Part shown: in pieces, positions 1 through 64,000 of the stretch
How the letters are laid out: each line of letters opens with the position of its first letter
Position numbering within the stretch: position 1 is the first letter of the stretch
The notes under the pieces: model-generated
What the model was told of the DNA's origin: nothing
Seen by the model: only the letters and a program-made list of their open reading frames with translations
Databases searched by the model: none
IMG/VR virus record: IMGVR_UViG_3300022666_000111
Direction: 5' to 3' (one strand)
DNA length: 64,000 nt
Source of the DNA: a virus
Lineage: Duplodnaviria > Caudoviricetes
Program-made: the position numbers and the translations under genes

Positions 1-81
1 GATCACAGGCTGATCCGACCCGCTCTTGCCGAAGTACACGTTGCCCTCGAGCAAGCCTTCTCGAAGATCTTCGTAGGTCAT
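1..81 (-). CDS. hypothetical protein, 5' part (runs off window)
   Basis: ATG at 81, open frame MTYEDLREGLLEGNVYFGKSG, directly downstream of 84..857. Confidence 0.55.
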   Translation of the reverse strand, partial: MTYEDLREGLLEGNVYFGKSGSDQPVI

Positions 82-83
82 AA

Positions 84-857
84 CTAGCCTCCAGGGTTCA
101 GGCTGCACCAACAAGGCTCGGTCGCCGGGGTGATGAGCCTCTTGATCCACACGAGTAGCTCATCACGGTTGGAGAATTGGGGAAAGAAGCGTGCTCGGCT
201 ATCATCCCCATCCATAGCAGGTATCGGGCAGGAGTCACAGCAAGACCAAAGAGGAACGTCCTCCACACCATCGGTGCCGTAGCCCCTAGCTGTGGCTTCC
301 GTTGGTCGAAAACGCCAGGTGCTAGTATCGGCCCGACCCTCATCAATATCGGGGTACTCACAAGTCCTGCTGGACACTTGTTTCACGCCAACAATCCGGC
401 ATCCCTCACCATGCACTACCACGAGGTTCGTGGGCCAGCGACCTGTGGGGACGGGGATGAGCCCCTCGGCGTAGTACTTTCGGATGGCGGTGTGTTGTAG
501 GAAGGCGGTCGTGCTCTCACCCGTGCCTCCGGCGCCGAGGCGGTTCCACTCCTCTTGGGTGGGCTTCTCGTCTCCCCAAGAGACCCGGCAAGCCTCAATG
601 TTGATCCCACCCGCTGCGAACTTGAGGGTGTTCTCCGCAACGGTCGGGGCATCAAGTGTGTTGCGCAAGAGGAAGGCCATTTGCACCTGGTCCGCCGTGT
701 AGACCAGCATGGTGTCCCGAAGGGTGAGGCCGAACTTCCTCGCCTCAAGGGCCGCCCACGTGCTTGACGCGAAGACCACAAGGTGCGCCCCGGGCACAAG
801 GTTCTGAACAGCCTCTCCGAGCCGTTCAACGCAAGTTATAGCTGAGCTGTATTTCAT
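84..857 (-). CDS. degenerate N6A/N4C DNA methyltransferase-like protein (paralog 1)
   Basis: PGAHLVVF..LRD, TVAENTL..GGINIEACRV, GRWPTNL, ARFF, RLITP; no DPPY or FxGxG. Confidence 0.7.
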   Translation of the reverse strand: MKYSSAITCVERLGEAVQNLVPGAHLVVFASSTWAALEARKFGLTLRDTMLVYTADQVQMAFLLRNTLDAPTVAENTLKFAAGGINIEACRVSWGDEKPTQEEWNRLGAGGTGESTTAFLQHTAIRKYYAEGLIPVPTGRWPTNLVVVHGEGCRIVGVKQVSSRTCEYPDIDEGRADTSTWRFRPTEATARGYGTDGVEDVPLWSCCDSCPIPAMDGDDSRARFFPQFSNRDELLVWIKRLITPATEPCWCSLNPGG

Positions 858-1672
858 AGGGCGCAGAAGACGGTACCACCGTCCGGGGGTGTAAGGAGGT
901 TTGTAAACCAGGCGATGAGCGCCTTCTCGTTCGCGAATTGAGGGTAGTACCGACTAGCACCGCCGACGTCACCATACGGCTGACTGACGGATACTGTGGC
1001 GGCAGCGCTGAAGGTTGAGGGTTTGTCGCGAACCGTGGGGGCTGTAGGGCTCCGGGTGATGCCGCTTTGGTCATCAAGGGCGTGTAGGGGGCAATCAGGA
1101 GCACACTCCCACACAGGGACCTCTTCCGTCCCGCCACCCGTTGACGTGTAGGCCCCACTCCCCTCAACGCAGAAGCGTAGGCCGTCATAGCGGTTGATCT
1201 GGGGCGCAGGGGCCGACGTCGCGCCGATAATCCGGCAGCTAGGGCTGTGGATGAAGGCAAGGTTGGCAGGCCAACGACCGATCGTGTTTTGCTTCTCCTC
1301 GGGGTTGAGGTGGGAGCGGTCAACCGTGTGGAAGATCTTGTCTTGTTCCCCCGGCATGCTCCCGGGCTTGCCTGCCTCGCGGTCAGCTTCGCTTTGCCAG
1401 CGGACCCGGCAGGCGTCTATATGGAGGCCGCCAACTCCGTGTTGGAGCGCGTTGGCGGCCAACGTCGGGGCGTCCAAGGGCGCCCGTAGGAGATGCGCGC
1501 AGCGGCATCTCCCGGGCTCAATGATCATGAGGGAATCTCGAAGGATCCACCCTTGAAGATAGCGGTAGCTTGAGAAAGCCCGAGCGTCTTGAACGAGGAC
1601 GATGACATGCGCCCCAGGGAGAACCGGCTCCGGGAGCACTGCGCTTGCGTGTAAGATAGCGCCTGCCAGCAT
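854..1672 (-). CDS. degenerate DNA methyltransferase-like protein (paralog 2)
   Basis: Same blocks (PGAHVIV, HGVGGLHIDACRV, GRWPANL, ASRYY, LLTPPDGGTVF); start 1672 is coupled to the upstream stop (TAATG). Confidence 0.7.
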   Translation of the reverse strand: MLAGAILHASAVLPEPVLPGAHVIVLVQDARAFSSYRYLQGWILRDSLMIIEPGRCRCAHLLRAPLDAPTLAANALQHGVGGLHIDACRVRWQSEADREAGKPGSMPGEQDKIFHTVDRSHLNPEEKQNTIGRWPANLAFIHSPSCRIIGATSAPAPQINRYDGLRFCVEGSGAYTSTGGGTEEVPVWECAPDCPLHALDDQSGITRSPTAPTVRDKPSTFSAAATVSVSQPYGDVGGASRYYPQFANEKALIAWFTNLLTPPDGGTVFCAL

Positions 1673-2382
1673 TATTGCACCACGTAGGGGTCGCCAAGAA
1701 GCGCCTTGAGCCATTCCAACAGGTCGTCCATGCCTTTGAATTGGGGGTAGAACCTGGCTGCTTGCAGCTTGGCTTGCTTGTCGACCTCGATCGCGGGGCA
1801 TCCGTCCATGCAGACCCAGCTATCCATCTCCTCCCAGCCGTCTTGTCCGTGGTGGACCGTTGACCGCACCGACCAACCTAGTTCATAGGTTTGCTTGTAC
1901 TTGTCCTTAATGTCCACCCCGGCCTTGGGGGGAGCGCTCACCTTGAGCTTCACCTTGCCCTCAAGGAGACACTCGGGACGGTGGATGAGCATGAGGTTCG
2001 TGGGCCAACGCCCGATCGCCAACGTTGGTTGTGGGTCGCTATCCCACCCTCCGCTGTAGGCGTTCTCAGGAGACCCACAGGGCTGGTTGATGCGGATATC
2101 GTCACCGACGTGGCAAGCTGCGAGGTGGATCCCCCCGACGCCGTGCTTGAGAACGTTGGAGGCAACGGTATCTCCGTCGAAGGGGGCGCGGAAGAGGAAG
2201 AGCGTGAGGGTTGAATCCGGCGTCATGACCGTGAGGCCATCACGCATGACGAGGCCCTGTCGGCGGGCCATCATGGAATCGTAGAGTGTTCCAAGAAGGG
2301 CGACGTGCGCCCCTGGGCGGACTTCCTTGATAACGCTCTCCCAGCCGGGTTGGGGGCGAAGGATGATGGCTGATTGATGCAT
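1672..2382 (-). CDS. degenerate DNA methyltransferase-like protein (paralog 3)
   Basis: VRPGAHV, TVASNVLKHGVGGIHLAAC, GRWPTNL, AARFY; start set by GGTGTAG motif 10 nt upstream. Confidence 0.7.
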   Translation of the reverse strand: MHQSAIILRPQPGWESVIKEVRPGAHVALLGTLYDSMMARRQGLVMRDGLTVMTPDSTLTLFLFRAPFDGDTVASNVLKHGVGGIHLAACHVGDDIRINQPCGSPENAYSGGWDSDPQPTLAIGRWPTNLMLIHRPECLLEGKVKLKVSAPPKAGVDIKDKYKQTYELGWSVRSTVHHGQDGWEEMDSWVCMDGCPAIEVDKQAKLQAARFYPQFKGMDDLLEWLKALLGDPYVVQ

Positions 2383-2440
2383 GCTTGGCATTCTACACCG
2401 GAATTCGTTGATGAGGTTCTTCCTTTTGCATACGTAGAGC

Positions 2441-2647
2441 ATGACGATCGAGGGGTACGTTCCGATGTCAACCGAAGAGCGAGACGCGGCAATGGCGCTC
2501 GCACCATCCCGCCCCGCTGCCAAACGGTGGCTTGAAGCCCACAAGGGACACGAGACGCGGATTGCGAGGGTTGAGAACTACCTCAACCGAGGGGTCTACG
2601 TCACGTTTCGGTGCTCTTGCGGATCTACCGAGGACGTCTTGGTTTAG
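2441..2647 (+). CDS. small hypothetical protein
   Basis: Preceded by TTGATG-N13-TGCATA-N8-ATG. Confidence 0.6.
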   Translation: MTIEGYVPMSTEERDAAMALAPSRPAAKRWLEAHKGHETRIARVENYLNRGVYVTFRCSCGSTEDVLV

Positions 2648-3354
2648 AAGAGGTCCTCGTCCAAGAGGCGATCGAAATAATCCGTGAGGGGTTCCGGCGT
2701 CACTTCAAAGAGGACCCATTCCGCGAAGAACCGCTCATGGTTGAGCTGGATCGCGCTGGAATCGGCTGCAAGAGGGTCATCGTAGGTGACCGTGATGAGG
2801 GGATTCGTAGGGCTATGTAGTATGCCTTCGATGACGCCGGTCAAGCCACCGTTGATTTGACGGACGTGAGCGCCCCCTTGAACCCAGGAGGGTAGCTGCA
2901 TGTTTGGAATCGGGGGTCCAAACATGTTCTCCGCGCCGTTGGGCAAGGTGTCAACGAGAAACGTGTGGCGTCCAACCCCACTGTAGTCGATGTTTCGCCG
3001 AAGCGGTTGGATCACACTGCTGGCGAGGCTCCGTTGGATTTGGACGGCGCCTAGCTGTAGGATGGCCTCCATGGCGCTACGGATGGTGGTCCCTGGGTCA
3101 GGGAGAGGCCGTGGCGGCGCGGGCTCACGGTATTGTAGGCGCTCGATGGCGTTGATCACGTCGCTTCCAAGAAGCGTGTCGAGGGGCTCGGTGTTGTAGC
3201 CGATTTGACGTTGAACCTCAACGCGGAGGTTCAAGCCCACGGGGCTAAGCGTGACGCTGGCGATACCTGGGCGGGCGCGGAGCTGGGCTATAAGCTCCCG
3301 CACGGCTATGCGGGAATCCACGTTGTCGTAGACGAAGACCCAGAAGAGCGGCAT
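2644..3354 (-). CDS. chimeric protein: major-capsid-like segment plus acidic C-terminal tail
   Basis: LASSVIQPLRRNIDYSGVGRHTFLVDTLPNGA resembles a recalled capsid N-terminal region; ends DYFDRLLDEDLF. Confidence 0.65.
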   Translation of the reverse strand: MPLFWVFVYDNVDSRIAVRELIAQLRARPGIASVTLSPVGLNLRVEVQRQIGYNTEPLDTLLGSDVINAIERLQYREPAPPRPLPDPGTTIRSAMEAILQLGAVQIQRSLASSVIQPLRRNIDYSGVGRHTFLVDTLPNGAENMFGPPIPNMQLPSWVQGGAHVRQINGGLTGVIEGILHSPTNPLITVTYDDPLAADSSAIQLNHERFFAEWVLFEVTPEPLTDYFDRLLDEDLF

Positions 3355-3653
3355 CAGGCTTGTCCGACGACTTGCTTGTTTCCGAAGATTCGGTCCCAGC
3401 CGTCACGATAGGCGGGGGTTGCTACGCGCACGGGGCCTTGGTGCTCGACCTTCGTGTAGCGGTAGCGATTGCCTTCGATCTGCTCAACCAAGAAGGAGTC
3501 CTCGGGAAGGGATTCCCCATCCGCCACCTTTCGAATGATACCAGCCTCGATCTGGTGATCCTCTGTGTGACGGACGGCGAGGCGTTGGCCCTCCCCGACC
3601 TCCGGACCGATCACGATCTCATTCCCGCAGTCGCATTTCTTCTCGTCGCCCAT
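3354..3653 (-). CDS. hypothetical protein
   Basis: GGTGTAG-N8-ATG; stop overlaps next start. Confidence 0.65.
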   Translation of the reverse strand: MGDEKKCDCGNEIVIGPEVGEGQRLAVRHTEDHQIEAGIIRKVADGESLPEDSFLVEQIEGNRYRYTKVEHQGPVRVATPAYRDGWDRIFGNKQVVGQA

Positions 3654-3661
3654 GTTGACCT

Positions 3662-4012
3662 CTACACCAGCGGATTGTCCTTTGGAGGGGGCATCACTGG
3701 CAGATATACCGCAAGGATACGGGTCTGTCCTGTTCGAAGACATTTGACCACCCGGTGGACCCCATCGGCGATACACCCGTCGGGGGTGAGAATGATGGGG
3801 TAGCTCAGGTCTGCGCGCTCAACGCGATCGGCGTGCTCCATGATCTCGTTGATGGTCATAGGCCCGGCTGACCAGCAATGGCTGTCCAAGAGCTTATCGA
3901 CGTCCGTGATGAGGCAAAGGGCTACCTCCACGGGCTTGAGGAGGGCGGCCATCCGCCAAAGGTCGGCGACGTCCCAGGAGTAGGTCCCGTCCGAATAGGT
4001 CTGGTCAGCCAT
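3662..4012 (-). CDS. ParB/Srx-like N-terminal domain protein
   Basis: YPIILTPDGCIADGVHRV motif. Confidence 0.6.
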   Translation of the reverse strand: MADQTYSDGTYSWDVADLWRMAALLKPVEVALCLITDVDKLLDSHCWSAGPMTINEIMEHADRVERADLSYPIILTPDGCIADGVHRVVKCLRTGQTRILAVYLPVMPPPKDNPLV

Positions 4013-4437
4013 CAGAGCCACCTCAAGGCGGCAGCGTTGCAGATCAGGTGCATCGTGTTGTCCACGATGATCATGAGCCATACGGTGAGCCAGACCGGGC
4101 GTTCCGGGCTGTACCCGGTAGCCTTACAATCCGCCCAGGCATAGTTCCGCCGTGCGGGTTGCCCTTCCGGCTGGATCCACTTGGGCGCCAAGAAGTTATT
4201 GACCCAGGAAACGTACGTCGCGAGCTTGTAGTGATCAATCACGAAATGCGTCACGAAGATGAAGGCCAGAGCGGCTGGGCTCCGTGTGAGCGCAAAGAAG
4301 GGGAGCGTGTAGAAGAAGGCGTGGATGAGCGCCACGCTCTTGCGGTTGTACTTGTTGGCGGCCATCCAATCGGATTGAAGGCAGTAGTCACCGACCAGGT
4401 GACACAGGAGTTGGTCAAAGGTGCCAAATGGGTTCAT
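4012..4437 (-). CDS. DUF3307-like membrane protein
   Basis: HLVGDYCLQSDWMA..H..HFVIDH..DNTMH; GGTGTAG-N8-ATG. Confidence 0.75.
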   Translation of the reverse strand: MNPFGTFDQLLCHLVGDYCLQSDWMAANKYNRKSVALIHAFFYTLPFFALTRSPAALAFIFVTHFVIDHYKLATYVSWVNNFLAPKWIQPEGQPARRNYAWADCKATGYSPERPVWLTVWLMIIVDNTMHLICNAAALRWL

Positions 4438-4453
4438 GCCCCGATCTACACCG

Positions 4454-4789
4454 CTAGTTGCTCTTGTCCCGGAGCGCCTTTGAGAGCATCTGGTGGATCT
4501 CGCGATTGCGCTGGTCGTACTCCGCCTCAATGAGCTTCCCGCGCGTGTACTCATACGCGGCGAGCTTCTTGTAGAAGTTGACCTCGTCGACGTAGGTCTC
4601 CTTGATCTTCTCGTGGTGCTTCTTATGGATCTCGAGGCTAGCTTCGGCGATCCGGCGTTTGGTATCGACGATGATGTACTTGCCCCAGAGGATGCAGCCG
4701 ATGAGGGACCCCCCGCAGAGCATCCCGACGAAGAGGAGAAAGAGCTGCACGACTTGCGGGGTGTTGTGAATCTGCTCGCCGAGGGTCAT
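4454..4789 (-). CDS. hypothetical membrane protein
   Basis: One TM segment; AAGGAG SD. Confidence 0.6.
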   Translation of the reverse strand: MTLGEQIHNTPQVVQLFLLFVGMLCGGSLIGCILWGKYIIVDTKRRIAEASLEIHKKHHEKIKETYVDEVNFYKKLAAYEYTRGKLIEAEYDQRNREIHQMLSKALRDKSN

Positions 4790-4844
4790 AAGGGCTCCTT
4801 GATTTACCTTGGTGGTCCTACACCAGGAGGTGTAGAGGAGACCC

Positions 4845-5189
4845 ATGACAGACAAAGCGATGCTCACGGCTCTTTTGACTTGCGGCAAGCTATCCGAAGA
4901 GGAGGAATCCGCCTTTCGAAGCATGCTGTCACAAATCGACAACGCGAAACAGGTGAAGACGTTATCGTCACGGCAGCGGCAATGGGCAGAATCCGTTTAC
5001 GCCAAGCTCGGCCTCATGGACGAAGAGGGCTCGGCCAATCTCATCTCGAGCGGCAAATACGTGCCGACCGCCGCCGAGATGGTCAAGAGGTATCCATGGG
5101 AGCTGAAGCGCGGCCCACGCAAGCCTCCTGGACGCAAATGCCCGGAGGGGACCGGCGCCTGTAAATGCTGCGAGACTTGTAGGATGTAG
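4845..5189 (+). CDS. hypothetical protein
   Basis: GGTGTAG-N9-ATG. Confidence 0.65.
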   Translation: MTDKAMLTALLTCGKLSEEEESAFRSMLSQIDNAKQVKTLSSRQRQWAESVYAKLGLMDEEGSANLISSGKYVPTAAEMVKRYPWELKRGPRKPPGRKCPEGTGACKCCETCRM

Positions 5190-5193
5190 CGCC

Positions 5194-5430
5194 GTGGCCC
5201 GGCGTAAGCAGTGCTGGGGACCGGGAAAAGACCAGCACGTCAAGGGATGCCGACCGGGGCGTCCGTTATGCCGGTGGATGAGGCAGAAGAAGGCCAATCA
5301 GCAGAAATGCACTTGCGGGGCCTATCACTACCCCCACCGGAGAGGCAGCGGTCTTTGCGGCAGCCCTGAGAAGATGTGGGAGCTTTGTTACGGTCCGGCT
5401 CCCCAAGAAGAGGACGAGGTCCCGTTCTAA
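5194..5430 (+). CDS. small Cys/His-rich protein with DEVPF tail
   Basis: CTCGAYHYPHRRGSGLC; follows 4845..5189. Confidence 0.55.
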   Translation: MARRKQCWGPGKDQHVKGCRPGRPLCRWMRQKKANQQKCTCGAYHYPHRRGSGLCGSPEKMWELCYGPAPQEEDEVPF

Positions 5431-5447
5431 TCCTCTTGTGAAACGGC

Positions 5448-5999
5448 ATGTCATCAAATGAGGATGACATGAAGCAAGAGCCCACCATACACACCTCCAA
5501 TTCAAAGGCTGAAGTCGATACACGCGTCGCGGAGCTTGTCGCACAAGGGTGGACGAGCCTCCCGGCCGATGACCCTGAGCGTGCCCTTCGAGGATTCGTC
5601 GTGTTCCGTTACGTTTCACGACACACGGGGATCCCCGTGACAGAGGAGGCAATGCGGACCGAAGAGGCGATGGCGCAAGACATCGTCGAGGAGACGCAGG
5701 TCTTCCAGTACAACCTCTTTGGAAAGCCCCTCTACCATGACCACGCCGTTGTCACGGCTGAAGAGCTGATCGCCGCCATGAAGGCGGACCCGACCTACTA
5801 CATTGCGGACAACCCCATGGCGAGACTCTTGGGGTTCGTGTGGTACAAGGTGGACGAAGGTGTGTCAAGAGTTCGAAGGACGACGCTCACGGCCTTCAAG
5901 AGTAGTAGTGACGCAGACCGTGCGTTCATTCAGAGCGAGCGGGAGCGCCTGAAGGACGTCGTGCCGCCATATACCGGGCCACAACCCGCCGAGCAATGA
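5448..5999 (+). CDS. hypothetical protein
   Basis: 183-aa ORF with natural composition. Confidence 0.6.
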   Translation: MSSNEDDMKQEPTIHTSNSKAEVDTRVAELVAQGWTSLPADDPERALRGFVVFRYVSRHTGIPVTEEAMRTEEAMAQDIVEETQVFQYNLFGKPLYHDHAVVTAEELIAAMKADPTYYIADNPMARLLGFVWYKVDEGVSRVRRTTLTAFKSSSDADRAFIQSERERLKDVVPPYTGPQPAEQ

Positions 6000-6150
6000 G
6001 GCCCGCGTCCTTGTTCTTGAATTCGTAATCGGGCTTCATCTTCTTGTAGATGCCCATGATGTAGGCATAGTCCTCTGTGTGGCCCTGCTCCTTAGCGAGT
6101 TCCTTGGCCTTTTCCCACTTCTCTTCATCGCGCTTGGTCTTGGTCGGCAT
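5926..6150 (-). CDS. small helical phage protein with RVxxRY motif
   Basis: KWEKAKELAKEQG..YAYIMGIYKKM; IARRVVARYMAA. Confidence 0.6.
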   Translation of the reverse strand: MPTKTKRDEEKWEKAKELAKEQGHTEDYAYIMGIYKKMKPDYEFKNKDAGLIARRVVARYMAARRPSGAPARSE

Positions 6151-6205
6151 GGCGTCACCTTGACTACACATTCAGCATAGGTGAATCCGTGGTGTAGAGG
6201 GGGCT

Positions 6206-6736
6206 ATGGCGAATCACAGCTTCGTTCGATACAACCGGCTGAGCCTCCGCCTCAAGGCCCATGAGGTCGAGACCATGCTCAAGAGCTTCATTGTGGCACG
6301 CTTCGGAGGCCGCGTTGTCATCGAGCGAATCGCTGACAGCCCGATGGAGCGTCAGGGCTACACGGTGTGGCATTGCGTCGCTCCAGGGACGGCCATAGAC
6401 GATCCCAAAGAGGCGATGCGAGCTTGGATGGCCCCAGGGGAGCTGATTGGCTTTCCGGTCTGGTACAAGCCGGGCCTCTTGGAATTCAGGCACGTCCGAA
6501 ACGAATGGGCCAGGTGGGCGCAGAAGTGCGTGGAAGAGGACTTCGCCATGCACCTTGGCGCCACCATGGAGGACGAGGGTGACAACGTCGTCCACAAGGC
6601 CGTCCGGGACGCCAGTAACTTCAACACGGTTCGCGATTACCTCTCTCGGAACTTCACGAAGCCGTTGGAGGGTGATGATCTTGAGTGGGTTGAGCGTTTG
6701 ATGCAAAGCGTCCCGGAGGTCTTCCGGGAGCACTAG
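6206..6736 (+). CDS. hypothetical protein (paralog of 21638..22123)
   Basis: GGTGTAG-N8-ATG; internal similarity. Confidence 0.7.
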   Translation: MANHSFVRYNRLSLRLKAHEVETMLKSFIVARFGGRVVIERIADSPMERQGYTVWHCVAPGTAIDDPKEAMRAWMAPGELIGFPVWYKPGLLEFRHVRNEWARWAQKCVEEDFAMHLGATMEDEGDNVVHKAVRDASNFNTVRDYLSRNFTKPLEGDDLEWVERLMQSVPEVFREH

Positions 6737-7869
6737 AGAAGGAAGCGGAGCGCGACGCGTTGGGCAGCGGTCTTCGTGGGGTAGAAGCCCTTCCCCGGGA
6801 TGAATGCAACCGTCTCGAATGGCTGGTTCTTGAACGTATAGCTCTCCATCGAAACGGTGAGGACCTTGGCGGGGAGGACCTTGGGCACGGCGATGACTTC
6901 GTTCTGGTTGTAGTGGAAGAATCGGCGCCTTAGTCGAAGGGGGAGAAGGGTGAGATCCACCAGGATGTCATCGGCGGAGAGCTTGGTCCCCACGAGAACG
7001 CCCACGTGGGCGGCCTTGGCGAACTCTTGAGCAATCTGCGGTGTCTTGGACCAGGAGGACTCTTGCCCGCGTTGTAGTGTTACGCGGGCGCCCCGTCGGA
7101 GGCTTTCAAGGTCAAGATCCAAGTACTTCTTGACGGCGGCTCGGAGGTCGTGCTCGTCGTTCATAAGGATCCCAATGCCACGGTACGCTGTGAGGCTGCT
7201 ATACGGGAGAGGGATGTTCTCCTTAAGCCAGGATCTGGCTGCCGTCGAGATCCCTTGGCCCTCGTGTGACGTGTAGTTGTCCAGCTCGGTCAGGACGAAG
7301 TCGGGAAGCTCAACGTCTGTGGGGGCCTCCGTCACGAACCGTGGGGCATTGCCGTCGATGAGGTCACAATCCTCTGCCACGCTCTTCCAGACGCCGAACC
7401 GGCCACCCCAACGGGACTTTGGGTCGGCCTCCCAGCCATCGTAGTAGTCCATGAAGGGCTTCATGTGACACGCGGCAAGAAGAGCCGCTTTGGGGCGTTT
7501 GTAGTCCGCCAAAAGCGCCTTGATGATCTCTTCGTGAGACTTCCCCGCGTATTGCTCCGAAAGGGCCGTGGCGTCCAGGATGCCCTTCTGGATACAGAAT
7601 TCGATGTCCTTGACGGTCATCTCGAAGATTCGGGGGACCTTTCGGATGCGGTAGATGTAGTTCGACCCAGGTCCAGCGGCTCCGCTTGCCATATCCCGCC
7701 CGATCCCTTTGCGCCACGTGCGGTAAGCTGCCTCATCGTCCGTGCGCGTTGTCGCGAGGGCGCTCCCGTCAAGGAACTTGACGTTGACGTCCCAAACGTC
7801 AGGGTCGGATTCAATCGGCTTGTGGGTGAAGAGGTAGAGGCGCCCTGCCATGCGCGCGGTGAGGAGCAT
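6733..7869 (-). CDS. putative R-S-E class ADP-ribosyltransferase domain protein
   Basis: AYRG ... ESSWSK..IAQEFA ... QNEVI; C-terminal AAQRVALRFLL. Confidence 0.55.
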   Translation of the reverse strand: MLLTARMAGRLYLFTHKPIESDPDVWDVNVKFLDGSALATTRTDDEAAYRTWRKGIGRDMASGAAGPGSNYIYRIRKVPRIFEMTVKDIEFCIQKGILDATALSEQYAGKSHEEIIKALLADYKRPKAALLAACHMKPFMDYYDGWEADPKSRWGGRFGVWKSVAEDCDLIDGNAPRFVTEAPTDVELPDFVLTELDNYTSHEGQGISTAARSWLKENIPLPYSSLTAYRGIGILMNDEHDLRAAVKKYLDLDLESLRRGARVTLQRGQESSWSKTPQIAQEFAKAAHVGVLVGTKLSADDILVDLTLLPLRLRRRFFHYNQNEVIAVPKVLPAKVLTVSMESYTFKNQPFETVAFIPGKGFYPTKTAAQRVALRFLL

Positions 7870-7890
7870 ATCTGTCGCGTGGCATAGAAG

Positions 7891-8547
7891 CTAACGGGCA
7901 AAGCGAGGCCGGGAGAATCGTGGGCGCATCACGCCGTCCGGCCACATGACGGGCTCAATGAACATCGCCTTGGGGCGCGACCAGATACGCCCATCCTCCC
8001 CCATATAGATGACGACAAGCGCCTGGGTTTCACTATCCGAAGCCTCTCCGAGGACCGTGTAGAAGCCGCCCTTGAAATGCTGGTAGGATCCGGGGGCTAG
8101 CTGTCCAGCCACAGGTGAAGCAGGAGGCAGATCCCCAGCAGGCTTAGGACACTCAGGAGGGCTAGGAAGGTGCTCACGCAGCACCTTAGCAAGATAGCTC
8201 ATGAGAAGCCAATCGTAAGTGTACTTGGTGTCCAGGGGGATGGGGTCGTCCTTGAAATCCGGGAGGCTGTTCAGCCCGGCGATGATCTCGCGCGCTTCCT
8301 CGTCCGTGAGCTTAGCCTCGGTGCGGAGGCGGAAGTCGTTACACCCGTGGTTGGAAAACGATCTGGATGCGATCTCAAGGAGAGCGGCGGCGGTCTTGAG
8401 TTGTGCTGGGGTCATTGTGGGCCTCTTACCTCCGTGAATACGGCAAAGGCCGTTTGCGACGGCCTTGTTGTGACACCCCCCGCGATACCGCTCTACGACC
8501 TCCGTGTAGCGGCATCGCTCTTCGGGGAGGGGTTTCCGGTAGGTCAC
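7891..8547 (-). CDS. DUF1653 domain protein
   Basis: C-terminal YQHFKGGFYTVLG.A.DSET..VVIY..GRIWSRP..MF. Confidence 0.75.
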   Translation of the reverse strand: MTYRKPLPEERCRYTEVVERYRGGCHNKAVANGLCRIHGGKRPTMTPAQLKTAAALLEIASRSFSNHGCNDFRLRTEAKLTDEEAREIIAGLNSLPDFKDDPIPLDTKYTYDWLLMSYLAKVLREHLPSPPECPKPAGDLPPASPVAGQLAPGSYQHFKGGFYTVLGEASDSETQALVVIYMGEDGRIWSRPKAMFIEPVMWPDGVMRPRFSRPRFAR

Positions 8548-8720
8548 TCTACACCGCCGTCGTCGGCGTTACGGGCGCGGGCTCGAGCGATCCCGTGGGA
8601 GATCTGTTTGCCTCGAGCACGAGCTTTCTTGCTTCGACGGCTGTTGTAGGTATCGGGAGGGAATTTGTCATGTCCAGGGCAGCAACCGCGATCTTTTCGT
8701 TTTACACCGTAGGGTTTCAT
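8544..8720 (-). CDS. small basic protein MKPYG.. (58 aa, below ORF-track cutoff)
   Basis: Translated by hand; TTGATC/GGCATA motif upstream; resembles 58640..58801. Confidence 0.55.
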   Translation of the reverse strand: MKPYGVKRKDRGCCPGHDKFPPDTYNSRRSKKARARGKQISHGIARARARNADDGGVE

Positions 8721-8782
8721 GATGTTCCTTGTATGCCGGAGGGTCCAATGGGATCAACCTCTTTTGATACCGCAGGTGGATT

Positions 8783-9133
8783 ATGAGCACGCCCTACGCC
8801 ATGATTGTCCAGCACGTCATTCTCGACGTGCTCAAGCTCCTTGTAGACGTCCCGTCCCCGATTGGCGCGGATGCCCTGCGGGGTGTTATTCGCAATGTGT
8901 CTCGCACCTACGATGACGCACCTTTGGATGAAATCACACTCAGCACCATGCTAGAGGGGTACGGGCCATTCTTGAGGGCATCAGCGGTCCATCCTGATGA
9001 CGAGGTGACACCCGGAGTCACGTACAGGAATCTGGGCTATCTTACGATTGTAGGGGACATCAAGTATGGATGGGCACCGGCCATTCGGCAGTTCGTCCGA
9101 ATGGACCTGACGAATGTGCGCGCCCCGATCTAA
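8783..9133 (+). CDS. hypothetical protein
   Basis: ORF track; no motif. Confidence 0.55.
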   Translation: MSTPYAMIVQHVILDVLKLLVDVPSPIGADALRGVIRNVSRTYDDAPLDEITLSTMLEGYGPFLRASAVHPDDEVTPGVTYRNLGYLTIVGDIKYGWAPAIRQFVRMDLTNVRAPI

Positions 9134-10233
9134 CCGCGTTGGTTAATGTCGAGGTCGTCGACAGAGGCGTGCTCTTTGCGGTCCGTCACAGCCCATCCGA
9201 TCGCGGGACGGACCGTGTTCGCCTCGGCGTCATGATGGGCGCCAACGAATCCCCCGAAGAAGCTCATCGGAAAGACCTGCGTGTAGTAGATCCAGCGGAA
9301 GGGTACGCTACACAGCCCCGAGGGGACCGCTTCGGTCGTCATACCGTGGAAGCAGCCCCGATCGTTCTGCCATTCCACAGCGTATTTGTTGAGGCAGAAT
9401 TCGCCCCCATCACGGCCGTAGTTCTTGACGTAGGGAAAGAAGGCGCAGACAGCCCCATTGATGTAGGGGCCGCCTGATCCGCCGCCCTCCTTGAAGAAGC
9501 TCTTCCAGAAGGCGAGGTCAGGGTGCCCCTTGGAAGCCTTGACGAATTCCCCGAGGACGATCGTCAGGCTCCGAACCCAAGGGGCCAGGGCTTCATCGAA
9601 TTCCGTGAGGCGCATCGCTCGGTGGACAAGGTTGGCCCAGTCAGCGGGCTCTCCAAGGAGCGTGATGTCCGGGATGCCACACCGGGTCCGGCAACCGTAA
9701 TCGAAGTAGGCTTTGACCGTGTCCATGAGGACGACTTCGGAGGCGGCCTTCTCGATGGGGCCGGTGGTGGAGAAGTCAGAGACGATGAGGCCCCGGGTAT
9801 CCCCGATGTACTCCGCGATCCGATCAGAGAATTCCGCGAAGCCCCCCATCCAGTCATTGTCGGCGGAGCCCTTAACGAATTCGTTGCGCTGAATCTCGAT
9901 GTACTTCTTGCCGTCGTGCTGGACGAACTTGCGTCGGAGCGCCTCGGCGTTGACGTTGACGTGGCAGGAGAAGCCTTGGGCAATGGCGATCCACACGTCG
10001 TCGGGCGAGAGGATGAGGTGTTGGTGGTTCGCAAAGGCCGTGTAGCAGGCTTGAAGGAAGCCGTTCATGGCGTTGCCATACTCACCTGGCACGATGATGT
10101 TGGGCTTGTCGATGTTGCAGCCCGCCGCTTCGGGCAAGAATTTGGTGATCGTTTGGATGTTGGACCGAACGTCAGGGTTCGTCAGAGGTGCTCGGCCGGG
10201 GGAGAGCGTTTGGATCTTGAAGGTGGTCGTCAT
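9130..10233 (-). CDS. DUF4419 family protein
   Basis: AFANHQHLILSPDDVWIAIAQGF.CHVN.NAE.LR..FV.H.GK, CGIP.ITLLG...DW; GGTGTAG-N9-ATG. Confidence 0.8.
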   Translation of the reverse strand: MTTTFKIQTLSPGRAPLTNPDVRSNIQTITKFLPEAAGCNIDKPNIIVPGEYGNAMNGFLQACYTAFANHQHLILSPDDVWIAIAQGFSCHVNVNAEALRRKFVQHDGKKYIEIQRNEFVKGSADNDWMGGFAEFSDRIAEYIGDTRGLIVSDFSTTGPIEKAASEVVLMDTVKAYFDYGCRTRCGIPDITLLGEPADWANLVHRAMRLTEFDEALAPWVRSLTIVLGEFVKASKGHPDLAFWKSFFKEGGGSGGPYINGAVCAFFPYVKNYGRDGGEFCLNKYAVEWQNDRGCFHGMTTEAVPSGLCSVPFRWIYYTQVFPMSFFGGFVGAHHDAEANTVRPAIGWAVTDRKEHASVDDLDINQRG

Positions 10234-10489
10234 GGACCGTAGCTACACCAACCTCACGGTAGCCCTCGTAGAAACGAAGCTCTTGCTTGGGAGAAACGTG
10301 CAGATTCTTGTCGCAGATGAATTCAAACTCCGCCTCGAACGGAATGCCTTGCTCCACAGCCCCGTCGTGATGGATCCGGATGCTTCGGGCAACCTGGTCG
10401 ATCAGAGTGGTGCAAGAATAGGGGAATACCGGTGGCATTCCGCGTCCCCCGTCAATGAGCTTGTGGAACTTGGCAACGACTCTCGTCAT
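10172..10489 (-). CDS. hypothetical protein
   Basis: ATGA coupling to the HNH gene. Confidence 0.5.
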   Translation of the reverse strand: MTRVVAKFHKLIDGGRGMPPVFPYSCTTLIDQVARSIRIHHDGAVEQGIPFEAEFEFICDKNLHVSPKQELRFYEGYREVGVATVHDDHLQDPNALPRPSTSDEP

Positions 10490-10809
10490 CCGTTTCTCCC
10501 AAAGTGGCGCTTGTCCTTGCGGAACTTAACCCGGCCGCCAGGATCCTGCTTCGCGATGAAGAGGATCATGCGCTTCAGACGATCGTCCGCCATAAGGGCA
10601 TCCACGGTGTTGTAGGCGCGCTCGAGGTCCTTGTTGGGGAAGACCTCATGGACGGCGCGGTGACAATCACGGCAGAGGGTCAGGGTATCCTTGCCTCCGC
10701 GACACTTGGGGATGAGGTGGTGATCCGTGGGGTGTAGGTTGGGGCGCTTGCAGAGAGGGCAAGGGGCTACTCGTCCATCACTTTGCGCCATCGGTGTGCT
10801 GTGAGCCAT
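10486..10809 (-). CDS. small HNH endonuclease
   Basis: CPLCKR..TDHHLIPKCRGGKDT.TLCRDCHRAVH. Confidence 0.8.
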   Translation of the reverse strand: MAHSTPMAQSDGRVAPCPLCKRPNLHPTDHHLIPKCRGGKDTLTLCRDCHRAVHEVFPNKDLERAYNTVDALMADDRLKRMILFIAKQDPGGRVKFRKDKRHFGRNG

Positions 10810-11072
10810 GCTTGTACTCCGCGTAGGACTACACCACCAACGCTCACGGCGAGAATGGCCACGACAGTGTCCTGTGAGGACCGTCCCGCCATAGAGAACC
10901 CGATGGCTGTGAGGATCTGCACGCCCGCAAGGGCCATAGCGGACGCCCACGTCATCTTCGACGCGATCATGTCAATGGTGAGATAAAGCGATAGGGTCGT
11001 GTGGGATCGCGATAGGTCGCCATCGATAATGACGATGCGTCCTTCATTGGGCTGCGGCATACGCGCCTCCAT
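10767..11072 (-). CDS. hypothetical membrane protein
   Basis: Two hydrophobic segments. Confidence 0.5.
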   Translation of the reverse strand: MEARMPQPNEGRIVIIDGDLSRSHTTLSLYLTIDMIASKMTWASAMALAGVQILTAIGFSMAGRSSQDTVVAILAVSVGGVVLRGVQAWLTAHRWRKVMDE

Positions 11073-11092
11073 ACGGTGTAGAAGTTCGTGGC

Positions 11093-11548
11093 ATGATAAT
11101 CGATCTCAATAACGAAATCCCAAGCATCCATCTCAATGAGGATCTTCGTGCGGTCATCGTCCGGTACACACGGCGCGAGGCCCCGGAGGACTTCGTCGCG
11201 AAGCTCGGGGTGATGGAGGTCAAGAAGATTTGGAATACGGAGGCGTACCAGGTCACCGCCCGCCCAGAGATCCTTGACGAGGCAGGGCGAATCGACCGTT
11301 GGCTCTTCACGAGACTCTTCCCTCGAGGGTACAGCTCAAATGAGCTGTTCGAGGACGTGATCCAGATCGACATCCACCATCCACTACGTTCGCCGCGCAT
11401 CGTGATCACACGAGACCAGCAAGAGCTGGTCCAGATAAGCCTCACGGATCCTATTGACCTGTGGGACGGCCAGAAGATCCTCGAGCCTAAGACAGATGTT
11501 TACGATCGGCTGCGAGATGGGGTTGATCTTCTGGAGGATAAGGCATAG
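11093..11548 (+). CDS. hypothetical protein with acidic C-terminal tail motif
   Basis: GGTGTAG-N11-ATG; ends PKTDVYDRLRDGVDLLEDKA. Confidence 0.7.
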   Translation: MIIDLNNEIPSIHLNEDLRAVIVRYTRREAPEDFVAKLGVMEVKKIWNTEAYQVTARPEILDEAGRIDRWLFTRLFPRGYSSNELFEDVIQIDIHHPLRSPRIVITRDQQELVQISLTDPIDLWDGQKILEPKTDVYDRLRDGVDLLEDKA

Positions 11549-11555
11549 GACGATC

Positions 11556-11882
11556 ATGGACTTCGATGATGATTGGGAAGCACTGCGTGAAAGCTCCTAC
11601 CCTGACTTTGTAGGCGAGCGTGGCCCATACGGTGAAGGGCATGTCTTCTCTATCCAGGATGGTATCAAGACCGAGATTCCACCGCCTGAATTCGGCTTTG
11701 ACTGGGGCAAGCCCAGCATGGGCGCAACCTACCTCACGACCGTCATCCTCCAAAGGGTGTTGGGTCCGGGAAAGGTAAGCGAGCTGCACGGCATCTTTCG
11801 TTTGGTCGTGCATGGGCTGCCTGAGAATTCTTGGAGGATTACGCGCAAGGACGTGCTGGAGGCGCTTGACGGGCTAATCTAG
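11556..11882 (+). CDS. DUF6166-like protein
   Basis: GFDWGKPSMGATYL..IL..W.IT; TTGATC-N13-GGCATA-N8-ATG. Confidence 0.55.
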   Translation: MDFDDDWEALRESSYPDFVGERGPYGEGHVFSIQDGIKTEIPPPEFGFDWGKPSMGATYLTTVILQRVLGPGKVSELHGIFRLVVHGLPENSWRITRKDVLEALDGLI

Positions 11883-12161
11883 GCGACGAAGGACATCCAT
11901 GAGAATCCCGTCGCAGAGCCCCATGTTGCCACAATCGTGTTGGACGGAGAATCTGTCACAGGAGAGGTCAACGGAGATGCGTATCTCGTAGACCTCACGC
12001 TCTACGGCGGGGTTCGGGTCCTTGCCCGAGCCGATCTGGGAGTGAAGGAAGTCCGTGATAAGCTCGCCCCGAACCTCGGGCTTCACGTTGGTACGCGCCT
12101 CGTCCCAAGTGAATGACCCGTCCTTCATGTCGTACCGCAGAGTCATTACGAGATCGCTCAT
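11874..12161 (-). CDS. hypothetical protein
   Basis: ATGA coupling. Confidence 0.6.
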   Translation of the reverse strand: MSDLVMTLRYDMKDGSFTWDEARTNVKPEVRGELITDFLHSQIGSGKDPNPAVEREVYEIRISVDLSCDRFSVQHDCGNMGLCDGILMDVLRRLD

Positions 12162-12454
12162 GAGGCACCTACCTTAATGGGGACAGGGGGTGTGACGTCG
12201 AAAGAGGTCGCCTTGCCGCAACACGGGCAGACCCAGGTGTAGATGCCCTCTTCCGGACTATCCGTGGAGGGGCGTATGTTGAGAGGGATGTCAGGCAAGC
12301 CGTAAGGGTTGACACTATCGTGGCGGCACGTGCAATAGACCAGAAACCCCTGCGTTCGGAGTGTCTCCTTGACCCGCCACCGTGCGTAGCGTCTGAGCCG
12401 CCACATCAGGTGCCAAAATTGGACCTTGTACCAAACAGCCTCGAGTATGCTCAT
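12158..12454 (-). CDS. zinc-ribbon-like protein
   Basis: CTC..CPCC; GGTGTAG-N9-ATG. Confidence 0.6.
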   Translation of the reverse strand: MSILEAVWYKVQFWHLMWRLRRYARWRVKETLRTQGFLVYCTCRHDSVNPYGLPDIPLNIRPSTDSPEEGIYTWVCPCCGKATSFDVTPPVPIKVGAS

Positions 12455-12498
12455 GCCGTGTAGCTACACCGAATGGGATGGTGTAGTAGTGGGATCGT

Positions 12499-13581
12499 AT
12501 GCCAGATCCTGCTGATGCCATTGCTGACGCCATCGCCGAGGCTATCTCCGAGCTTGGGGGTGATCCGTCCACAGCTATCGTCACGGACTACCACGTGGAG
12601 TACCCTCCTGGGGGTCCCGTCGTTGTGGAAGCCCCCGTGGAGTACACCGAGACAAGGACTCTCCCAGAGCGGATCTTTTCGATCGGGAGCGAGCTTCCGA
12701 TCGAGCACATCCCGGGGAGGGCCACGGGGACCCTTCAGGTTCAAGGGACGCGGGTTGACTCGCAAGCCTTGGAGCGGCTTCTTGGGGCAGGTGAGCCCGG
12801 CATCCTCCGAGGGATGCCGCAGATCTTCAGCACGATCGATGATGAGGCACACTTCGGGGAGGCCATCCGTGAGGGGCTTGGTGTCAACGAGCCTCCGCCC
12901 AACCGCCCCGGGGAGCCTCCCGAGGGGGCCAACGCCAACGGGGACCTCCTCCCGATCACGTCGTTCACCCGGCAGCCATTGCCGTTGGAAGATCCTACCA
13001 CTGCGCAAATCCGTCGAGAGATCGAGGCGTCTGAGGACGCGGAGATCTTCCGGACCCTTGAAGCCGTGGCTCAAAACGGATTCGACCGTCCAAACTTCGG
13101 CATTGGTGCCAGGGTGCAGCAGATGGTCCGGGATATCGAGGACGCCCGCGTCAACCAGCTCCTGAGCAACATCGATGGGCCTACGCCGAGTTGGGTTGTG
13201 AACCCAGCGGATCCCAACGCCCGAGTGTCGCCGCCAATCCCGCCCCCAATCCGGGCCGAACGCGTCACCATGCCCTTGTTCGAAATAGCCTCCAACCCGT
13301 CGATCCCCCTCACGGCGATCCAGGCGAGGCGTTTCAACTTGATCGACCGTGAGCCTCCGAAGTTCGAGGTAGGTGAGTGGGTCACCTACACACACGGTGA
13401 GGGCTTCATCTACAAGGTCCTCGAGGTTGCTGAGAAGACCGTCACGGTTCAATGCTGGAACGAAGAGGTCTGGGACCTTGTGGGCTTGTTGGTGGTAGTG
13501 CCTCGAGAGGACTGCCACCACTCCCCGGCGCCCGTCAAGAACGTCTGGCAGCGCCTGATGGAAGAAGAGGACCTCTTCTAG
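12499..13581 (+). CDS. mosaic protein: tail-tube-like and capsid-like segments plus acidic tail
   Basis: RVTMPLFEIASNPSIPLTAIQARRFNLIDR; REIEASEDAEIFRTLEAVAQNGFD; ends NVWQRLMEEEDLF. Confidence 0.7.
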   Translation: MPDPADAIADAIAEAISELGGDPSTAIVTDYHVEYPPGGPVVVEAPVEYTETRTLPERIFSIGSELPIEHIPGRATGTLQVQGTRVDSQALERLLGAGEPGILRGMPQIFSTIDDEAHFGEAIREGLGVNEPPPNRPGEPPEGANANGDLLPITSFTRQPLPLEDPTTAQIRREIEASEDAEIFRTLEAVAQNGFDRPNFGIGARVQQMVRDIEDARVNQLLSNIDGPTPSWVVNPADPNARVSPPIPPPIRAERVTMPLFEIASNPSIPLTAIQARRFNLIDREPPKFEVGEWVTYTHGEGFIYKVLEVAEKTVTVQCWNEEVWDLVGLLVVVPREDCHHSPAPVKNVWQRLMEEEDLF

Positions 13582-13913
13582 GTCGGCCACGGTCCTGCGT
13601 CCTCCAATTCCTCGGCGGTTAGCTGCCGCATGTCGGGGCGCATGACCTTGAGCCCACCCTTGGCTTGTATCAGCACACCAACGGCGCAGGGGAGGCCCTT
13701 CTTGGCCAGGAAGTCATAGTCTATGTCGGCGTTGCCGTAGGCGTAGCAAGGGGACTTCTTGAACCACGGCTCGTCATGGACAGCGCATGACGCAACGGAG
13801 CCTTCGAACTTGAGGTGGGGGCAGAGACCTTCACCCTTGAGGAGGGCTCTACCGTTGACGTTGATGACGACCGGCATGGTGCAGCAGCAAAGGCCGCAGC
13901 GTTGACACTTCAT
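13578..13913 (-). CDS. CxxCxxCC (YkgJ-like) cysteine cluster protein
   Basis: CQRCGLCC..CPHL..C.VH..C; TTGATC-N13-GGCATA-N8-ATG. Confidence 0.7.
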   Translation of the reverse strand: MKCQRCGLCCCTMPVVINVNGRALLKGEGLCPHLKFEGSVASCAVHDEPWFKKSPCYAYGNADIDYDFLAKKGLPCAVGVLIQAKGGLKVMRPDMRQLTAEELEDAGPWPT

Positions 13914-13946
13914 GTCCTATGTATGCCGGAGGCTTGCTGGGATCAA

Positions 13947-14138
13947 CTACCAAGGTTGGGCGCGAAGGGCGGCTGGGCTTGGCGGCACGCAATACCAGAT
14001 GTGCCCACACTTGTTGCATTTGAGCTGCTTGTAGGGCGGTGTTGCGGGTTCTGCCTGGATGGGGCCGGGAGCAGCGCATTTCGGGCAGGGAGGGTCGCTA
14101 CACGGTGGATTGCTTGGGGGAACGATAGGCTTGTTCAC
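13947..14138 (-). CDS. small zinc-ribbon protein
   Basis: CPKC..CNKCGHIW. Confidence 0.55.
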   Translation of the reverse strand: MNKPIVPPSNPPCSDPPCPKCAAPGPIQAEPATPPYKQLKCNKCGHIWYCVPPSPAALRAQPW

Positions 14139-14266
14139 AGATCCCTCCAGCTTGCTCCGAAGAGGTCGCGAAGCTCATCACGACCAGCTTCGGGCTCGTC
14201 ATTTTTGACGCAGGGGCGGTTGAATAGGAGTCGAAGGCGATTCCAGAGGCGGGAAAGGAGAAGCAT
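14135..14266 (-). CDS. 43-aa peptide
   Basis: GGTGTAG-N8-ATG; stop overlaps next start. Confidence 0.45.
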   Translation of the reverse strand: MLLLSRLWNRLRLLFNRPCVKNDEPEAGRDELRDLFGASWRDL

Positions 14267-14284
14267 GTCGGTAGCTACACCATC

Positions 14285-15697
14285 TCAAGGAAGGCTGACA
14301 GGTTGAGGTGTGACTTTGTCCACGCTTGTAGTATCCCCGAGCTGTCCCTTGTCGTTCAAGCCCCAGCAGTACAAGGTCTCATCCCGTATCCCGCAAGAGT
14401 GTCCACCTCCGGCGAAGACACTATCCCAGAGGTAGCCTCCAGCGACGGCCGTAGGGGTCGATTTGTTGGCGCAGGTATATGGGGGCGGGTCAGGGCAAGA
14501 TGAGCCGTCCCCAAGCTGCCCCCATTGGTTGTGGCCCCAGCAATAGGCTGTGTAGTCTGCCTTCAGACCGCAGGTGAAGACCTTTCCCGCGCTTATGCCC
14601 AACCAAACGTCGCCGACCTGAACGGGGGCTGTCTGTATGTCGAGGGTCCCATTACCAATCTGCCCGGCGCGGTTATCGCCCCAGCAGAAGAGGTGGCTAT
14701 CACTCCTCCGAGCACACGCGTGGATCCAGTACGCCGAAACCTTCTGCCACGTGCTTGTCCCAACCTTGGTGGGCACGAGCTTGGGCGCGGCGTCAGCAAG
14801 ACCAACACCCAGCTCGCCGTAGGTGTTATCGCCCCAACAGTACAGGGAGCCATCGAGCTTGAGGCCACAAGTGAAGTCCTTACCAACAGACACTGAGGCC
14901 CAATCAGATCCTACCAAGCGGGGCACGCTCGTCACGCCCTCGCAGGTATAGGGTGAAGCGGAGCATTGGGTGCCGTCTCCGACTTGGCCGAAGCTATTAG
15001 CTCCCCAGCAGAAGAGCTTCTTGTCGGCCCGGATGGCGCAGGTGTGGCGCCATCCTGCACTTACACTCAGCCAGGTGTCCGAGCCTATCTGCACAGGGGT
15101 CATCGCTGTGTTCGTCGTCCCGTCCCCAAGCTCTCCGTTGACGTTGTAACCCCAACAGAAGAGCTTCCCATTCGTTTTGATTCCGCAGGTATGGTAGCCC
15201 GCTGACACGGTGAGCCATTCCGAATCGTCGACCTTCACGGGGGCGTACTTCGTCTCCGTCGACCCTATCCCGAGCATTCCGTAGACGTTGTAGCCCCAGC
15301 AGGAGAGGGCCTTACCTTTGATGGCGCAATTGTGGTAGAACCCTACTGACAGGGTGATCCCTACGGGGGTGACGACGGCTGCGTCAGCATCGACATCGGC
15401 CGCGTCAGGTGTGTCCGCGTCAACGTCAGCCTCGGCTTCAATGGCGGCATCAGCGTCGGTGAGCGCGTCGGCCTCATAGGTGTCGAGGGTCACGTCAGGG
15501 GGATTTGCGTCCGGGAGCGTGGTGTCCGTCACAACGTCAGGTACTTCAGGCGCCGAAGCGTCCACCTCCTTCGCATCCAAGGCGGCGTCCGTTAGGTCTG
15601 CGGGGGCTCCCCCTGTGTAGCCGTCGAGGGGCTCGAACAAGCGACACGCAGGCAGCGCGAAGCAGAGCAACCCGATGAGAGCTGTGTTGCGCGGCAT
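14285..15697 (-). CDS. RCC1/BLIP-II repeat beta-propeller lipoprotein
   Basis: Lipobox LPAC, Asp/Ala-rich linker, seven repeats of H.C.....L.CWG.N..G.LG.G. Confidence 0.9.
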   Translation of the reverse strand: MPRNTALIGLLCFALPACRLFEPLDGYTGGAPADLTDAALDAKEVDASAPEVPDVVTDTTLPDANPPDVTLDTYEADALTDADAAIEAEADVDADTPDAADVDADAAVVTPVGITLSVGFYHNCAIKGKALSCWGYNVYGMLGIGSTETKYAPVKVDDSEWLTVSAGYHTCGIKTNGKLFCWGYNVNGELGDGTTNTAMTPVQIGSDTWLSVSAGWRHTCAIRADKKLFCWGANSFGQVGDGTQCSASPYTCEGVTSVPRLVGSDWASVSVGKDFTCGLKLDGSLYCWGDNTYGELGVGLADAAPKLVPTKVGTSTWQKVSAYWIHACARRSDSHLFCWGDNRAGQIGNGTLDIQTAPVQVGDVWLGISAGKVFTCGLKADYTAYCWGHNQWGQLGDGSSCPDPPPYTCANKSTPTAVAGGYLWDSVFAGGGHSCGIRDETLYCWGLNDKGQLGDTTSVDKVTPQPVSLP

Positions 15698-15770
15698 CGT
15701 CTCTTACTACACTGGACGATGAAGTGAATTGTTGAGGGAAGGGAAGATTGAAGGGAGGAAGGTCAGGGGG

Positions 15771-18098
15771 TCAGATCTTGACCTCGACCTCACGGAGGGT
15801 AGCGGTGCAGGTGAGCTTCTGACCGTCGGCCGTGATGTCCAAGGTGTTCTCGTCAAGCGTCGCGAATTCGGTGAACCAAATCTGACCGACGATGATGGCG
15901 AACTTGATCTTGGCCATCTCCGAGATGAGCTTGCGCACCTCGGTGGTCGCGGCCTTGACCTCACCGTCGATCCAGGCTTCGAAGAGCTTGTCCTGGTTCG
16001 CGGCATTGACGTAGACGTCCGAGGCAAGGAAGCCTTCGACCTTCTCGATGATCGGCTTCATGAGGGCGGCGCCCGCGTTGAGCTTGCCCTTGGCTGCCTG
16101 CTTCTTGAACTCGTTCATGCTCGGGATCGCGGAGAGGCCCTTGATCGCGAGCTTCAGCTCCTTCGCCATGTACACGTCGGTCGCCTCGGCTTGGACCTGC
16201 TTGGGGGAGAAGCCGCTGTAGTCCGTGAAGCCCTGCTCCTTGAGCCATGCGGCGGCGTCGACGCCATAGAGGACCTCGTAGCCTTCGGAGGTGCGGGGGA
16301 ACCGCTCCTTCTTGACGGCGTTGAGGACCTTCTGGGCCGCGCGGGCCTTCGTCAAGGCGTATTCCTTCTCGAAGAGCGCCTTGGCGGAGCAAGCCTTGAC
16401 CATGTTCCGGTTGATGATCGGCATCTCGGTCAAGTCGAACACGAGGTCGACGGGCTTGCTGGGGTCGGTGTACCAGCTCTGGTCGAGCGTTTCGCCTTTG
16501 GGCGTGTGGGCGCAGGTGGGGCTCATACCAGCGTCGCGGAGCTTCTTGATCGTCGCCGGGGTGACGCGGACCGGGAGCGCCTTGACGTTCACGAGCCCAT
16601 CCTTGACGATCGCGTAGTTGCGGAAGATGAAGGTCGGGAAGCTGCGGGGCAGCTTGGGGAATTCACCGTCCTTGACTCGCCCGGAGATATCCACCGTGCC
16701 GGTCTTGCGGACCAACACGCTGATGTTGGGCTTTTCCTCGTTGTAGGTGAGGTTCGAAATGGCGTAGCCGGAACCGTCACCCTTGTCTTCGACGAACTTG
16801 AGTGCGTCTTGCTTGCTCGAGGTGATGGCGGCGATTTCCTGGGCCAGGGAGGCGATCTTCTTGACGTCCTTGGTCTTGCCCATCTCCTCGGTGAGCTTGT
16901 TGACCTTCTCCTGCTCCTCGGCGGAAAGGTTCTCGGAGGCGTCAACCCTCGCCCGGCTGATCCGGTTGTACTTGAACTCAGGGTGGTCCAAGAGCAAGCA
17001 GGCGTCGTCGTCGGCGAGGATCTCCAAGAGCTGGAGGACCGTGAAGGCGTCGTCCGGGGGAACCTGGCTGGGATCGAAGCCCAGGGTCAGGCGCCCTTTG
17101 GGGTCGAACGCGGCGGCCTTAGCGCGCTCCATGAAGGCGCTGTAGCGTTGCTTGCCGAAGCACCCGCCGAATTCCTTGATGAAGCTGACGTCGCCGGTTG
17201 CCTTGAGCAAGGGGAGGACAACCTCGGGCTTCATGCGGACGCTGAAGAGGCTGATCGCGGCGTAGAGGGCCGGGATGGGGTCAGCCATCTTGCCGCTCGT
17301 CTCGGTCGGGGTGAGGTACAGGACCTCCGACACGCTTTCGGGGACCAGGATCTTGCCGTCCTCGACCGTGAAGGTCAGGAGGTCGTCGCCAGCCATAGCG
17401 AAAGCGAACCCGCCGATGACGTCGCCCTTGATGTTGACTTCGACCTTCTTGACGCCAGCGATCTTGCGCTGCATGGCGGCCTCGAAGGCGGGCTGGTAGG
17501 TGTCGAAGTGCTCGGCGAAGATGTGGGCGCCACCGGCCTTCTCTGCCATCGCGGCCAAAAGGGGGCGGTCGGCGTAGTAGCCGTACTCAACGATCGTCGT
17601 TGCGGCAAGCCCACCGGCTGCCTTCTCGATCGCCTTGAGGATCTCGGCGCGGCTCCATTGGTTGTCACATCCATCGCTCATGAAGAAGAGGCTGAAGGCC
17701 GTTCCGGGGCGCTTCTTGCCAATGCGGTCGACCAGCTTGGCGGCCTCCTCGAGGGGCTCCTTGAATCCGGTCAAGCACACCGGCTTGAGCCAGCGATCGA
17801 TCGCCTGGTTGACGGCGGAAAGGTCCGCGAGGGTCGCCACCGGCTCGGCCTCAAGCAGGGTCCCGAATTGCCCGCGCCCGGAGAACCACACGATGCTGAT
17901 CGTGTCCTGGTCGCCGAGGAGCTTGGGGAGCTTCTTCTTGAGCTGTTCGCGAATCTTTGGCAACTCACCGTACATCGAGCCCGAGCAGTCAATCACGACG
18001 ATGTGGTTGGTCGGGGGCGGCTTGACGGTGGTAGCGGGCTTGGTGGAAAGCAGAACCGAGGCAAGAAACAGAGAGGCGGTGATGGGGTAGCTTGACAT
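15771..18098 (-). CDS. large vWA (MIDAS) domain protein
   Basis: VVIDCSGSM, T, FMSDG; CAGGAG SD before ATG 18098; strong GC3 bias. Confidence 0.85.
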   Translation of the reverse strand: MSSYPITASLFLASVLLSTKPATTVKPPPTNHIVVIDCSGSMYGELPKIREQLKKKLPKLLGDQDTISIVWFSGRGQFGTLLEAEPVATLADLSAVNQAIDRWLKPVCLTGFKEPLEEAAKLVDRIGKKRPGTAFSLFFMSDGCDNQWSRAEILKAIEKAAGGLAATTIVEYGYYADRPLLAAMAEKAGGAHIFAEHFDTYQPAFEAAMQRKIAGVKKVEVNIKGDVIGGFAFAMAGDDLLTFTVEDGKILVPESVSEVLYLTPTETSGKMADPIPALYAAISLFSVRMKPEVVLPLLKATGDVSFIKEFGGCFGKQRYSAFMERAKAAAFDPKGRLTLGFDPSQVPPDDAFTVLQLLEILADDDACLLLDHPEFKYNRISRARVDASENLSAEEQEKVNKLTEEMGKTKDVKKIASLAQEIAAITSSKQDALKFVEDKGDGSGYAISNLTYNEEKPNISVLVRKTGTVDISGRVKDGEFPKLPRSFPTFIFRNYAIVKDGLVNVKALPVRVTPATIKKLRDAGMSPTCAHTPKGETLDQSWYTDPSKPVDLVFDLTEMPIINRNMVKACSAKALFEKEYALTKARAAQKVLNAVKKERFPRTSEGYEVLYGVDAAAWLKEQGFTDYSGFSPKQVQAEATDVYMAKELKLAIKGLSAIPSMNEFKKQAAKGKLNAGAALMKPIIEKVEGFLASDVYVNAANQDKLFEAWIDGEVKAATTEVRKLISEMAKIKFAIIVGQIWFTEFATLDENTLDITADGQKLTCTATLREVEVKI

Positions 18099-18204
18099 GG
18101 TGTTCTCCTGACGGCAAAGGCGCAACAAGGTTGGTTTTGGGTGGTGGGATGCGCCACACGCCGTTCCCTCCTACTACACCGGACGGTGGCGCCGATCAAT
18201 GAAA

Positions 18205-18432
18205 TCAGGCAGGGGCGATGCTGTTTGCCCGATCACGGAGATCCTCGGACAATTCAGCGACATCGGTGATCTCGGCGTTCAGCATACAGGACTCATCCCA
18301 TCCTCGGCTCGAGTACTTCCGGCCTTGGGCATCGTAGTCCTTGTTGGCATCGTCGAACCCATATCGATAGCGGCTGACCTTGCCACATGCCTGGCAGACG
18401 AAAACCTTTCCATCGGGAGCTTTGTCGTTCAT
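18205..18432 (-). CDS. small zinc-ribbon protein
   Basis: CQACGK; GGTGTAG-N8-ATG. Confidence 0.6.
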   Translation of the reverse strand: MNDKAPDGKVFVCQACGKVSRYRYGFDDANKDYDAQGRKYSSRGWDESCMLNAEITDVAELSEDLRDRANSIAPA

Positions 18433-18440
18433 GCTTGCCT

Positions 18441-18459
18441 CTACACCAGGCTGGTGTAG
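18441..18459. promoter_or_regulatory. back-to-back GGTGTAG motifs (perfect inverted repeat) serving divergent genes
   Basis: CTACACCAG-G-CTGGTGTAG, each half 8 nt from an ATG; similar pairs at 4818-4835, 12464-12486, 46782-46800. Confidence 0.7.
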
Positions 18460-18467
18460 TTCGGGGC

Positions 18468-19292
18468 ATGGACGTACGTGACATGACCGGGCGTGAGATC
18501 GATGAGGCGAAGAGCTGGGGCTTATCCCCGGACAAGTATCTATCTTTGAGGGACAAGCTCAACCGGGAGTTCCAAGACAAGGACAAGGCCAAGCTGCGGG
18601 AGGACATCACACGGGAGGTCTTCGACAAGGCCAAGAACGACGCCCGCAAAGAGCTTGAGAATGATCGGGCGAAGCTCACACCTACGGCGCTCCACCGGAG
18701 CGTCTCCACGGAGTACTTGGCGTGCTACGAGATCGAGTGTCACACCTTAGCCGAAACGGCGTCCGCTTTGGCGGAGCAGAGCCAAGAGAAGTTTGACTGG
18801 AATAGGCGTCGCCTGAGTGTCATCTGGGTTCTATCCGTGGCTCTCGTGCCCGCCATCGCGATCCTCTATTGGAGGGGCCTCACGTATAACCACCTAGCGT
18901 TCTGGGGGGTGATCGTCCCTATGGTTGTGACGCACATCTGGAATTGGGTGAGCTACGTCTATGGGGGTGAGGAGCATGACGAACGCAGGAAGCGCCTCTT
19001 GAAGATCGCGTCGGACTACCTGATCCTTGCGGATAGCGCCAAGGGCGCACGAATCGTCGACATCCCCGTAGCAGATACGATCCAGACGATTCAGAACAAG
19101 GTCGAGCACCTTGCGGACATGAAAAGGCGACAGGACGATAACTTCACGCCCTTCACAAGCGCCATCCTCAAGGGGAGGGAGCGGGCCAAGGTGAGCACCC
19201 TAGCCACCATTGATGCCCAGGATGTCATCCGGACCCTCAAAGAGCTGCAAGAGCCCGCCGCCCTGCCAGAACACGTTGATCCCAAGCCTTGA
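18468..19292 (+). CDS. two-TM membrane protein
   Basis: Two hydrophobic helices; GGTGTAG-N8-ATG. Confidence 0.7.
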   Translation: MDVRDMTGREIDEAKSWGLSPDKYLSLRDKLNREFQDKDKAKLREDITREVFDKAKNDARKELENDRAKLTPTALHRSVSTEYLACYEIECHTLAETASALAEQSQEKFDWNRRRLSVIWVLSVALVPAIAILYWRGLTYNHLAFWGVIVPMVVTHIWNWVSYVYGGEEHDERRKRLLKIASDYLILADSAKGARIVDIPVADTIQTIQNKVEHLADMKRRQDDNFTPFTSAILKGRERAKVSTLATIDAQDVIRTLKELQEPAALPEHVDPKP

Positions 19293-19300
19293 CCGGCATA
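19276..19300 (+). promoter_or_regulatory. bipartite promoter-like motif TTGATC-N13-GGCATA (representative copy)
   Basis: Same spacing at about a dozen sites, nearly always 8 nt before ATG. Confidence 0.75.
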
Positions 19301-19308
19301 CAGAGGGC

Positions 19309-19809
19309 ATGACTAGCCAAGAAGCCCTCCAAACCATCATCGAAAAGCTAACTGAAGCCGGGCTGACCGTTACGCGCAGCCCCTCCGGCCTCAATACCAT
19401 TAACGGAGTCATTCCGATCAGGGTTGAGCAGGAGTCACGCGGCGGCCTCTACTCCACGAGGGGGAACGGTAAGATCCGGGCCAAGCTGGGGAACTACGGT
19501 AGGGAGCTGATCCAGTACCCCCAAACCAAGGATGGCGGCTTCAATTGGACGAAGATGATCCAAGATGCCAAGGACCTCTTCGCCAGGGAAGAGGCTGCTC
19601 GGATTCAGGCTGAAAAGAACCAACAGAGACGCGATCGGCTGGGCCTTGAGGTTGACCAGCTCAACAGCAAGTACGGCGTCAAGGACGCCTTCTGCCGCCC
19701 CGCCCGCGTTGCCATTGACAACAACGGGCTCAGCTTCACGGCAAGGGGGCTCACGAAGGCCCAAGCCGACGTCCTCATGGCGAAGGCGATGGAGATGGGG
19801 CTCCTGTGA
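19309..19809 (+). CDS. hypothetical protein
   Basis: TTGATC-N13-GGCATA-N8-ATG. Confidence 0.7.
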   Translation: MTSQEALQTIIEKLTEAGLTVTRSPSGLNTINGVIPIRVEQESRGGLYSTRGNGKIRAKLGNYGRELIQYPQTKDGGFNWTKMIQDAKDLFAREEAARIQAEKNQQRRDRLGLEVDQLNSKYGVKDAFCRPARVAIDNNGLSFTARGLTKAQADVLMAKAMEMGLL

Positions 19810-20071
19810 GATCGTCCACGACGGTCACACGGTAATCCATGACGGACGTCCCGCAGAGGATGTAGCACAAGAAGTACGCGGCTGTATGCCCATGTAGGAC
19901 ACTCACAAAGCCTTGTGGGTACTTCTGCGGCTCAAGGACGACACGGAGAGGTCCTCCTGCTCCGACGATGGCTGGGATCTTTCCTCGGAGGACCTTGAGG
20001 ACGGTGTCTGCAACGTCCGTGTACGACGTGACCTCGGTGACCTTCTCGTCACAATGGTAGATGTGGATCAT
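19775..20071 (-). CDS. hypothetical protein
   Basis: ATGA coupling. Confidence 0.45.
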   Translation of the reverse strand: MIHIYHCDEKVTEVTSYTDVADTVLKVLRGKIPAIVGAGGPLRVVLEPQKYPQGFVSVLHGHTAAYFLCYILCGTSVMDYRVTVVDDLTGAPSPSPSP

Positions 20072-20439
20072 GGATGCGCCTTAAGGGGCTTGAGGTCAAG
20101 GGCGACGGTTCGAGCGACCTTTTCGGGGACCTCATCGGTGTCGTTGCTGATTCGAAGCTCGGGGGTGTGGCTTGGGTAGTAATAGCCCGGGGGGATAGCG
20201 CGGGAGACGTAGACGTGCGGTCCGAGGCGATCCATGAAGCGGATTGTGCCCATGAAACCCGCTTGGAGGAAGTCCACGAGGGTATTGGGCTCGTAGTCGT
20301 CCTTCGTCGCGTTCTTGATGAAGAGCTGGTAGTCCTTGGGGGAGATCGTGACGGGGAGCGCCTCGAGGTAGAAGAGAGTGTCAACGATCTCCTTCCAAGT
20401 GGCGGGCATGGTCCCCGTCTCCGGAGTGTCGTGCTGCAT
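20068..20439 (-). CDS. major-capsid C-terminal-half-like small protein
   Basis: ISPKDYQLFIK...FLQAGFMGTI....HVYVSRAIPPGYYY; similar to 42227..42445. Confidence 0.55.
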   Translation of the reverse strand: MQHDTPETGTMPATWKEIVDTLFYLEALPVTISPKDYQLFIKNATKDDYEPNTLVDFLQAGFMGTIRFMDRLGPHVYVSRAIPPGYYYPSHTPELRISNDTDEVPEKVARTVALDLKPLKAHP

Positions 20440-20751
20440 GAGGGCGTCCCATAGCTCTATCTCTTCATCGGTAGCTATGCGGGTCTCGCTCTTCCAGCCT
20501 TCGTGTGGTGTGAGGCAGCCTCTGTCGATGTGAAACGTGAATCCATAGCGGGCGGCGGCGCGGGATCACCAGATTATCGTAGCCTCGCACACGCCCTTCG
20601 CTCTTGGTCTGGTGGAGGCCGTCTACCACGAATTCACGCCAGGATACCTCGCCCAATCCGAGGCTATCTTCGATCCGATCCAACTCGCAGCCTATCGAGT
20701 CGACCGTCCTTTCCTCAAGAAGGGCAAACGGCCAGCTAAGAAAGAAGACAA

Positions 20752-21204
20752 GTGATGCCAACACGAGAAGAAGCCGTAACGAACCTCCGGGAAGCCCTCC
20801 CGCACATTCTCATCGCCTTCAACATGGCGAAGCTGACGCACCCACGGACGGAGCTGGGGGTTCTCGGAACGAACGAGGACGGTTCAGGGAGTGTCGTGGC
20901 CCGTTTCGACGGGGACGAGTTCCTCCGTGACCTTGAGGCGGCCCTTGGCCCTGGGGCGCTTGCAACGGACGACGTGAAGCTCGGGCCTTGGGAGCCGCAC
21001 ACCCAATATCCCAACAACCTCGTCCGCAACGACTCCTCGGGGGAGAACATCGCGGCGTTATGGCCCGAGGGGGAGGGCACGTCCATGACATGGTGTTGGC
21101 GCATCGAGGGGCGCCAGAGCCAGACGAAGGACTGCAACCCGGACAAAGATCAAGCCATGGCTCAAGCCGACGCGGTTCTCAAGGAGATGGGGTACACGCT
21201 ATGA
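20752..21204 (+). CDS. hypothetical protein
   Basis: First gene of a coupled run. Confidence 0.6.
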   Translation: MMPTREEAVTNLREALPHILIAFNMAKLTHPRTELGVLGTNEDGSGSVVARFDGDEFLRDLEAALGPGALATDDVKLGPWEPHTQYPNNLVRNDSSGENIAALWPEGEGTSMTWCWRIEGRQSQTKDCNPDKDQAMAQADAVLKEMGYTL

Positions 21205-21641
21205 ACCTGGGACTTAGCCTCATGCTCGCGCACGCCGTAGGTCAGATCAAGTGGCCGGACGGCATCGACAAGGACAACAAGGTCGTCCTGAACGCCCTGG
21301 CCATCTACGTTTGGCGTGCTGCCGGGGGCATCTGTATGAGCGACCTTTCGATTGACCGCATCGAGGTCAAGCCGGACGGGCTCTATGCTTATCCCTCAAC
21401 GGAGCACGTGGCCGAGGGGGCAGCATTGCCTACCTACGTCTTCGCGGCGTTCCCTCCGAACTTCTACCGGGCTTTGGAATGCCAAAGCGAGGGGCGGTGC
21501 CCACGTTGTGAGCAGCATTCGATCACGACAACGGCGGTTTGCGGGAATTGCTCCTTCACCATGCTCGAAGTTCCACCGGACGGGGCGCTCTACGTCAAGC
21601 CGGAAACGCACGACCCTGACGACCTTGGGGCGGCGCTGTGA
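21201..21641 (+). CDS. hypothetical zinc-ribbon protein
   Basis: CPRC..CGNC; ATGA coupling. Confidence 0.6.
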   Translation: MNLGLSLMLAHAVGQIKWPDGIDKDNKVVLNALAIYVWRAAGGICMSDLSIDRIEVKPDGLYAYPSTEHVAEGAALPTYVFAAFPPNFYRALECQSEGRCPRCEQHSITTTAVCGNCSFTMLEVPPDGALYVKPETHDPDDLGAAL

Positions 21642-22123
21642 ACCACGCGAAGGTCTCCTTCAAGGCGGACATCGCCCCCAAGGTGGTGGAAGCCTTGCTC
21701 ATCGAGCTGGTCAAAGCCAAGTGGCCCGATGGGGTGGTCGTGCTAACTTGTGAGGCTCCGACGCGGTGGCACATCACGTCACCGCTCTCAGAAGTCTTCG
21801 GAATGGCCGTTTGGGTACGGTCGCCCCGGTGCCTCGAAATGCGGAAGGGCGGCGGAGACCTCAACTCGTGGCTCCAAGGCTACATCCAAGAGAACCTCGC
21901 TTTGCGGCTCAAAGGCCGGTGCTCCGACGAAGGGGCGATCGGCACGTGGGCGCCCGACCCGGATCCCTTCAAGACCTACAAGACGTACTTCTATCACTCC
22001 TTGGGAGGATGGTCGGACCATCCTGCGCCTAGCGCCGACGCTTTGTGGGCCAAGATGGGAGCGCAGGGCCTGCTCCCATGGGCGCGGACGATCGTCTACG
22101 ACGAGAAGGGGGAGCTGCGATGA
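21638..22123 (+). CDS. hypothetical protein (paralog of 6206..6736)
   Basis: Shared NH, VW..P..LE.R, W.Q...E..A..L....DEG. Confidence 0.7.
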   Translation: MNHAKVSFKADIAPKVVEALLIELVKAKWPDGVVVLTCEAPTRWHITSPLSEVFGMAVWVRSPRCLEMRKGGGDLNSWLQGYIQENLALRLKGRCSDEGAIGTWAPDPDPFKTYKTYFYHSLGGWSDHPAPSADALWAKMGAQGLLPWARTIVYDEKGELR

Positions 22124-22314
22124 AGCGACTCTTGATCCTGGCCTTACTCCTCACGGCATGTGGCCCAGACGATCCCCCGCAGGTTTGCGAAAGGGGCACG
22201 TGGCAGCGTTGCTCCTGCACGTTGGGCTACGATGGCTACCAGTATTGCTTCGGGGCGTATTGGGGGCCTTGTGACTGCTGGAAGCCTGAAGACGCCGGAG
22301 CAGATTCTCGTTGA
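22120..22314 (+). CDS. small Cys-rich lipoprotein
   Basis: MKRLLILALLLTAC lipobox; C..G....CSC..G..G.Q.C...WGPCDC. Confidence 0.7.
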   Translation: MKRLLILALLLTACGPDDPPQVCERGTWQRCSCTLGYDGYQYCFGAYWGPCDCWKPEDAGADSR

Positions 22315-22343
22315 TCCCCTAGCTCCATCGGCATAGTCACCGC

Positions 22344-22898
22344 ATGGAACGATCCGCCAAAGTCCTCTCCGAATTCCTGCACCAGTACATGCTTAAGAAT
22401 GGCGTGACGGGCTGCCCTGAACACCCCAACATGATGCTCGGCGCGCGGTTGGTCTTCATCTTTCGGAAGTACGGGACGGGCGACGTTGACGACTTGTGTC
22501 AGGCATTCGCGCTCAAGCTCATGTCCAAGGACTACTTGAGGGGAATGCCTTACTCGGGTGCTCGGGGGTATATCAACAACGCAGCATTGCACCACGCTAC
22601 AATGAGCGTCCGAGCGCGACAGAGGGCCTTGCGGGGGCAAATGAAGGCGCTTCCAGAGAAGGCACCTGCTGTGTTGGATGATGAGCTGACACCCTCCGAA
22701 ATCGCAGCCTTTGTTGACAGCCTCGAGGACATACATCCGAAGGCACCTGAGTACCTTGAGCTTGTCATTGCGGACGAAGCCTCCGACAGAGGGCTGATCC
22801 TGGGAGGGTTCTTCACGGACACCCCGGTCTCAATCAACTACTGGACACGCTACAAAATGGCAATCAGAGCGGAATTCCGCAAGTATGAAGGGATGTAG
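22344..22898 (+). CDS. ECF/sigma-70 region 2-like protein
   Basis: DVDDLCQAFALKL...YINNAALHHATMSVRARQR; region 4 degenerate. Confidence 0.5.
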   Translation: MERSAKVLSEFLHQYMLKNGVTGCPEHPNMMLGARLVFIFRKYGTGDVDDLCQAFALKLMSKDYLRGMPYSGARGYINNAALHHATMSVRARQRALRGQMKALPEKAPAVLDDELTPSEIAAFVDSLEDIHPKAPEYLELVIADEASDRGLILGGFFTDTPVSINYWTRYKMAIRAEFRKYEGM

Positions 22899-22901
22899 AT
22901 C

Positions 22902-23522
22902 ATGGCAACCTCACAAGCACGCCAAACCGAGCAATTTCAAAACAGCCTCCAAATCTACCGTAACATGTTCCGGCAGTCATCGGAGACCTACCTCCAGGCA
23001 GCGCGGGGGTTACGTGACTATGAGCTGAACCATCGGCATCTTTGGGGGCAATTCTACGACTCTTTTGACGAAATGCTCAGGAGAGAGCGTCTCGGCATCA
23101 CTCCCAGAACATACCGTGAGCATGTTCGATTGTTTGACGGGGAATTCGCAGGGATCCATCCAGAGATCTTCGCTGTCTGCGGGGTCCATGGCGCCAACCA
23201 AGCATCGAGCTTGAGTTCTTCCGAGCAGCCTGAGCTTCTGTCGCGGGCACGTGCCTATCATGCTGAATTCCACCACCCTCCCACCTACCAATGGATGGTC
23301 CGGCAAATTAGGGAGATCCGTGGCATCCCTCGTGAAGATGAGGTCACCTACCTCATCCGCATGATTCACGTATGCATTCAACGCCTCGATCGGGGTGGGG
23401 TAGCTCGCCGGACGGTAGCGCAGACGGTCCTCCCGCATTTGCGAGCCACTGTCACGGCCCTCACGGATCTTCTGGAGGCACGCCGTCTGAATTCGACGCT
23501 CCCAGAGCGAAAAGGTTGTTGA
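22902..23522 (+). CDS. hypothetical protein
   Basis: Follows the sigma-like gene. Confidence 0.6.
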   Translation: MATSQARQTEQFQNSLQIYRNMFRQSSETYLQAARGLRDYELNHRHLWGQFYDSFDEMLRRERLGITPRTYREHVRLFDGEFAGIHPEIFAVCGVHGANQASSLSSSEQPELLSRARAYHAEFHHPPTYQWMVRQIREIRGIPREDEVTYLIRMIHVCIQRLDRGGVARRTVAQTVLPHLRATVTALTDLLEARRLNSTLPERKGC

Positions 23523-23551
23523 TCCCTTTGAGGATGCGGCATATTGCCAGC

Positions 23552-24313
23552 ATGAACAACAACGATATCCGCAGACAAGCAGCCCTTCGCGTACTCATCA
23601 ACCGCATCGTCACCGAGACAAGCCGATTCGATTGCTTGACCAAGCACATGGATGAGGATCGGACCATGCTCGAGGTCAAGATCCACGCGGCTTGGCTCGA
23701 CATTGAGAAGAACAAGAACGCGGGGCAGATCCTTGAGGGCGCCCTTACGGCCTTGCTTGACACCCAGCCTGCACAAGTGCCCCCCAAGACGCAAGCACCT
23801 CAGCCCGCGCAAGCGTCCCCCAAGACGCTGCCTGTCATCAATGTGGAGTTCAAGCCAGGCGCTCGAGCAAGCCAAGGACCCCTGCCCTCTAAGGATGAGG
23901 TCTACGCCGCCCTGGTCAAGGCGGCCGAGAAGGGACCGGTGGCATCATTGAGCGTCGCAAAGGTCCTCGGCGCGGATATGAACAAGACAGCCATCCAACT
24001 GGAATTCCTAAGCCGCGACGGATGTGTGTCCAAGATCAAGCAAACAAAGCACGGCCTGGTGTCTTGGACACCCCTCAAGGCCCCTCAAGAGAAGGCAGAT
24101 CCAGCCGAGGCCCTTCTCGCCGTCATCCGGTCCTATCCCGGAGAGGAGTTCACCTCAACAGACCTGGCAAGGGCCACCACCTTGAGCGGTCGGAATGTTG
24201 CAGCTATGCTTGGCTCCCTCGCGCGGCGGAATTGGGTCATCCCCACCGAGATTGTAACTGACGCGCACGGTAACCCCAAGCAGCGTTACCGGAAGTCCAG
24301 CCGCCTAGCTTAG
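23552..24313 (+). CDS. coiled-coil plus tandem winged-helix-like protein
   Basis: FTSTDLARAT.LS...VAAML.SLARRNWV; TTGATC-N13-GGCATA-N8-ATG. Confidence 0.6.
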   Translation: MNNNDIRRQAALRVLINRIVTETSRFDCLTKHMDEDRTMLEVKIHAAWLDIEKNKNAGQILEGALTALLDTQPAQVPPKTQAPQPAQASPKTLPVINVEFKPGARASQGPLPSKDEVYAALVKAAEKGPVASLSVAKVLGADMNKTAIQLEFLSRDGCVSKIKQTKHGLVSWTPLKAPQEKADPAEALLAVIRSYPGEEFTSTDLARATTLSGRNVAAMLGSLARRNWVIPTEIVTDAHGNPKQRYRKSSRLA

Positions 24314-24337
24314 CCCTCTTATGCGATCTGCCTGAGC

Positions 24338-25513
24338 ATGGATCCCCGCTGGAAGGCAGCCTCTCCTCAAGCATCCTTGACAGGGCTCATCAAAGTTGCC
24401 GCTGATTGGTGGAAGACGTTCCGATTCCCTACCTTGGGCGATAGTGTAGGTCTTGGCCCAGGGCAATGGATCGGACACGCGATCTTCAAAGAAGCCCTCG
24501 AGGGCGGACCGCCCTTGCGGACCGTCACCTGGTCCGGGCGTCTTGTCACACCACCTCAGAACCTCTTCGAGGGCCTTTGTGAAATCACAGGTGCTCGGCT
24601 TGTTCGCATCGCAGATCGTGGGAACGGTAACGGGGACTTCACCTTCGCTGGCGACAAGGTGATGCTGAGCGTCTCGATCTATAGCTCCGGGACCGAGGGA
24701 GAGGTGGCGTTAGCAACATCCGACGAGGAGGTTGCCGACAAGGTCAACAAGCTCCTCTCACGGGCGCTTCAGCCAGACAACCCCCATGAGGGGCTCGTCT
24801 TCACGCTTGCCAAGGGCATGACGGGCTATTCCATCACACGACTAGGTACAGCAGGAACCCCGCTCATCCGGAGCAACTACACGCCGCAGGTCCTTGCTGA
24901 CTACGACCACATCGTGAAAGAGCAGACAAGTGACAGCCCGTGTGGACGCCTCACGATTCTTAGTGGGAGCCCTGGGACGGGCAAGACCTACCTAGTGCGG
25001 AGCCTGTTGGCGGACGCGCCTCGGGTCGCCTACATCCTGATTCCGCCGCACCTCGTTGAGAGTCTTGGTTCACCGGAGATCTTGCCTGCCTTGACGTCGG
25101 CGAAGCAGGAATTCAACGGGCCGATCATGCTCATCATCGAAGACGCGGATCGGTGCCTTGTGAAGCGTGACAACGGCAACATGGACGCGATCTCGTCGAT
25201 GCTCAACCTTGGGGACGGGATCCTCGGGTCGATCCTTGACGTTCGGATCCTCGCGACCACGAATGCTGAGACGCTTCAAATGGACGCGGCTACGCGCCGG
25301 AAGGGGCGCCTGTGCCGCCACGTCGAGGTAGGGCTCCTGTCAGCGGCTCAAGCCACGGCGGCCCTATCGAACCTCTTGAACAAGCCTGTGCAGCCCTTTG
25401 TCGAAGCCACCCCGCTTGCGGATGTCTATGCGAGGGCTCGGGCAGAAGGATGGATGCCTCCAGTGAAAGGCAAGCCCCCCGAAGGCAAGTACGCCCGCCC
25501 TGAGCTGGTGTAA
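24338..25513 (+). CDS. AAA+ ATPase
   Basis: Walker A GSPGTGKT, Walker B LIIEDAD, LN..DG, ATTN, D.A..R.GR. Confidence 0.9.
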   Translation: MDPRWKAASPQASLTGLIKVAADWWKTFRFPTLGDSVGLGPGQWIGHAIFKEALEGGPPLRTVTWSGRLVTPPQNLFEGLCEITGARLVRIADRGNGNGDFTFAGDKVMLSVSIYSSGTEGEVALATSDEEVADKVNKLLSRALQPDNPHEGLVFTLAKGMTGYSITRLGTAGTPLIRSNYTPQVLADYDHIVKEQTSDSPCGRLTILSGSPGTGKTYLVRSLLADAPRVAYILIPPHLVESLGSPEILPALTSAKQEFNGPIMLIIEDADRCLVKRDNGNMDAISSMLNLGDGILGSILDVRILATTNAETLQMDAATRRKGRLCRHVEVGLLSAAQATAALSNLLNKPVQPFVEATPLADVYARARAEGWMPPVKGKPPEGKYARPELV

Positions 25514-25521
25514 GTAGGCGT

Positions 25522-25860
25522 ATGGCTCACACGCTACAGCGGATCCCAATTTGGGCATGGTTTGTCGTCGCGATGGTTGGTTATACCATCTCGGAGTACC
25601 TGTCTAAGTATTGGGGGTACAAGCCAACTGTATTTCTAGCGACGGTAATCATAGGGCTGTACAGCGCCGAGGCGTTTTGCTGGTTAGCTATAGTACTGCA
25701 CCGCAACGAGATCACCCGAATGAGCATGTTGTGGCAGGTGTCGACCACATTGCTTTCGATATTTGTGGGCGTTGTGCTTCTCGGTGAGAAGCTGACGTTA
25801 GCGCAATGGATCGGCGTGGCCTTTGGGGCGGTAGGGCTCTACTTGCTGGCGATGGTGTAG
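25522..25860 (+). CDS. SMR/DMT-like four-TM small transporter
   Basis: Four TMs; Glu in TM1; GVVLLGEKLT..QWIGV. Confidence 0.7.
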   Translation: MAHTLQRIPIWAWFVVAMVGYTISEYLSKYWGYKPTVFLATVIIGLYSAEAFCWLAIVLHRNEITRMSMLWQVSTTLLSIFVGVVLLGEKLTLAQWIGVAFGAVGLYLLAMV

Positions 25861-25871
25861 TTCTGGAGGCA

Positions 25872-26177
25872 ATGCCCCAAACGTTCAAGCGCCTCTACCT
25901 CCGCGCCGTCCCCAAAACAGCCCTTCCTCGGGAGATGCCTCTTCTCGATGAATTCGAGTCGACTACGGGCTTCGACGCGGGGTCCCTCATCATCGTTCTT
26001 CGCGGGAACAAGTCACCGACCGAGGAAACCATGCGGGACATCGTGAGGATGGCGCATAGTGAGACCGGACGGGGCGTCATCGGGATCTTCCTCGACAAGG
26101 ATATGGACCTTGAGGTCTATGAGGTCGAGGAGGCCCCGGACCCCCCAAACCAATTGGAATTCGGAGAAGATTCGTGA
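25872..26177 (+). CDS. hypothetical protein
   Basis: GGTGTAG-N11-ATG; ends PPNQLEFGEDS. Confidence 0.6.
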   Translation: MPQTFKRLYLRAVPKTALPREMPLLDEFESTTGFDAGSLIIVLRGNKSPTEETMRDIVRMAHSETGRGVIGIFLDKDMDLEVYEVEEAPDPPNQLEFGEDS

Positions 26178-26476
26178 GTCGATATGCAATGCTTGCCGCC
26201 GAGCTACAGGCGGGGAGATCCGTGACCTACACGGAGCACGGTAACTCGATGACACCACGCCTCAAGGACGGCGTGAAAGTCACCGTGGCGCCAGTAAAGC
26301 CCGAGGAGATAGCCATCGGGGACATCGTATTCTGCCGCGTAGGGGGCAGCCACTTCCTCCACATGGTCAAGGCGATCGGCCAAGACGGACGCTTTCAGAT
26401 AGCGAATGCTAGGGGTTTTGTGAATGGCTGGACGCGACAAGTGTATGGGAAATTGGTTTACTATATGAACCCTTAG
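26174..26476 (+). CDS. S24/S26 peptidase-like protein
   Basis: GNSMTP.LKDG..V.V.P...GDIV.C..HMV. Confidence 0.7.
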   Translation: MSRYAMLAAELQAGRSVTYTEHGNSMTPRLKDGVKVTVAPVKPEEIAIGDIVFCRVGGSHFLHMVKAIGQDGRFQIANARGFVNGWTRQVYGKLVYYMNP

Positions 26477-27035
26477 CCTCCCGTTCATGAGGGCAGTACC
26501 CAGCATGACCGTGGGCGAAGTTGCAATTCATACACAGCACACGGAATCCTTCCGGCCACCCCTCTTTCTTAAGCCAACGGTACAGCCCCTCACCCTTTCG
26601 GTGTCGGGCATTCCGTGGAACCCCGCCATTCCCATGAATGTGGTCGATGGTCAAAAACTCGATGTGCGCTTCCCCGCAACACGTGCAGACAGGGCCACCG
26701 TAGGCTTGAAACGACTCCATCTTGATGTCGAAGCGCTTACGTTTGAACTTTGCGCTGAGATTGGCCGCCCAGACGGGGTCCTGCATAAGGCGCTGGTGCT
26801 GTTCGCGTGCCGTCTTTTGATGCCGAAGACACATGGATGAGTCTGGTGCAGGTAGATCACCACAAAAGCACAGACCCTTCTGTCGGTTGGCATTGTGCTT
26901 TTCAGCGCGAATCTCCCGTGTACATTGCCGACAGATAGCCTGTCGCCCCGTCTTGTTGCGTTTATCTGGTGTAAAGTCCGTTAAAACGAGACTAGGATTC
27001 TGACACCGCTTACATACGTGCGTGTTGGTAGCCAT
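26409..27035 (-). CDS. HNH-type (homing) endonuclease
   Basis: CKRC..C..C; CTCCGE....LTIDHI..GG...VLCMNCN; lower GC than flanks. Confidence 0.8.
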   Translation of the reverse strand: MATNTHVCKRCQNPSLVLTDFTPDKRNKTGRQAICRQCTREIRAEKHNANRQKGLCFCGDLPAPDSSMCLRHQKTAREQHQRLMQDPVWAANLSAKFKRKRFDIKMESFQAYGGPVCTCCGEAHIEFLTIDHIHGNGGVPRNARHRKGEGLYRWLKKEGWPEGFRVLCMNCNFAHGHAGYCPHEREAKGSYSKPISHTLVASSHSQNP

Positions 27036-27068
27036 AACACAGGCGGCCTTACAAGCATTATATTCAAC

Positions 27069-27134
27069 GGACACATTAACGGCTGGACCCGCCAGGTCTA
27101 CGGCCGTCTCGTTTACTACATCAATCCTGGTTGA
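27069..27134 (+). pseudogene. displaced original 3' end of the peptidase gene
   Basis: Reads GHINGWTRQVYGRLVYYINPG* versus GFVNGWTRQVYGKLVYYMNP* at 26414-26476. Confidence 0.8.
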
Positions 27135-27163
27135 TCCGTCTGCCTCGTCGGCGTAGATGAGGC

Positions 27164-27853
27164 ATGGCAAAGAAACCCCCCATCAAGGACGCAGGCGACC
27201 TCGTGCGCAGGTGTTTGAGGCTCGAGTACTTCGAGCCCAACGCGGACGGGGTGACGCCTATCCCCGTCCGCTACACCCCTGGCAAGTCCAAGCTCATCGT
27301 CGCCGTAGGAGAGAACGCCTCGGGCAAGTCATTCTTCCGAAGGGTCGTCCAAGGGACCTGTTCGCAAGCGGGAACGTCTACCATCCACCTCTCCATGGAG
27401 GGGCGGCGTCAAACCGCCTACAACCCTGGCCTTTGTTTCGTCTACGGTTCCGAGGAATGGCAAAGCACCGGGGCAAACTCCTCGGAGACGATCCTTGGCG
27501 CCATCCGAACAAGCCAGGGGCGGGACAGCTCGCACGTCATCTTCTGGGATGAGCCGGACATCGGCCTAAGTGATAGCTGGGCGGCTTCCGCAGGGGCGGA
27601 GATCCGCGCCTTCCTTGAGGACGCCCCAGAGCACCTCTTAGGCGCGGTTGTCGTGACGCATAGCAAATCGCTGCTGCGCAACCTCACAGGGCTCAACGCA
27701 CACTTCCTCTGCTTCGGGGACGATCCGGTCAACACGCTCACCGAGTGGCTTGACCGCGCCCCCAAGGTTCGCCCGCTCTCCGAGCTTAAGGCCGAAAGCC
27801 ATCGTCGATTCAAACTAATCCAAGACATCCTCAATGCGAAAGGGATCCGGTAG
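27164..27853 (+). CDS. stand-alone ABC-type ATPase
   Basis: GENASGKS, STG signature-like, FWDEPDIGLS, VVTH. Confidence 0.8.
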   Translation: MAKKPPIKDAGDLVRRCLRLEYFEPNADGVTPIPVRYTPGKSKLIVAVGENASGKSFFRRVVQGTCSQAGTSTIHLSMEGRRQTAYNPGLCFVYGSEEWQSTGANSSETILGAIRTSQGRDSSHVIFWDEPDIGLSDSWAASAGAEIRAFLEDAPEHLLGAVVVTHSKSLLRNLTGLNAHFLCFGDDPVNTLTEWLDRAPKVRPLSELKAESHRRFKLIQDILNAKGIR

Positions 27854-27855
27854 TC

Positions 27856-28077
27856 ATGGGATTACAAGTCGACCTCACCGTCATGTTGAACGCGCCGAAG
27901 AATCACGTCTGCCGGTACTGCCGGGCGAAGGTCCCCACGCGCTTTGACGACTACGACATTGAATGCGGTAACCCTAACCCGTCCCCGGGGATATGGGAGA
28001 TCAGCGCTTATTGCCCGAAGTGTGAGACCGAGAGGGTCTTCAGATTCAAAGTCCTCCGGTGTAGGACCACGCCATGA
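27856..28077 (+). CDS. small zinc-ribbon protein
   Basis: CRYC..CPKC. Confidence 0.55.
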
Positions 28078-28643
28078 GCCCACAAGAGATTTACGTATCC
28101 GTTGACATCGAAGCTGATGGTCCTATCCCGGGTCGCAACAGCATGCTCTCGATCGGCGCCGTCGCCTTCGACGAGACCGGCAAGGAGATTGGAAGCTTCT
28201 CCCGCAACCTTGAGGTCCTCCCCGAGGCCAAGCCCGACCCTGACACCATGGCGTGGTGGGCCAAGCAGCCCGAAGCCTGGAAGGCGTGCCGTGAGAACAC
28301 GGTCCCTGCCAAACAAGCCATGAGCGAGTTCGCCTCTTGGGTTGGACAGCTCCCTGGGCGTCCGGTCTTCGTAGCCTACCCGGCAGGCTTCGACTTCACC
28401 TACGTCTACTGGTACCTCATGGCCTTCCACGGCCAAAGCCCCTTCAGCTTCTCGGCGGTTGACATCAAGACTTTTGCCATGGCTCTCATGGGCAAGTCCT
28501 ACCGGGAAAGCGTCAAGAAGCACATGCCCAAGCGCTGGTTCAACGGCGTAGGGGGACACAACCATGTCGCCGTCGACGATGCCCGAGGGCAGGGCATCAT
28601 GTTCATCAACATGCTCAAGGAGGCCCGGTCGCGGGAACGCTGA
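28074..28643 (+). CDS. DEDDh 3'-5' exo(ribo)nuclease
   Basis: [27 protein letters not shown]. Confidence 0.85.
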
Positions 28644-29767
28644 TGACCTTCCTCATCCTCTTCATCATCCCCTTCGCAGTTGCCGTCATAGCCTTCATCG
28701 CCCTCAAGGGCATCACATGGAAGGAGTTTGCCCTACATGTGGGCGCCCAGCTCATCGTCGCGGGGATCTCCGCTTGGATCATCTACGCCAAGAACACGGG
28801 GGACGTTGAGATCTGGAGCGGCCAGGTAGCGAGCAAGAAGCAGGAGACGGTCTCCTGCTCGCACGCCTACCAATGCAACTGCCGCCCCGTGACGACCTGC
28901 TCCGGGTCAGGTAAAAGCCAGACCTGTACGACCACGACGCACTGCGACACTTGCTACGAGCACCTGTTTGACTACAACTGGGTGGTCAACACGTCGAACC
29001 GTGAAGCAATCGAAATCGATCGCATTGACCGGCAAGGGACGATGACGCCTCCCAGGTGGACGGCGGTTCAAGTCGGGGAGCCTACGGCCTACCCGCATCG
29101 CTACACGAGCTACATCAAGGCGGCTCCGGATTCACTCTTCCGCCACCAAGGGCTCAAGGCCAAATACGCGGGCAAGCTCCCAGCCTATCCGGGGCGAGTC
29201 TTCGACTACTACCGCATCAACCGGCTTGTCCTTCAAGGCGTGAGCCTCCCCAACGTGGCGGCTTGGAACGAAGGCTTGATGAAGGTCAACGCGGAGATCG
29301 GGGCAAGCAAGCAGGTCGCCTTGGCGGTAGTCGTCACGGACCAGCCTGCTGAATGGTACTACGCCCTTGAGGAGCATTGGATCGGGGGCAAGAAGAACGA
29401 CGCCATCTTGGTCATAGGGCTCGAGCCCGGAACGTCCCTCAAGCCCGCTTGGGCGCAAGTCATGGCTTGGACGACGTCGAAGCTCTACGAGGTCAAGCTG
29501 CGGGACGCGGTCATGGCGCTCCCCGAAGTCACACCGGAGGCCACGCTGGGCGTCCTACGTGACGTGACCAGGGAGCACTACAAGCGCAAGCCGATGAAGG
29601 ACTTTGAGTACCTCCAGGCGAGCATCAAGCCAAGCACCACGCAGCTAGTTGTCTCGATCCTGATCGGCCTTATCATAGCGGGGGCGCTTACAGCGATCTT
29701 CCAGCACTACGACGTGTTCGGTGACGAGCGACGGTCCTTCGGCTTCCGAAGGCGCCGCTACTTCTGA
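28643..29767 (+). CDS. phage membrane protein with Cys-rich extracytoplasmic region
   Basis: Two N-terminal and one C-terminal TM; CSHAYQCNC..CDTCYEH; W.GGKKND. Confidence 0.75.
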   Translation: MTFLILFIIPFAVAVIAFIALKGITWKEFALHVGAQLIVAGISAWIIYAKNTGDVEIWSGQVASKKQETVSCSHAYQCNCRPVTTCSGSGKSQTCTTTTHCDTCYEHLFDYNWVVNTSNREAIEIDRIDRQGTMTPPRWTAVQVGEPTAYPHRYTSYIKAAPDSLFRHQGLKAKYAGKLPAYPGRVFDYYRINRLVLQGVSLPNVAAWNEGLMKVNAEIGASKQVALAVVVTDQPAEWYYALEEHWIGGKKNDAILVIGLEPGTSLKPAWAQVMAWTTSKLYEVKLRDAVMALPEVTPEATLGVLRDVTREHYKRKPMKDFEYLQASIKPSTTQLVVSILIGLIIAGALTAIFQHYDVFGDERRSFGFRRRRYF

Positions 29768-29776
29768 GGTAAGACT

Positions 29777-30310
29777 ATGTGGTTCGTATATGTTGACTGG
29801 ACAATCGAAGCACATCCTCGAGCCTTTTATGTGGGGAAAGGGACAGCAAGCCGTGTGAAAGACAAAAGGCGGAGTGCCAACCACGCAGAGATTGCGCGTG
29901 CATACGGCTTAAACAGACAGGTTGTTTTGGCCACATCTGTTGAGACTGAAGCGCTCAACCTGGAGCGAGCCCTAATCACATCGCTGGGAACTCTAGCAGG
30001 ACAATCCAGTATAGGTTGCAATCGAACGGCTGGTGGACAGGGAACATCCGGGCACAAGCAGAGCCCGGAGGCACGGGCGAAGATACGATCTGCTCGTCTT
30101 GGTAAAGGGCACCCCCATTCTGAGGAAACGCGCCAGAGGATGAGCCTAGCAAAGAAGGGGAAGCCTCCGAATAACAAGGGTAAACAGCTATCAGAAAGCA
30201 CGCGAGAGAAGATGAGCCTGGCGCGTAGGGGTAAACCTAAACCCGAGGCGTGGCGAGAGAAGATGCGTCAAATAGCTCGGTGTAGACAAGTCGAGGAGTC
30301 CGCAACATGA
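29777..30310 (+). CDS. GIY-YIG-like homing endonuclease with NUMOD3 repeats
   Basis: FVY...FYVGKG..R, E, N.T.GG.G; [15 protein letters not shown] repeats; lower GC. Confidence 0.8.
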
Positions 30311-30867
30311 CAACAGGGATGAAGGTATTTATCGGGTGTGCCTCGATGGTGGTCCTCTTTGCCGTACTAGGCATTGGCGGGTGCGTCGGAGTCAATAACG
30401 ATTGCATTCGACAGGAAGCTGGGCTGCAAGCTCAATATGACCAGAATCGGAACAACTACGCCAACTACTTCAACAAGATCAAGGAGATGGCGCAGGTGCC
30501 GGACATGTACACGGCGGACCTTCAGAAGCTCTACGACGGCGCCATGAAGGGCCGGTATGGGGCGGAGGGGTCGAAGGCGGTCTTCCAGTTCATCCAAGAG
30601 AAGAACCCCACGGTCGACGCGTCGCTCTACCGCTCGATCCAGCAAGCCATGGAGGCCGGGCGCAACAGCTTCGAAGCGGATCAGAAGACATTGCTGGACA
30701 AGAAGCGGGTCTATGAGATCACGCTCGGGTCGTTCCCCGGGGGCATGGTGGCGCGTATGATGGGCTTCCCCAAGAAGGACCTCTCCCAGTTCGACATCGT
30801 GACGAACGCGGCCACGGAGGAAGCCTTCAAGACGAAGAAGGCTGGCCCGATCAAGCTCCGCGAGTAG
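30307..30867 (+). CDS. LemA-like protein
   Basis: N-terminal TM, helical body, Y...L.SFPGG.VA.MMGF. Confidence 0.6.
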
Positions 30868-30902
30868 GTTGATCATCCCACGCCTCGGGTGTAGTACGGG
30901 GC

Positions 30903-31088
30903 ATGGTGACCAGAGCAGACTTGAATGAAGCAAGGCGTCGGAACCCGGAAGGGCTTCGGCGCCTTGCTCGTTGGCTTAAGCTACGCATTGATGGGATGTC
31001 CGATCGGCAGATTGCCAAGCTCGTCTGGTGGCTCTTGACGCGGCGGGCGAAGAAGCTCAGGGGTATGGCAACCGAATGGTGGCTCTAG
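30903..31088 (+). CDS. small basic protein
   Basis: TTGATC-N13-GGTGTAG-N8-ATG. Confidence 0.6.
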   Translation: MVTRADLNEARRRNPEGLRRLARWLKLRIDGMSDRQIAKLVWWLLTRRAKKLRGMATEWWL

Positions 31089-31105
31089 CCGGTGTAGAAC
31101 TGACC

Positions 31106-31231
31106 ATGAGACACCTAACCAACACACGTGCCCTCACCCTCATCGAGCTGATGGTCATCGTGGCCATCGCTGGAATCACAGCGACCCTCGTCATTGGCGG
31201 AATCGCCAAGTACGTCCTCTCCACCAACTGA
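31106..31231 (+). CDS. 41-aa type IV prepilin-like peptide
   Basis: RALTLIELMVIVAIAGI; GGTGTAG-N8-ATG. Confidence 0.65.
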   Translation: MRHLTNTRALTLIELMVIVAIAGITATLVIGGIAKYVLSTN

Positions 31232-31240
31232 GGCCCCCTC

Positions 31241-31768
31241 ATGGGATACAGCGTAGCTGCACGGGCGAAGAACCGTGAGCTTCAAACGAAGATGCTCGCG
31301 TTCCTAGCCAAGAACTTCAAGCTCTGGCCGGAGGTCATTGGCAAGCCAAAGGGCGTCTCCTATGCTTCGAGGCCACAGTCACATCTTGACTATGACCACG
31401 GGCGCACGTCGATCGGGTTCGACTACAACGCCTACGGGGGAGAGCGGGAATACATCTTCGCGATCGTCCGGTGGATAGCCATCAAGGTAGGGCGGAGGAC
31501 CCCAGGAGGGGCGAAGATACCCTTCTACGTCTATGACGGGAACGAGGTGTCGCCTATCTACCAGCGTGAGCCGCATGACGACCGAGCCAACACGGTCGAT
31601 GAGTGGGGCGTGCCGGTCTACGACAAGCAGAACCTCACGGCTGGGGGCAAGTGGCGGCCCCAAGCTATGCTTGAGGTATTGGAAGAGGACGACGCCTTCG
31701 GCCATATCCGGAAGGAAATCCAACGTCTCGACGCACTTTGGGTTGATCAGGAGGGCGCCTCGGCATAG
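31241..31768 (+). CDS. hypothetical protein
   Basis: GAGG SD; natural ORF. Confidence 0.65.
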   Translation: MGYSVAARAKNRELQTKMLAFLAKNFKLWPEVIGKPKGVSYASRPQSHLDYDHGRTSIGFDYNAYGGEREYIFAIVRWIAIKVGRRTPGGAKIPFYVYDGNEVSPIYQREPHDDRANTVDEWGVPVYDKQNLTAGGKWRPQAMLEVLEEDDAFGHIRKEIQRLDALWVDQEGASA

Positions 31769-31775
31769 TAGGGGC

Positions 31776-32078
31776 ATGCTAGAAGTCGCCAACACAATCG
31801 CTCAACAACTCGGACACAGCACTGGCCGCATGGTCGCCATGATCGGCGCTTGCAACTTCGTCGGGTCGGAAGACAGCTTGAGCTTCCGGTTCAAGGCTCG
31901 GGCGCGCAACGGCGCCAATGCTTGCCGCGTCACCTTGACCCCGGCTGACCTCTACAAGGTCGAGTTCATCTCTTGCCGAGGCATGAGCCGCAAGGTCAAG
32001 GGCGAGTTCGACGACGTCTACGCCGAGGACCTCAAGGGGCTTTTCGAGCGTGAGACGGGGCTCTACTTGAGCCTCTGA
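31776..32078 (+). CDS. phage hypothetical protein
   Basis: TTGATC-N13-GGCATA-N8-ATG; ANTIAQQLG..AMIGA..FE.ETGLYLSL. Confidence 0.7.
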   Translation: MLEVANTIAQQLGHSTGRMVAMIGACNFVGSEDSLSFRFKARARNGANACRVTLTPADLYKVEFISCRGMSRKVKGEFDDVYAEDLKGLFERETGLYLSL

Positions 32079-32098
32079 TCCCGGTGTAGGAGGTCTTC

Positions 32099-32596
32099 AT
32101 GGGAGACATCCACTCCAAAACAGCCAAGGCGCTCTTCGGAGAGGCAACGCCCCCAAGGCGGGGCCAGGCGATGGCCATCAACTTCGCGTGCATCTACGGC
32201 AGGAGTCCAACGAGTATGTCAAAAGAAGCAATGGTTCGGCTCATCAAGCACCGTGACTCCTGTCACGATGACTGGGGAGAAGATGGGGCTTGGCGCACCC
32301 TTTGTGGGCTACGCACGATGGAGGCCGATAGGTTTCCAGAGGACCTTCATGACGCCTTGAAGGAGTTCCAGGCGATGGATGAAGAGGCCCAATACAGTCT
32401 CGTCTACGAGACTCTTGGCATTACGCCCGAGACGACCTTCCAAGTGCTTCCAACGGGGCATACAGAGGAGCAGCTTCGGGCGGCCTTGCGCCTCTTGGGC
32501 TTGCAGGTTTACGAGCGACAGGGCAAGCTCATCGTATCCCGAGTCGAGCTTGACGCGGCGGACATCGCCGAGATCGAAGGGCAGGTTATCGAATGA
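32099..32596 (+). CDS. protein with N-terminal family A DNA polymerase motif-B-like fragment
   Basis: DIHSKTAKALFG...RRGQAMAINFACIYGRS; GGTGTAG-N9-ATG. Confidence 0.65.
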   Translation: MGDIHSKTAKALFGEATPPRRGQAMAINFACIYGRSPTSMSKEAMVRLIKHRDSCHDDWGEDGAWRTLCGLRTMEADRFPEDLHDALKEFQAMDEEAQYSLVYETLGITPETTFQVLPTGHTEEQLRAALRLLGLQVYERQGKLIVSRVELDAADIAEIEGQVIE

Positions 32597-32925
32597 CACA
32601 GTTCATGATCCCGCAAGAGGCCGAAGTAGAAGCTGATGACGTCGGCTTCATCGCCGAGCTGAACCACACGGGGGACATCAAGTACACCTGGAATCGGAAG
32701 AACGAAGCCGAGGTGGCCGCTGCCGAGGAGCACTTCAAGGCCATGAAGGCCAAGGGCTTCCTGGTGTTCAAGGTGAGCCGGGTCGGCCTCAAGGGGAAAG
32801 AGGTCGCCGAGTTCTCGGGCAAGCTCGGTGGGCTCATCTTCCAGGCCGGGACGAAGTCAGAGGTCGCCCAGACGTTTGACCCCAAGGCTTCGTACGTTGC
32901 GACGCCGCCAGCGGTTGGGGGCTGA
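32593..32925 (+). CDS. hypothetical protein ending in PPAVGG
   Basis: ATGA coupling; strong codon bias. Confidence 0.7.
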   Translation: MTQFMIPQEAEVEADDVGFIAELNHTGDIKYTWNRKNEAEVAAAEEHFKAMKAKGFLVFKVSRVGLKGKEVAEFSGKLGGLIFQAGTKSEVAQTFDPKASYVATPPAVGG

Positions 32926-32927
32926 CC

Positions 32928-33125
32928 ATGGCTGTGCGCCTCTCAACCCTCGTGCTTGGCAAAGGGCCGATGTCACCAAGGCAGCTCAAAATGGTGCGCA
33001 AGTGGCTCGACGAGGACTGGGAGGCGCGTGACATTGACCAAGACGCGGTAGCGCTCATCAAGAGGCTGCTCGTCACCATAGGAGAGAAAGATGGGACTGA
33101 AAGACCACCGCGAAGAGCTGATTGA
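32928..33125 (+). CDS. hypothetical protein
   Basis: Operon position. Confidence 0.55.
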   Translation: MAVRLSTLVLGKGPMSPRQLKMVRKWLDEDWEARDIDQDAVALIKRLLVTIGEKDGTERPPRRAD

Positions 33126-33303
33126 CGGGTTCACGAAAGCCGTTGACGAGATGATCCGGGCGGAGGGGGACCACCCCAACACACAGGGGCAGGAGCCCTT
33201 GGGCGTCAAGTCGACGATCAAGGTGATCTACGTTGGCACCAACACAGAGATCTGCTGCAACCCCGAATGGGGCTTCCAGTCGGATGAACCGGCTTCTTCT
33301 TGA
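33091..33303 (+). CDS. hypothetical protein
   Basis: AGGAG SD. Confidence 0.5.
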   Translation: MGLKDHREELIDGFTKAVDEMIRAEGDHPNTQGQEPLGVKSTIKVIYVGTNTEICCNPEWGFQSDEPASS

Positions 33304-34174
33304 CATCGTCCAAGACGGGCAGATCCCGATCTACGCTGCGCCTACGCGTGGGATGCGCTACTACACGCACACGGAGGAGCTGGTTTGGGATCCCCGTCGA
33401 GCCACCAACAAGATTCTCATCTCCGTAGGCGTCGACCATCGTCTCGACAGCATTCGAGAATTCTTGGGCACTGAGCTACTTCGTGATGAGGGCACCCTCA
33501 TTTTCGCGGTCAGGTATGTTGAGGCCCTCACGAGGGCTTTTCAAAACACGCCCACGCTCTTTGTCCTGGGTGGCATGGCCTTCGTACCGGGGGCCAACAC
33601 GCTAGGGACGCCTCTCGAGAATGGTGACCCTTGGCCTATTGTTCGGCAGTTCATTCACACCACCTACCGCCTTCAAAAGGGGCTTGAGCCTGACACGGCG
33701 CACCCAATCATTGACGACGCGGTGCAGCGCTACTTGGCGGGGCGCACAGCGCTGGATGTTGGCGTCCAACGGTCGGAGGCAAGGGACAAGGCCCTAGCTA
33801 TTCTAACGGCCAACCTTGACCCCGTGCAGCGGAAGGAGTTCCTTGAGCGCGGTCACTTCCACGTTGTCGGGCAGGACGGGCGCACCTACCGAATCGACAA
33901 GAAGCACACACATGGCGTTCACCGGATCGAGGGCGGCGTCAAGACGTTCGAGTACTGCCTTGTGGCGGACGTACACATACCCACCTTTGACCTTATGCTC
34001 ATGCAGAAGCTCCTTTTGGAGTCAGACACGACGCATTTTCTCGAGAAGGCAAATGCTTGGGATCTTCGTGGGGGCAAGCGTAAGTTCCTCCGAGGAGGGC
34101 ACCTCGCCATTGTTGATCCCAGCGGTGTAGTTGTGAAGCATGGCGAAGAAGAAGCCCCCGGAGCCCCTGGATGA
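33284..34174 (+). CDS. two-part protein with capsid-like N-terminus
   Basis: LLLDIVQDGQIPIY..DPRRA...ELLRDEGTLIFAV; C-terminal GHFHVVGQDGRTYRI..DLMLMQKLLLESD domain. Confidence 0.55.
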   Translation: MNRLLLDIVQDGQIPIYAAPTRGMRYYTHTEELVWDPRRATNKILISVGVDHRLDSIREFLGTELLRDEGTLIFAVRYVEALTRAFQNTPTLFVLGGMAFVPGANTLGTPLENGDPWPIVRQFIHTTYRLQKGLEPDTAHPIIDDAVQRYLAGRTALDVGVQRSEARDKALAILTANLDPVQRKEFLERGHFHVVGQDGRTYRIDKKHTHGVHRIEGGVKTFEYCLVADVHIPTFDLMLMQKLLLESDTTHFLEKANAWDLRGGKRKFLRGGHLAIVDPSGVVVKHGEEEAPGAPG

Positions 34175-34592
34175 GGACTGGCTGCATCTCAACGATAAGC
34201 CGGTGCCCCATAGTCCAACCGAGATCCACGAAAGCATTGTAGCGCGGATCGACGCGGTCATGGACATCATGGCCAGCGGGGGCGTACCCTACCAGCAAAA
34301 GATCCTCCTTGAGTCAGCAGAGATGCGGGAGTCCTTGCAAGACCGCCTTGAGAGCATCGAGGTTGATCTCTTCGACTTCATCGGCAAGCGGCGGATGGAG
34401 CTGAAGCGCAAGATCGACACAATGCGTCAAAACCTGACACGTGCTGAAAACGAGGACAGGGTTCTTGAAGCGGCGCGGGGTTGTCTCAAGAGGCCCGTGA
34501 TCGATGCTGACGCCAAGCCGCCGCCCCAAGAGATCGATGCTGACGCCAAGCCGCCGTCTCAAGAGATCCTTGAGGACATCCCCTTCTATTGA
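34140..34592 (+). CDS. coiled-coil protein with EDIPFY tail
   Basis: GGTGTAG-N9-ATG; internal 11-aa repeat. Confidence 0.65.
   Translation: MAKKKPPEPLDEDWLHLNDKPVPHSPTEIHESIVARIDAVMDIMASGGVPYQQKILLESAEMRESLQDRLESIEVDLFDFIGKRRMELKRKIDTMRQNLTRAENEDRVLEAARGCLKRPVIDADAKPPPQEIDADAKPPSQEILEDIPFY
34499..34564 (+). repeat. 33-bp in-frame tandem duplication (IDADAKPPxQE x2)
   Basis: Read directly. Confidence 0.9.
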
Positions 34593-34642
34593 TCCCTGGT
34601 GGTCACTGGCATAGGTTGATCCCTGGTGGTCACTGGCATAGG
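34589..34642 (+). repeat. perfect 27-bp tandem duplication of a promoter motif
   Basis: TTGATCCCTGGTGGTCACTGGCATAGG x2. Confidence 0.9.
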
Positions 34643-34648
34643 ACGAAC

Positions 34649-35038
34649 ATGACAACCGAGATGGAAAAGGACTGGGAGACCCTCAAGAAGGATCCCGTGC
34701 CGAACATGCCTACCGAGAGGCTGGCGGAGTTCGTCATGGCCTACTGTGACGGGCAGATCTTCACCCTCCACAATCTACGTGACCCCGCGCTAGCGCACAT
34801 CGTCTTCATGCCGATCGTCTTTGGCGGGATGTCGCGCTTTCAGCCCGAGGATGTGGGCACCGTTTGGGAATACATGAACCAAGCGGGGAAGCTGGGCGTC
34901 AATGGCAACCCGATCTTCACGTCCATGCACGTCATGAGCAAGTCGGATTGGGAGAAGGCCGTCAAGGCGATCGAGCGCGAGAAGGAACGGCGCCGAGAGG
35001 CCACGCGGACGGTCCTTGAAGGACTTGACGCGGGTTGA
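34649..35038 (+). CDS. hypothetical protein
   Basis: ATG 8 nt after the second GGCATA. Confidence 0.7.
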   Translation: MTTEMEKDWETLKKDPVPNMPTERLAEFVMAYCDGQIFTLHNLRDPALAHIVFMPIVFGGMSRFQPEDVGTVWEYMNQAGKLGVNGNPIFTSMHVMSKSDWEKAVKAIEREKERRREATRTVLEGLDAG

Positions 35039-35060
35039 GGCGACGGGCTAAGCTCCAGGC

Positions 35061-35273
35061 ATGATATACGTCGTCATCTGGCTTGTGGACAAAGAGGTTG
35101 AAGCCCAAGGGGAGTTCAAGACTGCCAGCAAGGCTGTGGATTGCTTCTGCAAGTTCACGAAGGCAGCGGGTATCCCCATGGACGGAAGGCCCAAAGGACT
35201 GTCCAAGGGCCGCAACCTCATGAACGCGGCGGGTAAGCACGCGATCTACGCCTTCAGCCTTGAAGAGCGCTGA
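35061..35273 (+). CDS. small hypothetical protein
   Basis: Lies between two versions of a gene 3' end. Confidence 0.6.
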   Translation: MIYVVIWLVDKEVEAQGEFKTASKAVDCFCKFTKAAGIPMDGRPKGLSKGRNLMNAAGKHAIYAFSLEER

Positions 35274-35303
35274 GCACCGTTCCTTTGATAAGGTACCCTA
35301 GCG

Positions 35304-35501
35304 CAGTTCAAGGAGGACGACGTCGGCACCATTTGGGAGTACTACAACAAGGCGGGGGCAAGGAGCATCAACGGCTACCCTTGTTTCTTCTCGCTACACG
35401 TCATGTGCAAAAAAGATTGGGAGAAGGCCATAAAGGCCATCCGGCGTGAGCTTGAGCGACGTCGTGAAGCTGCTGAAGAGGTGCTGGCGGACCTTGGCTG
35501 A
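35304..35501 (+). pseudogene. start-less second copy of the 3' half of 34649..35038
   Basis: QFKEDDVGTIWEYYNKAG..HVMCKKDWEKAIKAIRRELERRREA; in-frame TAA upstream. Confidence 0.8.
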
Positions 35502-35525
35502 TTCTCTTATGCTAACAGGGTAACG

Positions 35526-37589
35526 ATGGCTCCCCCGCGTTACCCTGTTAGCCGCAACGTTCGAAAGACACGTGCCGCAGATCTGAGCAGAGATCTTGAG
35601 CGGGCCTTACACGCTATCGAATCGGGCATCGGCCAGATTTTTGATAACGCGGAGGCGCTACGCTGTGTGGACACTGACGGGTACAACCAATCCGCGTTGC
35701 ATGTGTTTGTCACTGGTGTGGGCTTGTTTCAATGGGATCCCACATCAGTTGCGTTGGATGACGGTGTTAATGCCATACAACCAAAACTAGGTCCGTCTGC
35801 AAGCGGGCCAGGTAGGTGGGTCCCTGCATCGTCTGGGGGTGGTCCTGGGACCGTTAGTGTGTACGACGAGGGTGTTCTTGTCCGCGCAGGGGTGTCCGAA
35901 ATAGACTTCGTTGGCGCGGATGTCTTGGCTTTAGGGCCAGGAGGATTGCCTTCTCGAGTTCGTGTCTATATCCCCCCGCCAGCATTCTTGTCGCATTGGA
36001 ATACAGCAGACGGAACTAACGGGCCGCAGTTCGTAACCGAGTCGATCTCGCGGACCACGACCCACATTTCCACGCCAGTTGGCGGTGAGGGGACCCCCTT
36101 CCGCACGGGGGGTTGGGCTGGGTCGAACCAGGACACCACGAGAAGCAACACGGTGACACTGACAACAGCGGCGCCCACGACGGGATGGGGTGGCGACTCC
36201 ACCATGACGGTGACCGTCATGGATGCGGACGGAGTGACGCCGCTCGAAGCGTACACGACGCCTCCAATAACAGCCAACGCAACACACGTGGCCCCAACAG
36301 GTCGAATCACAGTCGCTGTAACGGGATTTGCTGTAGACTCTATTCGTTACCAAGCTAGGGTCACAATTACTGTGAACGTCCTGAGCATACTGTCTACTGC
36401 TGGAAGACAGGGCGGGCGGTACAATGTTGTTGCCACACAAACCACCGACAGCAGTACAGATGGGTCAGGGCCGTACACCTACACACAAACGGCTGTATTC
36501 CTCGACACAGACCCCTTCACACCGAGTCTAACTGGGCTCACCATAGCCGAAACGGCCGGGTTTGTGACGACGAAGCATCTGAGCGGGGTCGAGTACTACA
36601 CGCTTGGAAGTAGGTTCACCGTTGCCATTTCGGACATTGACTATCTGAACGCAAACACCGCCAGAACGGTCGGGAACGTAGAGATAGCCGGACCTGAGTA
36701 CGGCCTTCCAGCTCTTAGCCAATCGCCGTTCGGAGTTGGAGCAGCAAATTTCGCCGGGTGGACGAACAACAACGACAACACGAACGCGTCATACAACAAA
36801 ACGGACTGGGCCATTACAGCAGCTAGCTACAGGCTCATGAGCCCGACAGCCTCCATCGACGCTTACCCCAGAGACCCTTGGGCCTCCGGTGCTCTTGTGG
36901 CCTCGGCCAACGCCAATGTCTTGATCGACACCTACGCAGCGAATTCGACTGCACTAGCTGAATACTTCAACGATGAGTCCTATAGAGAGGACCCCGCGTC
37001 ATTCCCAGGCGTCGGGACTTGGGATTCAACAAGCACGCTGGTTGCCGGACAAGCCCAAGTTTGGAATGGTCAACTCGTCACTCCGAACACGACGACGTAC
37101 GTTCGACCTGACGGAGCGGCTACGCCGAACGCCAACTGGTCTGGGTTTGACCCTGACCTTGGGGGTCCCAACCCGGACTATTCAGGCCTTGGGGCTCCCG
37201 TAAACTACGGAAGGCGCTTCACACAGCCTCCAGGCAACATCCCCAGCTTTGCGATGACGTTCACAGGAACCTTTGCGGCAGGTAACGCCTTGGCAGACCT
37301 TGTCGCGGGTAATCTGGAGATCTTCGTCTATCGTATAGGCGGGTTTGGGCATGTGGGCACACCCCCGGGCAACACGTTTCCACTTCGGGTACACCTCCCG
37401 TTCAACTTCGCGTCTTGGGATGATGGTACAACAGTGCCTGGATCCGGCATTCGTGAAGGATCCTCGGCTGGAAACGCCATCAACTGCACACTAGGTGCTG
37501 GCACACCCGCTAATGGCGGGCTCTACGTACACATCAGGATTCTGAACTCGGCGACAAGGCTAGACAGCCTTGTCGTAACCTTCTTTTGA
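35526..37589 (+). CDS. putative virion structural / tail-associated protein
   Basis: 687 aa, Thr/Gly/Ser-rich beta-type composition; W...S...DDG..AIQP....GRW. Confidence 0.65.
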   Translation: MAPPRYPVSRNVRKTRAADLSRDLERALHAIESGIGQIFDNAEALRCVDTDGYNQSALHVFVTGVGLFQWDPTSVALDDGVNAIQPKLGPSASGPGRWVPASSGGGPGTVSVYDEGVLVRAGVSEIDFVGADVLALGPGGLPSRVRVYIPPPAFLSHWNTADGTNGPQFVTESISRTTTHISTPVGGEGTPFRTGGWAGSNQDTTRSNTVTLTTAAPTTGWGGDSTMTVTVMDADGVTPLEAYTTPPITANATHVAPTGRITVAVTGFAVDSIRYQARVTITVNVLSILSTAGRQGGRYNVVATQTTDSSTDGSGPYTYTQTAVFLDTDPFTPSLTGLTIAETAGFVTTKHLSGVEYYTLGSRFTVAISDIDYLNANTARTVGNVEIAGPEYGLPALSQSPFGVGAANFAGWTNNNDNTNASYNKTDWAITAASYRLMSPTASIDAYPRDPWASGALVASANANVLIDTYAANSTALAEYFNDESYREDPASFPGVGTWDSTSTLVAGQAQVWNGQLVTPNTTTYVRPDGAATPNANWSGFDPDLGGPNPDYSGLGAPVNYGRRFTQPPGNIPSFAMTFTGTFAAGNALADLVAGNLEIFVYRIGGFGHVGTPPGNTFPLRVHLPFNFASWDDGTTVPGSGIREGSSAGNAINCTLGAGTPANGGLYVHIRILNSATRLDSLVVTFF

Positions 37590-37601
37590 GAAAGAGAAGC
37601 C

Positions 37602-37862
37602 ATGTTCCATCGAAGATTTGTAGTGAAAGTGTCCGAAGGGTTGGTTGAATTCTCTGCTATGACCACAGAGAATCGAGTTGATGTCCATACCTTCAGGGTT
37701 GAAGCCTTCAAGGACATTCTCTCCAACGCCAAAGAAGAGGGGAAAGACGTCCGTATGTCCGTGCCTGTGACGTCGACGCATAGGACAGTGTATTGCGTCC
37801 ACAAGGCTGAGTTCTCGGTGCTGTCCGCCGAGTTCGATGCGCAAACCTCGGAAGGCAAGTGA
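37602..37862 (+). CDS. hypothetical protein
   Basis: Operon position. Confidence 0.55.
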   Translation: MFHRRFVVKVSEGLVEFSAMTTENRVDVHTFRVEAFKDILSNAKEEGKDVRMSVPVTSTHRTVYCVHKAEFSVLSAEFDAQTSEGK

Positions 37863-37870
37863 GGTAGACA

Positions 37871-38557
37871 ATGTCTTTTACCAATCAGGAGAGAATCAAC
37901 GCGGTTGCCAAGGCACTTCTTGGTAACGTCCTTGATGCCGACGCAAGCGCACAGTGGTATGAAAGCACACTACCCTTCGGATTCTCGCTTGACTCGAGAC
38001 AAGTGTGGACGCAGGCGGATGTCGTAAAGGCATCCCCTGCAGCCAATTTGGCGGCGGCACAGGCCGCTTGTGCGGGACCCCTCGCTGGCATCGTGGAGGA
38101 CAGGTCCCTCGTCACTTCCGCCGTGAGGTTGTCTCCTGTTCCGGGCGTCAGCAATACGTATGTAGCGCTTGCCACGTACGGCGATTGGACAAGCCAGCGT
38201 CTCATCAACTGGCTCAAGCCTCAGTTTGTGCCCCAAGTCAACGGGCAGCCGAGCTTTGGTTACGCCATGCGGCTCTACAATGGGGATCCTGGTGCGGGCG
38301 GCACAGAGGTATTGACGACCGATGGTGGTACAGGGACGGGCGTCAACAAGTCTGTTGGCTGGATCTTCAACTACGACAATGGCATCCTGCTTCTGGCTTC
38401 GGACTTTGCAGTGGCGAACCCCTACATTGTAGGGTTCCGGTACATCGGGACTACGGCTGGGGGCGGAAGCACCGGCATCAACAACCTCGACGGCGGACGC
38501 GCCAATGAGAACTTTGGCGGCGTGGCTATCAGTCCGATTGACGGAGGAGGCGCCTGA
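37871..38557 (+). CDS. putative virion structural protein
   Basis: GAGG SD; WIFNYDNGIL..YIG; ends NLDGG..IDGGGA. Confidence 0.65.
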   Translation: MSFTNQERINAVAKALLGNVLDADASAQWYESTLPFGFSLDSRQVWTQADVVKASPAANLAAAQAACAGPLAGIVEDRSLVTSAVRLSPVPGVSNTYVALATYGDWTSQRLINWLKPQFVPQVNGQPSFGYAMRLYNGDPGAGGTEVLTTDGGTGTGVNKSVGWIFNYDNGILLLASDFAVANPYIVGFRYIGTTAGGGSTGINNLDGGRANENFGGVAISPIDGGGA

Positions 38558-38865
38558 TGGCTGTGCAGATTCAATTAAGACGGGACTTGGCAGCAGCTTG
38601 GACGCTTGCCAACCCAACGCTTGCCCAAGGTGAGCTTGGCGTCGAAACGGACACATGGCTTGCCAAGATGGGGAACGGGATAGACCCTTGGGTTACACTC
38701 CCCTACTGGCCAGCATCATCTGGAGGTGTCTTGCTCAAGACGACAGCACAGCGAATTGCCATGCCGCCATCTACAACAGCGGGCACGCTGGTGTATGACA
38801 CGGACATGCTGAAGCTGTTTGTGTGGCAAGCTGACATCGACTACCCTGTCTGGCTGGAGGTGTGA
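38557..38865 (+). CDS. tail-fibre anchor (Mtd_N / hyaluronidase N-terminal-like) protein
   Basis: IQLRRD.AAAW..ANP.LAQGELGVETDT...KMGNG...W..LPY. Confidence 0.8.
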   Translation: MAVQIQLRRDLAAAWTLANPTLAQGELGVETDTWLAKMGNGIDPWVTLPYWPASSGGVLLKTTAQRIAMPPSTTAGTLVYDTDMLKLFVWQADIDYPVWLEV

Positions 38866-38866
38866 C

Positions 38867-40231
38867 GTGGCATACAACTGGGGCACAGCGCTCAAAGCAC
38901 CTCTCCCGTTTGATGGTCAGGTATTCGTAGACGATCAGAAGCATGTCTGGCAATGGGTTTCCGCCAACGGCGCGTGGATGCGTCGTGAGAATCTTGAGTT
39001 CCGACGGGTGCAGGAGCGGTATCTGCACCTCATGGACAGAAGCACAACTACGATCGCAATCGAAAGAGCCCCCGGCCACCTGTTTCCTAAGTGGGACAGT
39101 GTGTACGATCTTGCGTTTGTAGAGATACTGAGTGTTGGAGGCAACATCCTCGGACGCCGTGCGCACATGGACCTAGCCGCTTTGAACACTTGGGCCGCGT
39201 CGGTTGTGCCTACAACGGGCGGGGTGTTCGACGAAGATGTCTTGATTCGAGTGTATGAAGTGTTCGATACACAACAAGGGATTGTGCGCTTCAATAGCTG
39301 GAACGGTGTGTACGGGTCATTTAGAGGGAGAGCTTGTTACACGGCAGACCGTGGGCATGGCCGCACAGCTCCAAACCAAGGGACTCTTGCAGGATACAGT
39401 GACGGCTTTCTTTTGCGGCATGGTGGTCCAGGGCTTGAGAGACGCTTGATGCAGTACTTCTACAACTTGGATCCTGGTAGGGACCAGAACAAGGTGTGTT
39501 GGACCTCAAACAAGCGACAACTTTACAATATGCCGAAAAACCAGAACATCACGATTGTTCACCCCGGTGGGTTGTCAGCGCTCAGGTACTGTTGGAACTG
39601 GGGTGCGTCTGACTACACACAGGTGACGCCTGGAAGCCGGTGGGAGGTCTTCAACGACGGGGGTATGCTAAGGCAGAATCCCTGCCATGTCTATCGAAGG
39701 GTGGACGGGACAACCCTGTTCCTAGAGCAACCTGACACGTCCTTGCGAGGCTTCGGAGCAATATTTCAATCCGGAAACCCTATCGAGGGTATGTTGGCAT
39801 ATGCCATTCGAGACGTGGACGACCCGAATCAAGTCGCTTTTCTGCTCAAGCCTATGGGCGTGACGAAAATAGGCCTGTTGAGTATCGGGATGCCGAACTA
39901 CGAGCTGTTGGCCGAAGGGCGTGGCCGCAATTGGAAAACGGAACCGCGTGTTACCAACCTCACCAAACAGGGATTCACCTTCGACCGTGGGTGGCTAGAT
40001 GGGATACGTGTTACAGATTTGCCAAGCGTGGTGCAAACCCTAAAGAGGGTGGTGTCACACACGACACCTTCGGCGGAAAGCATCGACACATACAACTGGC
40101 CAGACCTTGTCACGTTCTACCTAAGACAGAGCGAGACAGGAATCCGAACTGAGACACTCCCACGAGGTATTCGTGTGGAAAGGCGGAAGAGCGGGCTTCC
40201 GGTATCTCTGATGGACGTAAGTGTCAAATAG
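38867..40231 (+). CDS. putative tail/receptor-binding protein (paralog of 40243..41625)
   Basis: GGAGG SD plus GTG; shared blocks with the next gene. Confidence 0.6.
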   Translation: MAYNWGTALKAPLPFDGQVFVDDQKHVWQWVSANGAWMRRENLEFRRVQERYLHLMDRSTTTIAIERAPGHLFPKWDSVYDLAFVEILSVGGNILGRRAHMDLAALNTWAASVVPTTGGVFDEDVLIRVYEVFDTQQGIVRFNSWNGVYGSFRGRACYTADRGHGRTAPNQGTLAGYSDGFLLRHGGPGLERRLMQYFYNLDPGRDQNKVCWTSNKRQLYNMPKNQNITIVHPGGLSALRYCWNWGASDYTQVTPGSRWEVFNDGGMLRQNPCHVYRRVDGTTLFLEQPDTSLRGFGAIFQSGNPIEGMLAYAIRDVDDPNQVAFLLKPMGVTKIGLLSIGMPNYELLAEGRGRNWKTEPRVTNLTKQGFTFDRGWLDGIRVTDLPSVVQTLKRVVSHTTPSAESIDTYNWPDLVTFYLRQSETGIRTETLPRGIRVERRKSGLPVSLMDVSVK

Positions 40232-40242
40232 CTGGAGAGCAC

Positions 40243-41625
40243 ATGGAATACTTCAGATCTCGCCGGATGACAGCGTCTCAGTGGTTGGGACGTGATCCCG
40301 TTATGAACCAAGGGGAGCTTGGGTTCGAGACAGACACAGATAGGGCAAAAATCGGAGATGGCACCACCAAGTGGACCGGCTTGCCCTACATGGATGCTCA
40401 AACAACAAGCTCGACTCGAACGCGGCTTGAATACGGGACGCTTCGTCTTACTGAGGCCACGAAGACATCTGTTACCCAATTGGGCTTTTCGGGTATCGTG
40501 GTGAAACAACACCCTGACCTGATGGGTTTGAACTTCGATCGTTACCGTAGATGCTCGTGGGACATCTACGAAATCGGGGGGAACAGTTGGAGCGGGTTGA
40601 GCTTCTCGACAGAAAGTGCGCTATACGCGTTTCTGGCCGCCAATGCTGCCCAGACTGGGGGGTACTACTCACGCAACATCATGGCGACTGTGTATGACAC
40701 GGTGGACGCTACCATTCCTGTCGTCAACAAGATGTGGGGGATCAACACGTTCTATTCCATGCTCAAAGGCCGGAAACGGTACAATGACAACCGTCAGACT
40801 TTGGGTAGGGATCTGATCAACTGGCCTCAGTTTGAAGACTGGTTCCAGGCTGTATGCAGCCGAGGTCTCGGCCTCCCCGCAGGAGCTTATGCCGTTAACA
40901 GGGAACGTGCGCTGTGGTTGACGCGGAGTAATCGCACAAGGTACGGCATGCCAACAGAGGGCATTACGCTAAACAGCCTTAGCACTACTGGGGACCGTAT
41001 GGTGTACAACTCCGCGACGGCCACATGGGTCCCAATGTCAGGGGGGGACTTCCAGCATTGGGAAGCACCACCAACAGGGTATGGAAAAGTCTTTGCAACG
41101 ATCTGCGAGAACAACAGGGCGGCGTGGGAATTTGAGACCGCTTATACGGGCATCGTGCGCAGTTTACTTGCTTACGGAGCCAGCTCGATGTCCATGATCT
41201 GTCTCTACAGGTTGCACGGCATCAGCGGCGGAAACAGCACACACAACGCAATTCTGGTGAAGCCGGTTGGGATAGACCGCGTAGGCATCAACTGGTACGA
41301 TCCGGCGCAGTACACACTGTATGCACTACATGAGTGCCCAAACGAAACACCACGAATTCGGCCGATCACAGGGATACCGGCGAAACACATAAGCCAAGGC
41401 AACGACTTGATCTGGCTCAACAAGTCTGTCTGGACACCTTTTGAGGATGGTCGAAAGCCTACGGTCACAAGCAGGATGAAATCCCGTCTATTCCCTACGA
41501 CCAGGTTCTTCCTACGGGACAACGCGACACACAGGATCTCGATTCCAAGCCAAATGTGTGTCAAAATGACACTCAACGCCAAAGACGCGATGGTCAAATG
41601 GGGCATCTTCCCCGCAGGTAGGTGA
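40243..41625 (+). CDS. tail fibre / receptor-binding protein with Mtd_N-like N-terminus
   Basis: RR.TASQW...DPV..QGELGFETDT..AKIGDG.T.W..LPY. Confidence 0.75.
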   Translation: MEYFRSRRMTASQWLGRDPVMNQGELGFETDTDRAKIGDGTTKWTGLPYMDAQTTSSTRTRLEYGTLRLTEATKTSVTQLGFSGIVVKQHPDLMGLNFDRYRRCSWDIYEIGGNSWSGLSFSTESALYAFLAANAAQTGGYYSRNIMATVYDTVDATIPVVNKMWGINTFYSMLKGRKRYNDNRQTLGRDLINWPQFEDWFQAVCSRGLGLPAGAYAVNRERALWLTRSNRTRYGMPTEGITLNSLSTTGDRMVYNSATATWVPMSGGDFQHWEAPPTGYGKVFATICENNRAAWEFETAYTGIVRSLLAYGASSMSMICLYRLHGISGGNSTHNAILVKPVGIDRVGINWYDPAQYTLYALHECPNETPRIRPITGIPAKHISQGNDLIWLNKSVWTPFEDGRKPTVTSRMKSRLFPTTRFFLRDNATHRISIPSQMCVKMTLNAKDAMVKWGIFPAGR

Positions 41626-41629
41626 CACA

Positions 41630-41983
41630 ATGGTAAGCACAAACAGCTTCAACTTTCTGTACGACGTGGGCCAAACAGTCTACGCAAGGGTGTCCAAGAA
41701 ACGACAGGTACCCGTGCAGTGCGTGATTTGCAACAGCACGGGTGAGGCGGTCATCACAGGTAAGACCTTCACGTGCCCTGAGTGCCATGGCGAAAAGAAT
41801 ACGTTGGAAGAGTTGGTGGTGTCGGCCGAACCGTTTACGGTCATACGTGTGATGGCCACCAAGTGTGCTTCAAGAGGCTGTAGGGTGCGCTATGAAGTGT
41901 CCGGTGGACGCGCCATGAAAGTGTTCGAAGAAAGTGAGCTGTATGCCTCTGAAGCCGAAGCCAACCCCGCACAAGACCATTAA
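41630..41983 (+). CDS. DnaJ-type zinc finger small protein
   Basis: CVICNSTG...CPECHGE. Confidence 0.6.
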   Translation: MVSTNSFNFLYDVGQTVYARVSKKRQVPVQCVICNSTGEAVITGKTFTCPECHGEKNTLEELVVSAEPFTVIRVMATKCASRGCRVRYEVSGGRAMKVFEESELYASEAEANPAQDH

Positions 41984-42008
41984 TCCTTCTATATTGCGTA
42001 TAGGGCAT

Positions 42009-42104
42009 GTTGTTCCCTTGCCCTGGTGGAACAAAAGAACGTTGCTCCCTTGCCCCGGTGGAGCAAAAGAACGTTGCTCCCTTGCCCCGGTGGAGCAAAA
42101 GAAC
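42009..42104. repeat. three 32-bp tandem repeats with internal palindrome
   Basis: GTTGCTCCCTTGCCCCGGTGGAGCAAAAGAAC; TTGCTCC/GGAGCAA arms. Confidence 0.9.
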
Positions 42105-42140
42105 TAAAACCCATCCTGCTCAAGCAGGTGTTGATTTACA

Positions 42141-42230
42141 CCAGCCCATCTTGGAGTGCTGGTCCTTAGTGCAGCCACTTTTGGAGTGTTGAGCCTGTCG
42201 CCAGCCACTTTTGGAGTGTTGGCCCTTACT
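42141..42230. repeat. three 30-bp-period repeats with CAGCCACTTTTGGAGTGTT core
   Basis: Read directly. Confidence 0.85.
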
Positions 42231-42445
42231 TCGCTTGCGTTCGAAAGTTCTGCCGCGATATCGTGGACTTCGTGACCGACCGGGAGACCCTCAAGAAGGG
42301 GATCTACGCGCACCTCTGGAACGCCGAGATCCGTTGCCGCAAGGACATCCCCGCAGGTTACCTTGTGCGCATCGGTGAGGATGAGGGCAATCGGGATCTC
42401 CGCGCGGCTTGGAAGCCCTCGCGAAAGAAGCTCTACCGCTACTAA
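42227..42445 (+). pseudogene. major-capsid-like fragment (possible GTG start at 42263)
   Basis: VRKFCRDIVDFVTDRETLKKGIYAHLWNAEIRCRKDIPAGY; similarity extends upstream of the only start codon. Confidence 0.6.
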
Positions 42446-42463
42446 GCGGTGTAGAATGAGGGC

Positions 42464-42814
42464 ATGCAAGATATCGCGGCCTTCATTCACAACAACTGGA
42501 ACGCAATACGAGCCGTAGCGCTCAACAGCCCTCCCGACCACGTTTTGGTCGTATGGATGGGCACCAAGAATCTCGTCATCAATGCAACCCCTCGGGAGCA
42601 GCTCATCGCCGAGGACCCCGAGGCCGCCCCGGAGGCCGCCAAGGCGGGGCCACTACCGTCAACGGAAGGGGCCGTTGCCACCATCTGGCTTGCCATCTGT
42701 ACACGCCAGACGGAAGACACCTTCCAAATCGCCTGGTGTGCCGTGGATTTCATGGCAGACGAGACAGGCTCTCCCGAGATCGTCGACAAGCGTATGAACG
42801 CCAAGGGGGGGTGA
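42464..42814 (+). CDS. hypothetical protein
   Basis: GGTGTAG-N9-ATG. Confidence 0.7.
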   Translation: MQDIAAFIHNNWNAIRAVALNSPPDHVLVVWMGTKNLVINATPREQLIAEDPEAAPEAAKAGPLPSTEGAVATIWLAICTRQTEDTFQIAWCAVDFMADETGSPEIVDKRMNAKGG

Positions 42815-42817
42815 CGC

Positions 42818-43318
42818 GTGAGCAAGGACGCCCTCAAGGATCTCCAAGACCGGCTGGTCGGCAAGCGCATCCTCGCCATCGAACCGGCGAACGCCTCCGA
42901 AGGCGTCTGCCTCTTCAGGACCGAAGACGGCCACGCCTTTCGCTTACACGCCACGGACCTTGGCTTCTGGACGGAGGATACCGTTGGAGAGGACGGTTAC
43001 TACCCCTCCCTACATGCCCTCATGGTGGAGTACTCATACCACAACCACGACATTTCCCCGGGCTACAACTACAACCCGCCTGACGCCAAGGCAGTGTTCA
43101 AGGACGGCGTCCTCACGGTCCGATCGCCGAAGAAGCGTGAATTCAAGATCCGTGAGGCCAAGCTCACGCCTTGGGAGCTTACGGTTGCCAAAGACAAGGC
43201 GGGTCCACGGCTTCTGGGATTTGCCGCCCTCATGGGAGATGCTTGGAGGACCCCGTTCACGGGTAGCTACGAAGGCTGCCCCAAGCGTCTCGTCCTCCTA
43301 CCAACGATGACACCGTAG
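42818..43318 (+). CDS. hypothetical protein
   Basis: Codon bias; operon position. Confidence 0.65.
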   Translation: MSKDALKDLQDRLVGKRILAIEPANASEGVCLFRTEDGHAFRLHATDLGFWTEDTVGEDGYYPSLHALMVEYSYHNHDISPGYNYNPPDAKAVFKDGVLTVRSPKKREFKIREAKLTPWELTVAKDKAGPRLLGFAALMGDAWRTPFTGSYEGCPKRLVLLPTMTP

Positions 43319-43376
43319 TGCTTTCTGATTGATCGCCCACCCCTTGCGGCATAACACCCGCGAGAAAGGACCCCTC

Positions 43377-43583
43377 ATGTACACCTCAACACTATCCTGC
43401 CTGTACTGCCAAAAGACCCTCTCTCGTCCCGGTTATGACATCGTGGCCCTCACCGAGACCGCCCGCAAGAAGGGCTGGCGTCCCGTCTTCTTGCGCCTTG
43501 GAGCTGCTGCCGAATGGACGTGCCCTGAGTGTGCAGCCAAGGCGGCGAAGGCCCAATCCCAAGCGAAGGTGGCCCCATGCTAG
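43377..43583 (+). CDS. small zinc-ribbon protein
   Basis: CLYC..ARKKGW..CPEC; promoter motif plus AAGGA SD. Confidence 0.65.
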   Translation: MYTSTLSCLYCQKTLSRPGYDIVALTETARKKGWRPVFLRLGAAAEWTCPECAAKAAKAQSQAKVAPC

Positions 43584-43894
43584 AGGGCTTCTTCTTCCTC
43601 GTTGCTTGCGTAGCGCTGGGCATGGCTGGTTGGTTCGTGCTGTATCACTACATGACCGTCAACCGGAAGCCTCGGCGCCTCTACACGACGAACGAGCTTG
43701 GAGGGCTTCCTCCGCCGATCGCGCCCTTCATCCGTGAGGCCCCCGTCGACCCGGATAAGGCCGATTGGGACGCGCGGCTCAAGGCTTGGGAGAAGTTGCG
43801 AGCTGAAGAGGCCGCTGCAACGATCGCGGCGGACGATCCGGACCTCTACGATGTCCTCGAAAAGGCCGCTGAAAAGGGGAGGCGTCATGTCTGA
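43577..43894 (+). CDS. single-TM protein
   Basis: N-terminal TM. Confidence 0.6.
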   Translation: MLEGFFFLVACVALGMAGWFVLYHYMTVNRKPRRLYTTNELGGLPPPIAPFIREAPVDPDKADWDARLKAWEKLRAEEAAATIAADDPDLYDVLEKAAEKGRRHV

Positions 43895-44333
43895 CACTAA
43901 AATGCCCATCGCGAAGATCAAGCTCAGAGCGCCCCATCATTGGGACAATGTGGGGGACGCCGGGGACGGCTACAGCACGGTCTACAAGTGCAAGGTCTGC
44001 GGATGTAACGCGACGTCCAACGGGCGCCCGAACGATAAGGACTACCCGCCTTGCAAGTACGTGACGACCAAACCCAAGGGGATGCCCGTCAAGCCAATCT
44101 CTTCTGAGTCCCCCGGCATCGAGCCCCCGTGGGTTAGCGTCTACCTTCGGGGGACCTTACCCTTTGAGGCAAGCATCCCACGATGCTCGCTGTGTCCTTG
44201 CCACGTTGCCTATCCCTGGCCTCTTTGTGGGCTTCAGCGAAGTGTCATCAAGGACATGCCGAAGGACGGGACGCTCCCGGCGTCCTGCCCGCTACATAGG
44301 GGACCCTTCACGCTACGGAAGGGGGAGAAGTGA
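43887..44333 (+). CDS. Cys-rich hypothetical protein
   Basis: CKVCGC, CSLCPC, CPL; GGAGG SD. Confidence 0.55.
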   Translation: MSDTKMPIAKIKLRAPHHWDNVGDAGDGYSTVYKCKVCGCNATSNGRPNDKDYPPCKYVTTKPKGMPVKPISSESPGIEPPWVSVYLRGTLPFEASIPRCSLCPCHVAYPWPLCGLQRSVIKDMPKDGTLPASCPLHRGPFTLRKGEK

Positions 44334-44671
44334 AGACCATTCCGACCTACACGGCCAACGTCTATGTTGGCCTTCGACACAGCTACACCTATAGCTACAC
44401 GACGGAAAACGTGGTCCGAAGGTGGCTGAAGGACTATTGCACCCGGGAGAAGACGGGCGTCACCCTCACCCCTACGGAGTTCATCTACGTGGACGGCGCG
44501 GAGCCTGGGGTTATCATCGGGCTGATCCGGTACCCACGCTTCCCCAAGGAGATCGAGCGAATCGAAGAGGAGGCGCTTGCCATCGCAAAGGGGCTGATGG
44601 AGCTTTGCCGCCAAGAGCGCGTCTCCGTGGTCTTCCCTGACAGAACCGTGATGCTGGAAGCGGGCACATGA
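44330..44671 (+). CDS. phage hypothetical protein
   Basis: TPTEFIYVDGAEPG..IGLI.YPRFP..QERVSV. Confidence 0.7.
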   Translation: MKTIPTYTANVYVGLRHSYTYSYTTENVVRRWLKDYCTREKTGVTLTPTEFIYVDGAEPGVIIGLIRYPRFPKEIERIEEEALAIAKGLMELCRQERVSVVFPDRTVMLEAGT

Positions 44672-45075
44672 GACCCTTCAAGCCATACGCCGTGCCTACC
44701 GGGATTCGTCCGGTGCGAACCATTGAGTACTATGAGGGGCCGCTCCTCATCGAATTGAAGGACGCTGAAGGCGCGACGTGGCTGATGTTCTGGGTTGATT
44801 GTGACACCACGCACAACCGCTGGCTTCTTCTGAGGCGGCGCCCTCTTGCCATCGAGGCATACCTCCACCGCAACCTTGACCGGCGAAGGCTCGTTCTCGG
44901 ATCTCGCTACTTCCACCCAGGTTTGAAGCAGCCCTCGGATGAACCTGTGGTAGCCGTAGACACCGACGTTAAGGGCCATTGGATCAGGGCTTGGTTGATC
45001 GACGTTCTCCCCGAGGAGTATATCCCAGAGCCCTTCACCTTCTTCGATCCGGAGACAAGCAATGCCGAGCCTTGA
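44668..45075 (+). CDS. DUF6575-like protein
   Basis: YYEGPLL......W.D......WLL. Confidence 0.5.
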   Translation: MRPFKPYAVPTGIRPVRTIEYYEGPLLIELKDAEGATWLMFWVDCDTTHNRWLLLRRRPLAIEAYLHRNLDRRRLVLGSRYFHPGLKQPSDEPVVAVDTDVKGHWIRAWLIDVLPEEYIPEPFTFFDPETSNAEP

Positions 45076-45712
45076 CTTCCTCCCAACGATCCGCCCGCCT
45101 CAACGCGTCTACCAGGACACGGTTGAAAACGTCCGCGCATACATCGGCCAAGGCGGGGCGGTTGGGATCCCCGTCTACGACATAGACTTCGAGGGCCACG
45201 ACCTCGTGTGTATCCTTGCGCTCAAGGCCCAAGAGGCCGTCTCGAAAGAAACGCCCCTAAGCGAAGAGATCCAGCGCCTCGTCACAAGCCTCTTCCAAGA
45301 CCGGGCTCGCTTGATCGTCAAGCCTGGGCAAAGGCGGCGCGTTTATGACGAGGATGGCGATATCCATTCGAACGCCGTCCCATACTACTCCTCTGACGAC
45401 GCCGCAGAGGACATGATGGCGGCCATTCGAGCGGAGTCACACTGGAGGGACGTCCTCGACGAGATCTACCGCGTCGCAAGCGAGGCCCTCGGCGGACGCA
45501 AGCTCTTCTTCGCCTTCGTGGACATCCTCCAATTCGACATTGACGGATTGGAACGCCAGCTCACCAAACTAGGCCACCGTCAGGTTGAATTCGCGATCAT
45601 CGTAGACAACAACACGGACGGATTCACGATTCCGAAGGCTCCGCCCTTGCCGCCACCGCCGCCGAAGCCTCCAGAGGACTTCTTCGAGCACCTCGAGGTA
45701 GATTGGATTTAA
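45062..45712 (+). CDS. hypothetical protein with acidic tail, possibly capsid-derived
   Basis: IPVYDID..RLVTSLFQ; ends PKPPEDFFEHLEVDWI. Confidence 0.6.
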   Translation: MPSLDFLPTIRPPQRVYQDTVENVRAYIGQGGAVGIPVYDIDFEGHDLVCILALKAQEAVSKETPLSEEIQRLVTSLFQDRARLIVKPGQRRRVYDEDGDIHSNAVPYYSSDDAAEDMMAAIRAESHWRDVLDEIYRVASEALGGRKLFFAFVDILQFDIDGLERQLTKLGHRQVEFAIIVDNNTDGFTIPKAPPLPPPPPKPPEDFFEHLEVDWI

Positions 45713-45714
45713 CC

Positions 45715-46086
45715 ATGCGACGTCTCATCCCCATTCTCATCGCCCTTTGCTCCTGCGGAAACTACGCCAAGATCGATGGAGGCCGTGTAGGTGAGGGTAA
45801 GCTGGGCGGCATTCGTCCGGGGCCGTATGACCCTGATGTTGTCGTTGTTGGCGCGCACGTATCCCTTGCGGCGGGGGACGTGCCTTGTGACGACGCGGAT
45901 CCGAACTACGTCACAACGGACGTCAAAGGGGAGTACGAGTACCTCCACGTAGATTCAGGGTGCAGCGAGGACCCGGATCGCTACACGTTCTGCGTGATTC
46001 ACCCTGACTACGAGACGTTCCGAGAGGTCTTGATGCACCGCCCGGTAGGGCCGAACATCAACGTGGAGCTGGTCAGGAAGCCTTGA
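45715..46086 (+). CDS. putative lipoprotein
   Basis: MRRLIPILIALCSC; TTDVKGEY..HPDY. Confidence 0.6.
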   Translation: MRRLIPILIALCSCGNYAKIDGGRVGEGKLGGIRPGPYDPDVVVVGAHVSLAAGDVPCDDADPNYVTTDVKGEYEYLHVDSGCSEDPDRYTFCVIHPDYETFREVLMHRPVGPNINVELVRKP

Positions 46087-46288
46087 AACCGCAGATCGGG
46101 CAAGTGTCTTTGAACCCGCTGCGGCCAAGGAAGGGATGGCAGACCCGGTGACATAGGGGCTCAGAGGCTCGGCGATGCTGCTCCTTTCGGATGACATCGT
46201 GCAAGGACGCCGCTAGGCGCGTCCTCCCCTCGGCTGAGCTGAGCGCGTCTTTGACAAGCTCGTCGGGACTTGGGGGTTTATCGGTCAT
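46073..46288 (-). CDS. capsid N-terminal-helix-like peptide plus zinc ribbon
   Basis: LVKDALSSAEGRTRLAASL; CHRVC..CPICG. Confidence 0.55.
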   Translation of the reverse strand: MTDKPPSPDELVKDALSSAEGRTRLAASLHDVIRKEQHRRASEPLCHRVCHPFLGRSGFKDTCPICGFKAS

Positions 46289-46773
46289 GACAGCCTCACG
46301 CAAGCAACGTTACCAAAGACGAAGGCTATGCCATCGCGCCCTTCGGACCAGGGGTTCATCCCGAGGAATTCTGGCTCCGGAAGACCTACAATGACACCAT
46401 CGGGGAAGGCGTACTCCGGCGCAATGACTACACGCGCCGTGGTAGGGGGCAGCACCGTCTCTCCGGAGACATAGAGCGTCGTGATCCGGAGATCCTGAAC
46501 CTGGCTCTCGAGCGCGTCCATGAGCGTCCCTTCAAACCCAGGGGGCAGTACCGTCGTGGCCCGTTGGAAAGCTGGAGTGGCCTTGACCATCTCGTTGAAG
46601 ATTCGGTTGAAGTCAAGGTTGGCGTGCAGTGTGATTGGATGCCGTCCGTCTCGGATCACCATGTGGATAGCATCCGCATCCATCCCAAGGATGTAGATGG
46701 GTTTGTCGAAGTCATAGTAGACGGCGCACAGGTCGGGAACGTGGTCCCTTGTGAGGAGTTCGCGGTAGTCCAT
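46285..46773 (-). CDS. miniaturised major-capsid-like protein (162 aa)
   Basis: DY...YYDFD..ILG.DA; LMDALE..DLRITTLYVS; PDG...LPEPEFLG; GGTGTAG-N8-ATG. Confidence 0.6.
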   Translation of the reverse strand: MDYRELLTRDHVPDLCAVYYDFDKPIYILGMDADAIHMVIRDGRHPITLHANLDFNRIFNEMVKATPAFQRATTVLPPGFEGTLMDALESQVQDLRITTLYVSGETVLPPTTARVVIAPEYAFPDGVIVGLPEPEFLGMNPWSEGRDGIAFVFGNVACVRLS

Positions 46774-46808
46774 AGGGTACACTACACCAGGGCGGTGTAG
46801 ACGCCCTC

Positions 46809-47165
46809 ATGACTGTATCCGTTCGCACCCACCCCGACGTTACGCAGTTCCGATTCCCTAATGACCCGCATCTCGACGAGCTACACGACGCCGAGACCGA
46901 ACGATCTGCGGTCAATTCCAATTGGTGGTCGCAACTCCTCCAGACGTTACTTGTCCTGGCCCTCGTAGGGCTGGCCTCTTGGAATGGGGCAAGTGACCGC
47001 GCCATCCTACGAACCGCGCTGCTTTGTTGGATGGGGCAGCTCATCGGCGTGCTCATTCGTCGCACGTTGGTCTACAGGAGGTACGCTAAGGCCCGCGCTA
47101 CCTGGATCGAAGAGGTCCGACGTGACCCAACGTGGACGCCGTCTGACACGGACAAGCCGGTGTAG
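46809..47165 (+). CDS. two-TM membrane protein
   Basis: GGTGTAG-N8-ATG. Confidence 0.65.
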   Translation: MTVSVRTHPDVTQFRFPNDPHLDELHDAETERSAVNSNWWSQLLQTLLVLALVGLASWNGASDRAILRTALLCWMGQLIGVLIRRTLVYRRYAKARATWIEEVRRDPTWTPSDTDKPV

Positions 47166-47173
47166 GGGTTACC

Positions 47174-47368
47174 ATGGCAATCGTCGAGACATACTACCGG
47201 ATTCGGATCAAGGACAAGTGGCTGGACGATCTTGGGGGTGCTTGTGACTATCGCGCCCATGCAGCCATCTTTCAGACGCTGGAGGGTGCCAAGGTTGGTC
47301 GGTTCCGCGCCCGCAAGCACTTCCCCCGCAAGGCTGTCAAGATCATCCGAGTCAACGTTTACGGTTGA
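47174..47368 (+). CDS. small hypothetical protein
   Basis: GGTGTAG-N8-ATG. Confidence 0.6.
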   Translation: MAIVETYYRIRIKDKWLDDLGGACDYRAHAAIFQTLEGAKVGRFRARKHFPRKAVKIIRVNVYG

Positions 47369-47397
47369 TCTCACACATGCCCCGGCATACTAGGGGC

Positions 47398-47601
47398 ATG
47401 AAGATCCATCTCGCCAACAAGACCATCGAAGTAAGCCCCAACCATGAGCTTTACAACCTCGAGGTCCTCTTCGGGATCGACGGGGAAGCCAGAGGGATCA
47501 TCACCCGAACCCGTGATGGTAAGATCTGGAGCGCCGTCGAGCACAACGGCGAGCTTGAGGTCCTCTCGGGGCAAATGCCCGTAGGGGTCTACCTGGTGTA
47601 G
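47398..47601 (+). CDS. small hypothetical protein
   Basis: TTGATC-N13-GGCATA-N8-ATG. Confidence 0.65.
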   Translation: MKIHLANKTIEVSPNHELYNLEVLFGIDGEARGIITRTRDGKIWSAVEHNGELEVLSGQMPVGVYLV

Positions 47602-47621
47602 TGAGGTCCAACGAGGACCAA

Positions 47622-48821
47622 ATGGGATGTTTTGACTACACATGTGCCGTTTCCGGCCTATCCATAGGAGGAGGGGATCGAGTGCGTTATCTCCTCTTGA
47701 ACGAAAACCCGCATCACAACCCCGCCGAGCACGCGTGTTACATTGACGGTCGGTGGGCGCCTCGGACGATACCGATCCGAGCAAATTACAATGACTACGG
47801 GACCATCGAGGACTACAAGGAGGACATCTTTGTCAAGGTCATCACGGAGCAATTCAAGCAAGACTTGATCACCCGTGGAGTCGGGGAGAACCAGTGTCAC
47901 GACATCGCCGTCACGCGGGACATGTCATTCAAGGGCTTTCTTGAGGCCATCTGGGAGGGCAGGGTGCTTGTAGGCCACCAGCCCAGCGGCGTTAAGATGA
48001 AGCGAAAGGCGCCCCCGAAGGGAGTCCCCACCATTCGGCGCGTTTGCAAGGCGCTCCAAAAGGCGGGATTCACCGTCCAAGGGGAGTTCCAGGGCTACCT
48101 CGTGAGCCTTCAGAAGAGGGGATTCGTGCGTGTACGCTGCGCAGAATTCCAGAACCAAATCGAGCACCTTGAGAAGGCCGCCAAGGCCCTCACTGAGTAC
48201 GCCACGATGATCACGGTCGCCAAGGATTTGAGCAACGGCGGTGACCTCATCGTTGGCCCGAAGCCAGGACGTTACGAGGGCATCTCCTTCGCCAAGCTGC
48301 GTGAGGATCTGCATCGCCCACGCTACGTCGCCCAAGCCATGATCCGTGAGGACGTGTGGCAAGCCCTCTGCAACCTCCGCCCAATGGACGAAGGCGGGTC
48401 ACAACCCCTCCAATGGTTCAAGGATGGCATTCGAGGTGTTCTGGCCAAGCTCGAGGAGATTCGGAAGGCGGATCCCCGGGACGCCTTCCGTCTTGACCTA
48501 GACCTTCGACATGGCAACGAATTCATGCTCTACCGTTACCTCCAAGGCCCCGGGGTCGTAGGCGGGATCACCGAGGCCCTCGAGGTCTTCATCGGCTTGA
48601 ACCCGACCGCCGAAGAGAAGGAAGAGGTCATCAACACGCTCGGGGAGCTAGCCTACATCACGGACGTGCTCAACAACGTCCGCTACCAGTGGCACCCCGG
48701 GAGCGCTAACGGACCGCAATGCGGTGCCTGGCGCGACCACAAGCAGTACCTCCAAGCGTTGGCTGGAGTCGCCGACGCCATAGTCCAAGAACACGAACGC
48801 GAGGGGTTCTACGACCCGTAA
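47622..48821 (+). CDS. phage hypothetical protein
   Basis: MGCFDYTCAVSGLSI..PI...YNDYG..W.P....GPQ; GAGGA SD. Confidence 0.7.
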   Translation: MGCFDYTCAVSGLSIGGGDRVRYLLLNENPHHNPAEHACYIDGRWAPRTIPIRANYNDYGTIEDYKEDIFVKVITEQFKQDLITRGVGENQCHDIAVTRDMSFKGFLEAIWEGRVLVGHQPSGVKMKRKAPPKGVPTIRRVCKALQKAGFTVQGEFQGYLVSLQKRGFVRVRCAEFQNQIEHLEKAAKALTEYATMITVAKDLSNGGDLIVGPKPGRYEGISFAKLREDLHRPRYVAQAMIREDVWQALCNLRPMDEGGSQPLQWFKDGIRGVLAKLEEIRKADPRDAFRLDLDLRHGNEFMLYRYLQGPGVVGGITEALEVFIGLNPTAEEKEEVINTLGELAYITDVLNNVRYQWHPGSANGPQCGAWRDHKQYLQALAGVADAIVQEHEREGFYDP

Positions 48822-48835
48822 TCGAGGAGATCGCT

Positions 48836-49255
48836 ATGTTTAGCCTGGCTTTCATGATCATGTCACTGCTCACGCAGAATGGGGACACGCTGCAAGACAC
48901 GCTCGCCATCATGGATGACCCCATGTCTTGCGGAGTCTCGACGGACGCCGATGGCATTCGACGTGATCGGATGACGCGTTGGGCTCCCGGCGATCCCGTG
49001 TGCATGTTCAACTCGATCGACAACGCCTATCACTTCGCCCATGAGGTCCTTTGGAGAGCCAACGGAGGGGCAATCTACGGCGCCAATGTTGACTGCCGAG
49101 GCAACCTCACGGCTGATAGCGTGCCCTGCCTCGTGGACGTAACCGACAAGAACTACAAGGTCCGCCGAAAGGTCTGGATCGCTTGTGAATCCGCCCGTCA
49201 CTGCGGGCACTACGGCAACACCAAGGGTCAATGCTGCAAGATGCTGGTGTACTGA
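48836..49255 (+). CDS. Cys-rich, possibly secreted protein
   Basis: Hydrophobic N-terminus; GAGGAG SD. Confidence 0.55.
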   Translation: MFSLAFMIMSLLTQNGDTLQDTLAIMDDPMSCGVSTDADGIRRDRMTRWAPGDPVCMFNSIDNAYHFAHEVLWRANGGAIYGANVDCRGNLTADSVPCLVDVTDKNYKVRRKVWIACESARHCGHYGNTKGQCCKMLVY

Positions 49256-49265
49256 GGAGACCACT

Positions 49266-50228
49266 ATGAGCTTTCACAAATACCCATCCATTGTTCTCCT
49301 CCGCGATCGGCAAGACCTCTTTGCCGTCAAGGAGGTCGTTTGCACCGAGAAGCTCCACGGGAGCAACTTCCGGATTCACTTCCCCTGCGGCATGACGAGC
49401 CTCGACGAGGTGCAATTCGGCTCCCATGACGTCGAGATGACGCCCGGTGAGCCCTTCCCCCTTGGCGTCGCCGTCAACTGGTTCAAGGCCCGGCCCAACC
49501 TCTTGCAATCCATGTGGGACGTCATCAAGAGCTACGGCTTCTCGGAGGCGACCGTCTACGGTGAAGCCTACGGCCCTGGGATCAAGGCCAAGGGGATCCG
49601 CTATTCGACGGGGACTGAGATGCTCTTCCGCGCCTTCGATATCATGATCGGGGACAACTTCTTGACCTATGACCTCTTCGTCGAAGTCACGGACAAGATG
49701 GGGCTCAACCGCGCCCACCTGGTCTACAAAGGCCCACCAAGCCAAGAGGCATTCGACCAGCTCCTCGAGGTCCCGTCGCTCGAGGCCAAGCACAACGGAA
49801 TCAACGACCCCGCCAACATCGCCGAGGGGATCGTCATTCGGAGCAACCCGCTCTTCCGTGACGTCTTCGGCGATTGGCTCATCGCCAAGCACAAGGCTGC
49901 CAAGTTCTCAGAGGTCGCGAAGCAACGGCCCCCGAAAGGCCCACGATCGGCTACGCCCGCCGATGAGTTCGCCTTGACCTGTGTGATCGAGGGACGCGTC
50001 CGGAACGCCGTAGGGCGCCTCCAGGACCGAGGCGTGGCCCTCACCATGACGATGAAGGACATGCCCGTACTGCTTGACGAGATGATCGCCGACCTCGACA
50101 AGGAATGCCGGAGCGTTTGGGAAGAGATCGCTCCAGACAAGCCCTTCCAAGAGGCCCTCAATAAGGGCTCCATCAGCCGCGTTCTTGGCCCGCTCTTCCG
50201 AAAGATGCTCGAGGACAAGTCGCTATGA
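49266..50228 (+). CDS. RNA ligase, Rnl2 family
   Basis: TEKLHGSNF (motif I), YGEAYG, FRAFDI, EGIVIR, IAKHK. Confidence 0.9.
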   Translation: MSFHKYPSIVLLRDRQDLFAVKEVVCTEKLHGSNFRIHFPCGMTSLDEVQFGSHDVEMTPGEPFPLGVAVNWFKARPNLLQSMWDVIKSYGFSEATVYGEAYGPGIKAKGIRYSTGTEMLFRAFDIMIGDNFLTYDLFVEVTDKMGLNRAHLVYKGPPSQEAFDQLLEVPSLEAKHNGINDPANIAEGIVIRSNPLFRDVFGDWLIAKHKAAKFSEVAKQRPPKGPRSATPADEFALTCVIEGRVRNAVGRLQDRGVALTMTMKDMPVLLDEMIADLDKECRSVWEEIAPDKPFQEALNKGSISRVLGPLFRKMLEDKSL

Positions 50229-50587
50229 AGAGCCACCATTGTCGCCATTGCGGCGACAAGCACGACAAGCTCAAGCCGTCCTACCGACGCTGGCGACTTG
50301 ACCGCCTCCTCACGGCGGTCCGTGCGATCATTGTAGCTCAAAAGGACGGGGCATACATCACGGCGGAGGACGTCGGGACGCAGCTACGCGCCCGCAAGCA
50401 CCTGGTTGAGCAATGCTTCCACAGGCTCAACCTCGAGGGCCTCTTGAGCCAAGGCTTGAACCTTGCGCCACATGACTCCACGCGAGACCCTTGGACGCCC
50501 GGGGGTGACTCAGCCTGGAGGGCAACCGTTTACACAACACGCAAACCCAATGAGGTATGTGATGAGTCTCAATCCAAGCTGCAATAG
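50225..50587 (+). CDS. winged-helix-like protein
   Basis: ITAEDVG.QL......V...F.RL..EGLL. Confidence 0.5.
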   Translation: MKSHHCRHCGDKHDKLKPSYRRWRLDRLLTAVRAIIVAQKDGAYITAEDVGTQLRARKHLVEQCFHRLNLEGLLSQGLNLAPHDSTRDPWTPGGDSAWRATVYTTRKPNEVCDESQSKLQ

Positions 50588-51062
50588 TGTTAAGGGAAAA
50601 GGGCTTCCCGTAATCGGTGACGGCCCCCGTCCATTCGACGCCAACGAGAAGGCCAAGGAAGAGCTTCGCCGCGCCTTCCCGGGCGTCGTCTTTCGCGAGA
50701 AGACGGAGGTCCGGAAGTGCTACAAGGAGGGCTCCGAGCCGTGGAAGCTCGCCCGGATGGGCATCCATGGTGCCTGTGAGGTAAAGCCCGAGGACATCGT
50801 GGAAGTCACGCTCTACGACTTGACCGCCGAGGCGGATGGCTGGGTGTTTCGCCGGGCGTGGTACTACTGGTGCTGCAACACGGTCAAACGCTCCGTCCCC
50901 TTGGAAATCGCCAAGGAGTTCAACGAGACCTGGCGAGAGGTTGTCCGCGTCGACGGGTTTGCGGGCGGCCAAGACGTTAGACGCGACGTCGACGCCTATC
51001 ATGTTGACACGCAAGAGGGGCTTGACGCCCTCGGCGCGCTGATCCGATCCCTCCCGGTGTAG
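50562..51062 (+). CDS. hypothetical protein
   Basis: W.FRRAWYYW..VRVDG..YHVDTQEGL. Confidence 0.65.
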   Translation: MSLNPSCNSVKGKGLPVIGDGPRPFDANEKAKEELRRAFPGVVFREKTEVRKCYKEGSEPWKLARMGIHGACEVKPEDIVEVTLYDLTAEADGWVFRRAWYYWCCNTVKRSVPLEIAKEFNETWREVVRVDGFAGGQDVRRDVDAYHVDTQEGLDALGALIRSLPV

Positions 51063-51170
51063 ACTAGTTTGAGCGCCTCGTGTGCATGGTGTTACGGGAG
51101 ATCCGTAAACGGGTTTTGATTGTTACCCTCATGAAACACACACAGGGCGCCCAATTCTAGGGAGATCCCC

Positions 51171-51683
51171 GTGGACATGTTCAAACCTTGTAAGCCCAGC
51201 GAGCTGTACTTTGGCGTCCATAAGGACGACGAAACCGGCGATGTAAGCGTCACCCTTTGCCCCAAAGAATGGTGGGACGCCAAGGGGTGCCTCTACGACA
51301 ATCACATCAAGCTGATCGATAACACCTGCCCCTGGCTCAATGACGCGCCCGACGCCGAGTGCACGTGGTACGTCCCGAACGCCCCCCATGAGGACATCGT
51401 TCGCCACATCCTCAAGTCATACGGATTCGTCTTCAACCCCGAGCTTGAGCCTTGGAATGACCCCGCGACGAGCATTCCTAGCTGCCCCCGCCCAACGCGG
51501 CCAGGCATGTATCTCTGCCAGCGTACAGGGCACCAATGGCCAGAGGTAGCCCAGATCCTGGAAGACAAGGGCACGCTCCGCTTCTATTGCGGTCCCTCCG
51601 TGTTCCCCTTGGACAAGCTCAGAGAAGACGTGTCGTTTTGGGGTCCGATTCGTGTTGATCCCAAGCGCCCATCGGAGTCTTAG
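51171..51683 (+). CDS. hypothetical protein
   Basis: GGAG SD; PTRPG.Y..WGPI. Confidence 0.6.
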   Translation: MDMFKPCKPSELYFGVHKDDETGDVSVTLCPKEWWDAKGCLYDNHIKLIDNTCPWLNDAPDAECTWYVPNAPHEDIVRHILKSYGFVFNPELEPWNDPATSIPSCPRPTRPGMYLCQRTGHQWPEVAQILEDKGTLRFYCGPSVFPLDKLREDVSFWGPIRVDPKRPSES

Positions 51684-51687
51684 GACC

Positions 51688-52083
51688 ATGACCTGCCGAC
51701 ACTCCCCAGGCGACCCTAACTGCTCAAGCCACCCCAACCACCCGGACAACCCCGCGAACATCTACCGCCGCGAGGTTGAAGCGAAGACGCCCGACGCCGA
51801 GCGCTTCGAGATCATCGACATGGTCCGATGCGGCCCACACGTCGTCCTCAAGGTCAAATATCCCAACTGCTCACGATGCTCCTACGAGGGGACCAAGGTT
51901 ATGGTCTACCTCGACGTTTCGGAGTCACAGATCATCCGGTGGCGCAAGATCGACCCACACTTCCGGGAGAACCGTAACAACCTGCCTCCCCGTGAAGCCC
52001 CCGGCCCCGCTGCTCGCTTCCCCGCAAGCGACGAAGGCTGGGCGGACGCGATAGCTTACGCCGAGAGGAAGGCATCACGATGA
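51688..52083 (+). CDS. hypothetical protein
   Basis: YPNC..CSYEG.K.MVY..IDPHF..ARFP. Confidence 0.65.
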   Translation: MTCRHSPGDPNCSSHPNHPDNPANIYRREVEAKTPDAERFEIIDMVRCGPHVVLKVKYPNCSRCSYEGTKVMVYLDVSESQIIRWRKIDPHFRENRNNLPPREAPGPAARFPASDEGWADAIAYAERKASR

Positions 52084-52337
52084 TCGCACACCTTGTCCGA
52101 TTCGAATGCGGATGCGTCGGGTTTCACAACCCGGAGAGCAAGGGCTCGCCCTTTATCGTCAAGCCATGCGACAACGACCCTGGCGATCCGGAGATCAGCG
52201 CGGGTTACCGTGCTGACTGCATCGGTAAGCCTTGGAAAGAGCTGGACCCGTATGACGCTTCCGTCCTTCTCAGCAAGATCGCTGACCGCATAGCCTGCGG
52301 GAACAAGTTCCGCGCCCTCAAGGAGATCCTCGGATGA
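52080..52337 (+). CDS. hypothetical protein
   Basis: ATGA coupling. Confidence 0.6.
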   Translation: MIAHLVRFECGCVGFHNPESKGSPFIVKPCDNDPGDPEISAGYRADCIGKPWKELDPYDASVLLSKIADRIACGNKFRALKEILG

Positions 52338-52639
52338 AATGGGAAGGCCCCTTTGACATGAAGGTAGGGCGTGAACGCAAGACGACGCCCATCAAGGTCG
52401 CAGAGGACCGCTACTACCTCTACCAGAGCAAGAAGATCACCAACTTCTGGTCATGCTGGGACAAGGAAACCGGGACGACGCACCTTCTCTGCGCATGGAC
52501 CTGGGAAGAGGCACAAGCCGCCGCCGAAGATAGGATTAGCCATGCTCGACGTACTCCGAGCGCTCCAAAGCGCCCTGCAAAAGCTCCTGACGCCAAGGCC
52601 AAGCCAATGCCCCGCCCTAAACGGAAGGCTAAGGTGTGA
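52334..52639 (+). CDS. hypothetical protein
   Basis: ATGA coupling. Confidence 0.6.
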   Translation: MKWEGPFDMKVGRERKTTPIKVAEDRYYLYQSKKITNFWSCWDKETGTTHLLCAWTWEEAQAAAEDRISHARRTPSAPKRPAKAPDAKAKPMPRPKRKAKV

Positions 52640-52731
52640 GCTGGACGCCGGGCACAAGGGAGAACACCGATGCTGGGTCGATCGCGGCTTCAACGGCCCG
52701 AAGTACTACTTGAATTGGGAGGACGAGATCC

Positions 52732-53082
52732 GTGAATAGGAACCAGAGCTACGTGGCTATGCCAGCCGAAGAGGTCATCCGACGCGCCCAAGAGATGATC
52801 GATATCATCGACCGCGATCGTGAGGCTGAACGCAAGGCCCTCCTCGAGGCCGAACGCGAATCCGCCCGCAAGAGCTGGTTCCGGCGCCTCTTCCGGCTTG
52901 CGATGCCCTCCGACGCGAAGCTGATCGAGGGGCTCCGGTCCTATGCCTTCAACGAGTACGACGCGACCTACATCATGTTTGGCTTGCAGCGCGATACCTC
53001 CGAACGCCTCCTCCGCGCCGCACGGAACGCCCAAGACGGGATCGTCTACGTCACAGCCGAAGATATGCACGCCCTCGCCTAA
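52732..53082 (+). CDS. hypothetical protein
   Basis: GGAGG SD. Confidence 0.6.
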   Translation: MNRNQSYVAMPAEEVIRRAQEMIDIIDRDREAERKALLEAERESARKSWFRRLFRLAMPSDAKLIEGLRSYAFNEYDATYIMFGLQRDTSERLLRAARNAQDGIVYVTAEDMHALA

Positions 53083-53098
53083 CGGTGTAGGTGTGGTC

Positions 53099-53698
53099 AT
53101 GCGCCACATCAGCATCAAGCCATTCTCCCACGAACACTTGACCCAGATCTTCCGCGCCGCCATCGACGAGGTCGCGCTCGACCCCGGTAAGAAGGTCCAC
53201 GTCCGCTTCCTAGACAAGACCGGCGCCCCTTGGGGCGGGGACCACGACATGGAGATCTCCTACGAGTCAGCCATATCAACCCGGAGGGATATGCTCAACC
53301 GCGCCCTTGACCTCCGAACCGCTATCTGGGTCAAGGAAAACAACGTGCTCGACCTCCGGCGCTACGAGGCCATGAGCGCCAAGCTAGGCGCCCCGGAAAG
53401 CATCGAATTCACCCTCTACGTCAAACCCGCTTGCATCCGTGAGGCCCTCCCCTCCAACGCCGTATGCCTTGACATGGACGACGGTGCGCGTGTTGCCTAC
53501 ATAGACCGGAACTACGAGATCCGGCAAACCGTTGTCGCGACCAGGAGGTTCTGCCCCGGATTCACGTGCCCAGCAGCATCCCCCGAGATGTTCGAATTCC
53601 TCAAGAAGCGCCTCGCAGAAGAGGCCCCGTGGGCCGCTGAGATGCGCCTCCTCAAACGACAAGACGGGACCTTCTTCCTCTGCGCGATCGAAGAGTAG
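53099..53698 (+). CDS. hypothetical protein
   Basis: GGTGTAG-N8-ATG. Confidence 0.65.
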   Translation: MRHISIKPFSHEHLTQIFRAAIDEVALDPGKKVHVRFLDKTGAPWGGDHDMEISYESAISTRRDMLNRALDLRTAIWVKENNVLDLRRYEAMSAKLGAPESIEFTLYVKPACIREALPSNAVCLDMDDGARVAYIDRNYEIRQTVVATRRFCPGFTCPAASPEMFEFLKKRLAEEAPWAAEMRLLKRQDGTFFLCAIEE

Positions 53699-53839
53699 TT
53701 GATCGTGATGCTCGTATTGCGGCTGCGACCTCACGGAGCACAACGAGATGAGCGAAACCACCATGTGCGAGGACTGCTACGAAAACCGTTGATCATAAGC
53801 ATCCTCAAGCGTAGCAGCCACAAACCAATGAGGTGATAG

Positions 53840-54652
53840 ATGCAGATCAAACAAGCTCTCGAGGCACTGGGTACCTATGTTCAGCTCAAAAAGGATCTCC
53901 AGCAAGCCCAAACAACGGCGGATGAGATCGCCATCAAGCTCAATGAGCATCGTGCGCAAAGTGGCCTAACGGACGAGGACGTCGAAACGTATGGGCGGGT
54001 ACTCAACCTTCCCGCGCGCCCTGTCATCTGTAATCACCCACAGTCACCACCAACCTTTGATGAGGCCCGCTCCAACACACGAGACATCGCACGCAAATGC
54101 ATCTGGCAAGCCCTCAAAAACACGGAAGACCATAGCGATAAATGGGCGTCCGTGCGTAGGATCACAGAAGTGTATGCGGACGCCATGAGGCTGGCGCAGG
54201 CCGAACCCCAAATACCGTACATTCACAGCGTGCTCGTTGATGATGAGGGGCTCTGGTTGCAAGCCTCCCAAGACGGACTCTGGGCTATGCTTCCCCCCAA
54301 CAAGTGCTTCACCATCAAGAGCGTTCTGACTTGGATGGTAAACCATACAGATGGCACCACTGCCCTAGACATTGGACGGGGAATGCACGTACACGTCAAC
54401 CACCCCAACAGGATCCTAAAGAGGCTCCTTGCAGGCGGGTACGTCAAAGCCCAAGGGGCGACCACCGGAAGTAAACCCTTGAAAACTCACACAGGTGTCC
54501 GCACGATTTACACTCCCAACCCAAGTCTTAGCATCCTTCATGCAGCCATGCTGAACCCCTTGACAGACGACTTGATCAAGGCACTAGCCCACTTGTTTAA
54601 CCCCGTGGACATGGCTTGGCTCCGCGCCTGTGAACCTCCCGAATCCCGTTGA
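53840..54652 (+). CDS. hypothetical protein with winged-helix-like C-terminal part
   Basis: GAGG SD; TTALDIG..M......NRILKRLLAGGYV. Confidence 0.6.
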   Translation: MQIKQALEALGTYVQLKKDLQQAQTTADEIAIKLNEHRAQSGLTDEDVETYGRVLNLPARPVICNHPQSPPTFDEARSNTRDIARKCIWQALKNTEDHSDKWASVRRITEVYADAMRLAQAEPQIPYIHSVLVDDEGLWLQASQDGLWAMLPPNKCFTIKSVLTWMVNHTDGTTALDIGRGMHVHVNHPNRILKRLLAGGYVKAQGATTGSKPLKTHTGVRTIYTPNPSLSILHAAMLNPLTDDLIKALAHLFNPVDMAWLRACEPPESR

Positions 54653-54788
54653 TCCCAACCGCCCTGGCGCGTAGCTAGGGCATGACAACGGACCTCATCT
54701 ACTTCGCCATCGGCATCGCCCTCGGGACCATCGCCTACCGTCTCTCGAAAGACCTCTGGTGTAGATACACCCGAAAGGCCAAGTAGCG

Positions 54789-55067
54789 ATGTCCACGTAT
54801 GAAGTCACGCCCTACACCAAGGCGAAGTCCAACGCCCTAGCCGATCAAGCGCAAGCCGAGGCCGATAAGGCTCAAGAGGCCCTCAACCTTGACGCCATGT
54901 CGCCCTCCGAACTTGAAGCCGTGACGCACCCCAAGCTCAAAGCCTACGCCCGGCTCAAGATCCGCGCCATGAAGGCCCGCTACAGCGGCAACATCGCCCA
55001 AGCCGTCCTCCTCGAGGACAAGTGTGAGAAGTCCTACAAGAAGCTCCCTCCCGAGCTTAGGTGGTGA
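54789..55067 (+). CDS. hypothetical protein
   Basis: Codon bias. Confidence 0.6.
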   Translation: MSTYEVTPYTKAKSNALADQAQAEADKAQEALNLDAMSPSELEAVTHPKLKAYARLKIRAMKARYSGNIAQAVLLEDKCEKSYKKLPPELRW

Positions 55068-55071
55068 CGCT

Positions 55072-55260
55072 ATGAGCATCCGAGCTACCCTCGAGCTGGC
55101 CCAAAAGCTCCGCGAGCTTATCGAGAAATCGCGCCAGGACGCCTCCCTTGTGAAGGCTGAAAAGGAAGCCTCCCTTGTGGAAGCAAAACGCAAGCTCGAT
55201 GAGCCCAAGGACGCCCTTGACCAGCTAAGAGACGCCGACCTCTTCGAGGAGGACCCATGA
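55072..55260 (+). CDS. small protein with acidic tail motif
   Basis: Ends EPKDALDQLRDADLFEEDP. Confidence 0.6.
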   Translation: MSIRATLELAQKLRELIEKSRQDASLVKAEKEASLVEAKRKLDEPKDALDQLRDADLFEEDP

Positions 55261-55691
55261 ACCCCTGCTTTCACGACCACGGCCGCGTGGGCTTCTTCAA
55301 CGAGCGCAAGAACCTCAAGGTCCACCTCACCGCCGACCTACGCCCAACCAACGGACCCCAATTCTTGAACCTTCGCGAAAGCGAAGCCCGCGCCTTGGTC
55401 AACCGCGCACGCGCCCTCTACCCCAACTACGTCATCCACGTCGTATGGTCCTCCAACGTCATCATCGACAGCATAGCCTATGACTTCACACGTGAACGAG
55501 ATCTGCAACTTCACCTCTTCATGAGCGACCGCTTCGGAGGCAACCTGACGCCCCCTGACTGGATGCGTGAACCCGGCGCCCCAACCGTCACACGTGAACC
55601 CGTAGCCAAGGCTCCAAGCCCACGCAAGCTGCCCCCAGAACCCAAAGAGGTTGACGCCTTCACCATGCTCATGGAGGACGACTTCCTGTGA
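55257..55691 (+). CDS. repeat-domain protein with acidic tail
   Basis: IHVVW..L.LF..PPDW; ends DAFTMLMEDDFL. Confidence 0.65.
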   Translation: MNPCFHDHGRVGFFNERKNLKVHLTADLRPTNGPQFLNLRESEARALVNRARALYPNYVIHVVWSSNVIIDSIAYDFTRERDLQLHLFMSDRFGGNLTPPDWMREPGAPTVTREPVAKAPSPRKLPPEPKEVDAFTMLMEDDFL

Positions 55692-56326
55692 GCGCGGCGA
55701 CCGTTACCTATGCCAATGACGGTTTGGTCAAGGGCACCTACGGCTACCTTGACCAAACCGGCAAAGCGTCCCCTTGCCTACGCTGGTCAAAAGAGCTGAA
55801 CCCAAGACAAGCCCAAATCCGCGTCGCAGCCCTGGCCAAGAAACTCGAGTCACACGCCTGCCTTCACGTGCTGTGGCGTACACACCCCCTCTGCGACACT
55901 ATGCTCACCCTGGCCTTCGTCAAAACCGCCCAACCCCAAGACGGGGATAGCCCACCTTGGACCGAAGCCATCGGCGAACCCAAAGCGTCATACCGTCACG
56001 TGAAAGGTAACCCAGCCTTCCCAGAAGGCGTCCAAGGCGACTACGCCTTCCTCGGCCCCAACGGTGGACGCTCAAGACACCTACACTGGTCCGAATCCCT
56101 TACGCCCACCAAAGCCTACCAACGCGTCGCCTTGGTCAGCGCGGAACGTACCTCGCCCGACCTTCACGTGCTGTGGCGCTACTCGCCCCTACGCCCAGGC
56201 CGCGTAGACCTCGCCTTCCTTGCCGTAACCCAAGCCCAGGAAAGCACGCTCCCACCTTGGATGCCCCGTGTCAAAAGACCCAAACGTGACTTCTTCGACA
56301 TCTTGACCGAGGACGATATCCTATGA
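55688..56326 (+). CDS. tandem two-domain protein with acidic tail
   Basis: W...L....A..RVA...LHVLWR..P....LAF....PPW twice; ends RDFFDILTEDDIL. Confidence 0.7.
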   Translation: MSAATVTYANDGLVKGTYGYLDQTGKASPCLRWSKELNPRQAQIRVAALAKKLESHACLHVLWRTHPLCDTMLTLAFVKTAQPQDGDSPPWTEAIGEPKASYRHVKGNPAFPEGVQGDYAFLGPNGGRSRHLHWSESLTPTKAYQRVALVSAERTSPDLHVLWRYSPLRPGRVDLAFLAVTQAQESTLPPWMPRVKRPKRDFFDILTEDDIL

Positions 56327-56931
56327 GCCACCTGGTCTTCGCCAATACACGCACGCGCAGAACGCCCCCGGCCCAAACCAAAATCCAAGCCGCCTCCCTC
56401 GGCAGCTCATACGAGGCCGCTACTACCGCCGTCCTGCGCGCCGTGCGGGACAACATGGGCCAAGACTTCTACATCCCGTGGAAAGAACTACGCCGCGACG
56501 TCATCTGGTACGAAATCCGCCGCTTCACCCGAGACGCCCCCGAAAGTAGCAGCCCCTTCCCCGACTGGTTCACTCATAAGCAAACCGTGAGCTACGAAGA
56601 AACCGATCTCAATATCCACCCCAACGGTATGCACCCCATCGTCCAAGCCGCCCCACCAGGCTATACCTTCGCCGACCACGTCCGCGCTGGAGCCGCTTGG
56701 ACCATCACCTTGAACCATACCGTCGCCATGGAACACATACGGAGAGCCGCCGAATTCGTCGCCCCTCTCAACCTCTACGTCCGCTGGATGCCTTGGCGCT
56801 GGGGCGTCCGCCTCGCCCTCTTCAAAACCGTCCAACCTATCCCCATAACGCCCCTCCCACCCTGGGCCGGAGGCGACGCCCCCACACAACGCGACTTCTT
56901 CGACCTCTTGACCGAGGACAATACCCTGTGA
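56323..56931 (+). CDS. repeat-domain protein with acidic tail
   Basis: LYVRW...LALF...LPPW; ends RDFFDLLTEDNTL. Confidence 0.7.
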   Translation: MSHLVFANTRTRRTPPAQTKIQAASLGSSYEAATTAVLRAVRDNMGQDFYIPWKELRRDVIWYEIRRFTRDAPESSSPFPDWFTHKQTVSYEETDLNIHPNGMHPIVQAAPPGYTFADHVRAGAAWTITLNHTVAMEHIRRAAEFVAPLNLYVRWMPWRWGVRLALFKTVQPIPITPLPPWAGGDAPTQRDFFDLLTEDNTL

Positions 56932-57425
56932 GCCCACAAGGCTACGTCTTCATCGAATACAAACCTCCTCATGGAAAGCGACACGTGAAAAGCGTTACCT
57001 CGGTTCTCCGAAGCGTCATCTTCATGCTCAAGCCCCGTGTGGTGAACGTCAACCCCAAGGACGTCCCAGCCATCCGCCGCCAACGCTGGTTCGAGGTCAA
57101 CACCCACAACGCTACCAACTACGGCCACGTGGGCTACGCCCTACAAACGCGAATCTACGCCAATACCACCGTCCCAAGAGGTCACGTCCACGGGGATACA
57201 CGCCCTCAACCCCTAACCCAAGCCCAACGCGCCCTCCTAGAACGCGGCGTCGACGACGAAGCCCTCGCACACTACAAGAGCATCGCCCTACGCCAATGCG
57301 TCAACCTCGGCTACGCCATACGTACACGCCCAGGAGGCTTCTACCGAACTACCCCAGCCGGTTGCCACGCCATCCAAACCTTCCCCGACGCCTACGCCAA
57401 ACTCCTCTCCGGTGTAGACCTCTAA
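56928..57425 (+). CDS. hypothetical protein
   Basis: GTGA coupling. Confidence 0.55.
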   Translation: MSPQGYVFIEYKPPHGKRHVKSVTSVLRSVIFMLKPRVVNVNPKDVPAIRRQRWFEVNTHNATNYGHVGYALQTRIYANTTVPRGHVHGDTRPQPLTQAQRALLERGVDDEALAHYKSIALRQCVNLGYAIRTRPGGFYRTTPAGCHAIQTFPDAYAKLLSGVDL

Positions 57426-57426
57426 C

Positions 57427-57882
57427 ATGCCAACCCTCATCGCCGAATTCGCCTTCACCAAACAAGGCCAACACTGCATCACCCTCAACCGCCCACCCGT
57501 TACCCCTACGCCCGGTATGCACCTCAAAGCACAAACCGGCGAACAGGCAACCGTCCTCTCCGTCGAACGTATGCAGAAGGCTACAGGCCCAGGCAATAAC
57601 TGGGTCCTCACCCTCACTCAACCCCTCCCAGCCAATACACCCCTAGAGGCTACACCAGCCCAACGCCCCGAAACAGGCCCTATGGCTTTCGGTTCCGACT
57701 GGCCAGGCGTCTTCATCCGAGGCGATAACGCCCTCGCCTATACCCTAGCCCTCCAAAACGCCCTCAACCAAGACCCCGACAACCTCGAACTACGCTCCCT
57801 CCTGAGCTTGCTCTCCTCCTGCCAATGCCCCGCACCCACTACCGTACACCTCAACCCCTTCACCGAATGCTTGCCCAAATGA
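57427..57882 (+). CDS. hypothetical protein
   Basis: GGTGTAG-N9-ATG; ETGPM.FG.DWPGVFIRGDNA. Confidence 0.65.
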   Translation: MPTLIAEFAFTKQGQHCITLNRPPVTPTPGMHLKAQTGEQATVLSVERMQKATGPGNNWVLTLTQPLPANTPLEATPAQRPETGPMAFGSDWPGVFIRGDNALAYTLALQNALNQDPDNLELRSLLSLLSSCQCPAPTTVHLNPFTECLPK

Positions 57883-58070
57883 ACTACCTCATCGTCCGTA
57901 CACACGAGAACGGCGAAGTGTCCCTCCAGTACGCCGCTACCCTACGCGACCTGGAAACCCTCGCCAACGAAGACCCCAACCCCAACAACCCCACCGTGAG
58001 CATCCAACGCTACGCCCTCCTCCCCTAACGATTCCAGTTGATCCCCCACCCCCTCACGCATGTAGCCACC

Positions 58071-58406
58071 ATGGATACAGCCAACAGCTACCGCGAAGCC
58101 CGTGCCTGCCGCAAACTCGTCGCCAACGCCTCCATCAAAATCGAAGAGGCCACTCTCGACGGTACCACCTTCAGCCTCAAAATCCGCACCACCCTGGGTG
58201 CCATCGTCGGCTACGGCAACGTCAACCCCGACGCCTGTAACGAAGGCTGGACCCTCAACGGTAAGCCTATCCCCATGAAGGACTGGCCCGACATCGACGT
58301 CGTCACCCCACTGACCCCCAATACTGACGGCTACTGGCACCGCCTAAGTACCCTCGTCAGCCAACTCGAAGAATGGATCAACAACCTCGTGGAACGTCAA
58401 GGCTAG
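58071..58406 (+). CDS. hypothetical protein
   Basis: Last gene of the + strand run. Confidence 0.55.
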   Translation: MDTANSYREARACRKLVANASIKIEEATLDGTTFSLKIRTTLGAIVGYGNVNPDACNEGWTLNGKPIPMKDWPDIDVVTPLTPNTDGYWHRLSTLVSQLEEWINNLVERQG

Positions 58407-58480
58407 ATCCCCAGATCGCCTTTGCCTACAACCCCCACCAGCCCATCTACAATCCCCAGATCACCTTTACCTACAACCCC
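58407..58480. repeat. two 29-bp imperfect direct repeats
   Basis: ATCCCCAGATCRCCTTTRCCTACAACCCC at 58407 and 58452. Confidence 0.8.
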
Positions 58481-58639
58481 CTCAAAACACACGGATGCTA
58501 AACACTCGTGCGCGTCCGGTCACGATTGGCCGAAAAACGATATTGGCACAGATATTGTCTCAGAGGCCGGTAGTTTAGCTCCGATGTAGGCGTAGGAATA
58601 TACGGTTGATCGTCTGCTGTGTGGGGTGTAGAAGGGGGT

Positions 58640-58801
58640 ATGAAGCCCTACGGGAACACGCGGTATGAGAACCTGGTATGTGCCTACGGGTGCTGCTCGG
58701 GTGGGTGTGTGCACAAGGGGACGCTGGGCTACCGTGTCCCCAAGGCGGTGCGACGCCGGGCTCGCAAGCGGGCAAGGCGGGAGGGCAAGAGCTATGAGTG
58801 A
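58640..58801 (+). CDS. small basic protein MKPYG..
   Basis: GGTGTAG-N8-ATG; resembles 8544..8720. Confidence 0.6.
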   Translation: MKPYGNTRYENLVCAYGCCSGGCVHKGTLGYRVPKAVRRRARKRARREGKSYE

Positions 58802-58862
58802 GCGCCTACCGGGGGACCCTCCCCCTGACAAGATGGCTCCAACCGTGACGCCCCAGTCTGAG

Positions 58863-59357
58863 TCAGCCCTTATGTGTGGCGAGGTACTGTAGTGCTGCCT
58901 GGAAGATCTTGGGGTTCTCGCGAAGGAATCCGATGCCAGTATTGCAGGCGTTGCAAAGGAGGCCGCGTACAGCACCGGTGGTGTGGTTATGGTCGATGCA
59001 CAAGCGCCCATTGGCTGGAGGGGGTTCCCCACAGATGGCGCACACGCCTCCCTGAACAAGGAGCTGGGTGTCGTACCATGCAGGGCACACGCAGCGCTTT
59101 CGAAGCCGCTGCTTTCGGCGTTGGCGTTCGGCCGGGACGTTTAGGCCCTTCAGGGGATCCCCCACCTCCTTGTGGGCTTGTAGTGCTGTGTCAGCCTCGG
59201 TCATACGCTCCTCGGCTTTACGCAAGCGTGCCTCGCAATAGCGGAGGCGGTTCTGGAGCTTGGAGACCTCGTCGCGCAGGGCCTTACGTGTTAGGTACTC
59301 CTGACACCTTCCGAACATGGCACAGAGAGGGTTGGTATCAGGGAAGGGCTCACTCAT
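58863..59357 (-). CDS. endonuclease VII domain protein
   Basis: QGGVCAIC...LCIDHNH.TG.VRGLLC..CN..IG. Confidence 0.85.
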   Translation of the reverse strand: MSEPFPDTNPLCAMFGRCQEYLTRKALRDEVSKLQNRLRYCEARLRKAEERMTEADTALQAHKEVGDPLKGLNVPAERQRRKQRLRKRCVCPAWYDTQLLVQGGVCAICGEPPPANGRLCIDHNHTTGAVRGLLCNACNTGIGFLRENPKIFQAALQYLATHKG

Positions 59358-59535
59358 GCTTGGCCTCCTGGTGTAACGCTGCCTCCATCTGGGTGAGCCC
59401 CTTCTCCAACAGGAGACGTAGGACACCTGAGCGGTTGACTGGAACTCCAGCACTACGCTCCCGGAGGGTAGCCTCAACCTGGTTGAGGCGCTTCAACAGC
59501 TCAGCATCCAGCCTCAGTGATATCAGTGTGATCAT
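59350..59535 (-). CDS. ribbon-helix-helix (CopG-like) regulator
   Basis: ISLRLDAELLKRL...NRSGVLRLLLEKGL. Confidence 0.75.
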   Translation of the reverse strand: MITLISLRLDAELLKRLNQVEATLRERSAGVPVNRSGVLRLLLEKGLTQMEAALHQEAKHE

Positions 59536-60054
59536 GGTAGGCGGTGTAGCACAGAGAATACAACAGTCAAGAGAAGTCTGGAGAGATCATGTCACGATTA
59601 CGCCCTGTGAGTGAGCGGCCTCCTTCTGGGGAGGCGGTGTTGGTACTGACGCGGGGGTCGCCGTTGTTCTATCGGGGCATCTGGTTCGTGGATGAACGGT
59701 GGACGGTAGAGGGTGAGCTGACCAGGGACCCTGATGTAGTCGGGTGGATCCCTATGCCTACCGTGTCGGAGGATGGGGAGGTTTGCCTCGGCCCGCAAAA
59801 GTGATGCCATGCCAGAATCGCTCGATTATCTTTTTCGAGGTTCGGCAGGCGGCTACGGGGCGTGTTGAGTATGCGCACGTTGGGCGGTCGGCAAACGCTG
59901 AAAAGGGGGAATGGGGGTCTCTTCTAAGGGGGGGTTCTGGTAGGCGGGGTCTGGATTTTTCGCCCGGCTGAATTTTGGCCCGGAAGTCAAAAATCGCCAG
60001 GGGTGATAAAGAGGCTGATGGTGGCGGCCAAGGCGGCGAGGGTAACGAGGGCGG

Positions 60055-60471
60055 CTAGGGTTGACACTTGGTGGCTTTCCGTTGGGCGTAGGTTGATTCT
60101 AGGGTGAAGCTGATCTTGTTGACGTCGGAGAGCTTAGCCCAGAAGGAGGTTGAGGCTTTGCCGTTGGGTTTGACGATCTTCCAGGTGATGGAGTCGTAGT
60201 TAGCTTCGCGGGAGGGGGCGGCCTTGGCGGTATTGCGGACGTAGACACGTGCGACCTCGAGGGTGGTACCTGCTGGGAGGGTGATGGTGGTGGTCCGGCG
60301 TTTGGCGCAAGTCTTGGGGTCGACGTAGTAGTCGCGCCAGGAGAGGGGTTGGGTGATGGCGCCTTGGAGGAGGAGGAAGCGGGCGTTGCGGCGTTCGAAG
60401 TAGGCTGTGAAGGTCCAGGGGAGGTTGAGGGTGATACGGTCACCGCAGGCTGGGATGTAGAGGGTGGTCAT
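60055..60471 (-). CDS. hypothetical protein
   Basis: GGTGTAG-N9-ATG; FWAKL.DVN. Confidence 0.7.
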   Translation of the reverse strand: MTTLYIPACGDRITLNLPWTFTAYFERRNARFLLLQGAITQPLSWRDYYVDPKTCAKRRTTTITLPAGTTLEVARVYVRNTAKAAPSREANYDSITWKIVKPNGKASTSFWAKLSDVNKISFTLESTYAQRKATKCQP

Positions 60472-60782
60472 ACTGGGATGCTACACCGTGCGAGGGCGTC
60501 TTTGAGGACCTTGGTAGCGGTAGGGATGGCGTTGGAGTCGACGCCTTCGGCGTCTATGGTGAGGGTTGCTGATCCGTTCCAGTAGTCGATGTGGGCTTGG
60601 AGGATGCAGACGCTGATGGGGCAGGTAGCTCTAGCGGTAGCGGTTATGAGGTCGCCGAGGGCGGCGAGGTTTTGGTAGGTCCCCTTGGCGGTGATTTCGG
60701 CGCGAACGGTGTCGAGCTTTTCTTCGGTCTTGTAGACGCGGGCGGTTTGTGTTGTGACGTTGAGGTCGAGTGAGATCTTCAT
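60468..60782 (-). CDS. hypothetical protein
   Basis: ATGA coupling. Confidence 0.55.
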   Translation of the reverse strand: MKISLDLNVTTQTARVYKTEEKLDTVRAEITAKGTYQNLAALGDLITATARATCPISVCILQAHIDYWNGSATLTIDAEGVDSNAIPTATKVLKDALARCSIPV

Positions 60783-60789
60783 GGGGGTA

Positions 60790-61311
60790 CTATGCGTCTG
60801 GATCGGTGGGATCAATTGGGAGGGGTTCGATTTCGAGAGGGGTTGTAGGGTTTAGGGGTGGTTCGGGTGCGGAGTGGTTGTCGTCGCGGAGCTTGTCGAA
60901 GAGGGTGGGGCCTTGGGGAGGTTCGGGGCCTTGTTGGACGAGGCGGCTTGAGATGATATCGTCGTCGGTGAGGGGCGTATCCGAAAGGCAGAGGCAGAGG
61001 TTTCTATCGGGGTCCCGGACGGTGAAGAAGAGGTTGCCGGTTTTCTGGACGACGAAGACGTCGCCGGTTCTAGCGTAGCGGAACCATTCGATGGGGCGTT
61101 CTTCGTGGCACCAGAGGTAGCGGAAGATGGGGTAGCCTATGGGGGGGACGAGGCTCCAGACGTTGCCGTAGGGTTCGTCGGGGGCGAAGAACTCAATGGA
61201 GAGGCAGCCGTTGGGTTCGAGGTCTTCGAGGATACGGGCGAGGGAGAGGGGCTTTAGTCGTGCCCACCATTGGCCTTTTCTTGGTGTGAAGTCGACGTCT
61301 GAGATATGCAC
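60790..61311 (-). CDS. hypothetical protein with near-terminal tail motif
   Basis: GGTGTAG-N8-GTG; PTLFDKLRDD. Confidence 0.6.
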   Translation of the reverse strand: MHISDVDFTPRKGQWWARLKPLSLARILEDLEPNGCLSIEFFAPDEPYGNVWSLVPPIGYPIFRYLWCHEERPIEWFRYARTGDVFVVQKTGNLFFTVRDPDRNLCLCLSDTPLTDDDIISSRLVQQGPEPPQGPTLFDKLRDDNHSAPEPPLNPTTPLEIEPLPIDPTDPDA

Positions 61312-61319
61312 GTAGGGGT

Positions 61320-62003
61320 CTACACCGTGGGGAAGACCTTACCGTCGCGCAAGCGGATGGTTGTGATGACGCGGGTTTCGGTGAGCTTTTGGATTTGGCG
61401 GATGGCGCCGGGGGTAGACTTGTAGTGGTGTTTGATTTGGGCGAGGGCGTCTTTGAGGGGCGTTCCGGGGTGGGCCTTGGCGAAGTCGGTGAGGTTGATG
61501 ACGGTTTGCTTGAAGGGGGTCCAAGCGCCGGATTGGCTACCGGCTGGGCAGAAGGTTTTCTGCTCTTCGTGGAGGCGCCAGCGGGCGGAGCCTGGGCGGT
61601 TGGTAGGGGAGAGGGTTTCGGTGACGTTGCGTGAGACTTCGATGAGGCCGATACCTTTCCAGACGAGGACTTCTTTGGCGAAGCGTGTCACGTCGGTTTT
61701 GCGTCGGAACGGGACGGCGACCGAGACGCGTTGGGCGTAGGGGACCCAGCGGTTGGCTTGGGAGAGGACTTCGAGGTTGAGGTTGCATTTGACCTCGATG
61801 ACCCAGATGGTCATATCTTGGCGTGCGACGATGTCGGCGCGGTTGCCTAAGAAGTCGACCTCTTGGAAGACCTCCCAGCCCAGGTCTTTCAGCCAGGCGA
61901 CGACGGGGGCTGCGACGTCGGTTTCGGCGAGACGCGGCTTACGGTTGCGCCTCGACTTTGGTAGTACAGGATGACGTTTCTTGCGGGTTTTCCTTCGGAC
62001 CAT
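61320..62003 (-). CDS. PD-(D/E)XK nuclease-like protein (DUF2161-like); start uncertain
   Basis: ETD...V..WL...GWEV.QEV...ADIVA...IEVK..L..L.QA. Confidence 0.7.
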   Translation of the reverse strand: MVRRKTRKKRHPVLPKSRRNRKPRLAETDVAAPVVAWLKDLGWEVFQEVDFLGNRADIVARQDMTIWVIEVKCNLNLEVLSQANRWVPYAQRVSVAVPFRRKTDVTRFAKEVLVWKGIGLIEVSRNVTETLSPTNRPGSARWRLHEEQKTFCPAGSQSGAWTPFKQTVINLTDFAKAHPGTPLKDALAQIKHHYKSTPGAIRQIQKLTETRVITTIRLRDGKVFPTV

Positions 62004-62092
62004 TTTGCTATTGGGGCGGCCTCTACAATGGTGTTGCCCTCGACGAGGAGGCCGAAGCAAGCGTAGGGCAAGACGACGCGCAGGAGGGTCAA
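61889..62092 (-). CDS. small phage hypothetical protein
   Basis: LRVVLPYACFGL.V....V.AAPI.KW..GK; overlaps neighbour. Confidence 0.45.
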   Translation of the reverse strand: MTLLRVVLPYACFGLLVEGNTIVEAAPIAKWSEGKPARNVILYYQSRGATVSRVSPKPTSQPPSSPG

Positions 62093-62340
62093 GCGCAAGC
62101 CTCGCTCATGCGGATAGCTTCCCAGAGGGAGGGGCGTTGTTCGGGCATGAGGGCGTAGGTTTGTCCGCCGCGTGGGCCGGGCTTACTGGCTCGCACGACC
62201 TTGCCACGTTTGACGAGGCGGGTCAGCGCGGTCGATACGCAAGAGGGGTCGGCCTTGAGGCGGCGGGCCACTTGCGTAGCGGAGAGAGGGCTTTCGGTTT
62301 GAAGCTCGCGGAGGATTCTCTGTGGTAGTGTCGCCATCAT
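62089..62340 (-). CDS. MarR-like winged HTH protein
   Basis: LSATQVARRL.....VS.AL.RLV.RG.V. Confidence 0.7.
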   Translation of the reverse strand: MMATLPQRILRELQTESPLSATQVARRLKADPSCVSTALTRLVKRGKVVRASKPGPRGGQTYALMPEQRPSLWEAIRMSEACA

Positions 62341-62738
62341 TTGCGCTTTGGCATTGGAGGAATCGCTACCGTCGTCGCAACACCATCCCCGGTTCGCGTA
62401 TAGCTAAACGACCAACGACGAGGCCGGTATTCAGACAGGACCCCTACGTAGGTCAAGGTAGTCATCCCGGCTCTATAGGAGGTTACGGTTAGGACTTCGC
62501 GTGTATGGTAGCCGTCTTTGTTGTGTTCGAGGGGGACTTCGTAGAGCACGCGGCCTTTGGTGCGTTTGCATGGGATGCGTGTTCTTTTGCTTCCGAGGTT
62601 GGTTGTGAGGAAGACGCCGCATTCGGGGGAGGGTTTGAGCGATCCCTCGTGGAATGACGTGTCGTCGATTTCTATGACGAGGCGGCCGGGGTAGACTTCG
62701 GGGATGATGCGGATGGGTCCGTCGAAGGAGATGAGCAT
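62337..62738 (-). CDS. hypothetical protein
   Basis: GGTGTAG-N9-ATG. Confidence 0.6.
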   Translation of the reverse strand: MLISFDGPIRIIPEVYPGRLVIEIDDTSFHEGSLKPSPECGVFLTTNLGSKRTRIPCKRTKGRVLYEVPLEHNKDGYHTREVLTVTSYRAGMTTLTYVGVLSEYRPRRWSFSYTRTGDGVATTVAIPPMPKRK

Positions 62739-62747
62739 GGTGAAGAA

Positions 62748-62948
62748 CTACACCGTAGGGCCGAAGACGATCCTGCGGTAGGTCTTGATTGCTTCGGCGG
62801 CCATGGTTCGAAACTCGTCCTTCTCGTGCTCCTCGAGGCTATCCCAGGGGGTTCGGGGGCGTCCGGTAGCGGCCAGGTAGTCCTCGTCGGACATGCCGCC
62901 GTCTACGCGATAGATTGCCATTGCGACGCGGTCGTTGACGCTTGGCAT
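62748..62948 (-). CDS. small hypothetical protein
   Basis: TGATG coupling; stop is the TAG of GGTGTAG. Confidence 0.6.
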   Translation of the reverse strand: MPSVNDRVAMAIYRVDGGMSDEDYLAATGRPRTPWDSLEEHEKDEFRTMAAEAIKTYRRIVFGPTV

Positions 62949-63262
62949 CAGAAGGTCTCCGTCACGATGCGGACCTCGGGCGTCGCCCGGATGGTTTCGA
63001 TGTCTCTACGGGTGGTGAGGGGGTTTCGTTCACGGGGGTCGGGGCGTGGGATGCTGGCGCCTTCGGGCCAGGTTTCAAGGGGCGGGACCCTAATGGTGAT
63101 GCCGTAGAAGTAGCGGATGTTCTGGTAGGCGCCGTCTTCGTCGGTTTGGATGTAGCCGTCGACGGCGACGATGGGGCCGGGAGGGCCTTTGTAGTTTGGG
63201 CCGCAGGGGTAGATGCGGGCGTCTGGGCCAAGGACGCAGAGCGTGACTTCTGCTTTTTGCAT
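62948..63262 (-). CDS. hypothetical protein
   Basis: ORF track. Confidence 0.5.
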   Translation of the reverse strand: MQKAEVTLCVLGPDARIYPCGPNYKGPPGPIVAVDGYIQTDEDGAYQNIRYFYGITIRVPPLETWPEGASIPRPDPRERNPLTTRRDIETIRATPEVRIVTETF

Positions 63263-63606
63263 GGGGGCGATCCGAATTTCCTTGAGAGGTTGAAGGAGAT
63301 GCCGGGGAGCAGGACGCCGATGGCTTGGATGGACCCTGTCCAGAAGGATGCCGGTTTGCGAAGGTCCAGGTAGTAGCTTGGCCCGTCCGGGATGACGATC
63401 TTGTAGGTCCCTTCGATAGCGGGGATCAGGGTTTCATAGCTGCCGCGCTTGGGGATCGCTTTCCAGATCGACGTCCCGTCTCCGCAGGAGACCTTTCGGA
63501 GGACCTCTCCGCTGGTATGCGGGTCGCGGGGAAAGATCACAACGGAGAGCGTTCGATCTTTGGCAGGGTTCAGGTGGAAGTTCTCGGGGGAGATGTTTAC
63601 AATCAT
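62962..63606 (-). CDS. hypothetical protein (3' part overlaps next gene; boundary doubtful)
   Basis: AGGAG SD. Confidence 0.45.
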   Translation of the reverse strand: MIVNISPENFHLNPAKDRTLSVVIFPRDPHTSGEVLRKVSCGDGTSIWKAIPKRGSYETLIPAIEGTYKIVIPDGPSYYLDLRKPASFWTGSIQAIGVLLPGISFNLSRKFGSPPCKKQKSRSASLAQTPASTPAAQTTKALPAPSSPSTATSKPTKTAPTRTSATSTASPLGSRPLKPGPKAPASHAPTPVNETPSPPVETSKPSGRRPRSAS

Positions 63607-63615
63607 GCTGATCTC

Positions 63616-64000
63616 CTAGAAAAGGTCTTCGTCCATGAGCTTGTCGTAAGCGGTGTGGACGGGGTCGGCGGTCATCCGCGTTGGGGCGACGATCGCGTAG
63701 TTCCAATCGTTGTACAATTCGGGGAGGGCGACCTGGATGAATTCGGGCTCGTTATGAGGGTACGGGCTTCGGGGGAGCCCGAGCGTAACCACGGGGATAC
63801 GGGCCATCCTTCCGGGGGCTTCTTCGATGGTGCTTAGGGATGCCACAATCCTGTAAGACTTGCGCATATCCGGGGGCGCCCAGATTTGACCCTCTTCGAC
63901 GGTGTGGCAGAGCACGCATTCGTAGTAGAGGTGCTGCTCCTGCGGATCGTCGTAGGACGACGCGAGGTTGCGTCGTTGGAGGTTGTAGCCCTCCCCGTAA
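63616..64000 (-). CDS. hypothetical protein with acidic tail (5' end outside window)
   Basis: Frame open to window end; ends HTAYDKLMDEDLF. Confidence 0.65.
   Translation of the reverse strand, partial: YGEGYNLQRRNLASSYDDPQEQHLYYECVLCHTVEEGQIWAPPDMRKSYRIVASLSTIEEAPGRMARIPVVTLGLPRSPYPHNEPEFIQVALPELYNDWNYAIVAPTRMTADPVHTAYDKLMDEDLF

Follow-up and report, generated by a model that had tools for sequence, protein, structure and literature searches.

Major-capsid-protein-derived pieces in dispersed accessory genes of a huge phage

The window analysed here, a stretch of 64,000 nt from a 341-kb phage contig, contained all eight ORFs, with their quoted motifs, that the original prediction had named as actual or weaker candidate carriers of major capsid protein (MCP) fragments. 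An HMM built from 80 related MCPs plus those of Tunturi_5 and phage G was used to search 1,741 six-frame ORFs of the window, and in a second run the widest MCP profile was compared with 122 called window genes; reversed-sequence controls of the HMM search returned nothing below E = 6.8. The proposed similarity to HK97-fold capsid profiles was significant for five ORFs (12499, 2644, 42227, 46073 and 20068; E = 4e-16 to 1.2e-3; Table 1). The expected tally of at least seven was thereby reduced to these five supported members and one probable member, 46285, while 33284 and 45062 were unsupported.

Each supported piece covered 25–65 of approximately 291 MCP positions. Their description as separate genes was an overstatement, since most pieces made up only 10–40% of a chimeric protein and were embedded in unrelated sequence. 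Nor did they represent successive parts of one protein, since the order was swapped in 12499 and, 46285 excepted, no supported piece came from the E-loop (~60–82) or C-terminal (~245–290) regions of MCP. No window piece matched a capsid family in Pfam. Given their shortness and rearranged order, the pieces can neither adopt the fold of an HK97 subunit nor build a shell. The start motif reported for two members was real: GGTGTAG occurred 43 times in the window against 8 expected, with an ATG 8–9 nt downstream in 22 cases, and it preceded both 12499 and 46285.

Table 1. Coordinates and principal matches of the piece-bearing ORFs in the window
Feature	Position	Strand	Match or note
12499, chimeric ORF, 360 aa	12499..13581	+	HMM E 4e-16; MCP 83-117 and 119-153, order swapped
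12499, MCP spine-helix piece	~13012-13086	+	MCP 119-146; precedes the other MCP piece
12499, second MCP piece	13252-13350	+	MCP 84-116
2644, chimeric ORF, 236 aa	2644..3354	-	HMM E 6e-9; phrog_2522 E 0.0012; tblastn 57%
42227, MCP A-domain piece (42230-42385; MCP 191-242)	42230..42445	+	HMM E 9e-10 (ORF 42170-42442)
20068, diverged MCP A-domain piece (20155-20367; MCP ~184-243)	20068..20439	-	hhalign P 9e-5; HMM E 1.2e-3
46073, 71-aa ORF, MCP N-arm helix piece (46187-46261; MCP 11-38)	46073..46288	-	HMM E 1e-4, widest profile
46285, 162-aa ORF, probably DY motif to C-terminus of MCP, internally deleted	46285..46773	-	own GGTGTAG motif
32099, 165-aa ORF, first 44 residues a DNA polymerase A piece (motif B region)	32099..32596	+	PF00476 E 1e-5

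Besides its two MCP pieces, 12499 carried a virion-protein-like piece at residues 57–94 (phrog_985, E = 0.0014) and an acidic tail; its allele in a sister strain diverged in two patches, codons 88–123 and 160–199. In 2644, residues 107–144 (window 2932–3036) corresponded to MCP 23–59, comprising the end of the N-arm helix and the DY motif, and the C-terminal tail was acidic-aromatic. The piece in 46073, which scored E = 0.006 with the first HMM on six-frame ORFs, retained six of six deeply invariant MCP residues and was followed by a Cys/His-rich tail; the gene was ATGA-coupled to 46285. The remaining two look damaged in this strain. The frame of 42227, listed beforehand as an ORF at 42227–42445, does not run from start to stop: it opens after a stop at 42167, and its first GTG (42263) falls inside the piece to leave a 60-aa ORF; the piece was near-identical in four other samples, with short direct repeats ahead, and is probably a remnant. 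ORF 20068 is the rest of a 176-aa gene that was intact in a sister strain, its start having been removed by a rearrangement at 20556; its family had no match in the Atlas search.

ORF 46285 was borderline. It gave an HMM E of ~1 and an hhalign P of 0.029 against MCP, and a search of 1.8 billion representative proteins returned neither an MCP match nor any relatives. With three gap settings, however, its whole-query colinear alignment with MCP scored above all 1000 shuffles (P < 0.001) and ranked 2–4 of 98 genes. This ORF is probably a highly diverged, internally deleted MCP derivative, and is graded no higher because a non-member, 32099, closely matched its z in a local version of the shuffle test. 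Two synonymous and no replacement changes separated it from the sister strain, and its single-sequence fold model was unusable (pLDDT 32). A language-model lead (0.93) that 46285 is a phage nozzle protein (PF25675, 794 positions) was rejected, there being no Pfam match; no member of the nozzle family above the cut-off was found in five relatives.

Two of the proposed members were not supported as MCP-derived: 33284..34174 (+; hhalign P = 0.026, shuffle P = 0.05, rank 21, no HMM match) and 45062..45712 (+; hhalign P = 0.11, shuffle P = 0.15, rank 44), which scored highly at one gap setting only. The latter bears an acidic tail. Further MCP candidates at 5469–5999 and 3662–4012, and an antisense match at 52059, failed shuffles or E-value limits. 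Protein and metagenome searches found no relatives of 12499, 33284 or 46285 beyond sister strains. ORF 32099 aligned with PF00476 positions 185–232 of 381 and with the polymerases of relatives (blastp, 0.001); on this similarity, it is a gene of the same kind as those carrying capsid pieces, with a non-capsid donor.

The donor family of the window pieces was the HK97-fold MCP represented by phage G gp27, phrog_2522 and the Tunturi_5 MCP, with 31–73% identity over 25–55 residues; mycobacteriophage cluster C MCPs were more distantly related. Profile and alignment evidence thus confirmed a gp27-type MCP as the origin of the supported pieces. The large-phage capsid identified beforehand was therefore of the correct family, but its encapsulin likeness reflected the shared fold only: donor MCPs matched Phage_capsid (PF05065) and not the encapsulin Pfam family, and a fold search with a low-confidence donor model (pLDDT 42), which otherwise served for rough element positions only, retrieved mostly phage capsids and some encapsulin-like shells. 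Whereas gp27 (PDB 6WKK, phrog_2522; Tunturi_5 gp334) is a full-length shell subunit of 280–320 aa, encoded within the head module in both Tunturi_5 and phage G, the window pieces covered 10–25% of the donor and were located in accessory chimeras. These genes were dispersed across 44 kb of the 341-kb phage contig, and not on a satellite element; their neighbours were accessory ORFans, and the top family matches listed included no head gene.

Fragments had also been sought in related phages, and two MCP clades carried 1–6 dispersed pieces per genome, each resembling the MCP of its own clade. None was found in the near-complete genomes G001, G003 and G009 or in phage G, nor in 27 partial contigs around head genes, which were too partial to speak for whole genomes. 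There were five pieces in G002 and three in G004, where MCP constitutes ~1.3% of core residues; matches to other core genes of these two were mostly inteins, repeats or paralogues, and MCP supplied many more pieces than they did. Conservation was much higher in MCP (89–91% identity) than in any other core gene, which makes MCP pieces easier to find than any others. A small set of pieces (N-arm helix, MCP 85–115 and A-domain) recurred in independent lineages, and where piece genes of different phages were orthologous (Tunturi_5/G047; G045/G046), the piece was the part kept best. The Tunturi_5 gene lies at ~122.4–122.7 kb of PP885688.1, in a cultured phage with a laboratory host (PMC11924767). 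Many piece proteins shared terminal tags, several pieces in relatives were preceded by twin-arginine-like leaders, and G045 encoded an additional full MCP paralogue. These patterns showed repeated copying of short MCP stretches, by different lineages, into accessory genes distant from the head module; there the copies were joined to unrelated modules or tags, at times in shuffled form.

When ten pieces from G002 and G004 were pooled and compared with the MCP of their own genome, pS was 0.67 and pN 0.38, with frames open; the same pattern was seen in the Tunturi clade. Deeply invariant MCP residues were retained more often than others (59% versus 46%, P = 0.0016), although finding pieces by similarity biases both this and the dN/dS test. 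These comparisons showed protein-level selection on relatives' pieces, apparently weaker than on MCP itself, with frequent gain and loss. The expected constraint was thus present among relatives, but two window pieces look damaged, and the case for selection on the window pieces was built through the MCPs of other phages. Recent MCP duplications or captures in neutral decay would explain a piece with no start ahead of it (42227), a decapitated gene (20068 in this strain) and the three replacement and no silent changes of 2644 relative to the sister strain. For the class as a whole this is unlikely, and we give it little credence: relatives' pieces were near saturation at silent sites against their own MCP while retaining open frames and 30–88% amino-acid identity, orthologues persisted in different phages, and word-limited searches of 5.8 billion proteins found no close donor MCP for the pieces of 12499 and 2644.

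A stronger competitor, though less likely than not, is gene birth by shuffling, in which the heavily transcribed, recombining MCP gene is a frequent DNA donor and its pieces serve new proteins, in roles unrelated to capsids, as stable helices or strands or as a small A-domain scaffold. In its favour, the pieces originate throughout MCP and lie in swapped order among unrelated sequence; the polymerase and other virion-protein scraps, the rapid decay of 42227 and 20068, and the better retention of hydrophobic, Gly and Pro invariants (63/94) than of charged and polar ones (51/99) also fit. It fits poorly with the retention of the same few pieces in independent lineages, with the rarity of other conserved core genes as donors, and with pieces of 25–35 residues, which make poor stand-alone scaffolds. 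Alternatively, native contacts with subunits or scaffold might let the pieces enter heads during assembly, where they would load or attach fused cargo, tune assembly or spoil the capsid of a co-infecting relative. The N-arm and spine helix of HK97-fold capsids lie at such contacts, and pieces from both were frequent, as mapped through the low-confidence MCP model; the shared terminal tags also agree. However, clade MCPs are ~90% identical, so the phage would also be poisoning itself, pieces are absent from several near-complete genomes, and the genes lie outside structural modules; we consider docking or poisoning rather unlikely, less so than decay.

The reading we favour, tentatively and at somewhat under even odds, is that selection maintains the pieces as mimics, which bind host sensors or other factors that recognise MCP. 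In each piece one surface of the capsid (the N-arm helix, the E-loop-base strand, the spine helix or the A-domain) would be preserved and would bind a recogniser of unassembled MCP. This would most plausibly be a capsid sensor of the host, or else a satellite or competitor protein, and the bound piece would occupy it without triggering it. A varied set could cover several sensors and hosts, which would account for the turnover and dispensability of individual pieces. Avs sensors are triggered by MCP, portal adaptor, tail tube and DNA polymerase, and Avs7 grips the MCP A-domain (bioRxiv 10.64898/2026.01.04.697583); these triggers overlap the piece donors seen in the window and its relatives; CapRel and staphylococcal Thoeris likewise respond to MCP (PMC13728456). 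Against the decoy reading, Avs7 buries 3,700 square angstroms of folded MCP (bioRxiv 10.64898/2026.01.04.697583), an interface that a piece of 30 residues cannot present, and twin-arginine-like leaders would move several relatives' pieces out of the cytoplasm. The Gol-Lit system of T4 also counts against it, in that a short capsid peptide can activate defence instead of blocking it; there a defence protein reads a short capsid stretch, but Gol lies within gp23, unlike the separate window pieces.

Other known systems resemble the pieces in part. The T4 vertex protein gp24 is a full-length MCP paralogue and, like the G045 copy, provides a second capsid sequence in one genome, as here; such paralogues have the complete HK97 fold and co-assemble, whereas the window holds fragments only, several per genome and non-essential. 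The satellite capsid-interference proteins Ccm (itself of HK97-like fold), CpmAB, TcaP and Sid also act on or resemble capsid protein, but are whole folded products deployed by a parasite against its helper, in contrast to phage-encoded pieces from the phage's own MCP lineage. DSAD1 competes with tail tube for DSR2, and so is a phage protein that blocks a sensor at its trigger site; unlike the MCP-copied pieces, it is not a virion-gene copy. The literature searched described no inhibitor cut from MCP and, outside subscription journals, no dispersed MCP-piece genes.

What exposes core phage proteins to sensing is that phages have difficulty altering them, and this MCP is ~90% identical across distant genomes. 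Extending the decoy reading, huge phages might, though less probably than not, keep a renewable library of excerpts from their own virion and replication proteins, capsid foremost, as sensor-saturating decoys, a general counter-defence made from self-epitopes. If the pieces are decoys, they would represent an undescribed escape built from the trigger itself, and each would mark a surface read by a sensor; even without that function, they document a route of gene birth for the ORFans of huge phages.

When every six-frame ORF of the window was searched with an HMM, with reversed controls blank, the major capsid protein (MCP) was matched at 12499, 42170–42442, 2644 and 46073 (genes are named by start coordinate), and wider profiles added 20068. 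A deletion-tolerant aligner applied to 124 sequences ranked the same five highest (12499, 42227, 2644, 46073 and 20068), followed by 46285. The whole-protein alignment of 46285 beat 1000 of 1000 shuffles at three gap settings; it had no HMM significance, no relatives were found and its structure model was unusable, such that it is only a probable MCP derivative. The capsid-fragment family of the original prediction stands for five ORFs and probably a sixth; 33284 and 45062 are not supported as MCP-derived, having failed profile-alignment and shuffle tests. Two pieces occur in 12499 in swapped order, MCP 119–153 lying ahead of MCP 83–117; swapped-order pieces were also seen in the cultured relative Tunturi_5 and in the related phages G047 and G050. 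At 42227, predicted to be an ORF, the MCP piece is real, but the frame opens after a stop and lacks a start codon before the piece. Four other samples have almost the same sequence here, so the absence is not a sequencing error. In the sister strain 20068 is a 176-aa coupled gene, the start of which was lost from the window through the rearrangement at 20556.

Other features of the window, including one rejected candidate
Position	Strand	Feature
84–2382	-	Three tandem paralogues, 236–272 aa; three homologues in relative G003
5469–5999	+	176 aa, internal two-fold repeat faintly like MCP 250–273; not significant (E 0.06–2.7), rejected
20556		Strain-specific rearrangement relative to sister-strain locus L188:2088–2441; plus-strand gene block in window, continued minus-strand operon in sister strain
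32099–32596	+	First 44 residues are an isolated piece of DNA polymerase A (motif B); own GGTGTAG motif
~35.5–41.6 kb		One lower-GC, tail-fibre-like block
40500–42450		~99% identity to wastewater, sediment, soil and groundwater runs; possibly a module common to related phages; genes beyond ~42750 without coverage by comparable contigs
42017–42225		Non-coding gap ahead of 42227 piece: 32-nt direct repeat (~2.7 copies) and ~18-nt repeat (three copies); nearly invariant in other samples

Both 2644 and 12499 matched phrog_2522, a major head protein (PHROGs), and the 12499 piece as query recovered the MCPs of LR745208, Tunturi_5 and Bacillus phage G. Mycobacteriophage cluster C MCPs belong to this donor family, in which the solved structure is phage G gp27 (6WKK), an HK97-family protein (bioRxiv 10.1101/2024.12.16.628780). 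The donor had been described as HK97-fold and encapsulin-like; it is a gp27-type MCP of the HK97 family, and Pfam placed the donor MCPs in PF05065, which is not an encapsulin family. The pieces descend from the gp27 MCP family, yet are not members of it; they are neither encapsulins nor of the satellite-protein kind. The MCP clade nearest to them shows 89–94% identity among 80 viral contigs. The gp27-type family also occurs in contigs binned to unrelated bacterial and archaeal MAGs (L342–L351), which are probably misbinned phage DNA and provide no reliable host.

Additional MCP pieces turned up in whole-record searches of G002 (5–6), G004/G005 (4), Tunturi_5, G043–G047, G050, G060 and G064, whereas searches of G001, G003, G009 and phage G returned none; the pieces are dispensable and turn over. 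They resemble the MCP of their own clade, which points to repeated, independent capture. Several relatives' pieces sit behind twin-arginine-like leaders or Cys knuckles. RRxFL leaders of this type precede pieces at L089:1486–1878, L302:923–1177, L304:1016–1474, L106, L112 and L360, cultured Tunturi_5 included. A complete Tunturi-clade genome (G045, ~273.8–274.6 kb, L307) has a second MCP paralogue, full-length but diverged.

When each genome was searched with its own core genes, dispersed MCP pieces numbered 5 in G002 and 3 in G004, from ~1.3% of core residues, although MCP is the most conserved gene and its pieces are the easiest to detect. Other matches were mostly inteins, repeats and paralogues, with one piece of a conserved adaptor-like gene in each of G002 and G004, fused in the latter to an MCP piece. 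Among the window's short matches to 196 proteins conserved among five relatives, MCP accounted for three genes and polymerase for one, while one was at noise level. The chimeric 12499 also carries a piece matching a virion structural family of 141 positions. The pieces may, somewhat less probably than the mimicry considered below, be reused as generic building blocks.

Comparison of own MCP with own pieces in relatives gave pooled pS of 0.67 and pN of 0.38 with open frames, the Tunturi clade showing the same pattern, and residues that both clades and phage G share without exception were kept in 59% of cases versus 46% for others; detection by similarity inflates both signals. Two orthologous piece-gene pairs retain the piece although silent sites are saturated. 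The pieces are constrained in relatives, and debris is a very improbable explanation, because open frames of 60–100 codons at 35–45% identity would not survive neutral decay to near-saturation. Recent capture is disfavoured for 12499 and 2644, since word-limited searches of 5.8 billion proteins found no close donor for their pieces. Within the window's species, on small numbers, most neighbours of 12499 barely differ, whereas the gene itself shows two patches of allelic divergence, one of them covering the spine-helix piece; 2644 has three replacements, in or just before the piece.

The window lies within a 341,404-bp contig (sister contig, 341,626 bp), probably from a biofilm metagenome, and forms a gene-dense accessory region: ~122 mostly unannotated genes, with no head module among the leading family matches listed. 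Matches to PADLOC PD-T4-10_B (E 1e-13) and to a type II restriction enzyme model (E 4e-9) were seen, each for one gene. GGTGTAG is a genuine start-associated motif, as predicted, with 43 copies versus 8 expected and 22 having ATG exactly 8–9 nt downstream. It is often back-to-back at divergent gene pairs (e.g., 4829, 6191, 18447/18453, 46788/46794), the window-wide count included no copy within 34125–42447, and it resembles a promoter of leaderless mRNAs that has a -10 element only. Six otherwise unrelated proteins (2644, 12499, 45062, 55257, 55688, 63616) share an acidic-aromatic C-terminal tail (aromatic-x-x-L-x-E-D-x-F/L), with similar tails at 56323 and 55072, recalling clamp-binding or SSB-type docking tails.

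The pieces' MCP origin, chimeric setting, dispensability, turnover and, in relatives, constraint are shown; their function is inferred. The pieces are too short to assemble capsids. Docking to, or poisoning of, capsids is unlikely. The most probable reading, though a tentative one, is that the pieces mimic MCP surfaces read by MCP-binding factors. The donor bias fits such mimicry, because Avs sensors respond to MCP, adaptor, tube and polymerase alike, and Avs7 makes contact with the A-domain (bioRxiv 10.64898/2026.01.04.697583). Fast turnover of the pieces also fits. Against mimicry, defences can be activated by short capsid peptides, and the export-type leaders of relatives' pieces would point away from the cytoplasm. 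Such sensors also read large folded surfaces, which is a further argument against it. No account of such piece-bearing genes was found in the open literature, and dispersed MCP-piece genes are a real, undescribed gene class.

Follow-up and report, generated by a model that had tools for sequence, protein, structure and literature searches.

Phage virions are built chiefly from capsid and tail tube proteins, which, as the classic triggers of abortive-infection sensors, are also the best-known elicitors of this kind of defence. Phage heads and tails assemble separately. Gol, a peptide of T4 gp23 that is not encoded by a gene of its own, activates a defence, and free capsid peptides, as in the T4 Gol and Lit case, are known to switch at least one defence on rather than off. 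Acidic C-terminal docking tails, which recruit partner proteins, are known from the single-stranded DNA-binding protein SSB of E. coli, whose tail reads ...DDDIPF, and from gp2.5 and gp4 of T7, both of which end in Phe. Free-standing truncated derivatives of the HK97 capsid protein have been described in cells as Family 4 A-domain encapsulins, which keep a folded A-domain and are encoded beside enzyme genes (PMC8346489), and engineered dominant-negative protein fragments act in trans on the partners of the parent protein and can inhibit the interactions in which the parent takes part (PMC9245647). In the literature on capsid decoys, capsid fragments and capsid paralogues of huge phages, no description was found of proteins like the one reported here. 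This protein, P0001, belongs to no named family and is not itself a capsid protein; it consists of pieces of structural proteins mounted on a common handle.

The gene lies in a window of 64,000 nucleotides, the whole stretch of DNA analysed, which is part of the genome of a huge uncultured phage. That ORF 12499-13581(+) is a real gene is indicated by a GC3 of 0.748 in its frame and by comparison with the 95%-identical L005 copy, which gave a dN/dS of 0.30 in this frame and of 1.17 in the frame of an overlapping antisense ORF of 379 aa. Because of this difference in dN/dS the antisense ORF was rejected as a shadow frame; its GC3 is also lower and it has no Pfam match. Every difference between P0001 and the L005 copy is confined to codons 35-199. 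A GGTGTAG promoter-like box lies 13 nt upstream of the ATG, next to a mirror copy serving the divergent gene (Table 1). The window contains 43 such boxes where 4.6 would be expected, and none of 100 shuffles reached this number. The neighbouring genes encode DUF1653, DUF4419, DUF6166 and RCC1-repeat proteins or are small unknown genes, with no head or tail module among them. The window includes neither the capsid gene nor the tail tube gene of the phage itself, and blastp found no whole-protein paralogue of P0001 in it. The syntenic orthologue P0003 (406 aa, contig L002), ~32-36% identical to P0001, shares with it the DUF1653, DUF4419 and DUF6166 genes. P0001 carries conserved virion-protein sequence outside a structural module and under selection. 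All elements that the preliminary description had listed for this single ORF were found in it, including the acidic N-terminus, and are given in Table 1 together with the other capsid-piece ORFs of the window.

Table 1. Coordinates of the P0001 gene, of the segments of its product and of further capsid-piece ORFs in the window.
Feature	Position	Strand	Basis or remark
Capsid-piece ORF	2644-3354	-	capsid HMM 46-84
Mirror GGTGTAG copy, serving divergent gene	12464-12470	-	
GGTGTAG promoter-like box	12480..12486	+	13 nt upstream of P0001 ATG
Coding sequence P0001	12499..13581	+	360 aa
Acidic N-terminal helix (aa 1-19)	12499..12555	+	AF2 helix 4-18, pLDDT 60-74
Conserved 'T..(Y/M).VEYPPG.PVVVE' motif (aa 24-53)	12568..12657	+	alignment with relatives
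Tail-tube-like piece (aa 56-94)	12664..12780	+	phrog_985, SPO1-like tube, 8q01 similarity
Pro/Gly/Glu-rich linker (aa 97-157), including short 'NGDL' motif	12787..12969	+	unconserved
'RQPLPL' motif and capsid spine-helix copy (aa 158-192)	12970..13074	+	HMM/hhalign, AF2 helix
Second, degenerate helix copy (aa 202-223)	13102..13167	+	alignment A7
'IDGPTPSWVVNPADPNA' (aa 225-242), capsid C-terminal-strand remnant	13171..13224	+	alignment A5
Capsid strand block 'RVTMPLFEIASNP...RRFNLIDR' (aa 251-285)	13249..13353	+	post-E-loop block
SH3/KOW-like beta-barrel (aa 288-342)	13360..13524	+	AF2 pLDDT 83-88
C-terminal handle 'PVKNVWQRLMEEEDLF' (aa 345-360)	13531..13578	+	short helix and acidic run ending Leu-Phe
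Capsid-piece ORF	20068-20439	-	capsid HMM 198-256
Capsid-piece ORF	42227-42445	+	capsid HMM 206-257
Capsid-piece ORF	46073-46288	-	capsid HMM 32-60

Capsid-derived pieces were sought with an HMM built from P0056 and 20 relatives, all collinear members of PHROG 2522; the profile of the P0056 set matched the phage G capsid protein gp27 (PDB 6wkk) with an E value of 2e-113. The block containing PLFEIASNP, which had been ascribed to a capsid protein, indeed matched positions 106-140 of this HMM (aa 251-285, domain E 9.5e-13) as well as positions 118-152 of phrog_2522. Tblastx searches from dozens of true capsid genes landed on the same block (13252-13350). The block shares 73% identity with the capsid gene of phage LR745208 (485 kb), and it retains the residues (R, P, F, E, N-P, R-R-F and D-R) that hardly vary among true capsid proteins.

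Two copies of a helix had also been proposed, and the first of them is a copy of the capsid spine helix. Although aa 165-199 alone matched HMM positions 138-168 (the spine helix) with a domain E of 0.1, the first-helix profile of 16 relatives matched the capsid profile in register with the spine helix (hhalign E 7.5e-5), and AF2 places the helix at aa 166-192. The second copy stood only as a degenerate one that has lost five core residues: the profile of its family (alignment A7) matched the first-helix profile (alignment A6) with a hhalign E of 2.3e-5 and the capsid profile with an E of 0.21. The family of this second copy shares a conserved 'DATILRDLE' motif, which in turn is related to the motif of the spine helix. 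Next to it, the segment IDGPTPSWVVNPADPNA occupies the columns of alignment A5 in which relatives match HMM 263-305, the C-terminal strands of the capsid protein. At the level of sequence, a capsid-derived origin is thus demonstrated for the block and the spine-helix pieces.

The elements stand in a permuted order, as had been claimed. In a true capsid protein the spine helix comes directly after the block, whereas in P0001 the helix (HMM 138-168) lies ~75 residues upstream of the block (HMM 106-140), with ~50 unrelated residues between the two; because the helix follows the block in the one and precedes it in the other, the permutation is real. True members of the gp27-type HK97 family span HMM positions ~20-307 in one stretch, and P0001 gave no such collinear full-profile match; a match to the A-domain (HMM 168-245) was not found in it. 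In the AF2 model the block is a coil with pLDDT 31-44, to which moderate weight is given as the alignment is shallow, and a Foldseek search with the P0001 model returned no capsid match.

For aa 56-94 a tail tube had been named as the source, and here the resemblance proved reproducible, always to about the same tube residues (~39-76), while the similarity itself is weak. This segment matches phrog_985 at positions 39-76 only (E 0.003-0.023), and in six of seven relatives the equivalent segment matches the same region. Among 50,697 phage records, the best tblastn matches were SPO1-like tail tube genes (E 5), which are annotated as tail tube protein and stand directly after the sheath gene. Aligned pairwise with the SPO1-like tube, the piece needs no gaps, reaches 33% identity and 59% similarity over 39 aa (tube residues 38-76), and shares the motifs 'IGS..P.EH' and 'TG(T/S)'. 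Smith-Waterman z scores against one SPO1-like tube were 7.2 for P0001 and 2.9-7.2 for five relatives, whose alignments always fell at tube residues ~39-76. The best PDB match of the tail-tube-motif profile was the phi812 tail tube 8q01 (E 0.09), and in a language-model feature search, the score of which serves as a lead only, the nearest named clusters were all tail tube families. The match is limited to these 39 aa, and the full tube domain (~140 aa) is not matched. Since hhalign found nothing between this piece and the capsid profile, it is not capsid-derived, and the genome of LR745208 gave no match to phrog_985 or to the profile of the piece. Taken together, this marginal likeness, with database-wide E values from 0.003 to 5, is weak but consistent, and on sequence grounds an origin of aa 56-94 from a tail tube is probable.

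The 'VEYPPG' motif aligns with P0003, P0004, P0008 and P0038, in which it stands at other positions of the chain, and since hhalign of this 'PPG' motif against the capsid profile found nothing it is not capsid-derived either. The linker at aa 97-157 is rich in Pro (16%) and Gly (13%), has a pLDDT of 31-46 and shows almost no identity to orthologues. The SH3/KOW-like block that the preliminary description had recognised is the only confidently predicted fold of P0001, a small five-stranded barrel with strands at aa 294-341 and, as top Foldseek matches, KapB, HspQ, Spt5 KOW and Tudor (E 7e-3 to 5e-2), although Pfam searches with the whole protein and with aa 280-360 at E up to 1 found no match, including KOW and SH3. 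The handle that follows is conserved in P0003, P0004, P0006, P0011 and P0051.

Over the whole protein the AF2 model (9-row alignment) has a mean pLDDT of 51.6. Outside the barrel it gave helices of moderate confidence at aa 4-18, 166-192 and 202-223, and pLDDT was below 50 for 210 of the 360 residues, including the capsid block. For the relative P0021 (17 rows) only helices were predicted, with no beta-sheet for the capsid-derived strands. Both alignments are shallow, and the low confidence may reflect their depth rather than true disorder; from this low confidence together with the composition we infer that P0001 is mostly disordered. As had been supposed, the protein probably does not fold as a capsid, given these values and the shuffled order of its motifs, and the modelling, with both alignments shallow, together with the pattern of conservation and the variable motif order described below, suggests that the function resides in short linear pieces and not in a fold like that of the capsid protein. 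Compared segment by segment, the pieces matched profiles of structural proteins and no collinear known family accounted for the whole, so that the description of P0001 as a string of structural-protein pieces in non-native order held.

An exhaustive phmmer search against 1.8 billion representatives gave 58 matches to P0001, which fall into a few collinear relatives (P0002, P0003, P0004, P0006 and P0011), a large group of genuine major capsid proteins, complete or in fragments, and proteins of 250-500 aa that share with P0001 short motifs alone. A profile search with alignment A2 yielded no further members, and no relatives of P0001 were found in IMG/VR or in the metagenome contig collection. 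Conservation between P0001 and its orthologues is limited to islands that coincide with the motifs, separated by linkers with 13-35% proline; in P0003, 20 of 30 residues are identical within the block, against 32-36% overall. In the N-terminal halves of P0003, P0004, P0005, P0009, P0010 and P0038 the same motifs occur in other orders and copy numbers, and the order remnant-block-handle at the C-terminal end is fixed among relatives. P0051 consists of the tail-tube piece, the SH3 barrel and the tail and nothing else, and in P0081 the C-terminal strands (HMM 263-305) run straight into HMM 107-167, which comprises the block and the spine helix. The pieces are thus under selection, and their order is shuffled. 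LR745208, a complete phage of 485 kb, shares the capsid type yet carries none of these genes, which makes the P0001 family accessory; a faint match of P0010 in the portal gene of this genome was dismissed as noise, as P0001 does not match there. Drag by a homing endonuclease was likewise rejected as the source of the block, since the capsid match of P0080 extends to ~HMM 190 and the LAGLIDADG-containing part comes after it, away from the block.

The tail that P0001 had been said to share, ending in ...DEDLF, also ends ORFs 2644-3354(-) and 63616-63999(-), and the handle is therefore common to paralogues with other pieces. When metagenome contigs were scanned for the pattern of the block, most matches were true capsid genes, with some other cases among them. 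In a contig of 44% GC (L020), seven small ORFs in tandem have an unrelated module, 'PLVEIEDF..E.FWPEW', in common, and four of the seven carry a piece of the contig's own capsid protein: the N-helix, the N-helix and strand, the block, or the C-terminal strands. Identity of the pieces to this protein is 47-65%, with synonymous sites fully saturated for three of the four and a dS of 1.2 for the fourth. Recent gene conversion from the capsid gene is rejected for this lineage by these saturated or near-saturated sites, because of which the capsid likeness of the L020 pieces is judged to be old and maintained at the protein level. Another ORF, in L029, combines the block with a '...DDDLL' tail. As judged from these two cases, the capsid-piece design recurs with other handles.

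For the role of P0001 we favour molecular mimicry in a setting of conflict, to which we give a probability of about one in three. P0001 would be a beads-on-a-string protein, mostly disordered, whose short beads derive from the late proteins that the phage makes most abundantly: two to three from the P-domain of a phage-G-type major capsid protein and probably one, a hairpin, from the tail tube protein. The chain would end in an SH3-like barrel, its folded part, and in the acidic ...DLF tail common to capsid-piece paralogues. A factor that normally recognises a given segment on a freshly made, still unassembled subunit would be bound by the corresponding piece, and through the common handle it would be linked to a third, shared component. 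The setting would be conflict, with host sensors or rival phages recognising capsid or tail-tube subunits, rather than routine assembly. This reading fits best because the genes are accessory and fast-shuffling and lie outside structural modules, because the copied segments are hard for capsid proteins to change, and because the pieces come from two proteins that assemble separately and are both triggers of abortive infection; given the separate assembly of heads and tails, finding pieces of both in one protein suits a sensor-directed role better than one in assembly. The preliminary description had read P0001 as a putative multi-target decoy; a plain decoy is problematic and possibly harmful, because free capsid peptides can activate a defence. 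The more specific idea that giant phages deploy strings of their own capsid and tube segments to capture immune sensors or rival-phage factors, which the handle delivers to a neutralising component, with P0001 as a multi-bait member directed at two virion proteins, is speculative and quite unlikely as a complete account.

The same conservation could also serve assembly. Pieces that imitate interface or core segments might bind the phage's own unassembled capsid or tube subunits and prevent their premature or aberrant polymerisation, or time the assembly of a very large phage-G-type head, which we regard as possible though rather unlikely. They do come from the best-conserved parts of the capsid P-domain with near-invariant residues kept, the L020 fragment genes lie ~3 kb from the capsid gene, and P0010 has a faint head-scaffold match; however, the genes of P0001 and its paralogues lie dispersed, away from structural modules, LR745208 builds the same capsid type in their absence, motif order and copy number change at a pace unusual for a core assembly factor, and heads and tails assemble independently. 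Alternatively, duplicated and shuffled capsid and tube fragments may have taken up an unrelated job, for example as an adaptor or regulator recruited through the acidic ...DLF tail, or, as part of the same reading, may survive only as local structural or oligomerisation elements. The tail does resemble acidic C-terminal docking tails that end in an aromatic residue, the degenerate second helix and C-terminal-strand remnant of P0001 indicate that not every piece is maintained, and the clustering of the L005 differences is a sign of recombinational patchwork. We nevertheless hold such re-use to be unlikely, since an irrelevant capsid likeness is hard to reconcile with a block that keeps the capsid-family conservation pattern over large distances and with a design, capsid piece plus common handle, that arose with unrelated handles in other lineages such as L020.

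Two further readings appear improbable. The capsid-like pieces, the tail or both could act as a procapsid incorporation signal, making P0001 a head cargo or minor virion protein, as capsid-like strands could conceivably add onto the inner surface of the shell; yet P0001 has no enzyme or effector domain to deliver, its gene lies away from portal and head genes, and the tail-tube piece would be left without a role. Nor is it likely that aa ~150-290 fold alone as a circularly permuted mini capsid domain, an HK97 P-domain of changed connectivity. For this speak the retained capsid-type conservation pattern and P0081, which has all P-domain elements (HMM 263-305, then 107-167), but AF2 predicts no beta-sheet and has low confidence in both P0001 and P0021, the C-terminal strands of P0001 are reduced to a remnant, and among relatives the motif order varies beyond a single permutation.

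A selected family that copies and shuffles conserved segments of structural proteins and mounts them on a handle is a use of structural sequence that was not found in the literature searched. It could mean a new form of counter-defence or of interference between phages, or else a new level at which phages with very large heads control assembly. The pieces themselves may mark those segments of the capsid and tube that are functionally 'read' by something else.

With regard to its sources, P0001 copies the post-E-loop strand block and the spine helix of phage G gp27 (PDB 6wkk, PHROG 2522), a protein of HK97 fold; it differs from gp27 in holding only ~65-70 of the ~300 capsid positions, and these in inverted order, in having no N-arm, E-loop or A-domain and no predicted HK97 fold, and in being encoded outside the head module. 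To the SPO1/phi812 tail tube (Herelleviridae-type, PHROG 985, 8q01) it is alike, ungapped, over aa 56-94, a stretch of 39 of ~140 residues, with the rest of the tube fold absent. Its tail resembles those of SSB and the T7 proteins in the acidic run, the hydrophobic residue followed by a terminal Phe, and the presence of such tails on several proteins of one genome, a likeness of sequence pattern alone; unlike SSB and the T7 proteins, the bearers here are capsid-piece proteins and not DNA-handling ones. Like dominant-negative fragments and Gol, P0001 carries short pieces of parent proteins, with a putative activity in trans. The nearest published ideas are these engineered inhibitory fragments (PMC9245647) and the A-domain encapsulins (PMC8346489). 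With Family 4 encapsulins P0001 has in common that it is a free-standing derivative of the HK97 capsid protein, but it is phage-encoded, carries pieces of the P-domain and is largely unfolded in prediction.

Besides the ORF at 12499-13581(+), which encodes P0001, a 360-aa string of capsid-like and tail-tube-like pieces, five more small ORFs of the window each carry a different piece of a phage-G-type capsid protein, with one piece (63616-63999(-)) recognized by eye. Two of these five share with P0001 the acidic C-terminal tail ...DEDLF.

Features of the window and of contig L020 (HMM, profile of phage-G-type major capsid proteins)
Feature	Position	Strand	Details
Capsid-piece ORF	2644-3354	-	HMM 46-84; C-terminal ...DEDLF
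Capsid-piece ORF	20068-20439	-	HMM 198-256
Capsid-piece ORF	42227-42445	+	HMM 206-257
Capsid-piece ORF	46073-46288	-	HMM 32-60
Capsid-piece ORF	63616-63999	-	'EPEF' piece, by eye; C-terminal ...DEDLF
RCC1/WD40-like repeat protein	14285-15697	-	470 aa; hydrophobic N-terminal stretch
Protein without assigned family	15771-18128	-	785 aa
Small Cys-rich genes	13578-13913; 12158-12454	-	motif types CxxCxxCC, CxxC...CxxC
GGTGTAG box examples	12480-12486; 12464-12470	+; -	
L020, region of the tandem ORFs and capsid gene	2033-5003; 7281-8138	-	

A 95%-identical copy of the P0001 gene is found on contig L005 (2001-3083). The two genes differ at 50 nucleotides, all within codons 35-199, and are identical from codon 200 to the end, a distribution that looks like a patchwork generated by intragenic recombination. 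The genes for the RCC1/WD40-like and 785-aa proteins, a short way downstream in the window, are also kept beside the P0001 gene in L005 and in another contig, L001. Small Cys-rich genes flank the ORF; the downstream one, encoded on the opposite strand, has a 4-nt overlap with its stop codon. The heptamer GGTGTAG occurs at 43 sites in the window (4.6 expected). Since it lies 10-20 nt 5' of the gene starts that were inspected, it probably serves as a promoter of the phage or as another element of the start region.

P0007, a metagenomic protein of 810 aa, consists of nine tandem repeats of ~90 aa similar to P0001 residues 83-138 and could be either an assembly artefact or a genuine repeat protein.

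On L020, a contig of 44% GC, seven small ORFs lie in tandem and have a 'PLVEIEDF..E.FWPEW' module in common, and in four of them there are segments of the capsid protein encoded by L020 itself, with synonymous divergence at or close to saturation (pS up to 0.97). A LAGLIDADG gene adjoins the capsid gene (locus 5947-7200(+)), and neighbouring ORFs match, over part of their length, PHROG families of a DNA methyltransferase and of an exonuclease subunit of a polymerase. Capsid genes of this phage-G-type family contain or adjoin LAGLIDADG homing endonucleases, as also seen in P0080 (474 aa), in which the capsid match stops at about HMM position 190 and is followed by a LAGLIDADG-containing part.

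Follow-up and report, generated by a model that had tools for sequence, protein, structure and literature searches.

A coupled gene pair of an uncultured huge phage that probably derives from the major capsid protein and may act as its mimic

Paralogs of capsid proteins and truncated, capsid-derived antagonists are already known kinds of genes. The vertex protein gp24 of phage T4 is a paralog of gp23, and in animals Fv1, enJS56A1 and RTL8, the last of which is reported to act against PEG10, are truncated antagonists derived from capsid proteins. CpmB of SaPI1 works by scaffold mimicry. Bacterial immunity against phages is very commonly triggered by capsid proteins, which rank among its most frequent triggers, and peptide triggers such as T4 Gol illustrate that a fragment of a capsid may switch a sensor on instead of inhibiting it. 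In HK97-fold shells the N-arm, the base of the E-loop and a P-domain strand make contacts between subunits or with the scaffold, as known from P22 and 80alpha. The closest described protein to the genes reported here is gp27, the major capsid protein (MCP) of Bacillus phage G (HK97 fold, PDB 6WKK; PF25209/PF05065). MCPs of the gp27 type are 282-290 aa long and consist of one chain. In the literature searched, no description was found of phage genes made of MCP fragments, of a split, permuted or condensed MCP copy, or of a decoy made of capsid pieces, and capsid pieces are unmentioned in the phage G genome paper. Likewise, no description was found of a phage countering capsid-triggered immunity, or tuning its assembly, with its own capsid fragments. 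What is added here is statistical support for a condensed copy of the MCP body, a breakpoint common to two genes, a model of their origin by tandem duplication, and the contrast with phage G.

We analysed a stretch of 64,000 nucleotides (IMG/VR record IMGVR_UViG_3300022666_000111; hereafter the window), which is part of the genome of a huge uncultured phage and also encodes tail-fibre, RCC1-repeat, VWA and AAA genes. The largest contig carrying the two genes of interest has 341,626 bp. The original prediction, a pair of open reading frames (ORFs) coupled by an ATGA, was borne out. On the minus strand P0001 (46285..46773; 162 aa, beginning with M-D-Y and ending with VRLS) and P0002 (46073..46288; 71 aa, ending with FKAS) share an ATGA at 46285..46288, where the stop codon of the former overlaps the start codon of the latter, and a GAGG on the same strand (46294-46297) lies 5 nt ahead of the P0002 ATG. 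This arrangement suggests translational coupling. For both genes the codon score was higher in the annotated frame than in the five others; P0001 scored 0.337, and P0002 scored a weak 0.051. P0001 is acidic (22 D+E against 12 K+R, net charge -10) and P0002 mildly basic (net +3).

The cassette forms a lone minus-strand unit, divergent from a gene at 46809-47165 and convergent with a lipoprotein-like gene at 45703-46086. Its neighbours encode a lipoprotein, small membrane proteins and proteins with no assigned function, and there is no head module among them; in related phages (see below) the MCP gene comes after a Q-rich and an approximately 210-aa head-module gene. Neither a sigma-70-like promoter nor an intrinsic terminator was found at 45500-47300. 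The lipoprotein-like ORF (45703-46086, plus strand) carries a Cys lipobox-like motif along with a signal peptide, and the 3' ends of this ORF and of P0002 overlap convergently by 14 bp (46073-46086), with no intrinsic terminator between the two genes. The ORF at 46809-47165 encodes a small membrane protein of 118 aa. A wastewater contig (run X5) differed from the window at five positions within 40 nt of this ORF (46847-46886), and as all five were third codon positions, a real gene under purifying selection is supported. The adjacent contig, which covers the start of P0001, was identical to the window.

A GGTGTAG box (46782..46788, minus strand) was found 8 nt upstream of the P0001 ATG, and because of this spacing position 46773 is the likely start of the gene, which thus bears the gene-start signal typical of this phage. 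The heptamer occurs 43 times in the window, as compared to 4.6 expected occurrences, and precedes the ATG by 8-9 nt at about 25 window genes. The genes with known function in this box class are an exonuclease and a polymerase-like fragment. The MCP genes of the relatives have purine-rich Shine-Dalgarno sites and no GGTGTAG box upstream. Such a box might act in translation, as a signal of an unusual kind, or in transcription, as a promoter whose leader is very short. The divergent gene at 46809-47165 has its own box (46794-46800, plus strand), which forms an inverted pair with that of P0001. Such inverted repeats (CTACACC-N4-9-GGTGTAG) were observed at four divergent gene pairs (46782-46800, 4818-4835, 12464-12486 and 18441-18459). 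In the loci of the relatives, GGTGTAG was approximately 3.7-fold enriched (48 occurrences in 181 kb).

The capsid proteins used for comparison were gp27 of phage G, its family and the MCPs of five relatives of the window phage, which were located via a neighbouring phrog_5960 gene, so that all comparisons refer to MCPs of other phages than that of the window. The MCPs of the relatives are 91-96% identical to each other and about 39% identical to gp27, and one of them, taken as a control, scored 31.7 bits on PF05065. The AlphaFold2 (AF2) model of a relative's MCP has two helices in the N-arm (residues 4-15 and 18-27), with moderate confidence in that part.

P0002 was claimed to supply the part of the capsid protein upstream of an invariant DY, fused to a Cys motif, and both the piece and the motif were found. 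Residues 8-37 (46178..46267, minus strand), a predicted pair of helices with the motif EGR..LAAS[LM]...IR, matched residues 9-38 of phage-G-type MCPs (hhalign E 7.9e-5), and P0002 also matched the clade MCP profile (hhalign E 4e-4). When the 981 six-frame ORFs of the window were searched with the MCP HMM, P0002 ranked fourth (13.3 bits, E 0.0016), below the clear capsid pieces at 42170-42442, 12499-13581 and 2644-3354. In BLASTP it aligned with an MCP paralog of relative G006 (locus L044) with 13 of 26 residues identical (E 1e-5). The invariant MCP columns covered are kept in five out of six cases, and the N-arm piece stands at the same distance from the N terminus as in the MCP. A linker leads to a CX3C...CX2C motif at residues 46-66 (46091..46153, minus strand), where two Cys pairs, C46-X3-C50 and C63-X2-C66, could form a zinc knuckle or ribbon. 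All matches of this motif were weak (Nop10 zinc-ribbon, E 0.24; an L37ae-like lead in the ESM Atlas, 0.81), and no Pfam model matched it. Judged from these alignments, P0002 consists of the helix pair of the MCP N-arm at its own N terminus and a small Cys4 motif.

P0001 gave no match to the MCP HMM among the same 981 ORFs. BLASTP against the MCP returned two colinear pieces (E 0.015 and 0.96), and hhalign aligned 137 columns colinearly at P 0.038 and a probability of 1.4%. Colinearity with deletions was tested by local alignment with cheap gap extension, a gap model that is permissive. In pairwise alignments with individual MCPs, P0001 reached z values of 3.1-5.6 and ranked first among 130 real ORFs of similar length; with P0001 as the query, all five MCPs tested scored above 38 unrelated proteins. 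Against a position-weighted profile of 27 MCPs the z value was 6.5 and none of 1000 shuffled sequences reached the score. Among 264 real ORFs P0001 was fourth against this profile, with only the proven piece proteins P0005, P0006 and P0002 above it. The original prediction that P0001 runs from the DY onwards colinearly, with deletions, was thus confirmed.

The profile alignment covers 138 residues in nine blocks, which place residues 1-141 of P0001 (46351..46773, minus strand) along residues 36-246 of gp27 and its huge-phage homologs, with 34 of the 138 residues identical (25%). The motifs DY, PD..YD.D, DLR and EPEF.G..P are in common, and 12 of the 31 invariant MCP columns are retained. The order of the blocks is identical against the MCP of phage G and that of a relative, two proteins which share about 39% of their residues. 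P0001 starts on the invariant DY (MCP 37-38), right where the piece in P0002 stops (about MCP 37), and relative to the MCP the order is permuted, since the gene for the body precedes that for the N-arm. The C terminus had been described as capsid-like, which applies to the EPEF.G..P motif; for the last 21 residues (142-162), which lie outside every optimal alignment to MCPs, the description is not supported. As read from these alignments, P0001 keeps short conserved MCP motifs in their natural order from the DY to the EPEF.G..P strand, with five long deletions. We consider it very probable, on the evidence of both sets of comparisons, that the two genes are capsid-derived. Deletion-riddled derivatives of known folds can escape BLAST, HMMER and Pfam, and gap-tolerant profile alignment recovers them.

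The MCP stretches lacking a counterpart in P0001 are residues 86-90, 105-108, 138-172, 186-195, 209-221 and 247-290. Mapped on the MCP model, these deletions remove the tip of the E-loop and roughly one half of the spine helix, as well as two elements of the A-domain (helix 186-193 and strands 214-224) and the three C-terminal strands (247-290). P0001 thereby lacks about 45% of the HK97 fold, and the N-arm is encoded by a separate gene. Neither P0001 nor P0002 reached the cut-off of an HK97 MCP family model (PF25209, PF05065 or phrog_2522). The set of fold elements expected from a single chain (N-arm, E-loop, spine helix, A- and P-domain strands) is incomplete, and the cassette does not lie beside scaffold, decoration or protease genes. 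By these tests P0001 would not be classed as a capsid protein. As the pair fails on model score, completeness and gene context, a shell or compartment built from P0001 is unlikely. The earlier description of a split, shrunken capsid paralog hence fits the data as far as the two pieces meeting at DY are concerned, while the small compartment proposed with it is improbable with so much of the fold absent.

With no homologs available for an alignment, the single-sequence AF2 model of P0001 had a pLDDT of 31.9 and the ESM Atlas model a value of 0.32. In these very low-confidence models only the order of strands (residues 14-51) and helices (55-72 and 84-94) agrees with the mapping on the MCP. P0001 may be largely unfolded, as these models would suggest. 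ESM features gave Phage_nozzle (PF25675) as a lead for P0001 (0.93). This candidate was rejected, as Pfam gave no match at E<=10, and the approximately 180-aa ESM Atlas clusters behind the lead are fragments of a family of 794 positions.

Compared with a gp27-type MCP, the cassette divides the protein over two genes of 162 and 71 aa in permuted order, lacks nearly half of the fold, carries an added Cys motif, and has neither a family-model match nor a head module. Like gp27, it has the N-arm, here as residues 8-37 of P0002. With T4 gp24 the cassette shares that a duplicate of the shell protein would be kept in the same genome. In contrast, gp24 is a full-length, foldable HK97 subunit whose gene lies in the head module and which becomes part of the shell, whereas P0001 is a remnant of half the size located elsewhere. 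In the case of Fv1, enJS56A1, RTL8 and CpmB, a partial copy or mimic competes for the partners of an assembly protein, which by analogy is what we propose for the cassette, although these proteins differ from it in fold and lineage.

P0001 and P0002 belong to a wider class of genes, defined by a significant match to the MCP profile in an ORF that is not an MCP. The window holds four other such pieces, at 42170-42442 (plus strand; MCP 182-228, 31 bits with the MCP HMM), 2644-3354 (minus; MCP 22-58, 27.5 bits), 12499-13581 (plus; MCP 82-142, 28.4 bits) and 20068-20439 (minus; MCP 175-255, 9.7 bits). Together with P0001 and P0002, these four pieces tile most of the MCP. In each of the five relatives (350-452 kb) a single full MCP is accompanied by up to three, and at least one, further ORFs or parts of ORFs with MCP pieces. 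Among these are a 303-aa partial MCP paralog (L044:1237-2145, plus strand; MCP 4-185, 132 bits), a 316-aa partial paralog with two tandem copies of MCP 138-234 (L049:1429-2376, minus strand), and a 115-aa condensed N-terminal mini-MCP in relative G008 (L040:1086-1433, minus strand; z 7.9), which directly follows the real MCP gene. The piece genes differ from genome to genome in the clade. Phage G and four close kin, which served as a negative control, have the MCP and no pieces, so the habit appears limited to the clade of the window phage.

The other piece genes of the clade, including those at loci L044-L056, are like the cassette in carrying conserved MCP segments in ORFs that are not capsid genes. 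In most of them, between one and three well-preserved segments are embedded in a larger protein that is otherwise unrelated, whereas the nine faint blocks of P0001 extend over nearly all of the body, and in P0002 the piece is at the very N terminus. An acidic C-terminal tail ending in DLF, found as EDLF on two of the window pieces, is absent from both P0001 and P0002. No other case consists of coupled genes with the MCP split between them at a single point, and among the several MCP pieces of this genome the cassette is the most complete and the most unusual in its layout. As two small proteins with the MCP divided at one exact point, it makes a compact test object. Separately, in an IMG/VR contig of 125,545 bp (L026) only residues 137-277 of a phage-G-type MCP were matched. 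This match is flanked by ORFs resembling LAGLIDADG and GIY-YIG homing endonucleases, and mobile introns or inteins have probably inserted into the capsid gene.

Searches for further copies of P0001 and P0002 returned little. Pfam and PHROG gave no matches at E<=10 for either protein, NCBIfam likewise gave none, and no PDB sequence matched convincingly. A word-indexed search of 5.8 billion proteins returned only the two proteins themselves. An exhaustive phmmer search of 1.8 billion representatives with P0001 added a single match (P0010), which was rejected as spurious, being an Ig-repeat protein whose score was summed over 7 repeats. The region had no blastn match in deposited phages, nor did the cassette turn up when metagenome contigs of IMG/VR and JGI were scanned for exact matches and for patterns. 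Identical protein sequences were called on five contigs for P0001 and on four for P0002 (JGI and Logan), and other studies yielded near-identical short contigs from metagenomes of wastewater and aquatic samples; this recovery indicates that the genes are not an assembly accident. No variants were seen in the parts of the cassette covered by metagenome contigs (46212-46536 being uncovered).

In 12 relatives, no gene like P0001 or P0002 was found near the phrog_5960 homolog, and none of the cassette's neighbours was conserved beside it. The cassette sits in a hypervariable accessory region. Searching the whole genomes of the five relatives with P0001 found nothing; P0002 found only N-arm pieces of other paralogs and one 74-aa antisense frame (E 0.009), which was judged spurious. 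A 164-aa piece protein of G006 (P0130) is not claimed as an ortholog of P0001, its z value being only 3.3 and its BLASTP E value 0.21. The cassette is missing even from relatives whose MCPs are more than 90% identical.

We infer that the pair originated by partial tandem duplication of the capsid gene, in which the first copy would have lost the N-arm and the second everything except the N-arm. The permuted order, with the body first and the N-arm second, is what a tandem pair would leave behind after such reciprocal losses, and the mini-MCP directly after the MCP gene of G008 offers a precedent for birth by partial tandem duplication. A long divergence would have followed, during which both reading frames were kept open. 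An open frame of 162 codons at 25% identity to its source would argue against neutral decay, and the retained residues are enriched at the invariant MCP columns (12 of 31 in P0001, five of six in P0002).

Neither product would then be a shell subunit, yet both would display conserved surfaces of the MCP and could act as competitive mimics for whatever recognises these surfaces. As the partner we favour an immune sensor of the host by which the capsid protein is recognised. The pair would be made early, a timing suggested by its box class, and would act as a decoy that does not activate the sensor. A late or structural role is disfavoured, because the box is shared with the exonuclease and the polymerase-like fragment and is absent before the MCP genes of the relatives. 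The acidic P0001 and the basic P0002 might associate, the N-arm then binding non-covalently to the remnant of the body. A decoy is preferred since a conserved target and fast-changing mimics look like an arms race: the MCPs of the relatives are 91-96% identical, whereas P0001 and P0002 are without a homolog among 1.8-5.8 billion proteins. Against a decoy speak the example of T4 Gol, in which a capsid fragment triggers a sensor, the possibly unfolded state of P0001 and the lack of any such decoy in the papers searched. Our tentative choice is a mimic of the MCP that would most likely compete, as a decoy, for a capsid sensor of the host; this mechanism, suggested by the pattern of conservation, is held with low confidence and is much less certain than the capsid-derived origin. 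The full version of it, in which a non-covalently split, circularly permuted mini capsid protein is made before the real MCP and serves as a non-activating immune decoy, as one member of a clade-wide scattering of shell pieces, is possible and would have to be regarded as doubtful as a whole. If true, it would belong to a broader strategy that has not been described, by which the huge phages of one clade distribute fragments of their own shell protein among accessory genes.

The likeness of P0001 to the MCP might also be accidental, with only the N-arm piece of P0002 being real. The database-scale BLAST, HMMER, Pfam and PHROG searches that miss P0001, the low hhalign probability, the permissive gap model which revealed the likeness and the ESM lead to Phage_nozzle fragments would all fit with this. 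Accidental blocks are nevertheless hard to reconcile with a score that no shuffled sequence reached, with a rank at the top of 130 and fourth of 264 real ORFs where only proven pieces stand above, or with all five MCPs outranking the unrelated targets. The same block order was obtained against MCPs that are themselves distant from each other, P0001 begins exactly where the piece of P0002 ends, and PF25675 does not match it. We thus regard a chance resemblance as very unlikely. A relic is a different matter, since it accepts the capsid origin and denies a capsid-related function: the remnant of a partial capsid-gene duplication would be drifting or reused, for example with P0002 as a small Zn-ribbon regulator. 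That the pair is an orphan in one phage lineage, that the similarity of P0001 is very low (25%), that its structure predictions are unconfident and that the codon score of P0002 is weak (0.051) are in line with a relic. Both frames are intact despite the deep divergence, however, the start box and the coupling are kept, and the remaining identities concentrate on invariant MCP columns, which makes a relic an unlikely outcome.

Instead of misleading a sensor, the mimics could have a role in assembly, where P0001 and P0002 would dock on the scaffold or on neighbouring MCPs of the procapsid and serve as Zn-motif cargo, as a cap at special positions or in tuning the assembly of a very large shell. 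The retained elements (N-arm, base of the E-loop and a P-domain strand) are ones that make contacts between subunits or with the scaffold in HK97-fold shells, and translational coupling suggests a fixed ratio of P0001 to P0002. Against this, the cassette lies far from any head module in the hypervariable accessory region, is absent from relatives with MCPs of more than 90% identity, uses the box signal that MCP genes do not use and lacks about 45% of the fold; we find such a role rather improbable. The truncated copies could also interfere with other phages by poisoning the shells of co-infecting kin, as dominant negatives like the truncated Gag-derived restriction factors of animals. The region, with its lipoprotein and membrane-protein neighbours, resembles the accessory 'moron' regions of phages, and RTL8 against PEG10 is a reported eukaryotic precedent. 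Since the MCPs of the clade are nearly identical, such a poison would also strike the phage's own shell, and we regard this explanation as very unlikely.

Two further genes of the window are of note. The ORF at 40243-41625 (plus strand) encodes a tail-fibre-like protein with an Mtd_N domain (major tropism determinant, N-terminal; E 3.7e-11). The ORF at 15771-18128 (minus strand) encodes a 785-aa VWA-domain protein (phrog_2426, 623 bits), with 37% identical homologs in more than 500 deposited phages, most of which are approximately 157 kb in size and belong to Klebsiella or Salmonella, and is one of the few window genes common to cultured phages.
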